DNA of 64,000 bases from Squalus acanthias (taxonomy: Eukaryota): assembly GCA_030390025.1 (NCBI GenBank), contig CM059431.1, positions 141,980,001 through 142,044,000 on the forward strand. Direction: 5' to 3'. Made by a program: the position numbers and the translations under genes. This document shows, piece by piece, positions 1 to 64,000 of this stretch. Each line of letters begins with the position of its first letter. The stretch's first letter is position 1. The notes below the pieces were generated by a model. It was not told the origin of the DNA. It was given only the letters and a program-made list of their open reading frames with translations, and did no database searches.

Positions 1-145
1 GGAACTCCCTCCCGAACAGCACTGTGGGATTGTCTCACTATATGGATTGCAGCGGTTCAAGAAGGTGGCTCACCACGACCTTCTCAAGGGCAATTAGGGA
101 TGGTCAATAAATGGTGGCTTTGCCAGCGAGGCTGACATCAGCAGA
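1..145 (+). mobile_element. 3' end of CR1/L2-clade LINE (paralog 32225-32985)
   Basis: GGAACTCCCTCCC...CACCACGACCTTCTCAAGGGCAATTAGGGATG...AATAAAT end; same family as 58285-59330. Confidence 0.7.
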
Positions 146-327
146 ATATTTTTTAAAAACATAACATTGGATATTATACTGAACTTTTAACTCCAACGAG
201 CGGCATTTATCATCCTCTGTTGTTCCTCTACAGTTGACCATCCCAAAGCCAAAGTCTTCCAATTCCTAATTGTTTGTCGTGATTGGGAGACCGAGATAGT
301 ATCGCAAAAGAGGAAAATGGAAATTAC

Positions 328-569
328 TTTCAACTTTTCCACCAAATCCTCGCGTGGAATTCTGCGTAGAGCACTCTTCATCACAGATAAAATCTTTTCT
401 TCGGCCCCAAACTTTCTCTTGATCACATCCTCTAGAATGCAAGCGTCAGCGTTCTCGATTTTCCCAGCCGGGATTCCATAATCTAACAATATGTGTTTGA
501 ACTTTTTCAGCTCATCGGCTGTCAGTTCCTCTAGAATATCTCCAACTCGAAACATGATCTCCTGACAAT
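328..569 (-). CDS. Pyrin-domain (PYD, death-fold) exon, gene copy 1
   Basis: MFRVGDILEELTADELKKFKHILLDYGIPAGKIENAD...LRRIPREDLVEKLK matches the PYD pattern LE.L...ELKKFK..L...IP.G.LE.AD. Pyrimidine tract with acceptors TAG (571-570) and CAG (563-562); donor AAA|GTAATT at 327. Confidence 0.85.
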
Positions 570-644
570 CTAATTAAATGAAAACAAAGGAGGTAAATTA
601 TACTGTAAGACTATGTTTCCGGTATATGATACAATGGCGTTTAA

Positions 645-905
645 GAACACAAGAAATAGTAGCAGAAGTAGGCCATACAGCCCCTCGAGCCTGCTCCGCC
701 ATTCAGTAAGATCATGGCTGATCTTCTACATTAACTTCACTTTACTTCCCTATCCCCATATCTCTTGATTAACCTGTTGTCGAAAATCTATCGATCTTAC
801 TCTTGAATATACTCATCGACTGAGCATCCACAGCCCTCTGGGGTAGAGAATTCCAAAGATTCACCACCCTTTGAGTGAAGAAATTCCTCCTCATCTCAGT
901 CCTAC
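645..905 (-). mobile_element. CR1 LINE 3' fragment (paralog ~33487-33748)
   Basis: Antisense CR1 3' UTR GTAGGCCATACAGCCCCTCGAGCCTGCTCCGCCATTC plus FFTQRVV-type coding end. Confidence 0.85.
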
Positions 906-1424
906 CTATGCAACTCATATTTTTGAAGACTATTAGGGTTTCTGAGGGTTATAACTTGTAATTAGCAGTTCAATATTTGTACTTCATGCAACAAAAATGT
1001 TTAGTTACAGCCCCAGGGCTCTCTTGCGTTGCTAACTCCCACTTATCATGGAAATCTGCAATTCATTAAGAGAGACTGGGATGGATCAGAAACTGACCTT
1101 TCACCCTCTGAGAATTGGGGTCAAATCAAGTACCAGAGAGAAGGGCTGAAGGGCTCCTCTCTCTGGTTGGACAATGGGCTGGGCAGAGAGTCATATACTG
1201 ATTCTTTATCCTGTGGTACTCGGGTTAAAAAACAGCCCCAGAGAGAGGAGCTAAAGTATTCGTCTCTCTGATGGGGAATTAGTCGGCACTGGGACAACAC
1301 TGACCTTTAACCCTTTGTGTCTTTTAGTCAAATCAACTCCACATACTGTGGATGAAGCCACTCCTTCTGTGGTCGGAAATAGATGGTCATTGTGTTGGAT
1401 CATTTCGGTACTTTAACAAATGCT

Positions 1425-1625
1425 ACGATAGTGTAGCGGTTAAAGCACGGGACATGCAATCCAGAGGTCTTGAGTTCATAATCCTACCAATGCAAGTTAT
1501 GAAACTGAATGTGATAAACCTGGCACCAACAATGTAACCATCAAAGCTGTCGTAAAAACCGTGATGTCAAAATCGAATTAGCTCAATAATTCCTGCAGTG
1601 AAGGGACCCTGCTACCACCAACCTA
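1425..1625 (+). mobile_element. Degenerate tRNA-derived SINE (paralog ~34270-34470)
   Basis: A-box TAGTGTAGCGG and B-box-like GAGTTCATAATCC followed by a non-tRNA body. Confidence 0.55.
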
Positions 1626-1784
1626 TGTGCCGGCAAGCGATGCCAGTCCCGGGATGAACAGCAACAGGAGTCTTGCCTGTGTTGCATCCCGAGACCAAAA
1701 GCTGTAACAATTCAAGAGTAAAGATACATGGTCCAACAGTAATGGACTGGGAAGTCACTAAGTTCGAACAGAGAGGAAATGCAA

Positions 1785-2120
1785 GCTTCAGCACACAACA
1801 GCAAAGTAAATGACCAGTTCATCTGTTTGAGCCATGCTGGTTGAGGGATAAATATTAGCTGGGATGCCTTGAAAAACACTCATATTTCCTCTTCCAATAG
1901 TGCCGTGGGGTCTTTCACGTCCACCTCAGATGCTATCGGGGGAGTATGTTTAAAGTCTCAGCAGAAAATCGACACCTCCGAAAGTGCAGCAGTGCCTCAG
2001 TATCAGCACTGCGAGTGTCGGCATAGATTTCGTGCTCCAGTCTTTGTGGGGGCGGGGGGGTATTGAACTTATGACATTCTGATACAGCGGTGAGATTTAC
2101 TGCCCACTGAGCCACAGCTG
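1785..2120 (-). mobile_element. SacSINE1-like DeuSINE (paralog ~34625-34962)
   Basis: Reverse complement has tRNA head CAGCTGTGGCTCAGTGGG and Deu-domain sequence similar to 31475-31885. Confidence 0.7.
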
Positions 2121-2139
2121 CAACCTCCTAGATCCCTTG

Positions 2140-3360
2140 CTTGTTGTGGTATATATCAATGATTTAGACTGCAATGTAGGGGGCTTGATTAACAAGTTTG
2201 CAAAAGATACAAAAATTGTCCGTGTGGTTGGTTATGAAGAAGAAAGCTGCAGATTATAGGAAGATATCAATGGACTGGTCAGGTGGGCAGACAAGTGGCA
2301 AATGGAATTCAATCTGGAGAAGTGTGAGTTAATGCATTTGGGGAGGAATAGCAAAGCAAGGGAATACACAATAAATGGTAAGATACCGAGAAGTGTAGAG
2401 GAACTGAGGGACCTTGGAGTGCATGTCCACAGATCCCTGAATGTAGCAGGACAGGTAGATAAGGTGGTTAAGAAGGCATACGCGATAATTTCCTTTATTA
2501 GTCGAGGGAGAGAATATAAGAGCGGTATAAACTGTATAAAACTTAGTTAGGCCACAGCTAGAATTGAGTGATCAGTTCTGGTCACCACATTACAGGAAAG
2601 ATGTAACTGCACCAGAGAGGGTTTCAGAGAAGATTTACGAGGATGTTGCCAGAACAGGAGAATATTAAATATGAGGAAAGATTGGATAGGAGGAGGCTGA
2701 GGAAAGACTTAATTGAAGTGCATATAATTATGAGGGGCCGAGATAGAGTGGATAGGAAGGGCCTAGATAGAGTGGATAGGAAAGGCCTAGATAGAATGGA
2801 TAGGAAGGGGCTAGATAGAGTGGATAGGAAGGGCCTAGATAGAATGGATAGGTAGGTCCTAGATAGAGTGGATAGGAAGGTCCTAGATAGACTGAATAGG
2901 ACGGTCCTAGATAGAGTGGATAGGAATGTCCTAGATAGAGTGAATAGGAATGTCCTGGATAGAGTGGATAGGAAGGTCCTAGATAGAGTTAATAGGAAGG
3001 TCCTGGATAGAGTGGATATGAATGGCCTAGATTGAGTGGATAATAAGGACCTACTTCCCTTTGCAGAGACGTCAATAACCAGGGGGCATATATTTAAAGT
3101 AATCGGTAAAAGGATCAGAGGGGAGTTGAGGAAACATTTTTTCACCCAGAGGGTGGTGGGGTCTGGAACTCACTGCCTGAAAGGGTGGTAGAGGCAGAAA
3201 CCCTCATCGCATTTAAAATGTACTTGAATATGCACTTGAAGATCCATAACCTGCAAGGCTATGAACCAAGAGCTGGAAAGTGGGATTAGGCTGGATAATT
3301 CGTTTTCGGCCGGCACAGACACGATGGGCCGAATGGCCTCCGTCTGCACCGTAACGTTAT
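2140..3360 (+). mobile_element. 5'-truncated CR1 LINE with internal minisatellite (paralog ~34980-36200)
   Basis: YINDLD, KFAKDTK, DLGVHVH, FFTQRVV motifs; 3' UTR GATGGGCCGAATGGCCTCC. Confidence 0.93.
2735..3046 (+). repeat. 24-bp minisatellite (GGCCTAGATAGAGTGGATAGGAAG) x13
   Basis: Direct tandem units encoding GLDRVDRK. Confidence 0.95.
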
Positions 3361-3569
3361 ATGAATGGATGACAAGGCCACAATAAAATAAAGGCTCACT
3401 GTTAAGCATGGTCTGTTTGTAATCTGTGCTGTTTAAATTGGAAAGATTTCCTATTGTCTTAGGACCGAATTATTTTTTAGTGCGGAGTACAAGGTGCAAA
3501 GACCCGATAGAGCTCCTTCCGGCTCCTGTGTTCTAAATTAATCAGGCTGCGATATTTAAAGATCTCCTT

Positions 3570-4085
3570 TGTGTGTGTGAATGTGTGAGTGAGTGAGTGA
3601 GAGACAGAGAGACAGAGATAGAGAATGCATATGTATCAGTGAATGAATCTGTGTATGTGTGTGTGCATGTGTGTGTGTGTGTGAGAGAGAGATAACGCGT
3701 GTGTTTGTGAGTTACTCTGAGTGTGTGTGAGAGAGAGGCACACACTCACACAGACAGAGACAAAGGATGCATATGTACCTCACTGAGTAACTTGAGTGAG
3801 TGTGTGTGTGTAAAAGAGAGATAAAATTACACAAAGAGACAGAATGCATGTGTATATCAGTAAGTGAATGATTGTATGTGTGAGAGACAGAGATATTGGA
3901 AGCGAGTGACAGTCAGTGCTTGTGTCTGTGAGAGAGACGTAGAGAAAGTGAATGTTTGTGTATATCAGAGTGACTGTTATGTATATCTGTGTATGTAAGA
4001 GAGACAGAGAGACTGACAGAGAGAGAAAGATAAAGGATGCTTCTGTATATCAGTGATTGATTCTGAGTGAGCATGTGTGCGTTTT
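3570..4085. repeat. (GT)n/(GA)n low-complexity microsatellite region (paralog ~36410-36930)
   Basis: Visible dinucleotide runs. Confidence 0.9.
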
Positions 4086-4612
4086 TCTGTGGAAGAGAAG
4101 CAGCAGGATGTTGAAATCTAACCTTTAACCATCGACAACTTCTACACTCCTATACAGACTGGTATTTAACAAGTTAAATTGACAAAGACCCGTGTCCCTT
4201 ATCAGACGTTGCTTCCGACACAGCAAGTGCTGCCTACGTGCGAATTGCAAAAACGTCTTATGCATATCGAGCCAAAGTTGGAGGAAGTGACTTGCCCACA
4301 AACGCAAACCGTTTGCTTCTGTCTCTGCTAGTTGCAGCATTTTGCTTTTACTTTGTATTAGCTCGTGCACACAGATGTTGAGACCCCTTCAGTTTTACTT
4401 TACAAGAACGTTTATTCAAACCCGCTGTGTTTTGATTAAAGTAGCATTGAAGTTCAAATCGCCCGAACCTCCACTTGATGATTATGGGGTCCCGAGCCGT
4501 TTTGAAATTTTAGTTTTGATTGATTCTCCGCGTTAGGTTTCATTTTTCAACTTTGCTCGCTGTCTAATTTCTACCGAGAACCGGTGTCCGTGGATGGAGA
4601 AATGGGACTTAC

Positions 4613-4624
4613 TTTTAACGCCAT
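4613..4624 (-). CDS. Putative first coding exon (M-A-L-K) of PYD gene copy 1
   Basis: GGA-ATG-GCG-TTA-AAA|GTAAGT: strong Kozak, consensus donor, phase 0. In frame with the CAG acceptor of the PYD exon (MALK-EIMFRVGDIL); conserved in copy 2. Confidence 0.6.
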
Positions 4625-5019
4625 TCCGCAGGTTGCAAACCGCAGTCAGCAGAGGCTTGCGATGCAACAATTTCTCACTCTTGCTGACGTATTGCAACCG
4701 CCAAATTGGAAAAATAAGTGTTTGGGAATGTGTGTTACTTCACTTTGATTTGTATTTCAAAACATCTATATATATCCAAGCCATTTCTTAACAACGATAT
4801 TATTTATAAAGATATTATTTATAACGGTCGCTTTGTAATATGAAAGGACCTGTGCACGCTATACTTTCAAATTAAAGATTCTTCCTCTCACTGATATTTT
4901 GAAACCACATAAGAAAACATGGTCCCCTATTTGCACCTGTTAAGTAAAATTAAAGATATTTATTAATCGATACACGGATGATTAGGACATCGTTTTAAGA
5001 ATATGTGTCGATAACCACA

Positions 5020-5290
5020 ATTCACAGACTTAAGATAATGGGCAAAAAAAGGGTAGGGGGATGTAGAGATTGTTTTTATACAGCGAGTTGTTGTGATCTG
5101 GAATGCACTGCCTGAATGGGCGGAGGAAGCAGATTCAATATTAACTTTCAAACGGGCTTTGGATATATATACGCATTGAAAATAAAACTGGGCAGGGGAG
5201 TGGGACCAATTGCGTAGCTCCATGAAAAGGATGCACAGGCACGATGGGCCGAATGACCTCCTCCTGTGCTGTAACAATCTGCGACAGTAT
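5020..5290 (+). mobile_element. CR1 3' fragment
   Basis: CAGCGAGTTGTTGTGATCTGGAATGCACTGCCTG and GATGGGCCGAATGACCTCC. Confidence 0.8.
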
Positions 5291-5644
5291 TCTATGATTC
5301 TAATACACAGAAACCGCCACAGATTTTTATGAAGTGTTCTGCACTTAATGCAGACATATATTAACTTTTATATAACATTAGGCTCCGAGTCCAAATAACT
5401 AAGGTGCCCGTTTGACCTTCACATCTCTTTCGCCTCTCCATCACTTTCATGCTCTCCTTCCCTTCCCGACGACCTTTTTCACGCCCACACTCAGACATTC
5501 TCAGTAACTCAGCCAATTCGAAGATTGAAAAGACTGAAGCAACCCTCGATCCCGTCCGAGCGGCTCCCGTCCCCAGTCAAGACTCTGGCGCTGGGGGATT
5601 GGTCCGGTCACTGTGCCTTGCTCCCCGTTCCCCAGGCTCTGAGT

Positions 5645-5682
5645 GCAGCCCGCCAGGAAGTGTCAGCGCGCATGTGCGCCTG
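5645..5682. promoter_or_regulatory. ETS (CAGGAAGTG) plus NRF1-like (GCGCATGTGCGC) motifs in a GC-rich patch
   Basis: Motif match only; conserved at ~39245-39277. Confidence 0.3.
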
Positions 5683-5849
5683 GATCTCGCTGTCTTACTC
5701 AAATGTTGCTCAAATATGAAGTTCGAGTGCAGTATCATCCGACTCCTAATGTTTCCTTTACATTTCCCAATAGCTGCTTCATGTCGTTTTGATGCGAGTT
5801 GAGTTTTCAAAGCTTTGATTTACAACCCCACCCCCTCTGATTTGAATCG

Positions 5850-6460
5850 TAGAATCATACAGCACAGAGGAGGCCATTCGGCCCATCGTGTCTGTGTCCT
5901 GCTCTTTGAAAGATCTCTCCAACTAGTCCCACTCGCCAGCTTGTTCCCCATCGCACTGCAATTTCAATTATATATCCAATTCCCTGTTGAAATTTAATAA
6001 GGAATCTGCTTGCAACATCCTTTCATGTAATGTATTCCAGAACATATTCTCTGGTTGCCGACCCTCCTGCCAGTTGAAACAATTTCTCATTTACTGTATG
6101 AAAACCCCTCAGAATTTTTAACAACTCAATTAAATCTCCCCAAAACCTTCTCTTCTCTAAGGAGAATAATCCCAGCTTCTGTAGCGTCTTCACATAAGTG
6201 AAGTCCCTCATCCCTATTACCATTCTAATAAATCTCCTCCTAACACTTTCCAAGGCCTTGACATCCTTCCTGAAGCGTGGTGCCAGAACTGAGGCCTAAC
6301 CGGTGATTTATTCAGGTTTAGCATAAATTATTTGCTTTTGTATTATATGCCTGTAATATTATCATCTTATCATGTCACTTTCAAAGATGTGTGTATGTTA
6401 AATCCCAGCTCTCTCTTTTCCTGCTCCCCCATTAAAATAGAGCCATTTAATTGTTATGTT
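5850..6460 (-). mobile_element. CR1 3' fragment
   Basis: ORF 6023-6253 contains LGLFSLEKRR..GDLIE; antisense tail present. Confidence 0.85.
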
Positions 6461-6884
6461 CTGGAATGTACTGCATGAAATGGTGCCGTCCGATTTCACG
6501 GGTGCACCATCCTCAGGAGCCACCCTCAGTAGGATACTGTCCCTAGGTGACCATATATTAATTGGTGGGACCAATCACAGCTGAACAGACCCTGTCATTA
6601 TCCTGAACCCAAACTGGTTCACTGCCCAGCTACATCACTGGGCACAGAATCTGAGCGGGAACACTGGGTAATGTTACTTTCAAATCCAGAAATACTGAGT
6701 GTAATTGTCAGTGTCCCACTGCAGCCGAGACTGAGCCCCAGCCTGGGCTCTTCCTGTCTGTGCATTTCCCCCGTGCCCCATTGGGAACATTCAGCCCCGG
6801 GTATCCTGCAGAACCAGCGCCGTGGGGCCTGGCGGATGAGTCTCGTGACCCTGTTGCTAGTTCTCTGACATCACACTGGGATTT

Positions 6885-6966
6885 TACCCGGAATGCACCG
6901 GAACTTCCTCGTCGATGACGTCACAATAGTTCTTGTTATGCTGACAATGTGCGTTGACACGTCACA
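6885..6966. promoter_or_regulatory. CRE (TGACGTCA, 6916-6923) plus CCGGAA ETS motifs
   Basis: Motif cluster; paralog has CREs at 40481 and 40531. Confidence 0.3.
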
Positions 6967-7029
6967 CACTAGACCCGTCCATCCAATTTCTCCACCCCTC
7001 CTCTTTTACCGTGACATTTGCAGCATCCT

Positions 7030-7640
7030 CCTATTTAGTGAAATCATATGAAAATTCTTATTTATAACTCAACCATGCCATCTACCTCTACAAGAAGTTT
7101 GGCTTTCCTTTGACGATCATTTAAATCTTCATATGTATTTAACAGACTTTTGTGTTCTTTTTTTTGTTACCCACTAATCTTTTCAACTTTTATTTTCCTT
7201 TAAAGTTTCCCTCTAAACTTTTTGTTTTCTGCTTGAATCTCTATGGTATCAAGAGCCTCATATTTATCCAATGGCTCATTTTAGTCTTAATTTCTTCAGT
7301 CATCCAGGAAGCTCTAGCATTGGATTCCCTTCTTGCCCCCCTTAATCTGAGCCTGAAGTATCTCCTCCTTGTACTCCACCCATTGCCCAATACTGTATTA
7401 CCTAATAATTCTTGTTTCCAATCCACCTGGGCATGATCCACTTTCAACTCACTGAAATTAGCCCTCTTCCAGATGAGTGTCTTCAACTTTGATTGTTGTT
7501 TTTTGCATTACATGGCTAATCTAAGCCTAATGATATTGTGATAATTCTTTACCAGAAGTTCTTCCGAAGAAACATTCTGCACATGCCGCATTTCATTCCC
7601 CAGAACTTGATCCAGCCATGTTTCCTTCCCTGTTGGGCTG
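7030..7640 (-). mobile_element. Degenerate internal CR1 ORF2 fragment
   Basis: WKRANFSELK..AQVDW and LDQVLGNE endonuclease/linker remnants. Confidence 0.7.
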
Positions 7641-7849
7641 GAATCATACTGATTATGACCTGTAGTCTTTTTGGGAATTTCTCCCCCTTCTTGCCCTTTA
7701 CAAGGTTTTTGTCTCAATCAGATCTGAGAATCACAGGGACAAAGAAGGGAAGATGTGCAAGGATATGTCTGCCTCGGTTGTAATTTGAACCAAAGAATGG
7801 CGATTCCCATAGAATTGCTCAACAGGTACCAAATATATACACACAGATT

Positions 7850-9782
7850 GTCACATGATATCACACTCCAGCTCTCACACTCCAGCTGCCACATTCTGGA
7901 TGTCACAATCCAGATTCCACACTCCTTAGGGCACGCTGCAGATGTCACACTCCAGTTGTCATACTCCAGATGTCACATGCGTGATTTTAATCTCCAGATG
8001 TCATTCGCAACATGTAACGTTCCAGAAGATACATACCTGGTGTCACACTCCAGATGTCACACTCCAGCTGTCAGACCCCTGATGTCATACGCCAGATGTG
8101 AGAATACTGATGTCACGTTCCAGCCGGTACACTCAAGATGTCACATTATAGATCTCACAATGCTGATGTCATAATGCTGATGTCACACAGCAGATCTCAC
8201 ACTCCAGCTCTCACACACCAGATGCGACACGCCTGATGTCATACCTCAGATCTCACACACCAGATGCCACACTCAAGATGTCACAATCCAGATGTCACAC
8301 TCCTTATGGTACACTGCAGTTGTCACACTCCAGATGTCACAATCCAGATGGAAAACTGCTGATGTCACAGCACTGATGTAGCCCACTAGATATCAAACTC
8401 CAGATTTCACAATCATGATGTCACAATGCAGATGTCACACTCCTTATGGTACACTGCAGTTGTCACACTCCAGATGTCACACTCCAGATGGAAAACTGCT
8501 GATGTCACAGCACTGATGTAGCCCTCTAGATATCAAACTCCAGATTTCACAATCATGTCACACTGCAGATGTCACACTCCAGATGCCGTACTCCTGATAT
8601 TACACTCCAGATGTCATACACAACATGTCACGTTCCAGAAGGTACATACCTGGAGTCACACTACAGCTGTCACAATGCAAATGTGACAATACAGATGTCA
8701 CATTCCAGATCTCACTCGGCTAATGTCACACAGCATATCTCACACTCCAGTTCTCACAATCCTGATGACACACTCCAGATGTCACACTCCAAATTGAACA
8801 CTGCTGCTGTCACAGCACTGATGTAGCCCTCTAGATATCACACTCCAGATATCAATCTCCAGGTTTCACAATCTTGATGTCACACTTCATATGTCACACT
8901 GCAGATGTCATACACCAGATGTTCTACTGCTGATGTCACACTGAACATGTCAACCTCCAGCAGCGACACTCCAGATGTCATACTCCAGATGTCACACTGC
9001 TGATGTCACACTACTGATGTCACTCTCCAGATGCTGCACTCATAATGTTATACTTCTTATCTCGCAATCCAAATGTCGCACTCCAGGTATCAACCTCCAG
9101 ATTTACACGCCTGATGTCACAGTCCTGATGTCACAGTCCTGATGTCATATGCAACATGTCACGTTCCAGAAGTTACATACCTGGTGCTACACTACAGATT
9201 TCACACTCCAGATGTGACAATACAGATGTCACATTCGAGGTGGCACACTCAAGATGTCACATTCCAGATCTCAAACTGCTGATGTCACAGAGCAGATTGC
9301 ACATCCAGCTCTCACACTCCCGATGACACACTCCAGATGTCACACTGCTGAAGTCACACAACAGATGTCATTCTCCTGCTGTCAGACACCTGATGTCACA
9401 CTCCGGATGTCACACTCCAGATGTCACACACCTGATGTCACACACCTGATGTCACACACCTGATCTTACACACCAGGTGCCACACTCTAGATGTTAAAGT
9501 ACAGATTTCACAAACCATATGGCAAACTGCAGATGTCACACTCCAGATGGAACACTGCAGATTTCACAATCCAGATTTCATACTCCTGATGTCACAGTCC
9601 CGATTTCACACACCACATGGCACACTCTAGATGTTACAATCCAGATGTCACACTACTTATGGCACACTGCTAATGCCATAATACTGATGTCAAACTCCAG
9701 ATGTCACATTCATAACGCCATACCTCTTATCTCGCAATCCAGAAGTAACACTCATGATCTCACGCAGCTAATGTAACCCTTA
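7850..9782 (+). repeat. 14-bp-unit satellite (TGTCACACTCCAGA), block 1
   Basis: Many degenerate units with recurring variant motifs. Confidence 0.95.
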
Positions 9783-12700
9783 GATAGAAACATAGAACAT
9801 AGAAAAATAGGAGCAGGTTTAGGCCATTCGGCCCTTCGAGCCTGCTCCGTCATTCAATATGATGCTGGCTGATCCCCTATCTCAATACCATATTCCCGCT
9901 CCATCCACATATCCCTTGACGCCTTTTGCGTCGAGAAATCTATCTATCTCCTTCTTAAATATATTCAATGACTTGGCCTCCACAGCCTTTTGTGGTAGAG
10001 AATTCCACAGGTTAACCACCCTCTGAATGAAGAAATGTCTCCTCATCTCTGTCCTAAATATCCTACCCCGTATACAGAGACTGCGACCCCTCGTTCTAGA
10101 GCCCCCAGCCAGGGGAAACATCCTCACTGCATCCAGTCTGTCTTTACACGTTTCAATGAGATCCCCTTTCATTCTTCTAAACTCTAGTGAAAACAGCCCT
10201 AGTCGACCTAATCTCTCCTCATACGACAGACCTGCAATCCCAGGAATCAATCTGCACTCCCTCTATGGCAAGTACATCCTTTTTAGTTAAGGAGACCAAA
10301 ACTGCACACAGTACTCCAGGTGTGGTCTCACCAAGGCCCAGTATAGCTGTAGTAAGACATCCTTGGTCCTGTACTCAAATCCACTTGCAATGAAGGCCAA
10401 CATGCCATTTGTCTGCCTTACTGCTTGCTGCACCTGCATCTTGCTTTCAGTGACTGGTGTACAAGGACACCTACGTCCCTCTGTACATCAACATTTTCCA
10501 ATCTATCACCATTTAAATAATACTCTGCCTTTCTCTTTTTTCTACCGAAGTGTATAACTTCGCATGTATCCACGTTATACTGCATCTGCCATGTATTTGC
10601 CCACTCACTCAACTTGTTTAAATTGCCTTGAAGCCTTTTTGCATCCTCCTGACCACTCACAATCCCACCTCGTTTCGTGTCGTCAGCAAACTTGGAAATA
10701 TTACATTTGGTTCCCTCATCCAAATAATTGATATATATTGTGAATAGCTGGGGCCCAAGCACTGATCCCTGCGGTACCCCGCTAGTCACCGCCTGCCACC
10801 TCGAAAAACACCCATTTATTAGTCCTGTCTGTTTCCTGTCTGTTAAACAATTTTCAATCCATGCCAGTATATTACCCCCAATGCCATGTGCTTTAATTTT
10901 GCACACTTTCCTCTTATGTGGGACTTTATCAAAGGCCTTCTGAAAATCCAAATACACACATCCACTGGTTCTCCCTTATCTATTCTACCAGTTACATCCT
11001 CAAAAAAATTCCAGTAGGTTTGTCAAACGTGATTTCCCTTTCATAAATCCATGTGGACTTTGTCTAATCCCGTTGATATTTTCTAAGTGTCCTGTTATCA
11101 CATCCTTTATAATAGACTCGAGCATTTTCCCTACTATTGATTTTAGGCTAACTGGTCTGTAGTTCCCTGTTTTCTCTCTCCATCCTTTTTTAAATCGTGT
11201 GGTTACATTTGCACCCACCAATCTGCAGGAACGGTTCCATAATCTATAGAGTTTTGGAAGATGACAACCAATGCATCCACTGTTTCCATGGCTACCTCTT
11301 TCAGTACTCTGGGATGCAGATTATCAGGCCCTGTGGATTTGTCGGCTTTCAGTCCCATTAATTTCTCCAGCACTACTTTTTTTACTAACACTAATTTCCT
11401 TTAATTATTCCTTCTCACTGGACCCTTGGATCCCTAGCATTTCTGAAAAGTTATTTGTGTCCACTTCCGTGAAGACAGAACCAAAGTATTTGTTTAATTG
11501 GACTTACATTTACTTGTTCGCCATTATAAATTCTCCGGCTTTTGACTGTAAGTGACCTGCATTTGTCTTCACTAATCTTTTTAGTTTTACTTACTTGTAG
11601 AAGCTTTTACAGTCCGCTTTTATTGTCCTTGCAATTTACTCTCATACCTTATTTTCCCCCTCTTAATCAAACTCTTCGACCTTTTTTGCAGAACTCTAAA
11701 CTGCTCCCAATCCTCAGGATAGCTACTTTTTCTGGCAACTTTATATGACTCCTCTTTGTATCTAATACCAGCTTAATTTCTTTTAATCCTCCACAATATT
11801 ATTGCTAATTTGGTTTGGCCTGTCTATATGTAGATTATAGTCATGATTACCGTAGTGTCCTTTTTACATGCATTTCTAATTTCCTGTTTCATGCCACCCT
11901 CTACATTACCACGACTGTTTGGAGGCCGATAGGTAACTCCCAGCAATGTTTTCTGCCCCTTGGTGCTTCTTAGCTCCATCCAGACTGATTCTACATCTTG
12001 ATTTTCTGAGCCAATACCCTTTCTCACTATTGCTCTGATTTCATCCTTTACTCACAACGCCACCCCACCTCCTTTTCCTTTTTGCCTCTCCTTCCTAAAT
12101 ATCGAATATCCTTGGATATTCAGCACCCAGCCTTGGTCACCCTGCAGCCATGTCTCCGTAATCACAATTATATAGTATCGGTTTTTCTCTATTTGCGCTG
12201 TTAATTCGTCTACCTTATTACGAATGCTTCCTGCATTCAGATACAGTGCCTTTAGATTTGTATTTTTAAAAATCTTTAGACGTCTTAATTTTTTTTATAC
12301 TATGGCCTTATTTGTCTTACCATTTTTTCTTACCCGGACCCTATTTGTTAGTACACTGTAATGTTTGTACGCTCTGATCCTTCCTGACAGAATCTGGTTA
12401 TCCTTACCCAAATCACTTTCCTGCAATGCTTCCTTGTCTTTTCTTTTTACCATTCTAGATTTATCTCCACCTTGACCCTCCCCCCCCCTTATTTATTTTA
12501 AAGCCTTATCTACCACCCTAGATAATCGATTCGCTATAATTCTGGTCCCAGCTTAGTTCAGGTGTAGTCCGTCCCAACGGAACAGCTCTCTCTTTCCCCA
12601 GTACTGGTGCCAGTGCCCCACGAATCGAAACCCATTTCTCCCATGCTTAACTTTGAGCCACGCATTCATCTCTCTGATCCTATTGTCCCGATGCCAATTT

Positions 12701-12804
12701 GCTCGTGGCTTCAGTAATAATCCAGAGATTATGACCTTTATGGTTCTGCTATTTAGTTTAGAACCTAGCTGCTCCAACTCTCTCAGCAGAAACTCTTTCT
12801 TAAT
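9783..12804 (-). mobile_element. CR1 LINE, 5'-truncated within ORF1, inserted in the satellite
   Basis: ORF1 esterase WDGLHLN, endonuclease, RT (LDFQKAFD, GVPQGSVLGP, FADDTK), TTCTATGT-type tail. Confidence 0.95.
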
Positions 12805-14390
12805 CACACTCCAGATATTAAACTCCAGATTTCAAACTCATAATGTCACACTGAGATGTAACACTCCAGATGCCACACTCCAGATGCCACTCTCCAGATC
12901 CCACACTTCTTATCACGCAATCCAGATGTCACACTCCAGATGTCACACAATCCAGATGTCACACTCATGATGTCACACAGCTGATGTAGCCCTATAGATG
13001 TCACACTCCAGATATAAATCTCAAGGTTTCACACTCATGTCACACTGCAGATCTGACATGCCAGATGTGATTCTCCAGATGTCACACTCCACATGTCACA
13101 CTGCTGATATCACACGACTGATGTCACTCTCCAGATGTAGCACTCATAAGGTCATTCTTCTTATCTCGCATTCCAGATATCAAACTCCTGATGTCACACT
13201 CCTGATGTCAGAGGCAACTTGTCACGTTCCAGAAGTTACTTATCTGGTGTCAGACTACAGATGTCACACTCCAGATGTCACACTGCTGATGTCATACTAC
13301 TGATGTCACTCTCCAGATGTCACACTCAATGTCATACTTCTTATCTCGCAATCTAGATGTCACATTTCAGATATTAAACTTCAACTTTCACACTCATGAT
13401 GTCACACTCCTGATGTCACACTCCTGATGTCGTACTCCTGATGTCAGACACAACAGGTCACATTCCAGAAGGTACATACCTGCTGTCACACTACAGTCAG
13501 ACTCCAGATGTGACAATACAGATGTCACGTTCCAGGTGGTGCACACAAGATGTCACATTCCAGATCTCACACTGCTGATGTCACACAGTAGATCTCACAC
13601 TCCAGCTCTCACACTCCTGATGACACACTTCAGATGTCACACAGCTGAAGTTACATTCCAGATATGAGACTGGAGCTGTCAGACCCCTGATGTCACACCC
13701 CAGATGTAAGAATACAGATGTCACGTTCCAGCCGGTACACTCAAGGTATCACATTGCAGGTCTCACACGACTGATGTCACACAGCAGATTTCACAATCTA
13801 GCTCTCACACTCCTGATGACAAGCTCCAGATTTCACACTGCTGAAGCCACACTCCATTTCTCTAACACCAGCTACCACGCTCTAGATGTCACACTCCAGA
13901 TGTCACACAACTGATGTCACACTCCAGATGTCACACTTCTTATCTCACACTCCAGCTCTCACACAGCTGATGACACACTCCAGATGTCACACACCAGATG
14001 CCAAACTCTAGATGTCACTATACAGTTGTCAAACACCTTATGGCACATTGCAGATGTCACACTGCTGATGTCACACTGCTGATGTCACACTGTTGATGTC
14101 ACTCTCATAATGTCACACTCAATGTCACATTCAAAATGTTACACTCATAATGTCACACTCATGATGTAGCCCTATAGATGTCACACTCCAGGTATCAAAC
14201 TCAAGATTTCACACTCATGTCACACTGCAGAAGTCACACGCCAGATGTTATACTCCAGATGTCACACTCCACATGTCACACTGCAGATATCACAAGACTA
14301 ATATCACTCTCCAGATGTCGCACTCATAAGGTCATGCTTCTTATCTCGCAATCCAAATGTCACACTCCTGATGTCACACTCCTGATTTCA
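12805..14390 (+). repeat. 14-bp satellite block 2 with ~1180-bp higher-order period
   Basis: Variant string GATGTAGCCCTATAGATG at ~12983 and ~14163; paralogous ORFs start at 12998 and 14178. Confidence 0.92.
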
Positions 14391-16140
14391 TAGAAACATA
14401 GAAACATAGAAGATAGGAGCAGGAGTAGGCCATTCGGCCCCTCGAGCCTGCTCCGCCATTTAATGAGATCATGGCTGATCATCCAAACTCAGTACACTGC
14501 ACCTGCCTTCTCCCCATATCCCTTTATACCTTTAGCTTTAAGTAATATATCTAACTCATTCTTGAATATATTTAATGGCTTGGCCTCAACTACCTTCTGT
14601 GGTAGAGAAGTCGACAGGTTCACCACTCTCTGGGTGAAGAAATTCTTCCTCATTTCTGTCCTAAATGGCCTACCCCTTATCCTTAGATTATGATCCCTGG
14701 TTCTGGACTCTCCGACAATCGGGAACATTCTTCCTGCATCTAGTTTGTCCAGACCTGTCAGAATTTTATATGTTTCGATGAGATCCCCTCGCATTCTTCT
14801 ATACTCCAGCGAGTATAAGCCCAATCGACCCAATCTCTCCTCATATGTAATTCCTGCCATCCCAGGTATCAGCCTTGTGAATCTTCGCTGAACTCCCTCC
14901 ATGGCAAGAACATCCTTCCTCAGATAAGGCGACCAAAACTGCACACAATACTCAAGGTGTGGTCTCACCAAGGCCCTGTACAACTGCAGCAGGACATCCC
15001 TGTTCCTATACTCAAACCCTTTCTCTATGAAGGCCAACATACCATTTGCCTTCTTCACCGCCTGCTGCACCTGCATGCTTACCTTCACGACTGGTGCACA
15101 AGGACACCCAGGTCTCGTTGCACTTCCCCTTCTCCCAATCTATTGCCATGCAGATAATAGACTGCCTTTCTGTTTTTGACACCAAAGTGGATAACCTGGC
15201 ATGTATCCACGGTATATTGCATCTGCCACGCTTCTGCCCACTCACCCAACCTGTCCAAATCATCCTGGAGTTTCTCGGTATCCTCCTCGCAGCACACATT
15301 CCCATCCAGCTTTGTATCATCTGCAAACTTGGAGATATTACATTTAGTTCCCTTATCTAGATCATTAATGTATATTGTGAATAGCTGGGGTCCAAGGACC
15401 GATCCCTGCGGTACCCCACTAGTCACTGTTTGCCACTCGGAAAAATCCCCATTAATTCCTACTCTTTGCTTTCTTTCCGCCAACCAGTTCCCTATCCAAG
15501 TCAATACCTTGCCCCCAATCCCATGTGCCTTAACTTTACACGCTAAACTCTTATGTGGGACCTTATCGAAAGCCTTTTGAAAGTCCAAATACACCACATC
15601 TACTGGTTCTCCCTTATCTATTTTCCCAGTTACATCCTCAAAAAATTCCAATAGATTAGTCAAGCACGATTTACCTTTTGTAAATCCATGTTGACTTTTT
15701 CCGATCCTGTCACTGTTTTTCATGTGCTCAGCTATTACATCCATTATAATGGACTCTAGCATTTTCCCCACTACCGATGTCAGGCTTACTGGTCTGTAAA
15801 TCCCCGCTTTCTCTCTACCACCCTTTTTGAATAGTGGGGTAACATTAGCTACCCTCCAATCCATGGGTACTGTTCCAGATTTCAGCGAATGTTGGAAGAT
15901 GATCAGCAATGCATCTACTATTTCTAGGGCCACTTCCTTAAGTACCCTAGGATGTAGATTATCAGGACCTGGGGATTTATTGGCCTTCAATCCCGTCAAT
16001 TTCCCTAACACCATTTCCCTGCAAATACTGTTTTCTTTCAGTTCCTCACTTTCATCAGACCGTATGTTCTCCACATCTCTGGGAGGTTATTTGTGTCCTC
16101 CTTTGTGAAGACAGAACCAAAATTTGCATCTAATTGGTCA
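14388..16140 (-). mobile_element. Young 5'-truncated CR1 LINE (RT domain almost intact)
   Basis: ORFs 15085-16074 and 14489-15088 are separated by a single frameshift; tail TAGAAACATAGAAACATAG. Confidence 0.97.
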
Positions 16141-17526
16141 GACGCAACATGTCACGTTCCAGAAGTTACATATCTGATGTCACACTACAGATGTCACACT
16201 GCTGATGTCATACTACTGATGTCACTCTCCAGATGTCACACTCATAATGTCATACTTCGTATCTCGCAATCCAGATGTCACCCTCCAGATATTAAACTTC
16301 AACTTTCACACTCATGATGTCAAACTCCTGATGTCACACTCCTGATGTCGTACTCCTGATATTACACTCCAGATGTCATACGCTACATGTCACCTTCCAG
16401 AAAGTACATACCTGGAGTCACACTACAGACATCACACTCCAGATGCGAAAATACAGATGTCACGTTCCAGGTGGTGCACACAAGATGTCACACTCCAGCG
16501 CTCACTCTCCTGATGAAACGCTCCAGATGTCACACAGCTTAATTGCACTCCAGATTTCACACTGCAGATGGCACATAACAGATGTCACACTCCAGCTCTC
16601 ACACTCCAGCTCTCACACTCCTGTTGACTAACTCCAGATGGCGCACTGCTGAAGTCACAATCCAGATTTCACACTTCAGTTGTCAGACCACTGATGACAC
16701 ACTCCAGATCTCTTACTCCAGATCTCTCACACCATTTGCCACACTCTGGATGTCACAATACAGTTGTCAGACAACAGAGGTCAGATTCCAGATTTCAGAA
16801 TCCAGATGTCACACTGCTGATGTCACACTATTGATGTCACACTGCTGATGTCGCATTACTGATGTCACACGACTGATGTCACACTTCTTATCTCGCAATC
16901 CAGATGTGACACTCATAATGACACACTTCTTATCACAAACTCCATCTCTCGCACTCCTGATGACACACTCCAGATGTCACAATGCTGAAGTCACACGCCA
17001 GATTTTACACTCCAGCTGTCAGACCACTGATGACACACTCCAGATGTGAGAATAAAAATGTCAAGTTCTGATGGTACACTCAGGATCTCACATTCCAGAT
17101 CTCACACTATTGATACCACACAGCAGAGCTCACACTCCAGGTATCACACTCCTGATGAAACTTTTCGCAATTATGAAGGCACACTCCAGATCTTGCACTC
17201 CAACTGTCAGACCCCTGGTGGCACACTCCAGATGTCACACTCCTGATAATACTCTCCAGATGTCATACTCAAAATTTCAGGTTCAAGAACGTACATACCT
17301 GGTATCACACTACATTTGTCACACTCCAGATGTTACAATACAGATGTCACATTCCAGTTCCCATACTGCTGATGTCACACAGCAGATATCACAATCCAGC
17401 TCTCAAAATCCTGATGACATACTTCAATTGTCACTCAGCTGACGTCACACTTCAGATAGAGCAATCCTGTTGTCAGACACCTGATTTCGCACTATAGGTG
17501 CCTCACTGCTGATGTCACACTCCAGA
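16141..17526 (+). repeat. 14-bp satellite block 3
   Basis: Resumes the satellite register interrupted at 14390 (CCTGATTTCA|GACGCAAC, compare ~13200). Confidence 0.93.
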
Positions 17527-17545
17527 AACCGTCACAGAATCAAAT

Positions 17546-17870
17546 ACAGGAGTAGGATCATCACAAACCACTACAGGAGTAGGATTATCACAAACCACTA
17601 CAGGAGTAGAATCATCATAGACCACTACAGGAGTAGAATCATCACAAACCACTACAGGAGTAGAATCATCATAGACCACTACAGGAGTGGAATCATCACA
17701 AACCACTACAGGAGTAGGATCATCACAGACCACTACAGGAGTAGAATCATCACAGACCACTACAGGAGTAGAATCATCACAAACCACTACAGGAGTAGAA
17801 TCATCACAGACCACTACAGGAGTAGAATCATCACAGACCACTACAGGTGGAGAATCATCACAAACAACTA
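17546..17870 (+). repeat. 27-bp minisatellite (CCACTACAGGAGTAGAATCATCACAGA), ~12 units
   Basis: Highly homogeneous tandem units. Confidence 0.95.
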
Positions 17871-18057
17871 CACGCAAGAAGCTCGACGCTATCCAGGACA
17901 AAGCAATCCACTTGATCGGGTGCAGATCCACCATCTACACATCCTCCTCTTCCACCTTTGGCGCACCTTGCCTGCAGTGTGTACTGTGGAATGACAGCGT
18001 TCTGATTGCGTGAAATATCTGTTTGAGGAAGATTCAGCATAATCTTTGAGCACTCAC

Positions 18058-18199
18058 CTGAAGGTGCGTAATTCATTTCGATTTGCTCACTCTGTAGTAG
18101 GACCTGTTGCTGAGGAGCTCTGTCTTTGGGCCTGTTTGGTGATTTCAAAGTATAAAGTTGTGTCGAATTCTTCTTCTGACCGTCAGGTGCATCGTTACA
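18058..18199 (-). CDS. Putative linker exon of PYD gene copy 2 (CNDAPDGQKKNSTQLYTLKSPNRPKDRAPQQQVLLQSEQIEMNYAPS)
   Basis: Acceptor TCCTTATCTTTGCAG|, donor CAG|GTGAGT, 142 nt, open frame; phase-0 start matches the phase-0 end of PYD exon 33171. Confidence 0.7.
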
Positions 18200-18434
18200 C
18201 TGCAAAGATAAGGACATCAGCGAATCTCAGTACTGTACCACTGGAATTGCACATGTGATCACAAGGACGTGTGAAGGGTCTCGAGTCAATATTGAGACTC
18301 CCAGACTGTAATCCATCATTCATGTTCCTCTGGTATGTCTACCCTGCCGGTGGAATGGAGTTTAGGATGTTGGCTCTCTGAGTAGGATTATGTCAGTCCG
18401 ACTCGTCTGAGGCCTTTCCAACTTCTAGCAGCAG

Positions 18435-18720
18435 CAACTTTAATTTATATCGCGCCTTAAACGTAGTAAAAACGTCCCAATAGGGTTCACAGAGGGGAAA
18501 TGACACCGAGAGAAAGAAGCAGCCATTAGAAACACTAATCAAGCAATCATTGGGTTTTAAGGAGAGCCTTAAAGGAGAAGAGACAGAGAGAGGTGGGGAG
18601 GCTTAGGGTGAGGGGGGAGAGATTTCAGAGCTTAGGGCCTTGGCAGTGAAGGCACGCCCGCCAATGGTGGCGAAAAGGGAGTGGGGATGCACAAGAGGCC
18701 AGAATTGGAGGAACGGAGAG
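18435..18720 (-). mobile_element. L2-like LINE 3' fragment
   Basis: Antisense TTTATATCGCGCCTT tail and GAGCTTAGGGCC...GAAGGCACG end segment. Confidence 0.6.
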
Positions 18721-18889
18721 TTGAGCTGGATACAGGGCTGGAACCCCCAGATGTTGACGAGGAGGCCTTTGGAGCTTCAGCAAGACTGAGATTGTCAGAC
18801 ACTCAGTCCTGAAGAGGTGCCTGGGTCTTTGGCGATGGGCCCGTCCATTTTGACATTGCTTATTGAATTCAATATGACAACTAGTCATA

Positions 18890-19050
18890 ATACAAAAGCA
18901 AAATACTACGGATGCTGGAAATCTGAAAAAAACCCAGAAAATGCTGGAAATACTCAGCAGGCCAGGCAGCACATGTGGAGAGAGAAACAGAGTTAATGGT
19001 TCAGGTCGATGATTTTCCGTCAGAACTGGTAGATGTGAGAGAAGAACATA
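18890..19050 (-). mobile_element. Penelope-like terminal (pLTR) fragment with decayed hammerhead-like motif
   Basis: GATGCTGGAAATCTG...CTCAGCAGGCCAGGCAGCA; antisense TTCTGACGG...GACCTGAACC. Confidence 0.6.
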
Positions 19051-19603
19051 GTCTATACTTCCTGCTCCCTTTGCTATTCTGCTGTAACCATCTACACCCA
19101 CTCTGGACAAAGCGTATCTCTTGCACTATCTCAACTCGCATGCATTGCTGAGGTGCGGATTCGGTCTGCATCATCGGAAGTAAACCCACGAGGACAAAGA
19201 TGGGGCGAAACTGCATTAAACGCAATCGCTGTTTGTGGTACTTTACAGCAAGTTCCCTCTTTGAACGTCTCCCCTCCGCGATGGTCTGTTTCTAGCTCCC
19301 AAACTGCAACTTAGCTAAGTCGTTTTCGGTTGTCCCGATTATTATAAAAAAGGATATAGAGGCTCTGGAGAAGGTTAAAAAAAGATTTTCAAGTATGATA
19401 GCAGAAATGAGAGGGAAAGAATATCAGGAAAGAATGAACAGGCTGGGTCTCTTTTCTCTTGAAAAGTGAATGTTGAGGGGTAGCCAAATAGAGGTCTTTA
19501 AAATTATGAAAGCTTTGATAGAGTGGTTACAGAGAGAATGCTTCCACTTGTGGGGAAGAGCATAACTGGAGGCCATAAATATAAGATAGTCACCAAGAAA
19601 TCC

Positions 19604-20822
19604 TGATGTGGAGATGCCGGCGTTGGACTGGGGTGGACAAAAATGAGAAGTCGCACAACACCAGGTTATAGTCCACCAGATTTATTTAATTTTACAAGCT
19701 TTCAGAGCTATTCGCTCCTTCCTCAGGTAGGGTAGCAGTGAGAGAATCTCCCAGAATTCACAATATACACACAGAAAAAATCTATTCAAATCTTTCCCTA
19801 CATCAAAGACACACTAAGAGCACAGCCAAGACAATGAGATGTGTCCCAGGGGGTCCAACGTGTCAAAACACCTGCTGGCTGCATATCCTGTCAATTTGTG
19901 TTGGTTCTTGTGTTAGTCTTTTTAAAAAAAAACACCTGGAAAGACCGGCCATGATGTCAAGTCACGTTCTGTATCGTGACATGAACCCGATATCGCGATT
20001 GATGCCATCCTCATGAGTGCGGAACTTGGCTATCAGTTTCTGCTCTATGATTTTGCGCTGTCGTGTATCCCGAAGGCCGCCTTGGAGAACGCTTACCCGC
20101 AGATCCGAGGCTGAATGCCCCTGGCTGCTGAAGTGTTCCCCGACTGGGAGGCAACCCTGCTGCCTGGCGATTGTTTCGCGGTGTCTGTTGATATGTTGTC
20201 TCAGTGTCTGCATGGTCTCGCCGATGTACCATGCTCTGGAGCATCCTTTACTGCAACGTATCAGGTAGACAACGTTGGCCGAGTCACATGAGTATGTACC
20301 GTGTACCTGGTGGGTAGTGTCCTCACGTGTGATGATGGTATCTGTGTCCATGATTTGGCATGTCTTGCAGAGGTTGCCGTGGCAGGGTTGTGTGGTGTCG
20401 TGGTTGCTGTTCTCCTGAAAGATGGGTAATCTGCTGCGAACAATGGTACTTTTGAGGTTAGGCGGCTGCTTGAAGGCGAGTAGTGGAGGCGTGGGGATGG
20501 CCTTAGCAAGGTGTTCATCGTCATCGATGACATGTTGAAGGCTGCGAAGAACATGGCGTAGTTTTTCCGCTCCGGGGAAGTACTGGACGACGTAGGGTAC
20601 TCTGTTGGTTGTGTCCCGTGTCCGTCTTCTGAGGAGGTCTATGCGGTTTTTCGCTGTGGCCCTTCGGAACTGTCGATCGACGAGTCGAGCGTCATATCCC
20701 GTTCTTACGAGGGCGTCTTTCAGTGTCCGTAGGTGTCCATCGCGTTCCTCCTCGTCTGAGCAGATCCTGTGTATTCGCAGGGCTTGTCCATAGGGGACGG
20801 CTTCTTTAACGTGGTTAGGGTT
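19604..20822 (-). mobile_element. Young 5'-truncated Penelope-like element (end of RT plus GIY-YIG endonuclease)
   Basis: Open frame 20819-19962: PYGQALRIHRICS...CHGNLCKTC...NVVYLIRCSKGC..WYIGET...EQKLIAKF..GIN; CpG-rich. Confidence 0.95.
19655..19730 (-). ncRNA. Hammerhead-ribozyme-like motif in the Penelope terminus
   Basis: CUGAGGA-AGGAGC(GAAUA)GCUCU-GAAA-GCUUG on the minus strand. Confidence 0.5.
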
Positions 20823-20825
20823 ATA

Positions 20826-21042
20826 CTGGTAAGTATTACGTTAGTAGAAGTTGTAAGAAGTGAAATTTAGTTCAAGATTTTATTTTACCGCAGAAAATTA
20901 AAATTGTAGCTTGCAGAAGCTGACTGCCAGTGGCAGTTCACTGTCAGTCAGCTGTAAGTGTTTGTCTTGAATCGGCGCTAATCACCAGGAGCAGGGGAGC
21001 TGAGTCAGCACTTGTAAATTGGGTGAGGCTCCTTGAGTATAA
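20826..21042 (+). repeat. ~217-bp copy of 21535-21753 located inside the Penelope target-site duplication
   Basis: Near-identical direct repeat CTGGTAAGTATTACG...CCTTGAGTATAA. Confidence 0.93.
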
Positions 21043-24000
21043 CGAAGAAATCCAATAGGGAATTGAGAAGAAACTTCTTTACCCAGAGGGTGGTGAGAAT
21101 GTAGAACTCGCTGCCACAGGAAGTGGTTGAAGCGAATAGTGTAGATCGATTTAAGAGGAGGCTAATTAAATACATGAGGGAGAAGGGAATAGAGGGTTAT
21201 GTTGATAGGTTAGATGGGGAAAGACGGGTGGAGGCTCGAGTGTAGCATAAACGCCGGCATGGACGGGTTGAGCTGAATGGCCTGTTTCTGTGCCGTATAT
21301 TCCATGTAATCCGATGCAATAAGGCTGAAGAAATGAAAGGGCACCGAAAGAGGGAGCAGTCGGAAAATATCATAAACCACAATTCATTGATGGTTCAAAA
21401 GACTAGCGAGAAATTGCTCACGGAGAAGACAAAATCCCTACTTAGAAGCAAAGAGCCAACTGCACAGATCGGGATTAAACGGAGTGGACTTGAACAGAGT
21501 GCTTTATTTGGGAATTTGGGGAAAGTGGGCATTTCTGGTAAGTATTACGTTAGTCGAAGTTGTAAGAAGTGAAATTTAGTTCAAGATTTTCATTTTACCG
21601 CAGAAATTTAAAAATTGTAGCTTGCAGAAGCTGACTGCCAGTGGCAGTTCACTGTCAGTCAGCTGTAAGTGTTTGTCTTGAATCGGCGCTAATCACCAGG
21701 AGCAGGGGAGCTGAGTCAGCACTTGGAAATTGGGTGAGGCTCCTTGAGTATAAAAATAAATATTTCTGCAGAGCACAGAGCGATCTGCACAGAGCGGGAT
21801 TAAACGGTGTGGACTGGATCAGAGTGTTTTTTGGGGAATTTGGAAAACGTGGGAATTCGGAGAAGAGATGGATGGAGTTGATGCTATTTGCCTATACTAA
21901 TTGGACTGATTTATGTTACAGGTAGATATTTAATTTCAATACCCTTAACTTAATCTAGATCAAGTAAGTAGTCAAGAAACTACACTGTAAACTAAGTTAA
22001 CTAAATACAAATTTAAATACATTTAATTAATTAAAACAAGGTCATATAGGGTTGGCCGTTCAGGTGGTTTGCCGCAACTGCAGCACGTGGGAGTTTGTGG
22101 AGAGAATTGTGATCCCGGATAACCAGGTGTGCAGTAAGTGCTTGCATCTTGAGGAACTTCAGCTCAGAGTTTTGAGCTGGATTTTGAGGTTCAGACAATG
22201 CGGGGCATCAGGAAGGGGAAGAGTTACCTGGACACTTTGATCCTTAGTGTTACAGGTCTGGTTAATGGTCAGGGACAGAAGGGTGCGACTGCAACTCAGG
22301 CAGGTAAGGGGACCACAGTTGCAGTGCTGGATGAGCCTCATCCTTTGCCCTTGTCCAACAGGTATGACTTTCTTGCTGCCTGTGTGGATTAGGGAAAAGC
22401 CTGCAGGATTGATGAGCAGGCTGACAACGGCACCATGATGCAGGAGGTCATTCAAGTGAGGGGAATGAAAGGTAATGTAGTTGTGGTAAGTGACAGTATA
22501 GTCAGGGTGATAGATACTGTTCTCTGGAGCCGCGACAGAGAGTTCCATAGATTGTGTTGCCTGCCCCTTGCCAGATTAAAACACATCTCCTAGTGGCTGG
22601 ATAAGAACATGGAGTGGAAGGGGGAGGAACCTGGCTTCATGGTCCAACGAAGTAGTTATAACTACGGATGAGGTTCAGGTGAGGGTGTTTTGAGGAGCTA
22701 GGATCCAAATTAAAAAGCAGAACCTCAAAGGTAATAATTTCTGCATTGTTGCCTGAGTTACACACAAATTGGTATCGGGACAAACAGATTAGAGGTTTAA
22801 ATTCGTGGCTCAAAGAGTGGTGTGGGAGGAAGGGTTTTCATTTCATGGGTCACTGGCACCAGTACTGGGGAAAGAGGGAGCTGTTCCTTTGGGACGAGCT
22901 CCACTTAAACCGTGCTGGAACTAGTGCCTTGGTGAACCAATTAATTAGGGCAATAGATAGGGCTTTAAACTAATGAAGTTGGGGGGAGGGGGGAGGATTC
23001 AGAGTAAATTTAAAATCAACGAGAGAAATGTCAAGGTTCTAGAGCAGAGTAGAGTTTTAGGTAAAAATAACTAGAGTGGGTCAGGAGGGGACAGAGAGAC
23101 TTACAGAAGTAATAAGGCATCAGTGACTAAGGTTACATCAGGGGAAAATAGAAATAAGTCAAAGCTAAAGGTATTATATCTGACTGCACAAAGCATTCCC
23201 AACAAAATAGATGAATTAATAGTGCAGATAGAAATTAACAGGTTTGATCTTATAGGCATAACGGAGACGTGGTTGCAAAGTAGCCAAGCTTGGGAACTAA
23301 ATATTCCAGGATACTTAACTTTTAGAAAATATGTGCAAAATGTAGAACGAGGAGGGGTAGCCGTGATAATAAAGGATATGATAAAGTCAGTGGAGAGAAA
23401 GGATCTTAGCTCCGAAAATCATGTAGTATAATCAGTTTGGATGTAGCTATGAAACATCAACGGGCAGAAAACATGGGTGGGAGTTGATTATAGGCCCCCA
23501 AACAGTTTTTGCAATGAAGGGCAGTGCATAAATCAGGAAATTAGAGGCGCATGTAACAATGGTAATACAGTAATCATGAGGGACTTTAATCTACATATAG
23601 ACTGGTCAAACCAAATTTGCAGTAATAGTGTGGAGGACGTATGCATGGAATGTATGCAAGATAGTTTTCTAGATCAGTATGTGGAGGAACCAATTAGTGA
23701 GCAGGCTATTTTCGATCTAGTGTTGTGCAATGAGAAAGGGTCAATTAATAACATTTTAGCAAAGGGGCCTTTAGGAAATAGTGACCATAATAAGCTAGAA
23801 TTTTATATTGATCTTGAAAGCGATTGAGTTAAATCAAAAACTAGGTTCTTAAATCTAAACGAAGCAGGTATGAGGGGCGAGTTGTCTAAGGCAGATTGGG
23901 AAACAACATTAAAAGGTATGATGATAGATAAGCAATGCTTAGCATCTAAATAATTAATACATAACTTACAACAAATATACATTCCTTTAAGGCACAAAAA

Positions 24001-24567
24001 TACCGCAGAAAAAGTGGTCCAACCTTGCCTAACCAGAGATGTTAAAGATCGTATTAGATCAAAGGAAGAGCCTTATAATTTTGCCAAAAGGAGTAGTAAG
24101 CCTGAGGATTGGGAGGATTTTAGAATTCAGCAAAGGAGGATGAAGAATTTGATAAAGAAATGGAAAATAGAATATGAGAGTAAACTAGTGAGAGACATAA
24201 AAACAAACTGTAAAATCTTCTGTACGTATGTAAAAAGGAAAAGATTAGCGAAGTAAATGTGGGTCCCTTAAAGGCTGAGACGGGAGAAGTTATAATGGGG
24301 AATAAGGAAATGGCAGAGAAATTAAACAAATATATTGTGTCTGTCTGCATGGAAGAAGACGCAAAAAACTTTCCGGAAATAGTGGAGAACCAAGGATCTC
24401 GTGAGAATGAGAAACTGAAAGAAATTAGTTTGAGCAAAAAAAATGTACTCGAGAAATTAATGGGACTGATAGCCCATACATCCCCTGGACCTGATAGCCT
24501 ACATGCTAGGGTTTCGACAGAGATGGCTATACAGATAGTGGATGCATTGGTTGTCCTTTTCCAAAAT

Positions 24568-26800
24568 GGATGTCAAGGGATATACAAGAATGGATTAGGA
24601 AAAAAAGGGAGGCTTTTGGCAGATACAAAGGACTAAAAACTATGGAAGCCCTAGAGGAGTATAGAAAGTGCAGCGGGGTACTTAAAAAAGAAATTAGGAA
24701 GGCAAAGAGGGGGCATGAAAAAACACTGGCAGGCAAAATAAAGGAAAATCCCAAGGTGTTTTATAAGTATATTATGGGCAAGTGGATAACCAATGAAAGA
24801 GTAGTGCCCATTAGGGACCAGAGTGGCAATCTCTGTGTAGAGCCAAAAGATATAGGTGAGGTTTTAAATGAACATTTTGCATCTGTGTTCACTATGGAAA
24901 AGGACATTGTAGGCATAGAAATCAGGCAGGCGGATTGTGATATACTGAAACAAATTAGTATTGAGAGGTTGGAGGTACTAGCGGTTTTAGCGGGCTCAAA
25001 AGTGGATAAATCCTCAGGCCCAGACGAGATGGAACCCAGGATGATGTGTGAGGCAAGGGAGCAGATTGCAGGGGCTCTGACACAAATTTTCAGAACCTTT
25101 CTGGCCACAGGGAGGTGCCTGAGGACTGGAGAACAGCTAATGTATTACCATTATTCAAGAAGGGTAGTAGGGATAAACCAGTGAATTACAGGCCAGTGAG
25201 CCTAACATCAGTGCTAGGGAAATTATTGGAAAACATTCTGAGGGGCAGAAATAGACTCCACTTGGAGAGGCAAGGATTAATCAAGGATTGTCAGCATGGC
25301 TTTGTCAGGGGGGAGGTCATGTCTAACAAATTTGATTGAATTTTTCGAGGGGGTGACTTAGTGTGTGGATGAGGATAGTGCAGTTGATGTAGTCTACATG
25401 GACTTCAGTAAGGCTTTCGCAAAGTCCCGCATGGGAGACTGGTCAAGAAGGTAAGAGCCCATGGGATCCAGGGCAATTTGGCACATTGGATCCAAAATTG
25501 GCTTAGTGGCAGGAGGCAGAGGGTGATGGTAGAAGGTTGTTTTTGTGACTGGATGATTGGTGTCCCGTGGTGTACCGCAGGGATCGGTGCTGGGTCCCTT
25601 GCTGTTTGTAGTGTGCATTAATGATTTCGATATGAATGTGGGAGATATGATCAGTAAGTTCGCAGATGACACCAAAATTGTTGGAGTGGTAAATAGCGAG
25701 GAAGGAAGCCTTAGGCTAGAGGACGATATAGACTGGATGGTCAGATGGGCAGAACAGTGGCAAATGGAATTTAACCCTGAAAAGTGTGAGGTGATGCATT
25801 TTGGGAGGACTAACAAGGCAAGAAAATGCACAATGAACGGTAGGACCCACGGAGGGACAGAGGATCAGAGGGACCTTGGTGTGCATGTACATAGATCCCT
25901 GAAGGCAGCAGGACAGGTAGATCAGGTGGTTAAGAAGGCATATGGGATACTTGCTTTCATTAGCCGAGGCATAGAATATAAGAGCAGGGAGCTTATGATG
26001 GAGCTGTACAAAATGATAGTTAGGCCACAGCTGGAATACTGTGTGCAGTTCTGGTTGCCACCCTATAGGAAGGATGTGATTACATTAGAGTGGGTGCAGA
26101 AGAGATTAACCATGATGTTACCTGGGCTGGAGCTTTTCAGCTATGAAGAGAGACTGGACATGCTGGGGTTGTTTTCCTTAGAGCAGAGAAGGCTGAGGGG
26201 GACCTGATTGAGGTGTACAAAATTATGAGGGGCATAGATAGGGTAGATAGAAAGGAACTTTTAGTCTTAGTAGAGGGGTGAATAACCAGGGGGCATAGTT
26301 TCAAGGTAAGGGGCAGGAGGTTTAGAGGGGATTTGAGTAAAATCGTTTTCACCCAATCAGGTCCCCCTCAGCCTTCTCTGCTCTAAGGAAAACAACCCCA
26401 GCATGTCCAGTCTCTCTTCATAGCTGAAAAGCTCCAGCCCAGGTAACATCCTGGTTAATCTCCTCTGCACCCACTCCAATGTATTCACATCCTTCCTATA
26501 GGGTGGCAATCAGAACTGCACACAGTATTCCAGCTGTGGCCTAACTATCATTTTGTACAGCTCCATCATAAGCTCCCTGGTTGGAATCTGGAACCCACTG
26601 TCTAAAAGGGTGGTAGAGGCAGGAACCCTCACAACATTCGAGAAGCATTTAGATGAACACATGAAACGCCAAAGCATACAAGGCTACGGACCAATTGCTG
26701 GAAAGTGTGAATAGAATAGATCGGGTTTGATGACCGGCGCAGAAACGATGGGCCGAAGGGCCTCTTTCTGTGCTGTATAACTCTATGACTCTGTGACTCT
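24568..26800 (+). mobile_element. Nested CR1 of a different subfamily, AAAAT target-site duplication
   Basis: AAAAT at 24563-24567 and 26801-26805; CTCTATGACTCT tail; RT ORF 25557-26207. Confidence 0.92.
26354..26579 (-). repeat. Inverted duplication of 25985-26210
   Basis: Reverse-complement match with about 5 mismatches. Confidence 0.95.
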
Positions 26801-28199
26801 AAAATTCATAGATTCTGGAACTGTTCCCGTGGATTTGAAGGCAGCAAATGTAACCCCACTATTGAAGAAAGGAGGGAGAGAGAAAACGGTGTATTGCAGA
26901 CCAGTTACCTGACATCAGTAGCAGGGAAAATGCTAGAATCTATTATTAAGGACGTGGTAACAGGGCTCTTAGAAAATAATAATAGGATTGGGCAGAGTCA
27001 ACCCGGATTTATGAAAGGGAAATCGTGTTTGACAAATCAGTTGGAAATTTTTCATGTTGTAACTAGCATAACACATAAGGAGGAACCAGGGAATATGGTG
27101 TATTTGGATTTTCTGAGGCATTCGATAAGGTGTTACACAAGAGGTTATTAATCAAAATTAGGGCTCATGGGATTGGGGGTAATGTATTAGCATGAATTAA
27201 GGATTGGTTAACGGACAGAAAACAGAGAGTAACAATAACCGGGTATATTTTCGGGTTGGCAGGCTGTATCTAGTGGGGTACCGCAAGGATCAGTGCTTGG
27301 GCCTCAGCTATTCAGAAACTACATCAATGATTTGAATGAGGGGACCAAATGTAATATATCCAAGTTTGCTGATGATACAAAGTTAGGTGGGAATGTAAGT
27401 TGTGAGGAGTATACAAGGAGGCTTCAATGGGATATAAACAGGGTGAGTGGGCAAGAACGTGGCAAATGTCATAAAATGTGGAGAAATGTGAAGTTATTCA
27501 CTTTGGTAGGAAATCAAGAAAAAGAGATTATTTTTAAATGGTGAGAGATTGGGAAATGTTGGTGTTCAGAGGGACTTGGGTGTCCTTGTACACGAATCAA
27601 TGAAAGTTAACATGCAGCTGCAGGAAGCAATTAGGAAAGCAAATGGCATGTTGGACTTTATTACAAGAGGATTTGAGTATAAGATTAAAGACGTCTTACT
27701 GCAATTATATAGGGCACTGGTGAGACCACACCTGGAGTATTGTGTACAGTTTTGGTCTCATTACCTAAGGAAGGATATACTTGCTATCGAGGGAGTGCAA
27801 CGAAGAATCAGCAGACTGGTTCCTGGGATGGGTGATTGTCCTATGGAGAGAGATTGAATAGACTAGGCCTCTATTCTTTAGTGCTTAGAAGAATGAGAGG
27901 TGATCTCATTGAAACATACAAAGTTAGTACTTGACTTGACAGGGTACATGCAGAGAGGATGTTTGCCCTTATTGAGGAGTCCAGAATCAGACATCACAGT
28001 CTCAGAATAAGGGGTCACAATTTAGGACTGAGATGAGGAGAAATTTATTCACTCAGAGGGTGCTGAATCTTTGGAATTCTCTAACCCAGAGAGGGCTGTG
28101 GACTCTCAATCGTTGAGTATATTCAAGACAGAGATTGATTGAATTTTGAATATGAATGGAATTAAGGGATATGGGAATATTGCAGGAAGGTGGACCTGA

Positions 28200-31010
28200 G
28201 AACATAAGAACATAAGAAGTAGGAGCAGGAGTAGGCGATACGACCCTTCGGGCCTGCACCGCCATTCAATAGGAACATGGCTGATCCGAACCTAGACTCA
28301 CGTCCACTTCCCTGCCCGCTCCCCATAACCCTTAATTTCCTTATCAGCTAGGAAACTGTCTATATCAGTTTTAAATTTATTTAATGTCGCAGCTTCCACA
28401 GCTCTCACAGGAAGCAAATTCCATAGATTTATTACCCTCTGAGTGAAGAAGATTCTCTTCATCTCAGTTTTGAAACGGCAGCCCCTTATTCTAAGATTAT
28501 GCCCCCTAGTTCTAGTCTCACCCATCAGTAAAAACATCTTCCCCGCATCCACCCGATCAAGCCCTCTCACAATCTTAAATGTTTCGATAAGATCGCCTCT
28601 CATTCTTCTGTATTCCAATGAGTGGAGGCCCAACCTACTCAACCTTTCCTCTTAAGTCAACCCCCTCATCTCCGGAATCAACCGACTGAAACTTCTCTGA
28701 ACTGCCTCGAGAGCAAGTATATATTTTCTTAAATATGGAAACCAAAACTGTACGCAGTATTCCAGTTGTGGCCTCACCAGTACCTTGTATAACTGAAGCA
28801 AGACTTCCCTGCTTTTATACTCCATTCCCCTTGCAATAAAAGCCAAGATTCCATTGGCCTTCCTGATCACCTGCTGTACCTGCATACTAACCTTCTGTGT
28901 TTCATGCACCAGGACCCCCAGATCCCTTTGTACTGTAGCACTTTGCAGTTTCTTTCCATTGAGATAATAACTTGCTCTTTGATTTTTTCTGCCAAAGTGC
29001 ATAACCTCACACTTTCCAGAATTATATTCCATCTGCCAAATTTATGCCGACTCACTTAGCCTGGCTATGTCCTTTTGCAGGTTTTTTATGTCCTCCTCAC
29101 TCACTGCTTTCTCTCTCATCTTTGTATCGTCTGCAAACTTGGATACATTGCACTTGGTCCCCTCCTCCAAATCGTTAATATGGATTGTAAAGAGTTGGGA
29201 TCCCAGCACTGACCCCTGCGGAACACCACTAGTTACTGATTGCCAACCCGAGAAAGAACCATGTATCCCAACACTCTGTTTTCTGTTAGATAGCCAATCT
29301 TCCACCCATGCCAGTATATTACCCCCATTCCCGTGATTTTTTATCTTGTGCAGTAATCTTTTGTGTGGTACCTTGTCAAATGCCTTTTGGAAGTCCAAAT
29401 ACACCACATCCACTGATTCCCCTTTATCCACCTTGTTTGTTACATCCTCAAAGAATTCGAGCAAATTTCTCCTTCATAAAACCATTCTGACTCTGTCCGA
29501 TTAAGTTATGCTTATCCAAATGTCCTGTTATTGCTTCCTTAATAATGGACTTCAACATTTTACCAGCCACAGATGTTAGGCTAACTGGTCTATAGTTTCC
29601 GGCCTTTTGTCTACCTCCCTTTTTAAATAAGGGTGTTACATTAGCAGTTTTCCAATCTGCTGGGACTATTCCTGAATCCAGGGAGTTTTGGAAAATTACC
29701 ACCAATGCATCCGCAATCCCTACCGCAACTTCTCTCAAGACCCAAGGATGTAAGCCACCAGGACCAGGGGATGTATCCGCCTTTAGTCCCATTATCTTAC
29801 CGAGTACCATCTCCATAGTGATTTTAATCGTGTTTAGCTTCTCCCCCCCTATAGCCCCTTATTTGTCCAGTGTTGGGATATTTTCAGTGTCCTCTACTGT
29901 AAAGACTGATACAAAATATTTGTTCAGCGTATTTGCCATCTCCATGTTCCCCATTACTATTTCCCGGTCTCGTCCTCTAAGGGTCCAACATTCACTTTAG
30001 CCACCCTTTTTCTTTTCATATAACTGTAAAAACTCTTGCTATCTGTTTTTATATGTTTTGCTAGTTTACTTTCATAATCTATCTTCCCTTTCTTAATTAA
30101 TCTTTTACTTATTCTTTGCTGGTTTTTAAATGCTTCCCAATCTTCTATCCTCCCACTAGATTTGGCTACTTTAAAAGCCCTTGTTTTTAGTCGGATACTA
30201 TCCTTTATTACTTTACTTAGCCACGGATGGCTATCTTTTCTTTTACGCCCCTTTTTCCTCAGTGGAATATATTTTCTTGAAAGTTGTGAAATACCTCCTT
30301 GAATGTACACCACTGCTCCTGTACCGTCTTACACCTTAATTTATTTTCCCAGTCCACTTTAGTCAACTCTGCTCTCATACCTTCATACTCTCCTTTATTT
30401 AGGCTTAGTACGCTGTTTTGAGATCCAACTCTCTCACCCTCCAACTGAATTTGGAATTCAACCATGTTATGGTCACTCATTCCAAGGGGATCCTTTACTA
30501 GGATATTTTTTGTTAATCCTGTCTCATTACACAGGACCAGATCTAAGATGTCCTGCCCCCTGGTTGGTTCAGTGACATACTGCTCAATTAACCCGTCCCT
30601 AATGCACTCTATGAACTCCTCCTCAAGGCTGCCCTGCCCAATTTGATTTGTCCAGTCAATATGAAAGTTAAAATCTCCCATGATTATAGCTGTTCCCTTA
30701 TTACAAGCCCCAACTATTTCCTGATTAATACTCCGACCAATTGAGTTGCAACTGTTAGGAGGCCTATAGACTACACCCACTAGTGACGTTTTCCCTTTAT
30801 TATTCCTTATCTCCACCCAAACTGTTTCACTATCCTGATCCTTTGACCCAATATAATTTCTCACTATTGCAGTGATTTCATCCTTTATTAACAAAGCCAC
30901 ACCACCTCCCTTTCCTTCCTGTCTGTCCTTCCTAATAGTCAAATACACCTGGATGTTTAGTTCCCAGTCATGGTCACCTTGCAGCCATGTTTCTGTATTG
31001 GCCAACAGAT
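28200..31010 (-). mobile_element. Nested antisense CR1 (most of ORF2) in the host 3' UTR
   Basis: ORFs 30259-31005 (endonuclease) through 28298-28642; AACATAAGAACATAAG tail. Confidence 0.95.
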
Positions 31011-31134
31011 CAACATTGGAGATGATGTAGAAGATCAGACATGATCTTATTGAATGGCGGAGTAGGCTCGAAGGGCCGAGTGGCTTTCTTTTACTCCTAT
31101 TTCTTATATTGTTATGTTGTTAAGATCGCGGTGA

Positions 31135-31470
31135 AATCATAGAATGATACAGCACAGAAGGAGACGATTCGGCCCATCGTGTCCGTGTCGGCTCTTTGAA
31201 AGAGCTAACCCATCAGTCTCACACACTGCTCTTTTCCGCTAGCACAAAATTACTTTATCCTTTTAAAGTATTTATCCAAATTCCTTTTGAAAGTTCCCAT
31301 TGAATCTGCTTCTACGGCCCTTTCAGGCAGTGCATTTCAGACCATAAGAACTCATTGTGTAAAAATTAGGGCTGCTCATCACCCCTTCTGTTTGTTTTAC
31401 CAATTGCCTTAAATCTGTGCCTTTAGTTTCTCGACGCACCTGCCAATATAAACCCTTTCTCCTTCTTTAT
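31135..31470 (-). mobile_element. CR1 3' fragment
   Basis: Antisense tail CATAGAATGATACAGCACAGAAGGAG..ATTCGGCCCATC. Confidence 0.8.
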
Positions 31471-31474
31471 TCTA

Positions 31475-31885
31475 GGGATCAGCCATAGCTCAGTGTATTG
31501 CCCTCACGAGTCAGTAGGTCGTGGGTTCAGGTCCCGCTACAGAAACTTGAAGCACTGCACCAGCAGAGGTGCCGTACTTCAGATGAGATGTTAAAACGAG
31601 GTCACATCTGCCCTCTCGGAGGGATGTAAAATATCCCATGGTTATTTCGAAGTAGAGCAGGGGAATTCTCCCATGTTCCCTGGGCCATTATTTATCCAGC
31701 AACCAACATTACTGAACACAGATTATCTGGTCAATATCACATTGCTGTTTGTGGGTGCTTGCTGTGCAAATCGCCTGTTACGTTCCGTGCCACATTACAA
31801 CAGTGACTACATTTCATAAAGTATTTCATTGTCCGTAAAGCACTTTGGCAAGCCCCGAGGTTGTGAAAGGTGCTATATAAATGCT
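31475..31885 (+). mobile_element. SacSINE1-like DeuSINE
   Basis: tRNA head (TAGCTCAGT, GGTTCAGGTCC), Deu domain (GATGAGATGTTAAAACGAGG), tail GGTGCTATATAAATGC. Confidence 0.8.
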
Positions 31886-32224
31886 TTATCAGAAACCATC
31901 GTAATTTTGAACACGTCTATTAAATGTTCACGTAACCTTTTCTGCGCTAAATAATTCCTCTGGGATTCTCCCACTAGGGCCTCTGTAATTTTGGCAGGAA
32001 TTCCGTTGTGTCCGCACAGGCCATTCTTGGGAACCATCCGGATTTGAAGGCTGTATGTGTTAGCCAAGAATGCCTGACGGCTAATCATGGTCCTTGCTTT
32101 TGATTTGCTCTTGTGGTGTGGCGACACTGGAAGGGCAGCATATGTTATTCTTACCCAGTTGCCCTGAGAGCTTTAAGTATATTATACTGGCCTTGCCGGC
32201 ATCGATCCATCCCAAGAATGATTC

Positions 32225-32985
32225 GGTGGCACCGCACACGTGCCGGGCAATGAACATCTCCAAAAATAGTGAGCCTAACAATCTCCCCTTGACATTCAAT
32301 GTCATTACCATCGCCCAATTCGCCCACCATCAATAGCGTTTGGAGCAACTTTGGCCAGAATCTCAACCGCACCAGCCACATAAATGCAATGGTACTGGAG
32401 CAGGTGAGAGACGTATTATTCTGTGGCGAGTTTCTCACCTCCTGTTTCCACAAAGCCTTTTCACCAACTACAAGTCCCAAGCCAGGAGTGTGCTGCAATA
32501 CTCTCCAATTGTCTGTATGAGATGCAGCTCCAACAACACTCAAGAATCTCGACATCATCGAGAATACAGTCCGCTTGATGAGCACTCCATCCATCATATT
32601 AATAATTCACTCCCTCCACCACCGTCGCAACGTGGCTGCTGTGAGTAGCAGCTACAAAATTGACTGCAGAAACTCGCCAAGGATTTTTCGACAGAAGCTT
32701 TCAATCCACGAACTCTATCACCGAGAAGGACAAGGACAGCAGACGTATTTGAACACCATCAACTCCAATTCCTCTCCAAGTTACACACCATCCTGACTTG
32801 GAAATATATCACCGTTGCTTCATCGTCGCTTTGTCAAAATCCTGGAACTCCCTCACTAACAGCACTGTGGGATTGTCTCACTATATGGACTGCAGCGGTT
32901 CAAGATGGTGGCTCACCACGACCTTCTCAAGGGCAATTAGGGATGGTCAATAAATGGTGGCTTTGCCAGCGAGGCTGACATCAGC
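32225..32985 (+). mobile_element. CR1/L2-clade LINE 3' fragment
   Basis: YKSQARSVLQYSP and HSLHHRR coding remnants; 3' end as at 1-145. Confidence 0.8.
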
Positions 32986-33170
32986 AGAATATTTTTTTAA
33001 AACATAACATTCGATATTATGCTGAACTTTTAACTCCAACGAGCAGCATTTTTCATCCTCTGTTGTTCCTCTACAGTTGACCATCCCAAAGCCAAAGTCT
33101 TCTAATTCCTAATTGTTTGTCGTGACTGGGAGACCGAGAAAGTATCGCAAAAGAGGAAAATGGAAATTAC

Positions 33171-33412
33171 CTGCAACTTTTCCAGCAAATCCTCGTGAGG
33201 AATTCTGCGTAGAGCACTCTTAATCACAGATAAAATCTTTTCTTCGGCCCCAAACTTTCTCTTGATCACATCCTCTAGAATGCAACCGTCAGCGTTCTCT
33301 ATTTTCCCAGCCGGGATTCCATAATCTAACAATATGTGTTTGAACTTTTTCAGCTCATCGGCTGTCAGTTCCTCTAGAATATCTCCAACTCGAAACATGA
33401 TCTCCTGACAAT
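33171..33412 (-). CDS. PYD exon, gene copy 2
   Basis: Intact frame, 5 aa differences from copy 1, donor CAG|GTAATT. Confidence 0.85.
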
Positions 33413-35577
33413 CTAATTAAATGAAAACAAAGGAGATGTATTATATTGTAAGACTATGTTTCTGGTATATGATACAATGGCGTTTAAGAACACAAGAAAC
33501 AACAGCAGGAGTAGGCCATACATCCCCTCGAGCCTGCTCCGCCATTCAGTAAGATCATGGCTGATCTTCTACATTAACTTCACTTTACTTCCCTATCCCC
33601 ATATCTCTTGATTAACTTGTTGTCGAAAATCTATCGATCTTACTCTTGAATATACTCATCGACTGAGCATCCACAGCCTTCTGGGGTTGAGAATTCCAAA
33701 GATTCACCACCCTTTGAGAGAAGAAATTCCTCCTCATCTCAGTCCTAAGTATGCAACTCATTTTTTTGGAGACTATTAGGGTTTCTGAGGGTTATAACTT
33801 GTAATTTGCAGTTCAATATTTGTACTTCATGCAACAAAAATGTTTAGTTACAGCCCTAGGGCTCTCTTGCGTTGTTAACTCCCAGTTATCATGGAAATCT
33901 GCAATTCATTAAGAGAGACTGGGATGGATAAGAAACTGACCTTTCACCCTCTGAGAATTGGGGTCAAGTCAAGTACCAGAGAGAAGGGCTGAAGGGCTCC
34001 TCTCTCTGGTTGGACAATGGGCTGGGCAGAGAGCCATATACTGATTTTTTATACTGTGGTACTCGGGTTAAAAAACAACCCCAGAGAGACGAGCTAAAGT
34101 ATTCGTCTCTCTGATGGGGAATTAGTAGTCAGTGGGACAACACTGACCTTTAACCCTTTGGGTCTTTTAATCAAATCAACTCCACACACTGTGGATGAAG
34201 CCACTCCTTCTGTGGTCGGAAATAGATGGTCATTGTGTTGGATCATTTCGGTACTTTAACAAATGCTACGATAGTGTAGCGGTTAAAGCACGGGACTCGC
34301 AATGCAGAGGTCTTGAGTTCATAATCCTACCAATGCAAGTTATGAAGCTGAATGTGATAAACCTGTCACCAACAATGTAACCATCAAAGCTGTCGTAAAA
34401 ACCGTGGTGTCAAAATCGAATTAGCTCAATAATTCCAACAGGGAAGGGACCCTGCTACCACCAACCTATGTGTCGGCAAGCGATGCCAGTCCCGGGATGA
34501 ACAGCAACAGGAGTCTTGCCTGTGTTGCATCCCGAGACAAAAAGCTGTAACAATTCAAGAGTAAAGATACATGGTCCAACAGGTATGGACTGGGAGGTCA
34601 CTAAGTTCGAACAGAGAGGAAATGCAAGCTACAGTACACAACAGCAAAGTAAATGACCAGTTCATCTGTTTGAGCGATGCTGGTTGAGGGATAAATATTA
34701 GCTAGGATGCCTGGAAAAACACTACTATTTCCTCTTCCAATAGTGCCGTGGGGTCCTTTACGTCCACCTCAGAGGCTATACGGGGAGTATGTTTAAAGTC
34801 TCAGCAGAAAATCGACACCTCTGAAAGTGCAGCAGTGCCTCAGTATCAGCACTGCGAGTGTCGGCATTGATTTCGTGCTCCAGTCTTTGTGTGGGCGGGG
34901 GGGATTGAACTTATGACATTCTGATTCAGCGGTGAGAATTGCTACCCACTGAGCCACAGCTGCAACCTACTAGCTCCCTTGCTTGTTGTGGTATATATCA
35001 ATGATTTAGACTGCAATGTAGGGGGCTTGATTAACAAGTTTGCAAAAGATACAAAAATTGTCCGTGTGGTTGGTTATGAAGAAGAAAGCTGCAGACTGAC
35101 GGAAGATATCACTGGACTGGTCAGGTGGGCAGACAAGTGGCAAAGGGATATCAATCTGGGGAAGTGTGAGTTAATGCATTTGGGGAGGAATAGCAAAGCA
35201 AGGGAATACACAATAAATGGTAGGATAACGGGAAGTGTAGAGGAACTGAGGGACCTTGGAGTGCATGTCCACAAATCCCTGAATGTAGCAGGACAGGTAG
35301 ATAAGGTGGTTAAGAAGGCATACGCGATACTTTCCTTTATTACTCGAGGGAGAGAATATAAGAGCGGTATAAAGTGTATAAAACTTAGTTAGACCACAGC
35401 TAGAATAGAGCGATCAGTTCTGGTGACCTCATTGCAGGAAAGATGTAACTGCAACAGAGAGGGTTTCAGAGAAGATTTACGAGGATGTTGCCAGAACAGG
35501 AGAATATTAAATATGAGGAAAGATTGGATAGGATGTGGCTGAGGAGAGACTTAATTGAGGTGCATATAATTATGAGG

Positions 35578-35889
35578 GGCCTAGATAGAGTGGATAGGAA
35601 GGGCCTAGATAGAGTGGATAGGAAAGGCCTCGATAGAATGGATAGGAAGGGGCTAGATAGAGTGGATAGGAAGGGCCTAGATAGAATGGATAGGAAGGTC
35701 CTAGATAGAGTGGATAGGAAGGTCCTAGATAGAGTGAATAGGAAGGTCCCAGATAGAGTGGATAGGAAGATCCTAGATAGAGTGAATAGGAAGGTCCTAG
35801 ATAGAGTGGATAGGAAGGTCCTAGATATAGTTAATAGGAAGGTCCTAGATAGAGTGGATAGGAAGGGCCTAGATAGAGTGGATAATAAG
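35578..35889 (+). repeat. 24-bp minisatellite x13 (paralog of 2735-3046)
   Basis: 13 (G/V/I)LDRVDRK-type units in ORF 35485-36033. Confidence 0.95.
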
Positions 35890-37462
35890 GACCTACTTCC
35901 CTTTGCAGAGACGTCAATAACCAGGGGGCATATATTTAAAGTAATCGGTAAAAGGATCAGAGGGGAGTTGAGGAAACATTTTTTCACCCAGAGGGTGGTG
36001 GGGTCTGCAACTCACTGCCTGAAAGGGTGGTAGAGGCAGAAACCCTCATCGCATTTAAAATGTACTTGAATATGCACTTGAAGATCCATAACCTGCAAGG
36101 CTATGGACCAAGAGCTGGAAAGTAGGATTAGGCTGGATAGTTCGTTTTCGGCCGGCACAGACACGATGGGCCGAATGGCCTCCGTCTGCACCGTAAGGTT
36201 ATATGAATGGATGACAAGGCCACAATAAAATAAAGGCTCACTGTTAAGCATGGTCTGTTTGCAATCTGTGCTGTTTAAATTGGAAAGATTTCCTATTGTC
36301 TTAGGACCGAATTATTTTTTAGTGCGGAGTACAAGGTGCAACGACCCGATAGAGCTCCTTCCGGCTCCTGTGTTCTAAATGAATCAGGCTGCGATATTTA
36401 AAGATCTCCTTTGTGTGTGTGTGAGTGTGTGAGTGAGTGAGTGAGAGACAGAGAGACAGAGATAGAGAATGCATATGTATCATTGAGTGACTCTGTGTAT
36501 GTGTGTGTGCATGTGTGTGTGTGTGTGTGTGAGAGAGATAACGCGTGTGTATTTGTGAGTTACTCTGAGTGTGTGAGAGAGAGAGGCACACACACACACA
36601 CAGACAGAGACAAAGGATGCATATGTACCTCACTGAATAACTTTAGTGAGTGTGTGTGTGTAAGAGAGCGATAAAATTACACAAAGAGACAGAATGCGTG
36701 TGTATATCAGTAAGTGAATGATTGTATGTGTGAGAGACAGAGATATTGGAAGCGAGTGACAGTCAGTGTTTGTGTCTGTGAGAGAGACGTAGAGAAAGTG
36801 AATGTGTGTGTATATCAGAGTGACTGTTATGTATATCTGTGTATGTAAGAGAGACAGAGAGACTGACAGAGAGAGAAAGATAAAGGATGCTTCTGTATAT
36901 CAGTGATTGATTCTGAGTGAGCATGTGTGCGTATTTCTGTGGAAGAGAAGCAGCAGGATGTTGAAATCTAACCTTTAACCATCGACAACTTCTACACTCC
37001 TATACAGACTGGTATTTCACAAGTTAAATTGACAAAGACCCGTATCCCTTATCAGACGTTGCTTCAGACACAGCAAGTGCTGCCTACGTGCGAATTGCAA
37101 AAACGTCTTATGCATATCGAGCCAAAGTTGGAGGAAGTGACTTGCCCACAAACGCAAACCGTTTGCTTCTGTCTCTGCTAGTTGCAGCATTTTGCTTTTA
37201 CTTTGTATTAGCTCATGCACACAGATGTTGAGAACCCTTCAGTTTTATTTCACAAGAACGTTTATTCAAACCCGCTGTGTTTTGATTAAAGTGGCATTGA
37301 AGTTGAAATCGCCCGAACCTCCACTTGATGATTATGGGGTCTCGAGCAGTTTTGAAATTTTAGTTTTGATTGATTCTCCGCGTTAGGTTTCATTTTTCAA
37401 CTTTGCTCGCCGTCTAATTTCTACCGAGAACCGGTGTCCGTGGATGGAGAAATGGGACTTAC

Positions 37463-37474
37463 TTTTAACGCCAT
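37463..37474 (-). CDS. Putative first coding exon (MALK), copy 2
   Basis: ATGGCGTTAAAA|GTAAGT; Kozak -3 base is C. Confidence 0.55.
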
Positions 37475-37665
37475 TCGCAGGTTGCAAACCGCAGTCAGCA
37501 GAGGCTCGCGATGCAACAGTTTCTCACGCTTGCTGACGAATTGCAACCGCCAAATTGGAAAAATAAGTGTTTGGGAATGTGTGTTACTTCACTTTGATTT
37601 GTATTTCAAAACATCTATATATATCCCCGCCATTTCTTAACAATGATATTATTTATAAAGATAAT

Positions 37666-38407
37666 GGCCCAAAAATTAGTGCCGCTACGCGGGAGTACGC
37701 ACTGCGTACTCTCGCGTATTCTGTCGCCAATTGACGGTTTTCTGCATGCACTGCGCATGCGCTGAAAACCGGCACTTGGTTAATGGAAAAGGGGGTTGGT
37801 GCTAGGTGAACCGCGTGCGCGTTACAGGCTGCGCGCACGCTGTGCACTTCGTGGTTTCAACGCGCAGGTAAGTACGGAAGATTCTACACATAAAAAAAGG
37901 AGGAGTAAGACCCACTTTTAACAAGGTAAGTAGTGAATTAAGTATTATTTTGAATTTTTTTTAACAGGTATATCTTTTTTAGAGACTTTAAAGACAGGTA
38001 AGTTTATTTTTATAACTTTTTAAAAGATTTTAAATTTTTTCAAAAATTTTATGTTTTATTTAAAGTGGTTAATTTATTTAACTATACTTATTTTATTAAT
38101 GTGATGGTTTTTTTTTTATTTAATTGAGGTTTAGCGGTTCTTTTGGAGGGCTATTGTATTCACAACTTTCACAGCACTTATGTGAAAGTTATGAATGGAA
38201 GATGGTGTGCTGCCATTGGCTCTAACTGAGTCACGTGATCCCACATCTCGCACGAATTAACTGCGCCGGTGGGATACGCAAGCCCAGCACAGCAGCTGTC
38301 CAGAACATCAAGTTCGTGCGAGCTGGAACTGAAAAAGCCAACGCGGAGTGAGAGATCGCGGGGAGGCCTTACCCTCGCACGAAGGCTCCCTCACGAATTT
38401 TTGGGCC
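37666..38407. mobile_element. Non-autonomous DNA transposon (MITE, probably PIF/Harbinger)
   Basis: 16-bp TIRs GGCCCAAAAATTAGTG / CACGAATTTTTGGGCC (1 mismatch), AAT on both flanks, absent from the paralogous site ~4813. Confidence 0.9.
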
Positions 38408-41400
38408 AATTATTTATAACTGTCGCTTTGTAATATTAAAGCACCTGGGCACGCGATACTTTCAAATTAAATATTCTTCCTCTCACTGATATTTTGAAAC
38501 CACATAAGAAAACTTGGTCCCCTATTTGCACCTGTTAAGTAAAATTAAAGATATTTATTAATCGATACACGGATGGTTAGGACATCGTTTTAAGAATATG
38601 TGTCGATAACCACAATTCACAAATTTAAGATAATGGGCAAAAAAAGGGTAGGGGGATGTAGAGATTGTTTTTATACAGCGAGTTGTTGTGATCTGGAATG
38701 CACTGCCTGAATGGGCGGAGGAAGCAGATTCAATATTAACTTTCAAACGAAAATTGTATATATATACGCTTTGAAAATAATACTGGGCAGGGGAGTGGGA
38801 CTAATTGCGTTGCTCTATGAAAAAGATGCACAGGCACGATGGGCCGAATGATCTCCTCCTGTGCTGTAAGAATCTGCGACAGTATTCTATGATTCTAATA
38901 CACAGAAACCGCCACAGATTTTTATGAAGAGTTCTGCACTTAATGCAGACATATATTAATTTTTGCATAACATTAGGCTCCGAGTACAAATAATTAAGGC
39001 GCCCCTTTGACATTCACATCTCTTTCGCCTCTCCATCACTTTCATGCTCTCCTTCCCGTCCCGACGACCTTTTTCACGCCCACACTCAGACATTCTCAGT
39101 AACTCACCCAGTTCGTCAATTGAAAAGACTGAAGCAACCCTCGATCCCGTCCGAGCGGCTCCCGTCCCCAGTCAAGACTCTGGCGCTGGGGGATTGGTCC
39201 GGTCACTGTGCCTTGCTCTCCGCTCCCCAGGCTCTGAGTGGAGCCCGCCAGGAAGTGTCAGCGCGCATGTGCGCCTGGATCTCGCTATCCTACTCAAATG
39301 TTGCTCAAATATGAAATTCGAGTGCAGTATCATCCGACTGCTAGTGTGTTCTTTACATTTCCCAATAGCTGATTCATGTCGTTTTGATGCGAGTTGAGAT
39401 TTCAAAGCTTTGATTTACAACCCCACCCCCTCTGATTTGAATCGTAGACTCATACAGCACAGAGGAAGCCATTCGGCCCATCGTGTCTGTGCCCTGCTCT
39501 TTGAAAGAGCTCTCCAACTCGTCCAACACGCCAGCTTGTTCCCCATCGCACTGCAATTTCAATTATATATCCAATTCCCTGTTGAAATTTAATAAGGAAT
39601 CTGCTTGCAACGTCCATTCATGTAATGTATTCCAGAACATATTCTCTGGTTGCCGACCCTCCTGCCAGTTGAAACAATTTCTCTTTTACTGTATGGAAAC
39701 CCCTCAGAATTTTTAACAACTCAATTAAATCTCCCCAAAACCTTCTCTTCTCTAAGGAGAATAATCCCATCTTCTGTAGCGTCTCCACATAACTGAAGTC
39801 CCTCATCCCTATTACCATTCTAATAAATTTGCTCTGAACCCTTTCCAAGGCATTGACATCCTTCCTGAAGCGTGGTACCAGAACTGAGGCCTAACCGGTG
39901 ATTTATTAAGGTTTAGCATAAATTATTTGCTTTTGTATTATATGCCTCTAATATTATCATCTTATCATTTCACTTTCAAAGATGTGTGTATGTTAAATCC
40001 TAGGTCTCTCTTTTCCTGCTCCCGCATTAAAATAGAGCCATTTAGTTGATATGATCTGGAATGCACTGCATAAAAATGGTGCCATCCGATTTCACGGGTG
40101 CACCATCCTCAGGAGCCACCCTCAGTAGGATACTCTCCCTGGGTGACCTTGTAGAGTGTGTATTGATCCCTATTAATTGGTTGGAACAATCACAGCTGAA
40201 AAGACCCTGTCATTATCCTGAAACCACACAGGTGCACTTCCCTGCAGCGTCGCTGGGCACTTTTACTGAGCGGGAACACTGGGTAATGTTACTTCCAAAT
40301 TGAGACATACTGAGTGTAATTGTCAGTGTCCCACTGCATCCGAGACTGAGCCCCACCCTGTGCCCTTCCTGTCTGTGTATTTCCCCAGTGCCCCATTGGG
40401 GAACATTCAGCACCGGGTATCCTGCAGAACCAGCGCCGTGGGGCCGGGCGGCTGAGTCTCGTGATCCTGTTGCAGGTCTCTGACGTCACACTGAGATTTT
40501 ACCCAGAATGCACCGGAACTGACTCGTCGATGACGTCACAATAGTTCTTGTCTCGCCGACAATGTGTGTTGACACGTCACACACTAGACCCGTCCAGCCA
40601 ATTCTCCACTTCTCTTTTACCGTGACATTTGCAGCATCCTCTTATTTAGTGAAATCAGATGAAAATTCTTATTTATAACTCAACCATGTCGTCTAGCTCT
40701 ACAAGAAGTTTGCATTCCTTTGACGATCATTTAAATCTTCATATTAATTTAACAGACTTTTGTGTTCTTTTTTATGTTACCCACTAATCTTTTATCATAA
40801 ACTCTCTTTTCGCCTTTTATTTTCCTTTAAAGTTTTCCTCTGCACTTTCTGTATTCTGTTTGAATCTCTATGGTATCAAGAGCCTCATATTTATCCAATG
40901 TCTCATTTTAGTCTTAATGCCTTCAGTCATCCAGGAAGCTCTAGCATTGGATACCCTTCTTTCCCACCTTAGTCGGAGCCTGAACTATCTCCTGCTTGTA
41001 CTCCACCCATTGCCCATTACTGTATTACCTGGTAATCCTTGTTTCCAATCCACCTGGGCAAGTTCCGCTTTCAACTCACTGAAATTAGCCCTCTTCCAGA
41101 TGAGTGTCTTCAACTTTGATTGTTGTTTTTTGCATTCCATGGCTACTCTAGCCTAATGATATTGTGATAATTCTTTCCCAGGAGTTCTCCCGAAGAAACA
41201 TTCTGCACTTGCCGCATTTCATTCCCCAGAACTTGATCCAGCCCTGTTTCCTTCCCTGTTGGGCTGGAATCATGCTGATTATGACCTGTAGTCATTTTGA
41301 GAATTTCTTCCTCTCCTTGCCCTTTACAAGATTTTTGTCTCAGTCAGATCTGAGAATCACAGGGACAAAGAAGGGAAGATGTGCAATGATATGTCTGCCT

Positions 41401-41679
41401 CGGTTGTAATTTGAACCAAAGAATGGCGATTCACATAGAATTGCTCAACAGGAACCAAATATATACACACAGATTGTCACAAGAACTGCGACAATAAGAA
41501 ATAGAGCGGCTGGACAAGTAACGAGCTGCTCTGGAAAACTTGCTGGAAATATTCATAATTAACGCAGGAATGAAAGGAGGTGGTAAACACACACTTCGGT
41601 TTACACTATCTATGAATTAATGCTTGGCTACCGCAACCCTTCCGTGCAAGATCAGAAAATCAGAATATGACATACAACA

Positions 41680-42763
41680 TATCACACCCCAGATGTCACA
41701 CTCCAGATGCCACACAAATGTCACTCAGCTGATTTCAAACTCCAGAAGTCACAAACATGATTTCACAATCCTGATGTCATATGCAACATGTCACACTAAT
41801 GAGGTGACACTCCGGATCTCGCACTCCATGTGTCACACTCCAAATGTCACACTCCAGATGTCACACTGCAGAAGTCACACTCTTGAATTTACATTCCTGA
41901 TGTCAAACTCCAGATGTCAAACTCCAGATGTCACACTCCTGATGTCAGAATCCTGATGTCACACTCCAGATCTCATACACCAGATGGCACACTCTGGATG
42001 TCACTATAAAGATTTCACACACCATATGGCACACTGCAGAAGTCACACTCCAGATGTCACACACCTGATGTCACACTCCAGCTCTGACACACCAGATGCC
42101 ACACTCTGGATGTCACAATCCAAATTTCATGCTCCTTTCGGCATGCTGCAGCTGTCACACTCCAGTTGTAACACGCCAGATGGAACACTGCAGATGTCAC
42201 ACTACTGTTGTCAATCTCCAGATGTCACACACATAATGTAACAATTCTTATCTCGCAATCCAGGTTTCTCACTTACATATGTCACACTCATGATGTCGCA
42301 CAGCTGATGTAGCACTCCAGATGTCACACTCGAGATATCAAACTCCATATTTAACACTCGTGATGTCACACTCGTGATGTCACACTCCAGCTGTCACACT
42401 CCTCCTGTCACAATCCTGATGTTGTACTTCAGATATTTGACTCCAGATGTCATTCGCAACATGTCACGTTCCAGAAGGTACATACCTGATGTCACAATCC
42501 AGATGTCACACTCCAGCTGTCAGACCACTGATGTCACACTCCAGACGTGGCAATGCCGATGTCACGTTCCAGATGGTGCACTGAAGATGTCACATTCCAG
42601 ATCTCACACTGCTGATGTCACACAGCAGATGTCACACACCAGCTCTCACACTCCAGATGTCACACTCCTGATTCCACATCCAGCTGTCAGACCTCTGATG
42701 TCACACTCCAGATATCACACTCCTGATTTCACAATCCTGATGTCAAACTCCTGATCTCACACA
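41680..42763 (+). repeat. 14-bp satellite block 4
   Basis: Same TGTCACACTCCAGA unit. Confidence 0.95.
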
Positions 42764-43999
42764 TGTAGGCTTCGCAAAATCCCCCAGAAACTCGAACAGA
42801 GCCCTAAAGGGAGTGATTTGTAGACCTTTCATACAAACTTGGGATAATGGGACCTAATTTAAGTCATTTGATGTAAAAACCTAATGATCAGGGAAGAGAA
42901 ACCTGAGGAAACTGACTTTTGAATCTTACTGTTGGGAGAGACACCGTTCACAGACACAAGACAAGCTGCGAGGGGCGTGGCCAGGCAGTGAACAGATCAA
43001 GCTGTCTTGGAATTGTTTACACTGCAAATCCTACCAAGGTGCACGAGACAAAGCAAAAACTCACAAACACATTCAAATATGAATCCCCAGGTGCAAACAG
43101 GATGCTGGAAATCTAAAAACGATTCCTGACAATAAAACTTCCAGCACACAGCTTTCATAAGCCATTATCCCATAAAAAAACCATCAGCCAAAGTCTCGAC
43201 CAGAGCAGTTAAGAAAGCCCGCCAAAAGACCTAGGACAATAGGGTGGAGATTTGGTGCGTAGATAAGGCTGTGTTTATATCGGAAACGATCAAGACATGT
43301 TTAACACTGAGCAAAAGCCATCGGAACTGGCAAGCCCGCGAAAACTAGACAATTGGATAAGCAAGTTTCATTTGCAACCTAAAGGAATCCGTTTTAGGAA
43401 GGGTTTTTTTGGGCGCGAAAAAGAAACAGTATAATTGAAAGTGTGTGCCATAATTTCTCTCTCTTTCGGACTGGCTGACCACGCGGACACAGCTCTCTTC
43501 CTGCTCCAGCAAAACCTACCACAAGCCACGAGGAAGAAGGCCAGAAAACAGACCAGCACGCAAGAAGAAACCAGAGCGACTTCCTCAGTGACCATCGGAC
43601 ACCTCGCAGCAACAAGGGCCTTGCAGAGTCTTTTAAACAAAAGACTCTAAAATCCTGTCAAGGATTCGTTGGTGAGCGTTAACCCTGCTCTCCTGAAACC
43701 AAAAACCTAGCTAGATAGTGGGATCTTTGGGAGGGTAAGGTTTTGTTTGATATATTGTCATTGTCCCTCGCTTGTACCGTGTGCTCCCCAATCTGTGTTT
43801 AAGTAATAAGTGTGTTTCAATTTGTTACCTTTTTCTTTTAATAAAATAACATTCTTTAATCAGAACCTGTCGTCTACTGCAATTTTGTTCACAACCCCTA
43901 AATATGTCCAAAGTCTAGGAACCAGAGTGGTGTGGGAGCGATTCGAACCGCTCACTGTGTCAGAAAGCGAAGGCTGACCCCATTAAGGTACCCCTTACA
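42764..43999 (+). mobile_element. Probable solo LTR
   Basis: TGTAGG...CCTTACA termini, AATAAA at 43840, abrupt interruption of flanking repeats; no matching TSD. Confidence 0.55.
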
Positions 44000-44340
44000 A
44001 CGTATACACGAGTTTCATCAATAGTTCATCATTGATATATTTCTTAGCTTTCGTCAATGTGTCATAACTACTTCTGATAGGCACCAACTCCAGCTTTTGA
44101 CCTCATGCACATTTTCAGTATTTCCATCTGATGGGGCAAATCTCTCCTTAACCGGGACATATTGATTAACGAGATTCTAATGATCAAATCGATGGAATGC
44201 GGTTAGGAAGTGCATTGACCACCGGGTTGTAACTCATCAGGGAGTCCTGTGGTTGAGCAGTTTCAACCCCACCATTCTCATGGGATCAGAAGGCCTTTTC
44301 CAATTCAACTGTTGAGATAATTAAAATCCTGTTTGGACAG
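44000..44340 (-). repeat. Unidentified repeated element X (copies 48905-49340, 54629-55064, 57900-58280)
   Basis: Shared CAGTATTTCCATCTGATG and GGAATGCGGTTAGGAAG; stops in all minus frames. Confidence 0.8.
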
Positions 44341-44779
44341 TTTAGAAGTTTATGCTGATAGGCTTAGATCAAGAGGGATGGGAGGAGGCTTCTGTGGAGC
44401 ATGAGCACCGGTATGCACCAGTGAGTTGAAATGGTCTGATATGTGCTGCACATTCAATGTTACTCTTTCTCGCTTCCATATTGTTAATAGGAATTTAATT
44501 GTTAAAATTAGTTTCCAAGTTAACTGTCAGCTTTTGCACAAGTACAGGATTGTGGCATTTCGATTGGAGGTACTCCAGCTGATGAATATAAGATCAGTTC
44601 ACAATTGGAGAGGAGCAAAGCTCTTTATGCTGATTGCTGACTCGGCAGCTGAGTAGCTTCTATTTCCAATAACTACCTGATCCCTTGAGGTAGACACCAC
44701 GCCTGCCTGTTAAATGAGGAATTAGCGATCGTGTCTCTCCTGGCTTCAGGTGGACACCGGGTAGTCGTTCAAGCTTTTA

Positions 44780-45310
44780 GGAACATAGGACAGGAAGAGG
44801 ACATTCAGACCCTCGATACTGTTACATAGAAACAGGAAGAGGACATTCTGCACCTCGAGCCTGTTACATAGGCAGAGAAATAGGCTATGCAGACCCTCAA
44901 TCCTGTTACCTAGGAACCGGAGAATAAATGTCTTCCCCCACCCACCGCTGGCCCGCCGGAGCCTGCTAAATAGCAACAGGAGGAGGCCATTCACCCCCTC
45001 GAGCCTTTATATTGGAACAGGAGGAGGCCATTCACCACCTCACGTCTGTTACATAGGAAACGGAGGAGGCCATTTAACCCCACGGGACATTTAATTAGGA
45101 AAATCATGATGCCATTCAGTTGCTCGAGCCTACACATAGGACCAAGGGGATGCCGTTCAACCCCTGTTCCTATTACGTCTTCACAGGACGATGCGATTCC
45201 GCCCCCTAGAACCTACTGCACCATTGAATTAGAAAATGGCTGATCTATACTTCAATTGTATTATTCAGCCTTTACTCTAAATCTCTCAAAAAATTATCCG
45301 TCAAAAATGT
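44780..45310 (-). repeat. Degenerate 42-bp minisatellite continuing into CR1 3' UTR
   Basis: GTTACATAGGAACAGGAGGAGGCCATTC units, then CCATTGAATT..ATGGCTGATC. Confidence 0.8.
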
Positions 45311-45719
45311 ATCGATCCCAATACTCAACTGTTCTCTATTAATATCCTTGACACTCTTCATCACAGTGGCATTACTGTGTATCCTGAAATTCAGCTCATA
45401 ATCTTATACTCACTCTCAGTATTTCCACTTTAGGCTGCAATTCCCTGTCAAATTTGGCAGTCACTTTGGGATCTATTATATAAGGGAAGACTAATCATTT
45501 ATTTCCGATCATGAACCACAGGGAAGACATAAAACAGTTTGCAAGTGAACTCAAATCTTGAATTGGATAAGGCCATCTTGGCCCAATGAAGATGGTGGGA
45601 TTCGATTTGTCTCCGTGATTGAGTTCGCCAGTGGTCAGAGAAAGACATAAAGAAAGAACCCTCGTCTATGTCATGATTGGCGATGTCAGGACGCCCCAAA
45701 GCGCTTCTCAACTAATTCA

Positions 45720-47105
45720 GTGTGGTCAATATTATGGTGGTAAGAACAATAATGGAATCCCTACTAAAGGAGAAAATGGAAGAACATCTAGTAACCAAAA
45801 ACATTCTAATGAATAGTCAGCATGGATTTCAAAAGGGAAATCTTGCTTGACCAAACTCTTTGAATTTTTCGAAGAGGTAACCGAGAGCATAGACCATGGT
45901 ACTGCAGTAGATGTACTTTATCTAGATTTTCAAAAGGCCTTCGATAAGATACCCCATAATAGACTGATGAAGAAAGGTCAGAGAATACGGAGTCAGGGGA
46001 CAAGTAGCGGAATTGATAGTTAGCTGGCTTCAAGACAGAAAGCAGAGAGCAGGGGTAAAGGGTAGCTATTCACAGTGGCAGAAGGTGGGTAGTGGTGCTC
46101 CACAAGGATCAGTGCTGGGACCACTGCTGTTCACAATTTATATTAACGATTAGACTTTGGATTCAAATAGACAATTTCTGAATTTGCAGATGACACCAAA
46201 TTGGGGGTCATAGTCAATACTGTGGAGGACTGCAACAAATCACAAGAGGACATTAATAAACTTGCAGAATGGACATGTAATTTACAAATGAAGTTCAACA
46301 CAGATAATGTGAGGTATTGCATTTTGTTCGGAAGAATAGGGAGGTCAATTATTACTTGGATGGTGCGAGTCAAGTTGGGGTAGAGGAACAAAGGGATCTC
46401 GGTGTACAAATTAACAAATCACTAAAAGTTGCGACACAGGTTAGCAAGGCCATACAACTAAAAAAAAGCACTAGGGTTTAACGGTGTAGAATTGAAAAGT
46501 AGGCAAGTTATGCTAAACCTGTATCGAACGTTCTTTAGTCCACACTTAGAGTGCGTAAAGTTATGGTCGCCATATTATAAAAAGGCTATAGAAGCACTGG
46601 ATAGGGTGCAGAAAAGATGTACAAGGATGATACCAGAAATGCAAGGAAATACATTTCAGGAAAGGATGAACAGGCTGGGACCCTTTTCTCTTGAAAAAAA
46701 TAAAGCTGAGGGGCAAGCTAATAGATGTCTTTAAAATTATGGAAGGTTTTGGAAGAGTGGGTATAGATAGAATGTTTCCATTTGTCGGGTGGAGCATAAC
46801 TAGAGGCGATCAATATTAGATAGTCACAAATAAATCCAGTAGGGAATTCAGAAGAAACTTCTTTACCCAAAGAGTGGTGAGAATCTGGAATTCGCTAACA
46901 CAGGGAGTGGTTGAAGCGAATAGTATAGATGCATTTAAGAGGAGGCTAGGCAAGCATATGAGGGAGATGGGAATAGAGCGTTATGCTGATAGATTTAGAT
47001 GAGTAAAGACAGGAGGAGGCACGAGTGAAGCATTAATGCCAGTTTGGACTGGTTGGGCCGAATGGACTGTTTCTGTGCCATATATCCTATGTAATCCTAT
47101 GTAAT
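45720..47105 (+). mobile_element. CR1 5'-truncated (paralog 51450-52840)
   Basis: QHGFQKGKSCLTN, LDFQKAFD, FADDTK; ATCCTATGTA tail. Confidence 0.92.
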
Positions 47106-47890
47106 ATGTAATATGGGAAACACGGCAGCCAGTTTGCGCACAGCAAGCTCCCACAATTAGCAATAAACCGTCAATCTGTTTTTTTACTGATGCTGGTTAA
47201 GGGATAAATACGTACCCGAACACCGGGGCGAACTCCTCTGCTCTTCTTCCAATAGTGCCATGGATCATTTAGGTCCACCTAAGAGAAAGACAGGGTCTCG
47301 TTTTAACGTCTTATCCGAAAGACGGAATCGCTGACAGAACAAATCTCCCTCAGCACTGTCAACGGAAGTGTTGACCCAGAATATGTGCTCAACTCTGTGC
47401 AGTGGGATTTGAACCCACGATCTTCTGACTTAGAGGTCAAAGTGAGGTGAACGATGTCAAGCATAGGGGCACCTCTGAATCAGAAGGCATTGGGTTCAAG
47501 CCCCTCACCAGAGGCTTTTGCTCAAAATCGAGGCCAACACTCCCAGTGCAGTATTGAGGGAGTGCAGCACTATCTGTGGTGCTGTCTTTCAGAAGAGTCG
47601 TTAAAATGAGGGCCGCATCTGCCCTCTCAGGTGGACGAGAACGAGCCCATGTCACGATTTTCGATGCACAGCAGGCGAGTTCCCCCGGTGTTCGAGCCAA
47701 TATTGGTCCTTTACCATCATTACTGTAAAACAGATTACCCAATCGTTGGCGCATTGCTGTATTAGTAGCTTGCTGTCTGCAAATTTAACTGCCGTGTTTC
47801 CTACATTACAACAGTGACTGCAATTCAAAAATGCTTAATTTTCTGTAAAGTGCTTTATGACGATCTGAGATTGTGAAAGTCGCTATATAG
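47106..47890. mobile_element. Head-to-head pair of SacSINE1-like SINEs (47106-47435 minus, 47470-47890 plus; paralog 52841-53620)
   Basis: Deu-domain sequence in both orientations. Confidence 0.75.
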
Positions 47891-48902
47891 AATCGTAAAA
47901 TAGTACTGCAGAGAAGGAGGCCATTCGACCCATCGCGTCTGCGCTTGCTCTTTCAAAGAGCAAAACAGTCAGTCCCATTCCCCCACCCTTTCCCCATTTC
48001 CCTGCATTTTGTCTTTTTCAAGTATTTATCTAATTCCCTTTAAAGGTTACTATTGAATCTGTATCCATCACCCTATCAGACATTACATTCCCAATTCTAA
48101 CCACCCGCTGTGTAAAAAAGTTTTCCCTCATGTGGCCTCTGGTTCTTTTGCCAATCAGCGTAAATCCTTGCCCTCTCGTTATCCACCATTCAGTCATTGG
48201 AAACAATTTCGCTTTATTCACTGTATATAAATCCTTCATGATTTTAAACATCTCCATCAATTCTCCTCTTAGCCTTCTCTGCTTGAAGGAGAACAACCCC
48301 AGCTTCTCTAGTCTATACCGATAACTGTAATCCCTCATCACTGGAACCATTCTAGTAAAGCTCTTCTGTACTCTGTCCGAAGTCTTCACGGCCTTCCTAA
48401 AGTGTGGTGTCCAGAATTGGAAACATTACTCCAGCTGGGGTGGAACTAGTGTTTTTACAAGTTTAGCATAACTTCCTGGCTTTGGCATTCAATGCCTCTA
48501 TTTATAAAGCCCAGGATCCCATATCCTTTATGAACTACTTTGCTAACTTGTCCAGCCAATGTCAAACATTTATTAAAAAACACCCCCGGTCTCTCTGTTC
48601 TTTCACCCTCTTAAAATTGTACCATTTAGCAGGCATGGTCCCTGCACATTCGTCGTACCAAAATGTATCACCTCACACTTCTCTGTGTTGAATTTCATTT
48701 CAGATGTGTCCATCATTCCACCGGCCTGTGACTTTTTGAAGTCGATTGCTATCTTCCTCACTGTTTACTGCACTTGTAAGTTACGTGTCAGCAGCAAATT
48801 TCGAAATGGTGCCCCGTACCCACAAGTTCAAGTCATTAATGTATATCACAAACAGCAGTGGTCCGAGTACTGAGCCCCGGGGTACGTCACTATGTACCTC
48901 CA
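47891..48902 (-). mobile_element. CR1 5'-truncated (paralog 53620-54626)
   Basis: VPRGSVLGP, LGLFSF, FFTQRVV. Confidence 0.92.
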
Positions 48903-49751
48903 TCTTTCTTTTCTTCTTATTTCAACATTTAATTGTTAGTCCACAATATCACCAAGAGTCTCCCACTGAAGTAATAGGCTATTGTCACGTCGCAGTTTCA
49001 ATTCCATCTAAACAGTTCACCAAGATGATTTTTCTGCAAAGCAAAGCAGAATCTGCACGTACACATGTGGTTTCACAACAGTTCCGCTTTGACATCTTTC
49101 ACAGCTTTCGTCAAATTGTCATAGCTAGTTACATTATTGCCCAAATTCAGTCTTTGGTCTCATGCACATTATCAGTATTTCCATCTGATGTGGCAATTCT
49201 CTTCGCAACCGGGAGATATTGATCAACAAGATTCTAATGAACATATAGATGGAATGCGGTTAGGAAGTTCATTGACCACCATGTGTCCCCTCATCAGGGA
49301 ACCCTGTGACTGAGCAGATACAAGCCCACCATTCTCCTTCAAGATGGGTGGGAGGAGGCTGATGTGGAGCTTGAACACCGCGTGCACCAGTTATGGAAAA
49401 TTTTCTGTTACTGTGCTGCACATTCAATGTTACCCTGTTTCTATTCCATACTGCTGATGATAGTATATTAATTGTCGAATGTGTTCCCAAGTTAACTGTT
49501 AAGTTTTGCAAAGAAGCAGAGAAATGTGGCATTTCGATTGGAGGTACCCCAGCTGATGAATATAAGATCAGTTTGCAATTGCAGAGGAGCATAGCTCTTT
49601 ATGGTAAATGGTGACCGGACATCTGAGTGGATTTTATTTCCAATAACTACCTCATCCGTTAAGCTGCTCAAAACCAAGGGCCTGTTAAAGAAAGAAAGAA
49701 CGATTGTATCTCTCCTGGATGCACGTGGACACAGCATACTCATTAAAAATG

Positions 49752-50945
49752 TTAGGAACACAGGCAAAGGAGGAGGCTATTCTGCACCTCGAGTCTGTTA
49801 TATAGGCACAGGAGGAGGCTATTCTGCTGCTCGATCCTGTTACATAGACACAGGAGGAGGCTATTCTGCTGCTCGATCCTGTTACATAGGGACAGGAGGA
49901 GGCCATTCTGCAGATCGAGTCTGTTACATAGGCACAGGAGGGGGCTATTCTGCCGCTTGATCCCGTTATATAGGCACAGGAGGGGTCTAATATGCAACTC
50001 GATTCTGTTACATAGGCACAGGAGGGGGCGATTCTGCAGCTCGATCCTGTTACCTGGCACAGGAGGAGGCTATTCTGCAGCTCGAGTCTTTTACAAAAGC
50101 ACAGGAAGAGGCTATTCTGCTCCTCGATCCCGTTACCTAGGCACAGGAGGAGGCAATTCTGCAGCTCGATCCTGTTACATAGGCACAGGAGGAGGCTATT
50201 ATGCAGCTCGAGTCTGTTGCATAGGCACAGGAGGAGGCTATTCAGCAGCTCGATCCTGTTACATAGGCACAGGAGCAGGCTATTCTGCCGCACGATCCCG
50301 TTGCATAGGCACAGGAGGAGGCTATTCAGCAGCTCGATCCTGTTACATAGGCACAGGAGGAGGCGATTCTGCAGCTCGAGTCTGTTGCCTAGACACAGGA
50401 GGACGCTATTATGCAGCTCGATCCTATTGCAAAGACACAGGAGGAGGCTATTCTGCAGTTCGATCCTGTTGCATAGGCACAGGAAGAGGCTATTCTGCAG
50501 CTCGATCCTGTTACATAGACACAGGAGGTGACTATTCTGCAGTTCGTTCCTGTTACATAGGCACATGAGGTGGCGATTCTGCACCTCGAGCCTGTTACAT
50601 AGGCAGAGAAATAGGCTGTGCAGACCCTCAATCCTGTTACCTAGGAACCGGAGAATACATTTGTTCCACCACATCCCGCCGGCACGCCGGAGCCTGCTAA
50701 ATAGCAACAGGAGGAAGTCATTCACCCACTCGAGCCTCTACATTGGAACAGGAGGAGGCCATTCACCCCCTCACGTCTGTTACATAGGAAACGGAGCAGG
50801 CCATTTAACCCCACGGGACATTTAATTAGCAGCATCATGATGCCATTCAGTTTCTCGAGCCTTTTACATAGGACCAGGAGGAAGCCGTTCAAATCCTGGA
50901 TACTATTACGTCGTCAAAGGATGATGCCATTCCGCCCCCTCGAAC
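49752..50945. repeat. 42-bp minisatellite (ATAGGCACAGGAGGAGGCTATTCTGCAGCTCGATCCTGTTAC)n
   Basis: About 20 regular units then degenerate ones. Confidence 0.95.
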
Positions 50946-53900
50946 CTACTGCACCATTGAATTATAAAATGGCTGATCTATACATCAATTCTATTTTTCC
51001 ACCTTTACTCTAAATCCCTCAAAGACTTATACATCAAAAATCTATCGATCCCAATACTCAACTGTTTTCTATTGATCTTCTTGATACTCTTCATCACAGT
51101 GGCATTACTGTGTATCCAGAAACTCAGCTCATAATCGTTTACTCACTGCCAGTATTTCCACTTTAGGCTGCAATTCCCTGTCAAAGTTGGCAGTCAATTT
51201 GGGAACTATTATGAAAGGGAAATCTGATCATTTATTTCCGAACATGAACCACACGGAAGACATAAAACAGGATGCAAGTGAACTCAACTCTTGAATTGGA
51301 AAAGGCCATCTTGGCCCAATGAAGATGGTGCGATTCGATTTGTCTCCGCGATTGAGTTCGCCAGTGGTCAGAGAAAGACATAAAGAAAGAACCCTCATTT
51401 GTATCATGATTGGCGATTGCAGGACGGCCCAAAGGGCTTCACAACTAATTCAGTGTGGTCAATTATTTGGGTGGTAAGAACAATAATGGAATCCCTACTA
51501 AAGGAGAAAATGGAAGAACATCTAGAAACCAAAAACATACTAATGAATAGTCAGCATGGATTTCAAAAGGGAAAGTCTTGCTTGACCAACCTCATTGATT
51601 TTTTTGAAGAGGTAACCGAGAGCGTAGACTATGGTACTGCAGTAGATGTAATTTATCTAGATTTTCAAAAGGCCTTCGATAAGATACCCCTTAATAGACT
51701 GATGAACAAGATCAGAGAATACTGAGTCAGGAGACAAGTAGCGGAATTGATAGTTAGCTGGCTTCAAGACAGAAAGCAGAGAGCAGTGGTGAAGGGTAGC
51801 TATTCAAAGTGGCAGAAGGTGGCTAATGGTGTTCCACAAGGATCAGTGCTGGGACCACTGCTGTTCACAATTTATATTAACGACTTAGACTTTGGAATCA
51901 ACAACACAATTTCTGAATTTGCAGATGACACCAAATTGGGGGCTATAGTCAATACAGAGGAGGACTGCAACAAAATAAAGGAGGACATTAATAAACTTGC
52001 AGAATGGGCATATCATTTACAAATGAAGTTCAACACAGATTATGTGAGGTATTGCATTTTGTTAGGAAGAATAGGGAGGTCAATTATTACTTGGATGGTG
52101 CGAGTCAAGTTGGGGTAGAGGAACACAGGGATCTCGGAGTACAAATTAGCAAATCCTAAAAGTTGCGACACAGGTTTGCAAGGCAATAAAAATACAAAAA
52201 ACAAGCACTAGTGTTTAAAGTTGTAGAACTGAAAAGTAGGCAAGTTATGCTAAACCTGTACCGAATCTTGTTTAGACCACACTTACAGTGCGTACAGTTA
52301 TGGTCGCCATATTATAAAAAGGCTATAGAAGTACTGGAGAGGGTGCAGAAAAGATGTACAAGGATGATACCAGAAATGCGAGTGTATACATTTCAGGAAA
52401 GGATGAACAGGCTGGGTCTCCTTCCTCTCGAAAAAAATAAAGCTGAGGGGCAAGCTAATAGATGTCTTTAAAATTATGGAAGGTTTTGATAGAGTGGATA
52501 GATAGAATGTTTCCATTTGTCGGGAAGTGCATAACCAGAGGCGATCAATATAAGATAGTCACCAAGAAATCCAGTAGGAAATTCAGAAGAAACTTCTTTA
52601 CCCAAAGAGTGGTGAGAATCTGGAACTCACTAGCACAGGGAGTGGTTGAGGAGAATAGTATAGATGCATTTAAGAGGAGGCTAGGCAAGCATATGAGGGA
52701 GAAGGGAATAGAGGGTTATGCTGATAGATTTAGATGAGTAAAGACAAGAGGAGGCCCGAGTGGAGCATAAATGTCAGTCTGGACTGGTTGGGCCGATTGG
52801 ACAGTTCTGTGCTGTATATCCTATGTAATCCTATGTAATATTGTAATATGGGAAACACGGCAGCCAGTTTGCGCACAGCAAGCTCCCACAATTAGCTATA
52901 AACAGTTAATCTGTTTTTTAGTGTTGTTGGTTGAGGGATAAATACATGCCCGTACACCGGGGCGTACTCCCCTGCTCTTCTTCCAATAGTTCCATGGATC
53001 ATTTAGGTCCACCTAAGAGAAAGACAGGGCCTCGTTTTAACGTCTTATCCGAAAGACGGAATCGCTGACAGAACAACGCTCCCTCAGCACTGTCAAAGGA
53101 AGTGTTGACCCAGAATATGTGCTCAACTCTGTGCAGTGGGAATTGAACCCACGACCTTCTGACTTAGAGGTCAGAGTGAGGTGAACGATGTCAAGCATAG
53201 GGGCACCTCTGAATCAGAAGGCTTTGGGTTCAAGCCCCTCACCAGGGCCTGGTGCACAAAATCGAGGCCATAACTCCCAGGGCAGTATTGAGGGAGTGCA
53301 GCGCTATCTGTCTTTCAGAAGAGACGTGAAAATTAGAGCCGCGTCTGCCCTCTCAGGAGGACGAGAACGAGCCCATGGCACGATTTTCGAAGCACAGCAG
53401 GCGAGTTCCCCCGGTGTTCGAGCCAATATTGGTCCTTAACCATTATTACTGTAAAACAGATTACCAAATCATTGGCGCATTGCTGTGGTTGGAGCTTGCT
53501 CTGTTGTGGAAATTTAGCTGCCGTGTTTCATACATTACAAGAGTGATTGCAATTCAAAACTGCTTAATTTTCCGTAAAGCGCTTTGGGACGATCTGAAGT
53601 TGTGAAAGTCGCTATATAGAATCGTAGAAAAGTACTGCATAGAAGGAGGCTATTCGGCCCATCGCGTCTGCGCTTGCTCTTTCAAAGAGCAATCCAGTTA
53701 GTTCCACTCCCCCAACCTTTCCCCATTTCCCTTCATTTTATCTTTTTCAAGTATTTATCTAATTCCATTTTGAAGGTTACTATTGAATCTCTATCCATCA
53801 CCCTATCAGACATTGCATTCCCAATCCTAACCACTCGCTGTGTAAAAAAGTTTTCCCTCATGTGGCCTCTGGTTATTTTGCCAATCACCGTAAATCTGTG

Positions 53901-55475
53901 ACCACTCGTTGTGAAAAATTCAGTCATTGGAAACAATTTCGCTTTATTCACTCTATATAAACCTTTCATGATTTTAAACATCTCCATCAAATCTCCTCTG
54001 CTTCAAGGAGAACAACCCCAGCTTCTCTAGTCTATACCGATAACTGTAATCCCTCATCCCTGGAACCATTCTAGTAAAGCTCTTCTGTACCCTGTAGAAG
54101 CCTTCACGGCCTTCCTAAAGTGTGGTGTCCAGAATTGGAAACATTACTCCAGCTGGGGTGGAACTAGTGTTTTTACAAGTTTAGCATAACTTCCTGGCTT
54201 TGGCAGTCAATGCCTCTATTTATAAAGCCCAGGATCCCATATCCTTTATTAACTACTTTGCTAACTTGTCCAGCCAATGTCATACATTTATTAAACAAAC
54301 ACCCCCGGTCTCTCTGTTCTTTCACCCCTTTTAAAATTGTACCATTTAGCAGGCATTGTCCCTGCTCATTCTTAGTACCAAAATGTATCACCTCACACTT
54401 CTCTGTGTTGAATTTCATTTCAGATGTGTCCGTCATTCCACCGGCCTGTCTATGACTTTTTGAAGTCGATTGCTATCTTCCTTACTTTTTACTGCGCTTC
54501 TACGTTTCGTGCCAGCAGCAAATTTCGAAATGGTGCCCCTTACCCACAAGTGCAAGTCATTAATGTATATCACAAACAGCAGTGGTCCGAGTACTGAGCC
54601 CCGGGGTACGTCACTATGTACCTCCATCTTTCTTTTCTTCTTATTTCAACATTTAATTGTTAGTCCACAATATCACCAAGAGTCTCCCACTGAAGTAATA
54701 GGCTATTGTCACGTCGCAGTTTCAATTCCATCTAAACAGTTCACCAAGATGATTTTTCTGCAAAGCAAAGCAGAATCTGCACGTACACATGTGGTTTCAC
54801 AACAGTTCCGCTTTGACATCTTTCACAGCTTTCGTCAAATTGTCATAGCTAGTTACATTAATGCCCAAATTCAGTCTTTGGTCTCATGCACATTATCAGT
54901 ATTTCCATCTGATGTGGCAATTCTCTTCGCAACCGGGAGATATTGATCAACAAGATTCTAATGAACATATAGATGGAATGCGGTTAGGAAGTTCATTGAC
55001 CACCATGTGTCCCCTCATCAGGGAACCCTGTGACTGAGCAGATACAAGCCCACCATTCTCCTTCAAGATGGGTGGGAGGAGGCTGATGTGGAGCTTGAAC
55101 ACCGCGTGCACCAGTTATGGAAAATTTTCTGTTACTGTGCTGCACATTCAATGTTACCCTGTTTCTATTCCATACTGCTGATGATAGTATATTAATTGTC
55201 GAATGTGTTCCCAAGTTAACTGTTAAGTTTTGCAAAGAAGCAGAGAAATGTGGCATTTCGATTGGAGGTACCCCAGCTGATGAATATAAGATCAGTTTGC
55301 AATTGCAGAGGAGCATAGCTCTTTATGGTAAATGGTGACCGGACATCTGAGTGGATTTTATTTCCAATAACTACCTCATCCGTTAAGCTGCTCAACACCA
55401 AGGGCCTGTTAAAAAAAGAAAGAACGACTGTTTCTCTCCTTGATGTAGGTGGACAAAGCATACTCATTAAAACTG

Positions 55476-56835
55476 TTAGGAACACAGGCAAAGGAGGAGG
55501 CTATTCTGCAGCTCGAGCCTGTTACATAGGAACAGGAGGAGGTTATTATGCAGCTCCAGTCTTTTACATAGTAACAGGAGGAGGCTATTATTCAGATCGA
55601 TCCTGTTACATAGGCAAAGGAGGAGGCGATTCTGCAGCTTGAGTCTATTACATATTAGCAGGAGGAGGCTATTCTGCATCTCGAGCCTGTTACATAGGAA
55701 CAGGAGGAGGCCATTCTGCAGCTTGAGTCTTTTACATAGAAACAGGAGCAGGCTATTCTGCAACTCGATCCTTTTACATAGGCACAGGAGAAGGCGATTC
55801 TGCAGCTCGAACCTGTTACGTAGGAACAGGAGGAGGCTATTCTGGAGCTCGAGCCAGTTACATAGAAACATGAGGAGGTTATTATGCCGCTCGAGCCTGT
55901 TACATAGAATCATGAGGAGGCTATTCTGCAGCTCGAGTCTGTTACACAGGAACATGGGTAGGCTATTCTGCAGCTCGAGTCTGTTACATTGGAAGATAAG
56001 GAGGCTATGCTGCAGCTCGAGTCTGTTACATAGGAACAGGAGGAGGCTATTCTGCAGCTCTAGTCTGTTACATAGGCTGAGGAGGAGGCTATTCTGCAGC
56101 TCGAGTCTTTTACATAGGAACATGAGGAAGCTATTCATCAGTTCGAGTATGTTATATTGGAACAAGAGGAGGCTATTCTGCAGCTCGAGCATGTTGCATA
56201 GGCACAGGAGGAATCTATTTTACAGCTCGAGTCTGTTACATAGGACCAGGAGAGGCTATTCTGCAGTTCGAGCCTGTTACATAGGAACAGGAGGAGGTGA
56301 TTCTGCAGCTCGGGCCTGTTACTTAGGAACAGGAGGAGGCTATTTTGCAGCTCGTTTCTGTTACATAGGCACGGGAGGAGGCTATTCTGTCCTCTATGCT
56401 GTTACACAGGCACAGGAGGAGGTCATTCTTCAGCTCGAGGCTGTTACACAGGCACAGGAAAGGAATAGGTTTACCAGGCCCTCGGTAATGTTAAATAGGT
56501 ACAGGAGGAGTCTGTTCATACATTCTAGCCTTTTACATAGGAAAAGGATTATTCCATTCATTCCCTCGATCCTGCTAAATATGAACCAGACAAGGAGTTT
56601 CTTCTCCCCCGAGTCCGCTACATAGCAATATGAGGAGGCCTTTCATCCCCTCGAGCCTGTTTCATCGGAATAGGAAAAGTCCACTCAGTCCCTCGAGCCT
56701 TTTATAAAGGAACAGGAGGAGGCAATTCAACCACTCGAGCCTTTTACGTCGTAACAGGACGTGGCCAATGAACCCCTCGAGCCTGTTGTTTAGGAACCAA
56801 TGGAGACCATTCAGTGCCTCTTCACATTACATAGG
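55476..56835. repeat. 42-bp minisatellite, independently varied copy
   Basis: Same unit with GGAACAGG variant predominating. Confidence 0.95.
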
Positions 56836-57559
56836 AAGATTATCCTTCGATAACCTTACCCACCAAAAATCTATCGATTTCAACACACAACAGTCCCCCA
56901 ATCTCATACTCATTCTCAGTATTTCCATTTAAGGCAGCAATTCCCTGTCAACTTTGACGGATACTTTGGGAGCTATTATGAGAGGGAAGACTGATCATTT
57001 CATTCCGTGCATTAGTCACATGGAAGAGACCAAACAAGATGTGAATTAATCTAACTCTTGAATTGGATAAGGCCACCTTGGCCCAATCAGATTAGTGGGA
57101 TTGGGTTTGTCTCCGTGATTTGGTGCACCTGTGGTGTGAAAGATGTAAAGAAAGAATTGCCATTGATATCTCGTCATTCCCGATCTCAGGGTGTCCCAAA
57201 GCGCTTTACTCAATGAAGTGATTTTTTTTTTTTGGAGATGTTCAATTTTGTAATGTAAGAATCGGGCCAGCCGGTTTGCTCAGAGTAAGCACCCACTACA
57301 TGATAATAACTCGTTAATCTGTTTTTAATGATGCTGGCCTGCTGACTTACAGGCAAGAGTTCTACAACTGAGCCATGGCTGAGTCCTATGGCTTGCATTC
57401 CATGGAGTTGTTCACTACAATGTTGTTTATCTGTATTTCCCCATTGAGGAGAGAATTTTATCATCAGATGGAAATAGTGAAGATGAGCTTGAGATCAAGG
57501 GCTGAATTTGGGATCTAACGTGACTAGATATGGTTCCTTAATGATACCAAATATTTCAA

Positions 57560-57895
57560 AATTAGGGAGTGCTTCACTGTCTGCGGTTCTGTCTTTCAGA
57601 TGAGAAGTTAAACCGAGGTCCCGTCTGCCCTCACAGGTGGACGTCAAAGATCGCATGGCATTATTTTCTAAGAAGAGTAGATCAGTTCTCCCCGGTGTCT
57701 TGGCCAATATTGATCCATCAATCAACATCACTGATAAACAGTTGATCTGATAATTGTCATATTGCTGTAGTAGGATGTTGCTGTGCGACACTGGGCTGTC
57801 TTGTTGCCTACATTAAAACAGTGACTGCATTTGAAAAGTGCTAACACGCTTTGGGACTTCCTGAGGTTGTGAAAGGCGCTCTCTAAATTCGAGTC
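57560..57895 (+). mobile_element. SacSINE1-like SINE lacking its head
   Basis: TCTTTCAGATGAGAAGTTAAACCGAGGTCCCGTCTGCCC Deu domain. Confidence 0.8.
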
Positions 57896-58284
57896 CTTAT
57901 TTTCTTCTTATTTCGATATTTAATTGTTAGTATAGAGTATCACCAACACTCTTCCACTGTAATGATAACTTAATCTTGTCACTCTCCGTTTCAATTCCAT
58001 CTAAGCAGTTCATCAAGATTGTTTTGTTTTGCAAAGAAAAGCGAATTCTGCACGTATACATGAGGCTTCAGAACAGTTCCTCCTTTACATCTTCCATAGC
58101 ATTCGTCAAATTGTCATGACTAGTTACATTATTCCCCAAATGCAGCCTTTGATCTCATGCACATTGTCTGAATTTCCATCTCATTGTGCAATTCCCTTCT
58201 CAGACGGGACATATTGATCAATAAGATAATAATAAACAAATCGGTTTAATGCGTTTAGGATGTGCATTGACCAACGTGTGACAA

Positions 58285-59330
58285 TTTTTTATTATTTATT
58301 CATGGGATGTGAGCGTCTCTGGTAGGTCCAGCATTTATTGCCCATCCCTAATTGCTCTTGAGAAGGTGGTGGTGAGCCACCTTCTTGATCCGCTGCAGTC
58401 CGTGTGGTGAAGGTTCTTCCATAGTGCTATTAGAGAGGGGTTCCAGGAATTTGACCCATCGACAATGAAGGAACGGCGATACATTTTCAAGTCAGAATGG
58501 TGTGTGACTTGGAGAAGAACTTAAAGGTGTTGCTGTCCCCATGTGCTTGCTGCTCTTGTCATTCAAGGTGGTAGAGGTTGCGGGTTTGGAAGGTGCTATT
58601 AAAGAATCCTTGGCGAGTTGCTGCATTGCATCTTGTAAATGGAACACACTGCAGCCACGGTACGCCGGTGGTGGAGGGAGTGAATGTTTAAGGTGGTGGA
58701 TGGGGTGCCAATCAAGCGGGCTGCTTTATCCTGGATGGGATCGAGCATCTTGAGTGTTGTTGGAGCTGCACTCATCCAGGCAAGGAGAGAGTATTCCATC
58801 CCACTCCGGACTTGCGCCTTGTAAATGGTGGCAAGGGTTTGGGGAGTGAGGATGTGAGTCAGCCCCCGCAGAATCCCCAAACTTTGACCTGCTTATGTAG
58901 CCACTGTATTTATCAGGCAGGTCCAGTTCTGGTTAATAGTAACCCTTATGATGTTGATGGTGGGGATCTACGATGGTAATGCCGCTGAATGTCAAGTGGC
59001 GATGGTTAGACGCTCTCTTGTTGGAGATGTTCATTGCCTGGCAGTTATGTGGCGCGAATATTACTTGCCACTTATGATCCCAAGACTGTATATTATCCAG
59101 GTCTTGCTGCATGTCGGCGCGGACTTCTTCATTATCTGAGGAGTTGCGAATGGAACTGAACACGGTGAACATTCCTACTTCTGACCTTATGTTGGAGGGA
59201 AGTTCATTGATGAAGCAGCTGTAGATGTTTGGCCCTAGGACACTGCCCTGAGGAAGTCCTGCAGTGATGGTCTGGGCCGAAATGATAGGCCTTCAAAAAC
59301 AACAATCACCTTCCTTTATGCGAGGAACAC
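58285..59330 (-). mobile_element. CR1/L2-clade LINE 3' fragment
   Basis: ORF 58599-58880 YKAQVRSGMEY...IQDKAARLIG. Confidence 0.9.
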
Positions 59331-59334
59331 TTAG

Positions 59335-59790
59335 TAACATAGGAACAGGCGAAGGCCATTCAGGCCCTCGATCCTGTTACATAGGAACAGGAGGACCCAT
59401 TAGACCCTCCATCCTGTTACATAGGAACTAGAGGAGCCCATTCAGACCCTCCATCCTGTTACATAGGGACAGCAGGACTATTCAGACGCGCCATACTGTT
59501 ACATAGGGACAGCAGGAGGCCAGTTATACCCTTCTAACTGTTACATAGAGACAGGAGGAGCTCAATCAGGCCCTCGATCCTGCTACATAGGGACAGCGGG
59601 AGGCTATTCAGAACCTCCATACTGTTACATAGGAACTGGAGAATGACTTTCTGCCCCTCGAGCCTATTACATAGCAAGAGGAGGAGGCCATTTAGTCCAC
59701 CAATCAATTAGATAGCTGCTGATCTGTACGTCATTTCCATATTCCCAACTTTACTACAAAACCCTCGATACCCAACAAAAATGTATCTAT
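59335..59790. repeat. 42-bp-family minisatellite, fourth copy
   Basis: GTTACATAGGAACAGG units followed by CR1 3' UTR remnant. Confidence 0.85.
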
Positions 59791-60337
59791 TTCAATACCC
59801 AACAGCCCTCCCATTGACATATTTGGTACTCTTCATCAAAGTTTCATAACTGTGTCCATGTGTACAGAAATTCAGCCCACAATCTCATACTGATGCTCAG
59901 TATTTCAATTTACGGCTGCATTCCTGTCAACATTGACGATCACTTTGGGCCAGTTCAGCTGACATCCGAATCCGCTCCCGAGATCCCCCTCGCCAATTAA
60001 ACCGATGAGATTAAATGTAAAATTCCATCGATTGCTCCCTGGGGCCGCTGTAGTAACTCATCAAATTGGCTCGGTGCATCACATGGTCCCAGCCTCATGT
60101 CGGGATGGTTTCAGCGCTTCACACTGCAATGGAATGTGTGTTTGGATGTATGTAAGGGAATCCGCTTCTTTATTGTTTCTCGAATATCAACAAGTTATAG
60201 AAACATCCAAGGTTTCGCTTTAAGGGACTTTTATCTGTAACTGCACCGTTTCTGCGAGGTACTCCGGCTTGACCTGGACCGCACAGTTACAGTGTGAATG
60301 GAGACTCAGTCCAGTGTCAGGGTCGATAGCGATTGAA

Positions 60338-61614
60338 ATGACAATCGGGGAGATGTATGACGGACGGTTGATCTGGTGTCGCAGGATTTACTTTATCTCA
60401 CAAAGTTAATATCCTCCTATATCATTGCCTGGGTGTCTGTAGTGGTGGGGATCGCTCTCCGTCTCCATTCCCGGTACTGAATCCGAGCGACACTCCTCCC
60501 CGCGCCGCCTTGACAACGTCTGAATGAAGTATGCTGTTCGAAAGGTCATTCTCATTCCCTCTATAGTGAGTGTAGAATGATGCATTTCTTTTGAACAAAA
60601 TGTCGACAACGCTCAACTATATTAAAAATAATAGGAACACATCTCAGTATTTCCCCACAATAAGCTGTTAAATTTATCCGAGTGTCCCCGTTACTGTCCT
60701 CTTTTCTCTCTTTCTCACAGCGAAACTACTGACAGTGGTGATTCTCTCCGGAGGAAACTGCGGCCTTTCCAAGTGTATCTCTGTCTGCATGGTGACCATG
60801 GCAACAGCAGATCTACTGGTCCTGACCCTCAATGTAATAGTGTATCACATTTGTACAAATCACTTTCCATATTCCTTCCTGTCCTACACTGCCGTTTCTA
60901 AGATCATTATTTACATCAATTCTATCAGCCGGGATATGTCGGTGTGGTTTACAATCCTGTTCACGTTTGACCGATTTCTAGCCTTATGTTGTCAGAAGAA
61001 CAAAACAAATTATTGCTGAGTGAGAACTGCGGCTGTGGCCATAATAACGGTCGCTGTCCAAATCTATTTACAAAACATTCCAGGTTTGATTGTCTATAAA
61101 CCTGATGGAATAATTAACAATAGTCATTGGGGTTGTTACCCCAGACTGGACTATTTTTCAGCGCCTGTAGGTGTCGGGTTACAAGGTTTTTTAAACGATG
61201 AGGATTCCATTTGTTTTGATATTACTGTTTAATTCTTTGACAGTTAGACTTATTTTAGTGGCCAGTGGAGCCAGCTGGGGCCTTAGCGGTCACAGCAGTG
61301 AGAATCAGAGCGATCCAGAGTTTGAGAACAGAAGGAAATCAATTATTTTACTGTTCACTGTTTCGGGCAGTTTAATAGTGTTCTGACTGACAACTGTCTG
61401 TAGTTTTTGAACTACCAAACTGACAAACCCGCGCATTACCGAGGGGATTATGGAGCTCCTGCCTACATCGCCACTGAAACCGGATATATGCTCTTGAGTT
61501 CCTGTTTAAATAACGTGTATTTATTCAGCTACACAAAACAAATTCAGCGAAGAGCTGGAGAAGGTGGTGAAATCTCCTTCCACATTGATTCTGATATTGG
61601 TTAAACAAATGTAA
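60338..61614 (+). pseudogene. GPR139/GPR142-like class A GPCR pseudogene (exon 1 ~60338-60444 tentative, exon 2 60721-61614)
   Basis: Acceptor TTTCTCACAG| then (A)KLLTVVILSGGNCGLSKCIS..MATADLLV, TFDRF, PFVLILLFN, DPEFENRRKS, LSSCLN. Stops at 61017 and 61384 plus several frameshifts. Confidence 0.88.
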
Positions 61615-62194
61615 CATTAAAGCAAAGCTTCCTTTCCTTGCTAAAGTTCAATTGCAGCCGATGTTCCGTTTTGGAATGGCCGTCTTTCTGTTAGGACGAA
61701 AGCCAATTGTTGTTGTGAAAATGAACAGGTATCAGAAAAAAATCCTTCACTTTGTACCGTGTAAGAACATAAGAAATAGGGCTGGCGCAGTTCAATCTGG
61801 AGGTAACGAATGCATTGGTATGTGTTTCAGCAGCAGATGAGTTGAGGCAAGGGCGGAGACGGCCAATATTCTGGAGTGGAAGCAGGCGATCTTGTTAATG
61901 GTGAAGATAGGGGGTTGGAATCTCAGTTAAGGATCAAATAGTCCGTCGATTGGAACTTACGTCCCTTCAAAGTCTGTCCATCACCCAATGCACACAATAA
62001 CATAGTTAACGCGGCAAAGGTCTGCTAAAATAATAGTACGCTTCTGACCATTCACAGTCTGTCCCTCTTCCACTGATATGCAATGTCCAATTTCCCATTT
62101 CTGACGAACGTAAGCACCACTGACTCTGAATGATTGATCCACTAGAACTCTACTGTCTTATAATCAGGATTATGTGTGGATTTGTAATGAACCT

Positions 62195-64000
62195 AAGAGC
62201 ATAAGAAATAGGAGCAGGAGGAGGCCTTTTCATCCTTCGAGCCTGCTCTGCCATTCAATGAGTTCATGGTTGTTCTTCTACCTCATCTCCACTTTCATGC
62301 TATAACCCTATATCCCTTGATGCCATTAATATTCAAAAATCTATCGACCTCTGTCTTAAATATACTCAACTACTGAGCCTCTATAGCTCTCTGGGGTAGA
62401 GAATTCCAAAGATTCACCACCCTCTGAGAGAAGAAATGTCTCCTCATCTCAGTCCTAAATGGCCGACCCCTTATTCTGAGAATGTGCCGACTGGTTCTAT
62501 CCTCCCCAGCCAGGGGAAACATCCTCCCTGCATCTACCCTGTCAAGCTCTGTAGGAATTTTGTATCTTTCAATGAGATCACCTCTCAGTCTTCTAAACTT
62601 GAGAGAATATAGGGCTAGTCTACGCAATCTGTTCTCATAGGACAATCCCCCCATCCCAGGAACCAGTCTGGTGAACCTTCGATGCACTATGGCAAGTATA
62701 TCCTTCCTTAGATAAGCTGACCAAAACTGTACACAATGCGCAGGTGTCTTCTCACCAGGGCCCTATATAATTGAATTAAGATGCCTTCACACTTAGAATC
62801 AAATCCTCTTGTAATAAAGGCCAACATACCATTTGCTTTCCTAATTGCTTGCTGTATTTGCATGTTAACTTTCAGTAGTTCGTGTACAAGGACACCCATG
62901 TCGCTCTGAAGAACAGCAACATTTCCCAATCTCTCACCATTTAAAAAAATATTCTGCTTTTCTGATTTACTACAAAAGTGGATAACATCACATTTCTCCA
63001 CGTTATATTCAATTTGCCAAGTTCTTGCCCAGTCACTTAACCTGTCTATATCCCCTTGAATCCGCCTTGCATCCTCCTCAGAACTTACATTCCCACTCAG
63101 CTTTGTATCATCAGCAAATTTGGATCCATTACATTTGCCCCCTCATGCAAATCATTGATGTAGATTGTTAATAGCTGAGGCCCAAGCACTGATCCTTGCA
63201 GTACTCCACTAGTTACAGCCTGCCAACCCGAAAAGGACCCGTTTATTCCTGCTCCCTGTTTTACATCCTTTAACCAATCCTCAATCCATGCTAATATATT
63301 ACCACCAACCCCATGAGTGCTAATTTTGTTTAATAACCTCTTGTGTGGCACCTTATTGAATGCCTTATAAAAGTCCAAATATATCGCACCCACTGGACCC
63401 CCCTTATCTATTCTGTTAGTTACAACCTCAAAAATCATTAATAGACTTGTCAAACATGATTTCCCTTTCATAAATCCGTGCTGACTCTTCCCAATCCTAT
63501 TATTATTTTCTAAGTGTCCTGTTACCACGACCTTGATAATAGATTCTAGCATTTCCCCTAATCCGGATGTCAGCGTAACTGGTCTGTTTATCCCCATTTT
63601 CTCTCTCCCTCCTTTCTTAAATAGTAGGTTACATTTACTACCTTCCAATCTGTGGAAATCTTTCTAGAATCTATGGAATTTCTGGAAAATGACAACCAAT
63701 GCACCCACTATCTCTATAGCCAGCGCTTTCTAAAGCCTAGTATATAGGCCATCAGGTCCATGGGATTTATTGGCTTTCAGTCCCATTAATTTCTCCATTG
63801 CTACTTTTTTTACTAATACTAATATCTTTCCGTTCCTTATTCTGGCTGGACGCTTGCCTGTGCACTATTTCCGGTAATTTATAGTTTCTTCTTCCGTGAA
63901 GACAGGTACAAAGTATTTGTTTAAATTCCCTGCCATTTCATTACTCCCCATTATAATTCTCCTGTCTCAGACTGTAAGGGACCCACATTTACTTTCGCTA
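62195..64000 (-). mobile_element. CR1 LINE running off the window
   Basis: RT ORFs 63097-63648, 62708-63001, 62370-62687; antisense tail at 62195. Confidence 0.95.

Follow-up and report, generated by a model that had tools for sequence, protein, structure and literature searches.

In the window, the whole 64,000-nt stretch of Squalus acanthias DNA analysed here, we found two of three tandem truncated copies of a gene carrying a pyrin domain (PYD). We tentatively propose, with a probability of roughly 0.45, that these copies are truncated relatives of a PYD-MS4A fusion gene and serve as soluble decoys, PYD plus tail, for a membrane-anchored PYD. At C7:144.40 Mb, 2.36 Mb past the window, sits the complete relative, a seven-exon PYD–linker–MS4A gene with an open frame of 274 residues and a stop. 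We found no description of a PYD-MS4A fusion in the literature.

Copy 2 lies on the minus strand and consists of three exons, whose coordinates and phases as given in the preliminary description were all borne out. The candidate first exon (37463..37474) comprises an ATG, the peptide MALK and a phase-0 donor (AAA|GTAAGT), and may be coding or an upstream frame. The pyrin-domain exon (33171..33412, minus strand) can be entered at either of two acceptors, TAG at 33412 (phase 1 for the PYD frame) or CAG at 33404 (phase 0), and ends at 33171 with the donor CAG|GTAATT; only the 33404 acceptor keeps the MALK frame. The PYD exon also contains its own in-frame ATG (33398 in copy 2, 555 in copy 1), which the preliminary description lacked, and MALK therefore need not be coding. 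The linker exon (18058..18199, minus strand; 142 nt, phase 0-1) belongs to no Pfam family, has a homolog in the 130-nt linker exon of the PYD-MS4A gene, and carries a consensus donor (CAG|GTGAGT) without a downstream exon of its own. Past this donor, the former intron (17858..18057, minus strand) stays in frame for 66 codons to a TGA stop (ORF 17858-18226) and is the predicted C-terminal tail if the donor is ignored. This tail frame is open in each of the three linker-bearing truncated copies. A 27-bp tandem repeat (17545..17872) marks the truncation breakpoint, where similarity to the fusion gene stops, and a degenerate 14-bp satellite (16176..17526) occupies the place of the missing MS4A exons. 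As first described, copy 2 has no effector exon: the ORFs of at least 110 aa between its linker and copy 1 resemble, by eye, LINE pieces, satellites or chance frames. Two insertions are specific to copy 2. One, a dispersed repeat with a 91.6% match 237 kb away, lies ~190 nt upstream of the ATG (37663..38409) as a gap in the duplication alignment, and the other lies in the PYD-linker intron (19603..21042), as a gap relative to copy 1, and contains a 292-aa ORF (19962-20840).

The block at 32844..41481, spanning the upstream region, first exon and PYD, is duplicated at window positions 1-7855, with 96.2% identity between 1-4814 and 32844-37663 and 92.7% between 4814-7855 and 38409-41481. The intron and linker region of copy 2 (17873..35579) has its copy-1 counterpart at window -13296 to +2737 (95.3-96.9% identity). 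These blocks bear out the proposal that a true PYD gene was partly duplicated in tandem, and recently. Copy 1 has a candidate MALK first exon (4613..4624, minus strand) and a pyrin-domain exon (328..569, minus strand) with acceptors at 569 (TAG) and 561 (CAG). Its PYD donor has become the weaker AAA|GTAATT, scoring 2.5 against 5.6 with a rough splice matrix, a change absent from the preliminary description. The suggested search to the left recovered the copy-1 linker at window -12970 to -13111; CARD, caspase and MS4A exons were not found near it, and the supposed "rest of copy 1" does not exist. Copy 1 is thus not the parent it was taken for. It is a cut-off unit like copy 2 (first exon, PYD, linker), followed by satellite and then by the third copy, which has only a first exon and PYD, without a linker, and has lost the internal ATG.

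Both window exons exceeded the Pfam PYRIN (PF02758) cut-off of 22.9 bits, copy 1 at 44.2 bits (E 2.2e-11) and copy 2 at 39.6 bits (E 6.2e-10), and the fusion-gene PYD scored 52.3 bits. The DED profile gave 27.8 and 27.2 bits on the two copies, under its own cut-off of 35.9, and the proposed PYD identity thus held. Related PYD exons numbered eight among nine candidates scored, and linker copies six of six. AlphaFold2 gave a poor model of the PYD (7-row alignment), all-helical with five helices called (mean pLDDT 52.8, pTM 0.37), and ESM Atlas returned PYD/DED clusters at 0.91-0.92. Among similar-length database proteins the PYD profile matched 1 of 1661, an 87-aa "caspase b-like" herring protein (E 3e-4), and the best solved-structure matches were the NLRP6 PYD and the caspase-8 prodomain. 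Searches of longer database proteins gave weak evidence: the single PYD matched none of 154 candidates, and the profile 1 of 7996 (E 0.76), without a close relative.

The herring and structural matches would fit the earlier expectation that copy 1 goes on, left of the window, as a full caspase, ASC or NLR gene. That expectation is largely refuted and now barely credible, since the copy 1 unit stops after its linker and the complete relative is the PYD-MS4A gene. CARD matches (47 among 70 candidates) and caspase matches (26 among 36) were absent from C7:141.8-144.6 Mb; no CARD match lay within 47 Mb on C7, and none of the 26 caspase matches was on C7. In the 200 kb to the left, ORFs of at least 230 aa resemble, by eye, GPCRs, LINEs or satellites, and 14 kb downstream of the third copy lies a GPCR gene facing it. 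As regards NACHT, inspection by eye showed no long unexplained ORF left of the window, where one of 127 ORFs was scanned against Pfam. No PYD+CARD (ASC-like) gene was seen within the 20-30 kb downstream of the three other PYD exons, which counts against the decoy role.

The MALK first-exon block occurs six times in the genome, five times adjoining a PYD exon and once as an orphan without PYD at C7:136.40 Mb. A paxillin-like gene at 136.41 Mb was considered as the source of the MALK exon and set aside, since it has its own LD-motif exon 13 kb further on. An inverted sister pair of truncated copies lies at C7 144.47–144.49 Mb, and the first PYD of this pair is dead, with a stop and a frameshift. 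PYD exons are open in all three copies of the window array and in four of five truncated copies overall. In trees over 3.8 kb, copies 1 and 2 grouped together, as did the third copy and its distant counterpart, each grouping with 100/100 support; the third copy and that counterpart are the sole truncated copies without a linker. Such trees argue against the copies being mis-assembled haplotypes of one locus, as do differences of 3-8% between copies, copy-specific insertions and zero N across all three regions. Satellites are abundant here, which would favor such an artifact, and we consider it very unlikely.

The lead to the fusion gene came when 110 ORFs beyond the C3741 linker were compared with Pfam: none exceeded a cut-off, and a weak CD20 match appeared (E 0.0012). 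In three of the six linker copies, a 53-nt exon and then four hydrophobic exons come after the linker. These three are the fusion gene and its two broken paralogs, with one open model having AG/GT at every junction displayed. Its membrane exons (114, 57, 102 and 135 nt) are in phase 0 and have MS4A borders and order, and hydropathy peaks at 2.7, 1.3, 1.7 and 2.1 in the four segments, TM2 being weak. CD20 (PF04103) was the only Pfam match of the TM1 exon (E 0.011, positions 5-39, 16.2 bits), which closes with a PWW-G motif; an ordinary MS4A-type exon of the same genome, with the same borders, gave E 0.0017. In single-exon CD20 scans, for which the 27.9-bit cut-off applies to the whole domain, TM2-4 gave no match and one of six ordinary MS4A-type exons matched. 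A profile from three MS4A-type genes scored the fusion membrane part at 31.8 bits, a value reached by 0/1000 shuffles (maximum 7.5) and 0/1000 within-exon shuffles (maximum 9.0). Ordinary MS4A-type genes lie 140-160 kb from the fusion gene. The exon phases, and the co-occurrence in 3/3 copies, suggest that PYD and membrane exons would be spliced onto one transcript. ESM Atlas returned nothing for TM1, and nhmmer detected no MALK first-exon homolog upstream of the three fusion-gene copies. Two candidate exons were discarded: a "MSGHA" first exon, present in one of three copies, and a "SLSVAA" frame just after TM1 as TM2, which had a poor acceptor and the wrong phase, the 57-nt exon fitting instead. 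A look-up of RNA data sets containing the copy-2 PYD exon listed none, and three same-species contig sets aligned to the fusion linker-to-TM1 stretch matched repeats only and none of the three exons; both results are uninformative on expression.

The window copies share 55% protein identity with the fusion gene. They also share intron sequence with it up to the 27-bp repeat (75-76% around the PYD, 80-84% around the linker) and break off ~185 bases past the linker. No homolog of E4 or TM1-4 was found within -200 to +174 kb of the window. The copies thus appear to descend from a fusion-type ancestor, with exons 4-7 lost at the satellite junction. Read alone, copies 2 and 1 each have a frame that runs open to its stop, and both copies would add 113 residues (linker plus tail) beyond the PYD. 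Transcripts are predicted to end by reading through either the orphan linker donor, for a protein of 195 aa with MALK, or the PYD donor; the nearest AATAAA/ATTAAA past the tail stop is 1.9 kb away in copy 2 and 3.5 kb away in copy 1, a point against the decoy role. If transcribed, these soluble proteins would likely compete for PYD-PYD contacts and might in that way damp signalling by the membrane-anchored form. We propose this decoy role by likeness to primate POP1-3.

Alternatively, the copies may be non-functional debris of a PYD-MS4A gene, carried in segmental duplications within a cluster of GPCR and MS4A genes rich in repeats, and now drifting. This possibility comes close behind the decoy role in our estimate. 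Between truncated and fusion PYDs, dN was about 0.34-0.35 and dS 0.28-0.36, giving dN/dS of about 1, and the PYD exons of four truncated copies differ by 18 replacement and 3 silent changes. The PYD exon is as variable as its flank (21/234 vs 124/1358 columns); the lack of any sign of purifying selection on PYD exons speaks against decoys. Intact frames are no rarer than neutral drift predicts: in 5000 simulated runs, at least four of five exons stayed intact in 35% and all three of this array in 26%. The family further includes one dead copy, one without a linker and one orphan first exon without PYD, and splits or frameshifts also affect several GPCR copies nearby. Two of the three fusion-gene copies are themselves broken, copy 2 carries its insertion near the presumed promoter, the third copy lacks its ATG and copy 1 has its weakened donor, all of which count against the decoy role. 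Drift alone sits less easily with the PYD exon, which aligns to the fusion gene with no gaps, against 8 gaps in 683 columns for the intron beside it. In the simulation, survival under neutrality along the stem branch was 18%, although the stem gene may then still have been full-length. Variation is also concentrated in the linker exon, which is more variable than its flank (13/141 vs 51/1314 columns, p 0.008); all 13 changes alter amino acids, the 13:0 ratio alone being not significant (p 0.085).

The array might instead be one transcription unit in which orphan linker donors join the phase-1 TAG acceptor of the next copy, yielding PYD-linker-PYD(-linker-PYD) proteins that would serve as multivalent seeds or strong decoys. 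We regard this as improbable. The predicted join of the linker, ending in phase 1, to the copy-1 acceptor at 569 proved correct and reads ...NYAPS-DCQEIMFRVGDIL... with no stop, and extending the join to three PYDs leaves the frame open until a stop 22 codons inside the last intron. The donor of the linker matches the consensus, and an unpaired strong splice donor tends to suppress nearby polyadenylation. The TAG acceptor outscores CAG (4.2 vs 0.7, rough matrix), and the first 12.9 kb below the copy-2 linker contain no acceptor scoring at least 4.2. Against this, the stretch from 5111 to 2246 holds twelve acceptors that score at least as high, the next interval holds seven, and the phase match has a one-in-three probability by chance. 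The TAG site is also present in the fusion gene and was therefore inherited, not purpose-built. The weak copy 1 PYD donor, the dead first PYD of the sister pair and the retention of a first exon by every copy likewise weigh against joining. Slightly less probable again is a combined system, in which a membrane-anchored shark PYD-MS4A protein has soluble regulators and the array transcript encodes a pre-linked PYD oligomer that seeds or caps filaments at the membrane. Such a two- or three-PYD protein would need nothing more than tandem duplication and an orphan splice donor to arise.

If the proposed decoy role is true, a cartilaginous fish would have an independent PYD-only set, derived from a PYD joined to a CD20-like membrane protein, that applies the same decoy logic around a different, membrane-anchored signalling platform. 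The window array is also a directly testable case of multi-PYD proteins from read-through, and dead copies would still record the rapid birth and death of a fusion gene. Separately, C15 of the same genome carries a PYD exon followed by a HIN-domain exon, an AIM2-like arrangement of a family described as mammal-only, which bears on when DNA-sensing inflammasomes arose.

CARD16/17/18 arose as partial copies of CASP1. Like them, the window copies are partial duplicates that kept a death-fold exon and lost the effector part. However, the retained domain is a PYD and not a CARD, no full-length caspase lies beside the copies, and the complete relative is neither a caspase nor adjacent, lying 2.4 Mb away. 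Published accounts present PYD-only regulators as recent primate inventions (PMC5465353, PMC5512670), and POPs block PYD-PYD contacts with ASC or sensors (PMC5465353). Resembling POP1/PYDC1, POP2/PYDC2 and POP3, the window copies are small, recent genes that would encode scarcely more than a PYD, and they lack an effector domain. Unlike POPs, their predicted proteins are not a PYD alone but include the 47-aa linker and a tail (copies 2 and 1); the truncated copies appear to stem from a gene fused to a membrane protein, and there are five of them besides the orphan first exon.

The complete relative shares with the MS4A/CD20 family (PF04103) four hydrophobic exons in MS4A order and phase (PMC2826416). 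It differs in its N-terminal PYD, which the text consulted on that family describes for no MS4A, while the window copies, unlike MS4A genes, lack any membrane exon. AIM2b, p208 and p213, splice forms and genes of the mouse PYHIN locus, likewise give PYD-bearing products without an effector domain in an expanding immune cluster (PMC3458909). Those products come from PYD-HIN sensors (PMC3458909), whereas the window copies lost a four-pass membrane domain, and lost it at the genomic level.

All features named in the preliminary description were present in the sequence. On the minus strand, copy 2 comprises a MALK candidate first exon (37474-37463), a pyrin-domain (PYD) exon with acceptors at 33412 and 33404 and its end at 33171, and a linker exon of 142 nt (18199-18058). 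The 33404 acceptor keeps all three in a single reading frame, and splicing the linker to the copy 1 PYD exon at 569 introduces no stop. The two PYD exons of the window scored 44.2 and 39.6 bits against Pfam PYRIN (cut-off 22.9), and both fell below the DED cut-off. The duplicated block showed identities of 96.2% and 92.7%. The PYD exon contains its own in-frame ATG, and therefore the MALK exon may be non-coding.

The feature is thus real and its anatomy was correctly described, but the parent was not. Copy 1 had been taken as the near end of a parental caspase, ASC or NLR gene left of the window. Over the 200 kb examined leftward, copy 1 ends with its own linker (starting at -12970, left of the window start), followed by satellite and then a third copy, which consists of a first exon and PYD without a linker; a GPCR gene faces this copy 14 kb further on. 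None of at least 47 CARD matches (70 candidates) lay within 47 Mb of the array on its contig (C7), and none of at least 26 caspase matches (36 candidates) lay on C7. The ORFs of at least 230 aa in the 200 kb left of the window appeared by eye to be GPCR, LINE or satellite.

A complete relative with seven exons was found at C7:144,401,861-144,424,498 (+). It is open over 274 residues plus stop and reads PYD, linker and four hydrophobic segments. Downstream of the linker, a 53-nt exon (E4, phase 1-0) is common to three distant genes. The next exon, of 114 nt, has the sole strong splice pair within the first 35 kb; its ORF was a weak CD20 match among 110 ORFs scanned with Pfam, and exons of 57, 102 and 135 nt follow. 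The borders of the first hydrophobic exon (TM1) coincide with those of MS4A-type exons elsewhere in the genome, and its sole Pfam match was CD20 (E 0.011, under the whole-domain cut-off). The membrane part scored 31.8 bits against a profile from three MS4A-type genes, whose exons were called in this analysis, a score that none of 1000 plain shuffles and none of 1000 within-exon shuffles attained. All three strong TM1 matches had a PYD upstream. We infer a single transcript carrying both the PYD and the membrane exons. The two paralogs are broken, one on another contig (C3741:108560-133219, -) by a stop in TM3 and the other (C7:144336277-144363719, -) at several places. Ordinary MS4A-type genes lie beside the fusion genes at 144.24-144.26 Mb, with a four-exon membrane region at C7:144259805-144264676 (+) and a TM1 exon carrying a stop at C7:144240575 (-).

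Similarity between the window copies and the fusion gene extends across the PYD, the linker and the introns beside them and ends at a 27-bp repeat ~185 bases below the linker. Neither blastn nor profile searches found E4 or TM homologs from -200 to +174 kb, and no counterpart of the first-exon block was found upstream of the fusion copies. A degenerate 14-bp satellite forms four arrays (7857-9708, 12804-14390, 16176-17526 and 41682-42762), which lie at the edges of the duplicated units and may have aided unequal crossing-over. Window 44875-55485 contains another tandem duplication, distinct from that of the PYD copies, of 5.7 kb at 92.9% and with 42-bp minisatellites; several further copies of it lie at 144.38-144.46 Mb. 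A broken rhodopsin-type GPCR gene occupies 60672-61596 (+) and its flanks (7tm_1 E 0.0022); it is one of ~11 related loci around the window, and nine more lie near the distant locus.

Searches of the shark's own genome placed the window at C7:141,980,001-142,044,000 and gave matches for 8 of 9 PYD candidates and for all six candidates each of the linker and the first-exon block. Five PYD exons are close: three in the array and an inverted pair at C7:144.47-144.49 Mb, the first of which carries a stop and a frameshift. The remaining three diverge further, at 52-55% protein identity to the window's. In a tree over 3.8 kb, copy 2 grouped with copy 1 (100/100), and the second member of the inverted pair was the partner of the third copy (100/100); a tree with an orphan first-exon block as a sixth row gave 85/86 and 100/100. 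Mis-assembly of the copies appears unlikely because they differ by 3-8% and carry private insertions, with no sequence gaps. An older copy of the first-exon block (89%) lies without a PYD at C7:136399810-136400222 (+), and downstream of it is a LIM gene (C7:136413434-136435104, +), which its motifs suggest is paxillin/leupaxin-like. Human leupaxin adjoins the MS4A cluster.

With exon 4 absent, the linker donor would be left unpaired. If ignored, the predicted product is a soluble protein of 195 aa ending at 17858. If used, the donor could splice to the TAG acceptor of the next copy, and read-through of the array could yield a three-PYD protein. The join is an open frame and no acceptor scores as high within the first 12.9 kb; however, 12 acceptors of equal or higher score lie in the last 4.5 kb, the copy 1 donor is weak, and the phase match between linker and TAG has a one-in-three chance and involves a site that is inherited.

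The truncated copies may also have decayed rather than become functional decoys. Between truncated and fusion-type PYDs dN ~ dS, the four truncated PYDs differ by 18 replacement and 3 silent changes, their PYD exon and flank vary equally, and at least 4 of 5 exons stayed intact in 35% of neutral simulation runs. Against decay, alignment with the fusion gene has no gaps in the PYD exon and 8 in 683 intron columns, and the linker, which exceeds its flank in variability (p 0.008 in one of two such tests), shows 13 replacement and 0 silent changes (p 0.085 taken alone). The data do not distinguish decoy from decay.

Other PYD exons lie on three further contigs. At C15:86153233-86171934 (+; L169:52-375, L170:1167-1625, L170:8631-8834), a HIN exon (61.2 bits against Pfam HIN, cut-off 22.7; AIM2 HIN as the best PDB match, E 5.8e-11) lies 11 kb downstream of a PYD exon scoring 56.8 bits against PYRIN, and a second OB-fold exon may also follow. 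Its individual exons make this a candidate AIM2/PYHIN-like gene. HIN/PYHIN genes are described as mammal-only in excerpts of two papers (PMC3458909, PMC13253634), and this locus possibly outweighs the truncated copies in importance. At C28:27229594-27225233 (-; L172), a PYD exon (66.9 bits) precedes by 4 kb an exon that scores 41.1 bits for the Death domain against a cut-off of 22.6, suggesting an adaptor-like gene of PYD-DD type that is a candidate partner. The PYD exon at C21:11857243 (-; 44.3 bits) has no CARD within 20 kb downstream; a 412-codon ORF without a Pfam family lies ~15 kb downstream (L168:4064-5299).

The interest of the truncated copies comes chiefly from their unusual PYD-MS4A parent. 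MS4A genes are present in cartilaginous fish, and excerpts of the same paper describe no death-fold fusion of MS4A (PMC2826416). Titles and abstract openings in openly accessible journals held no PYD-MS4A gene or shark PYD-only genes, and tandem pyrin domains did not occur in the papers listed. The truncated copies are a variant of death-fold-only partial duplicates. POP1-3 are described, in an excerpt of PMC5465353, as blocking PYD-PYD contacts. By analogy with them, the 195-aa protein is predicted to compete for PYD contacts, either against the membrane-anchored PYD or against a different partner with a PYD.
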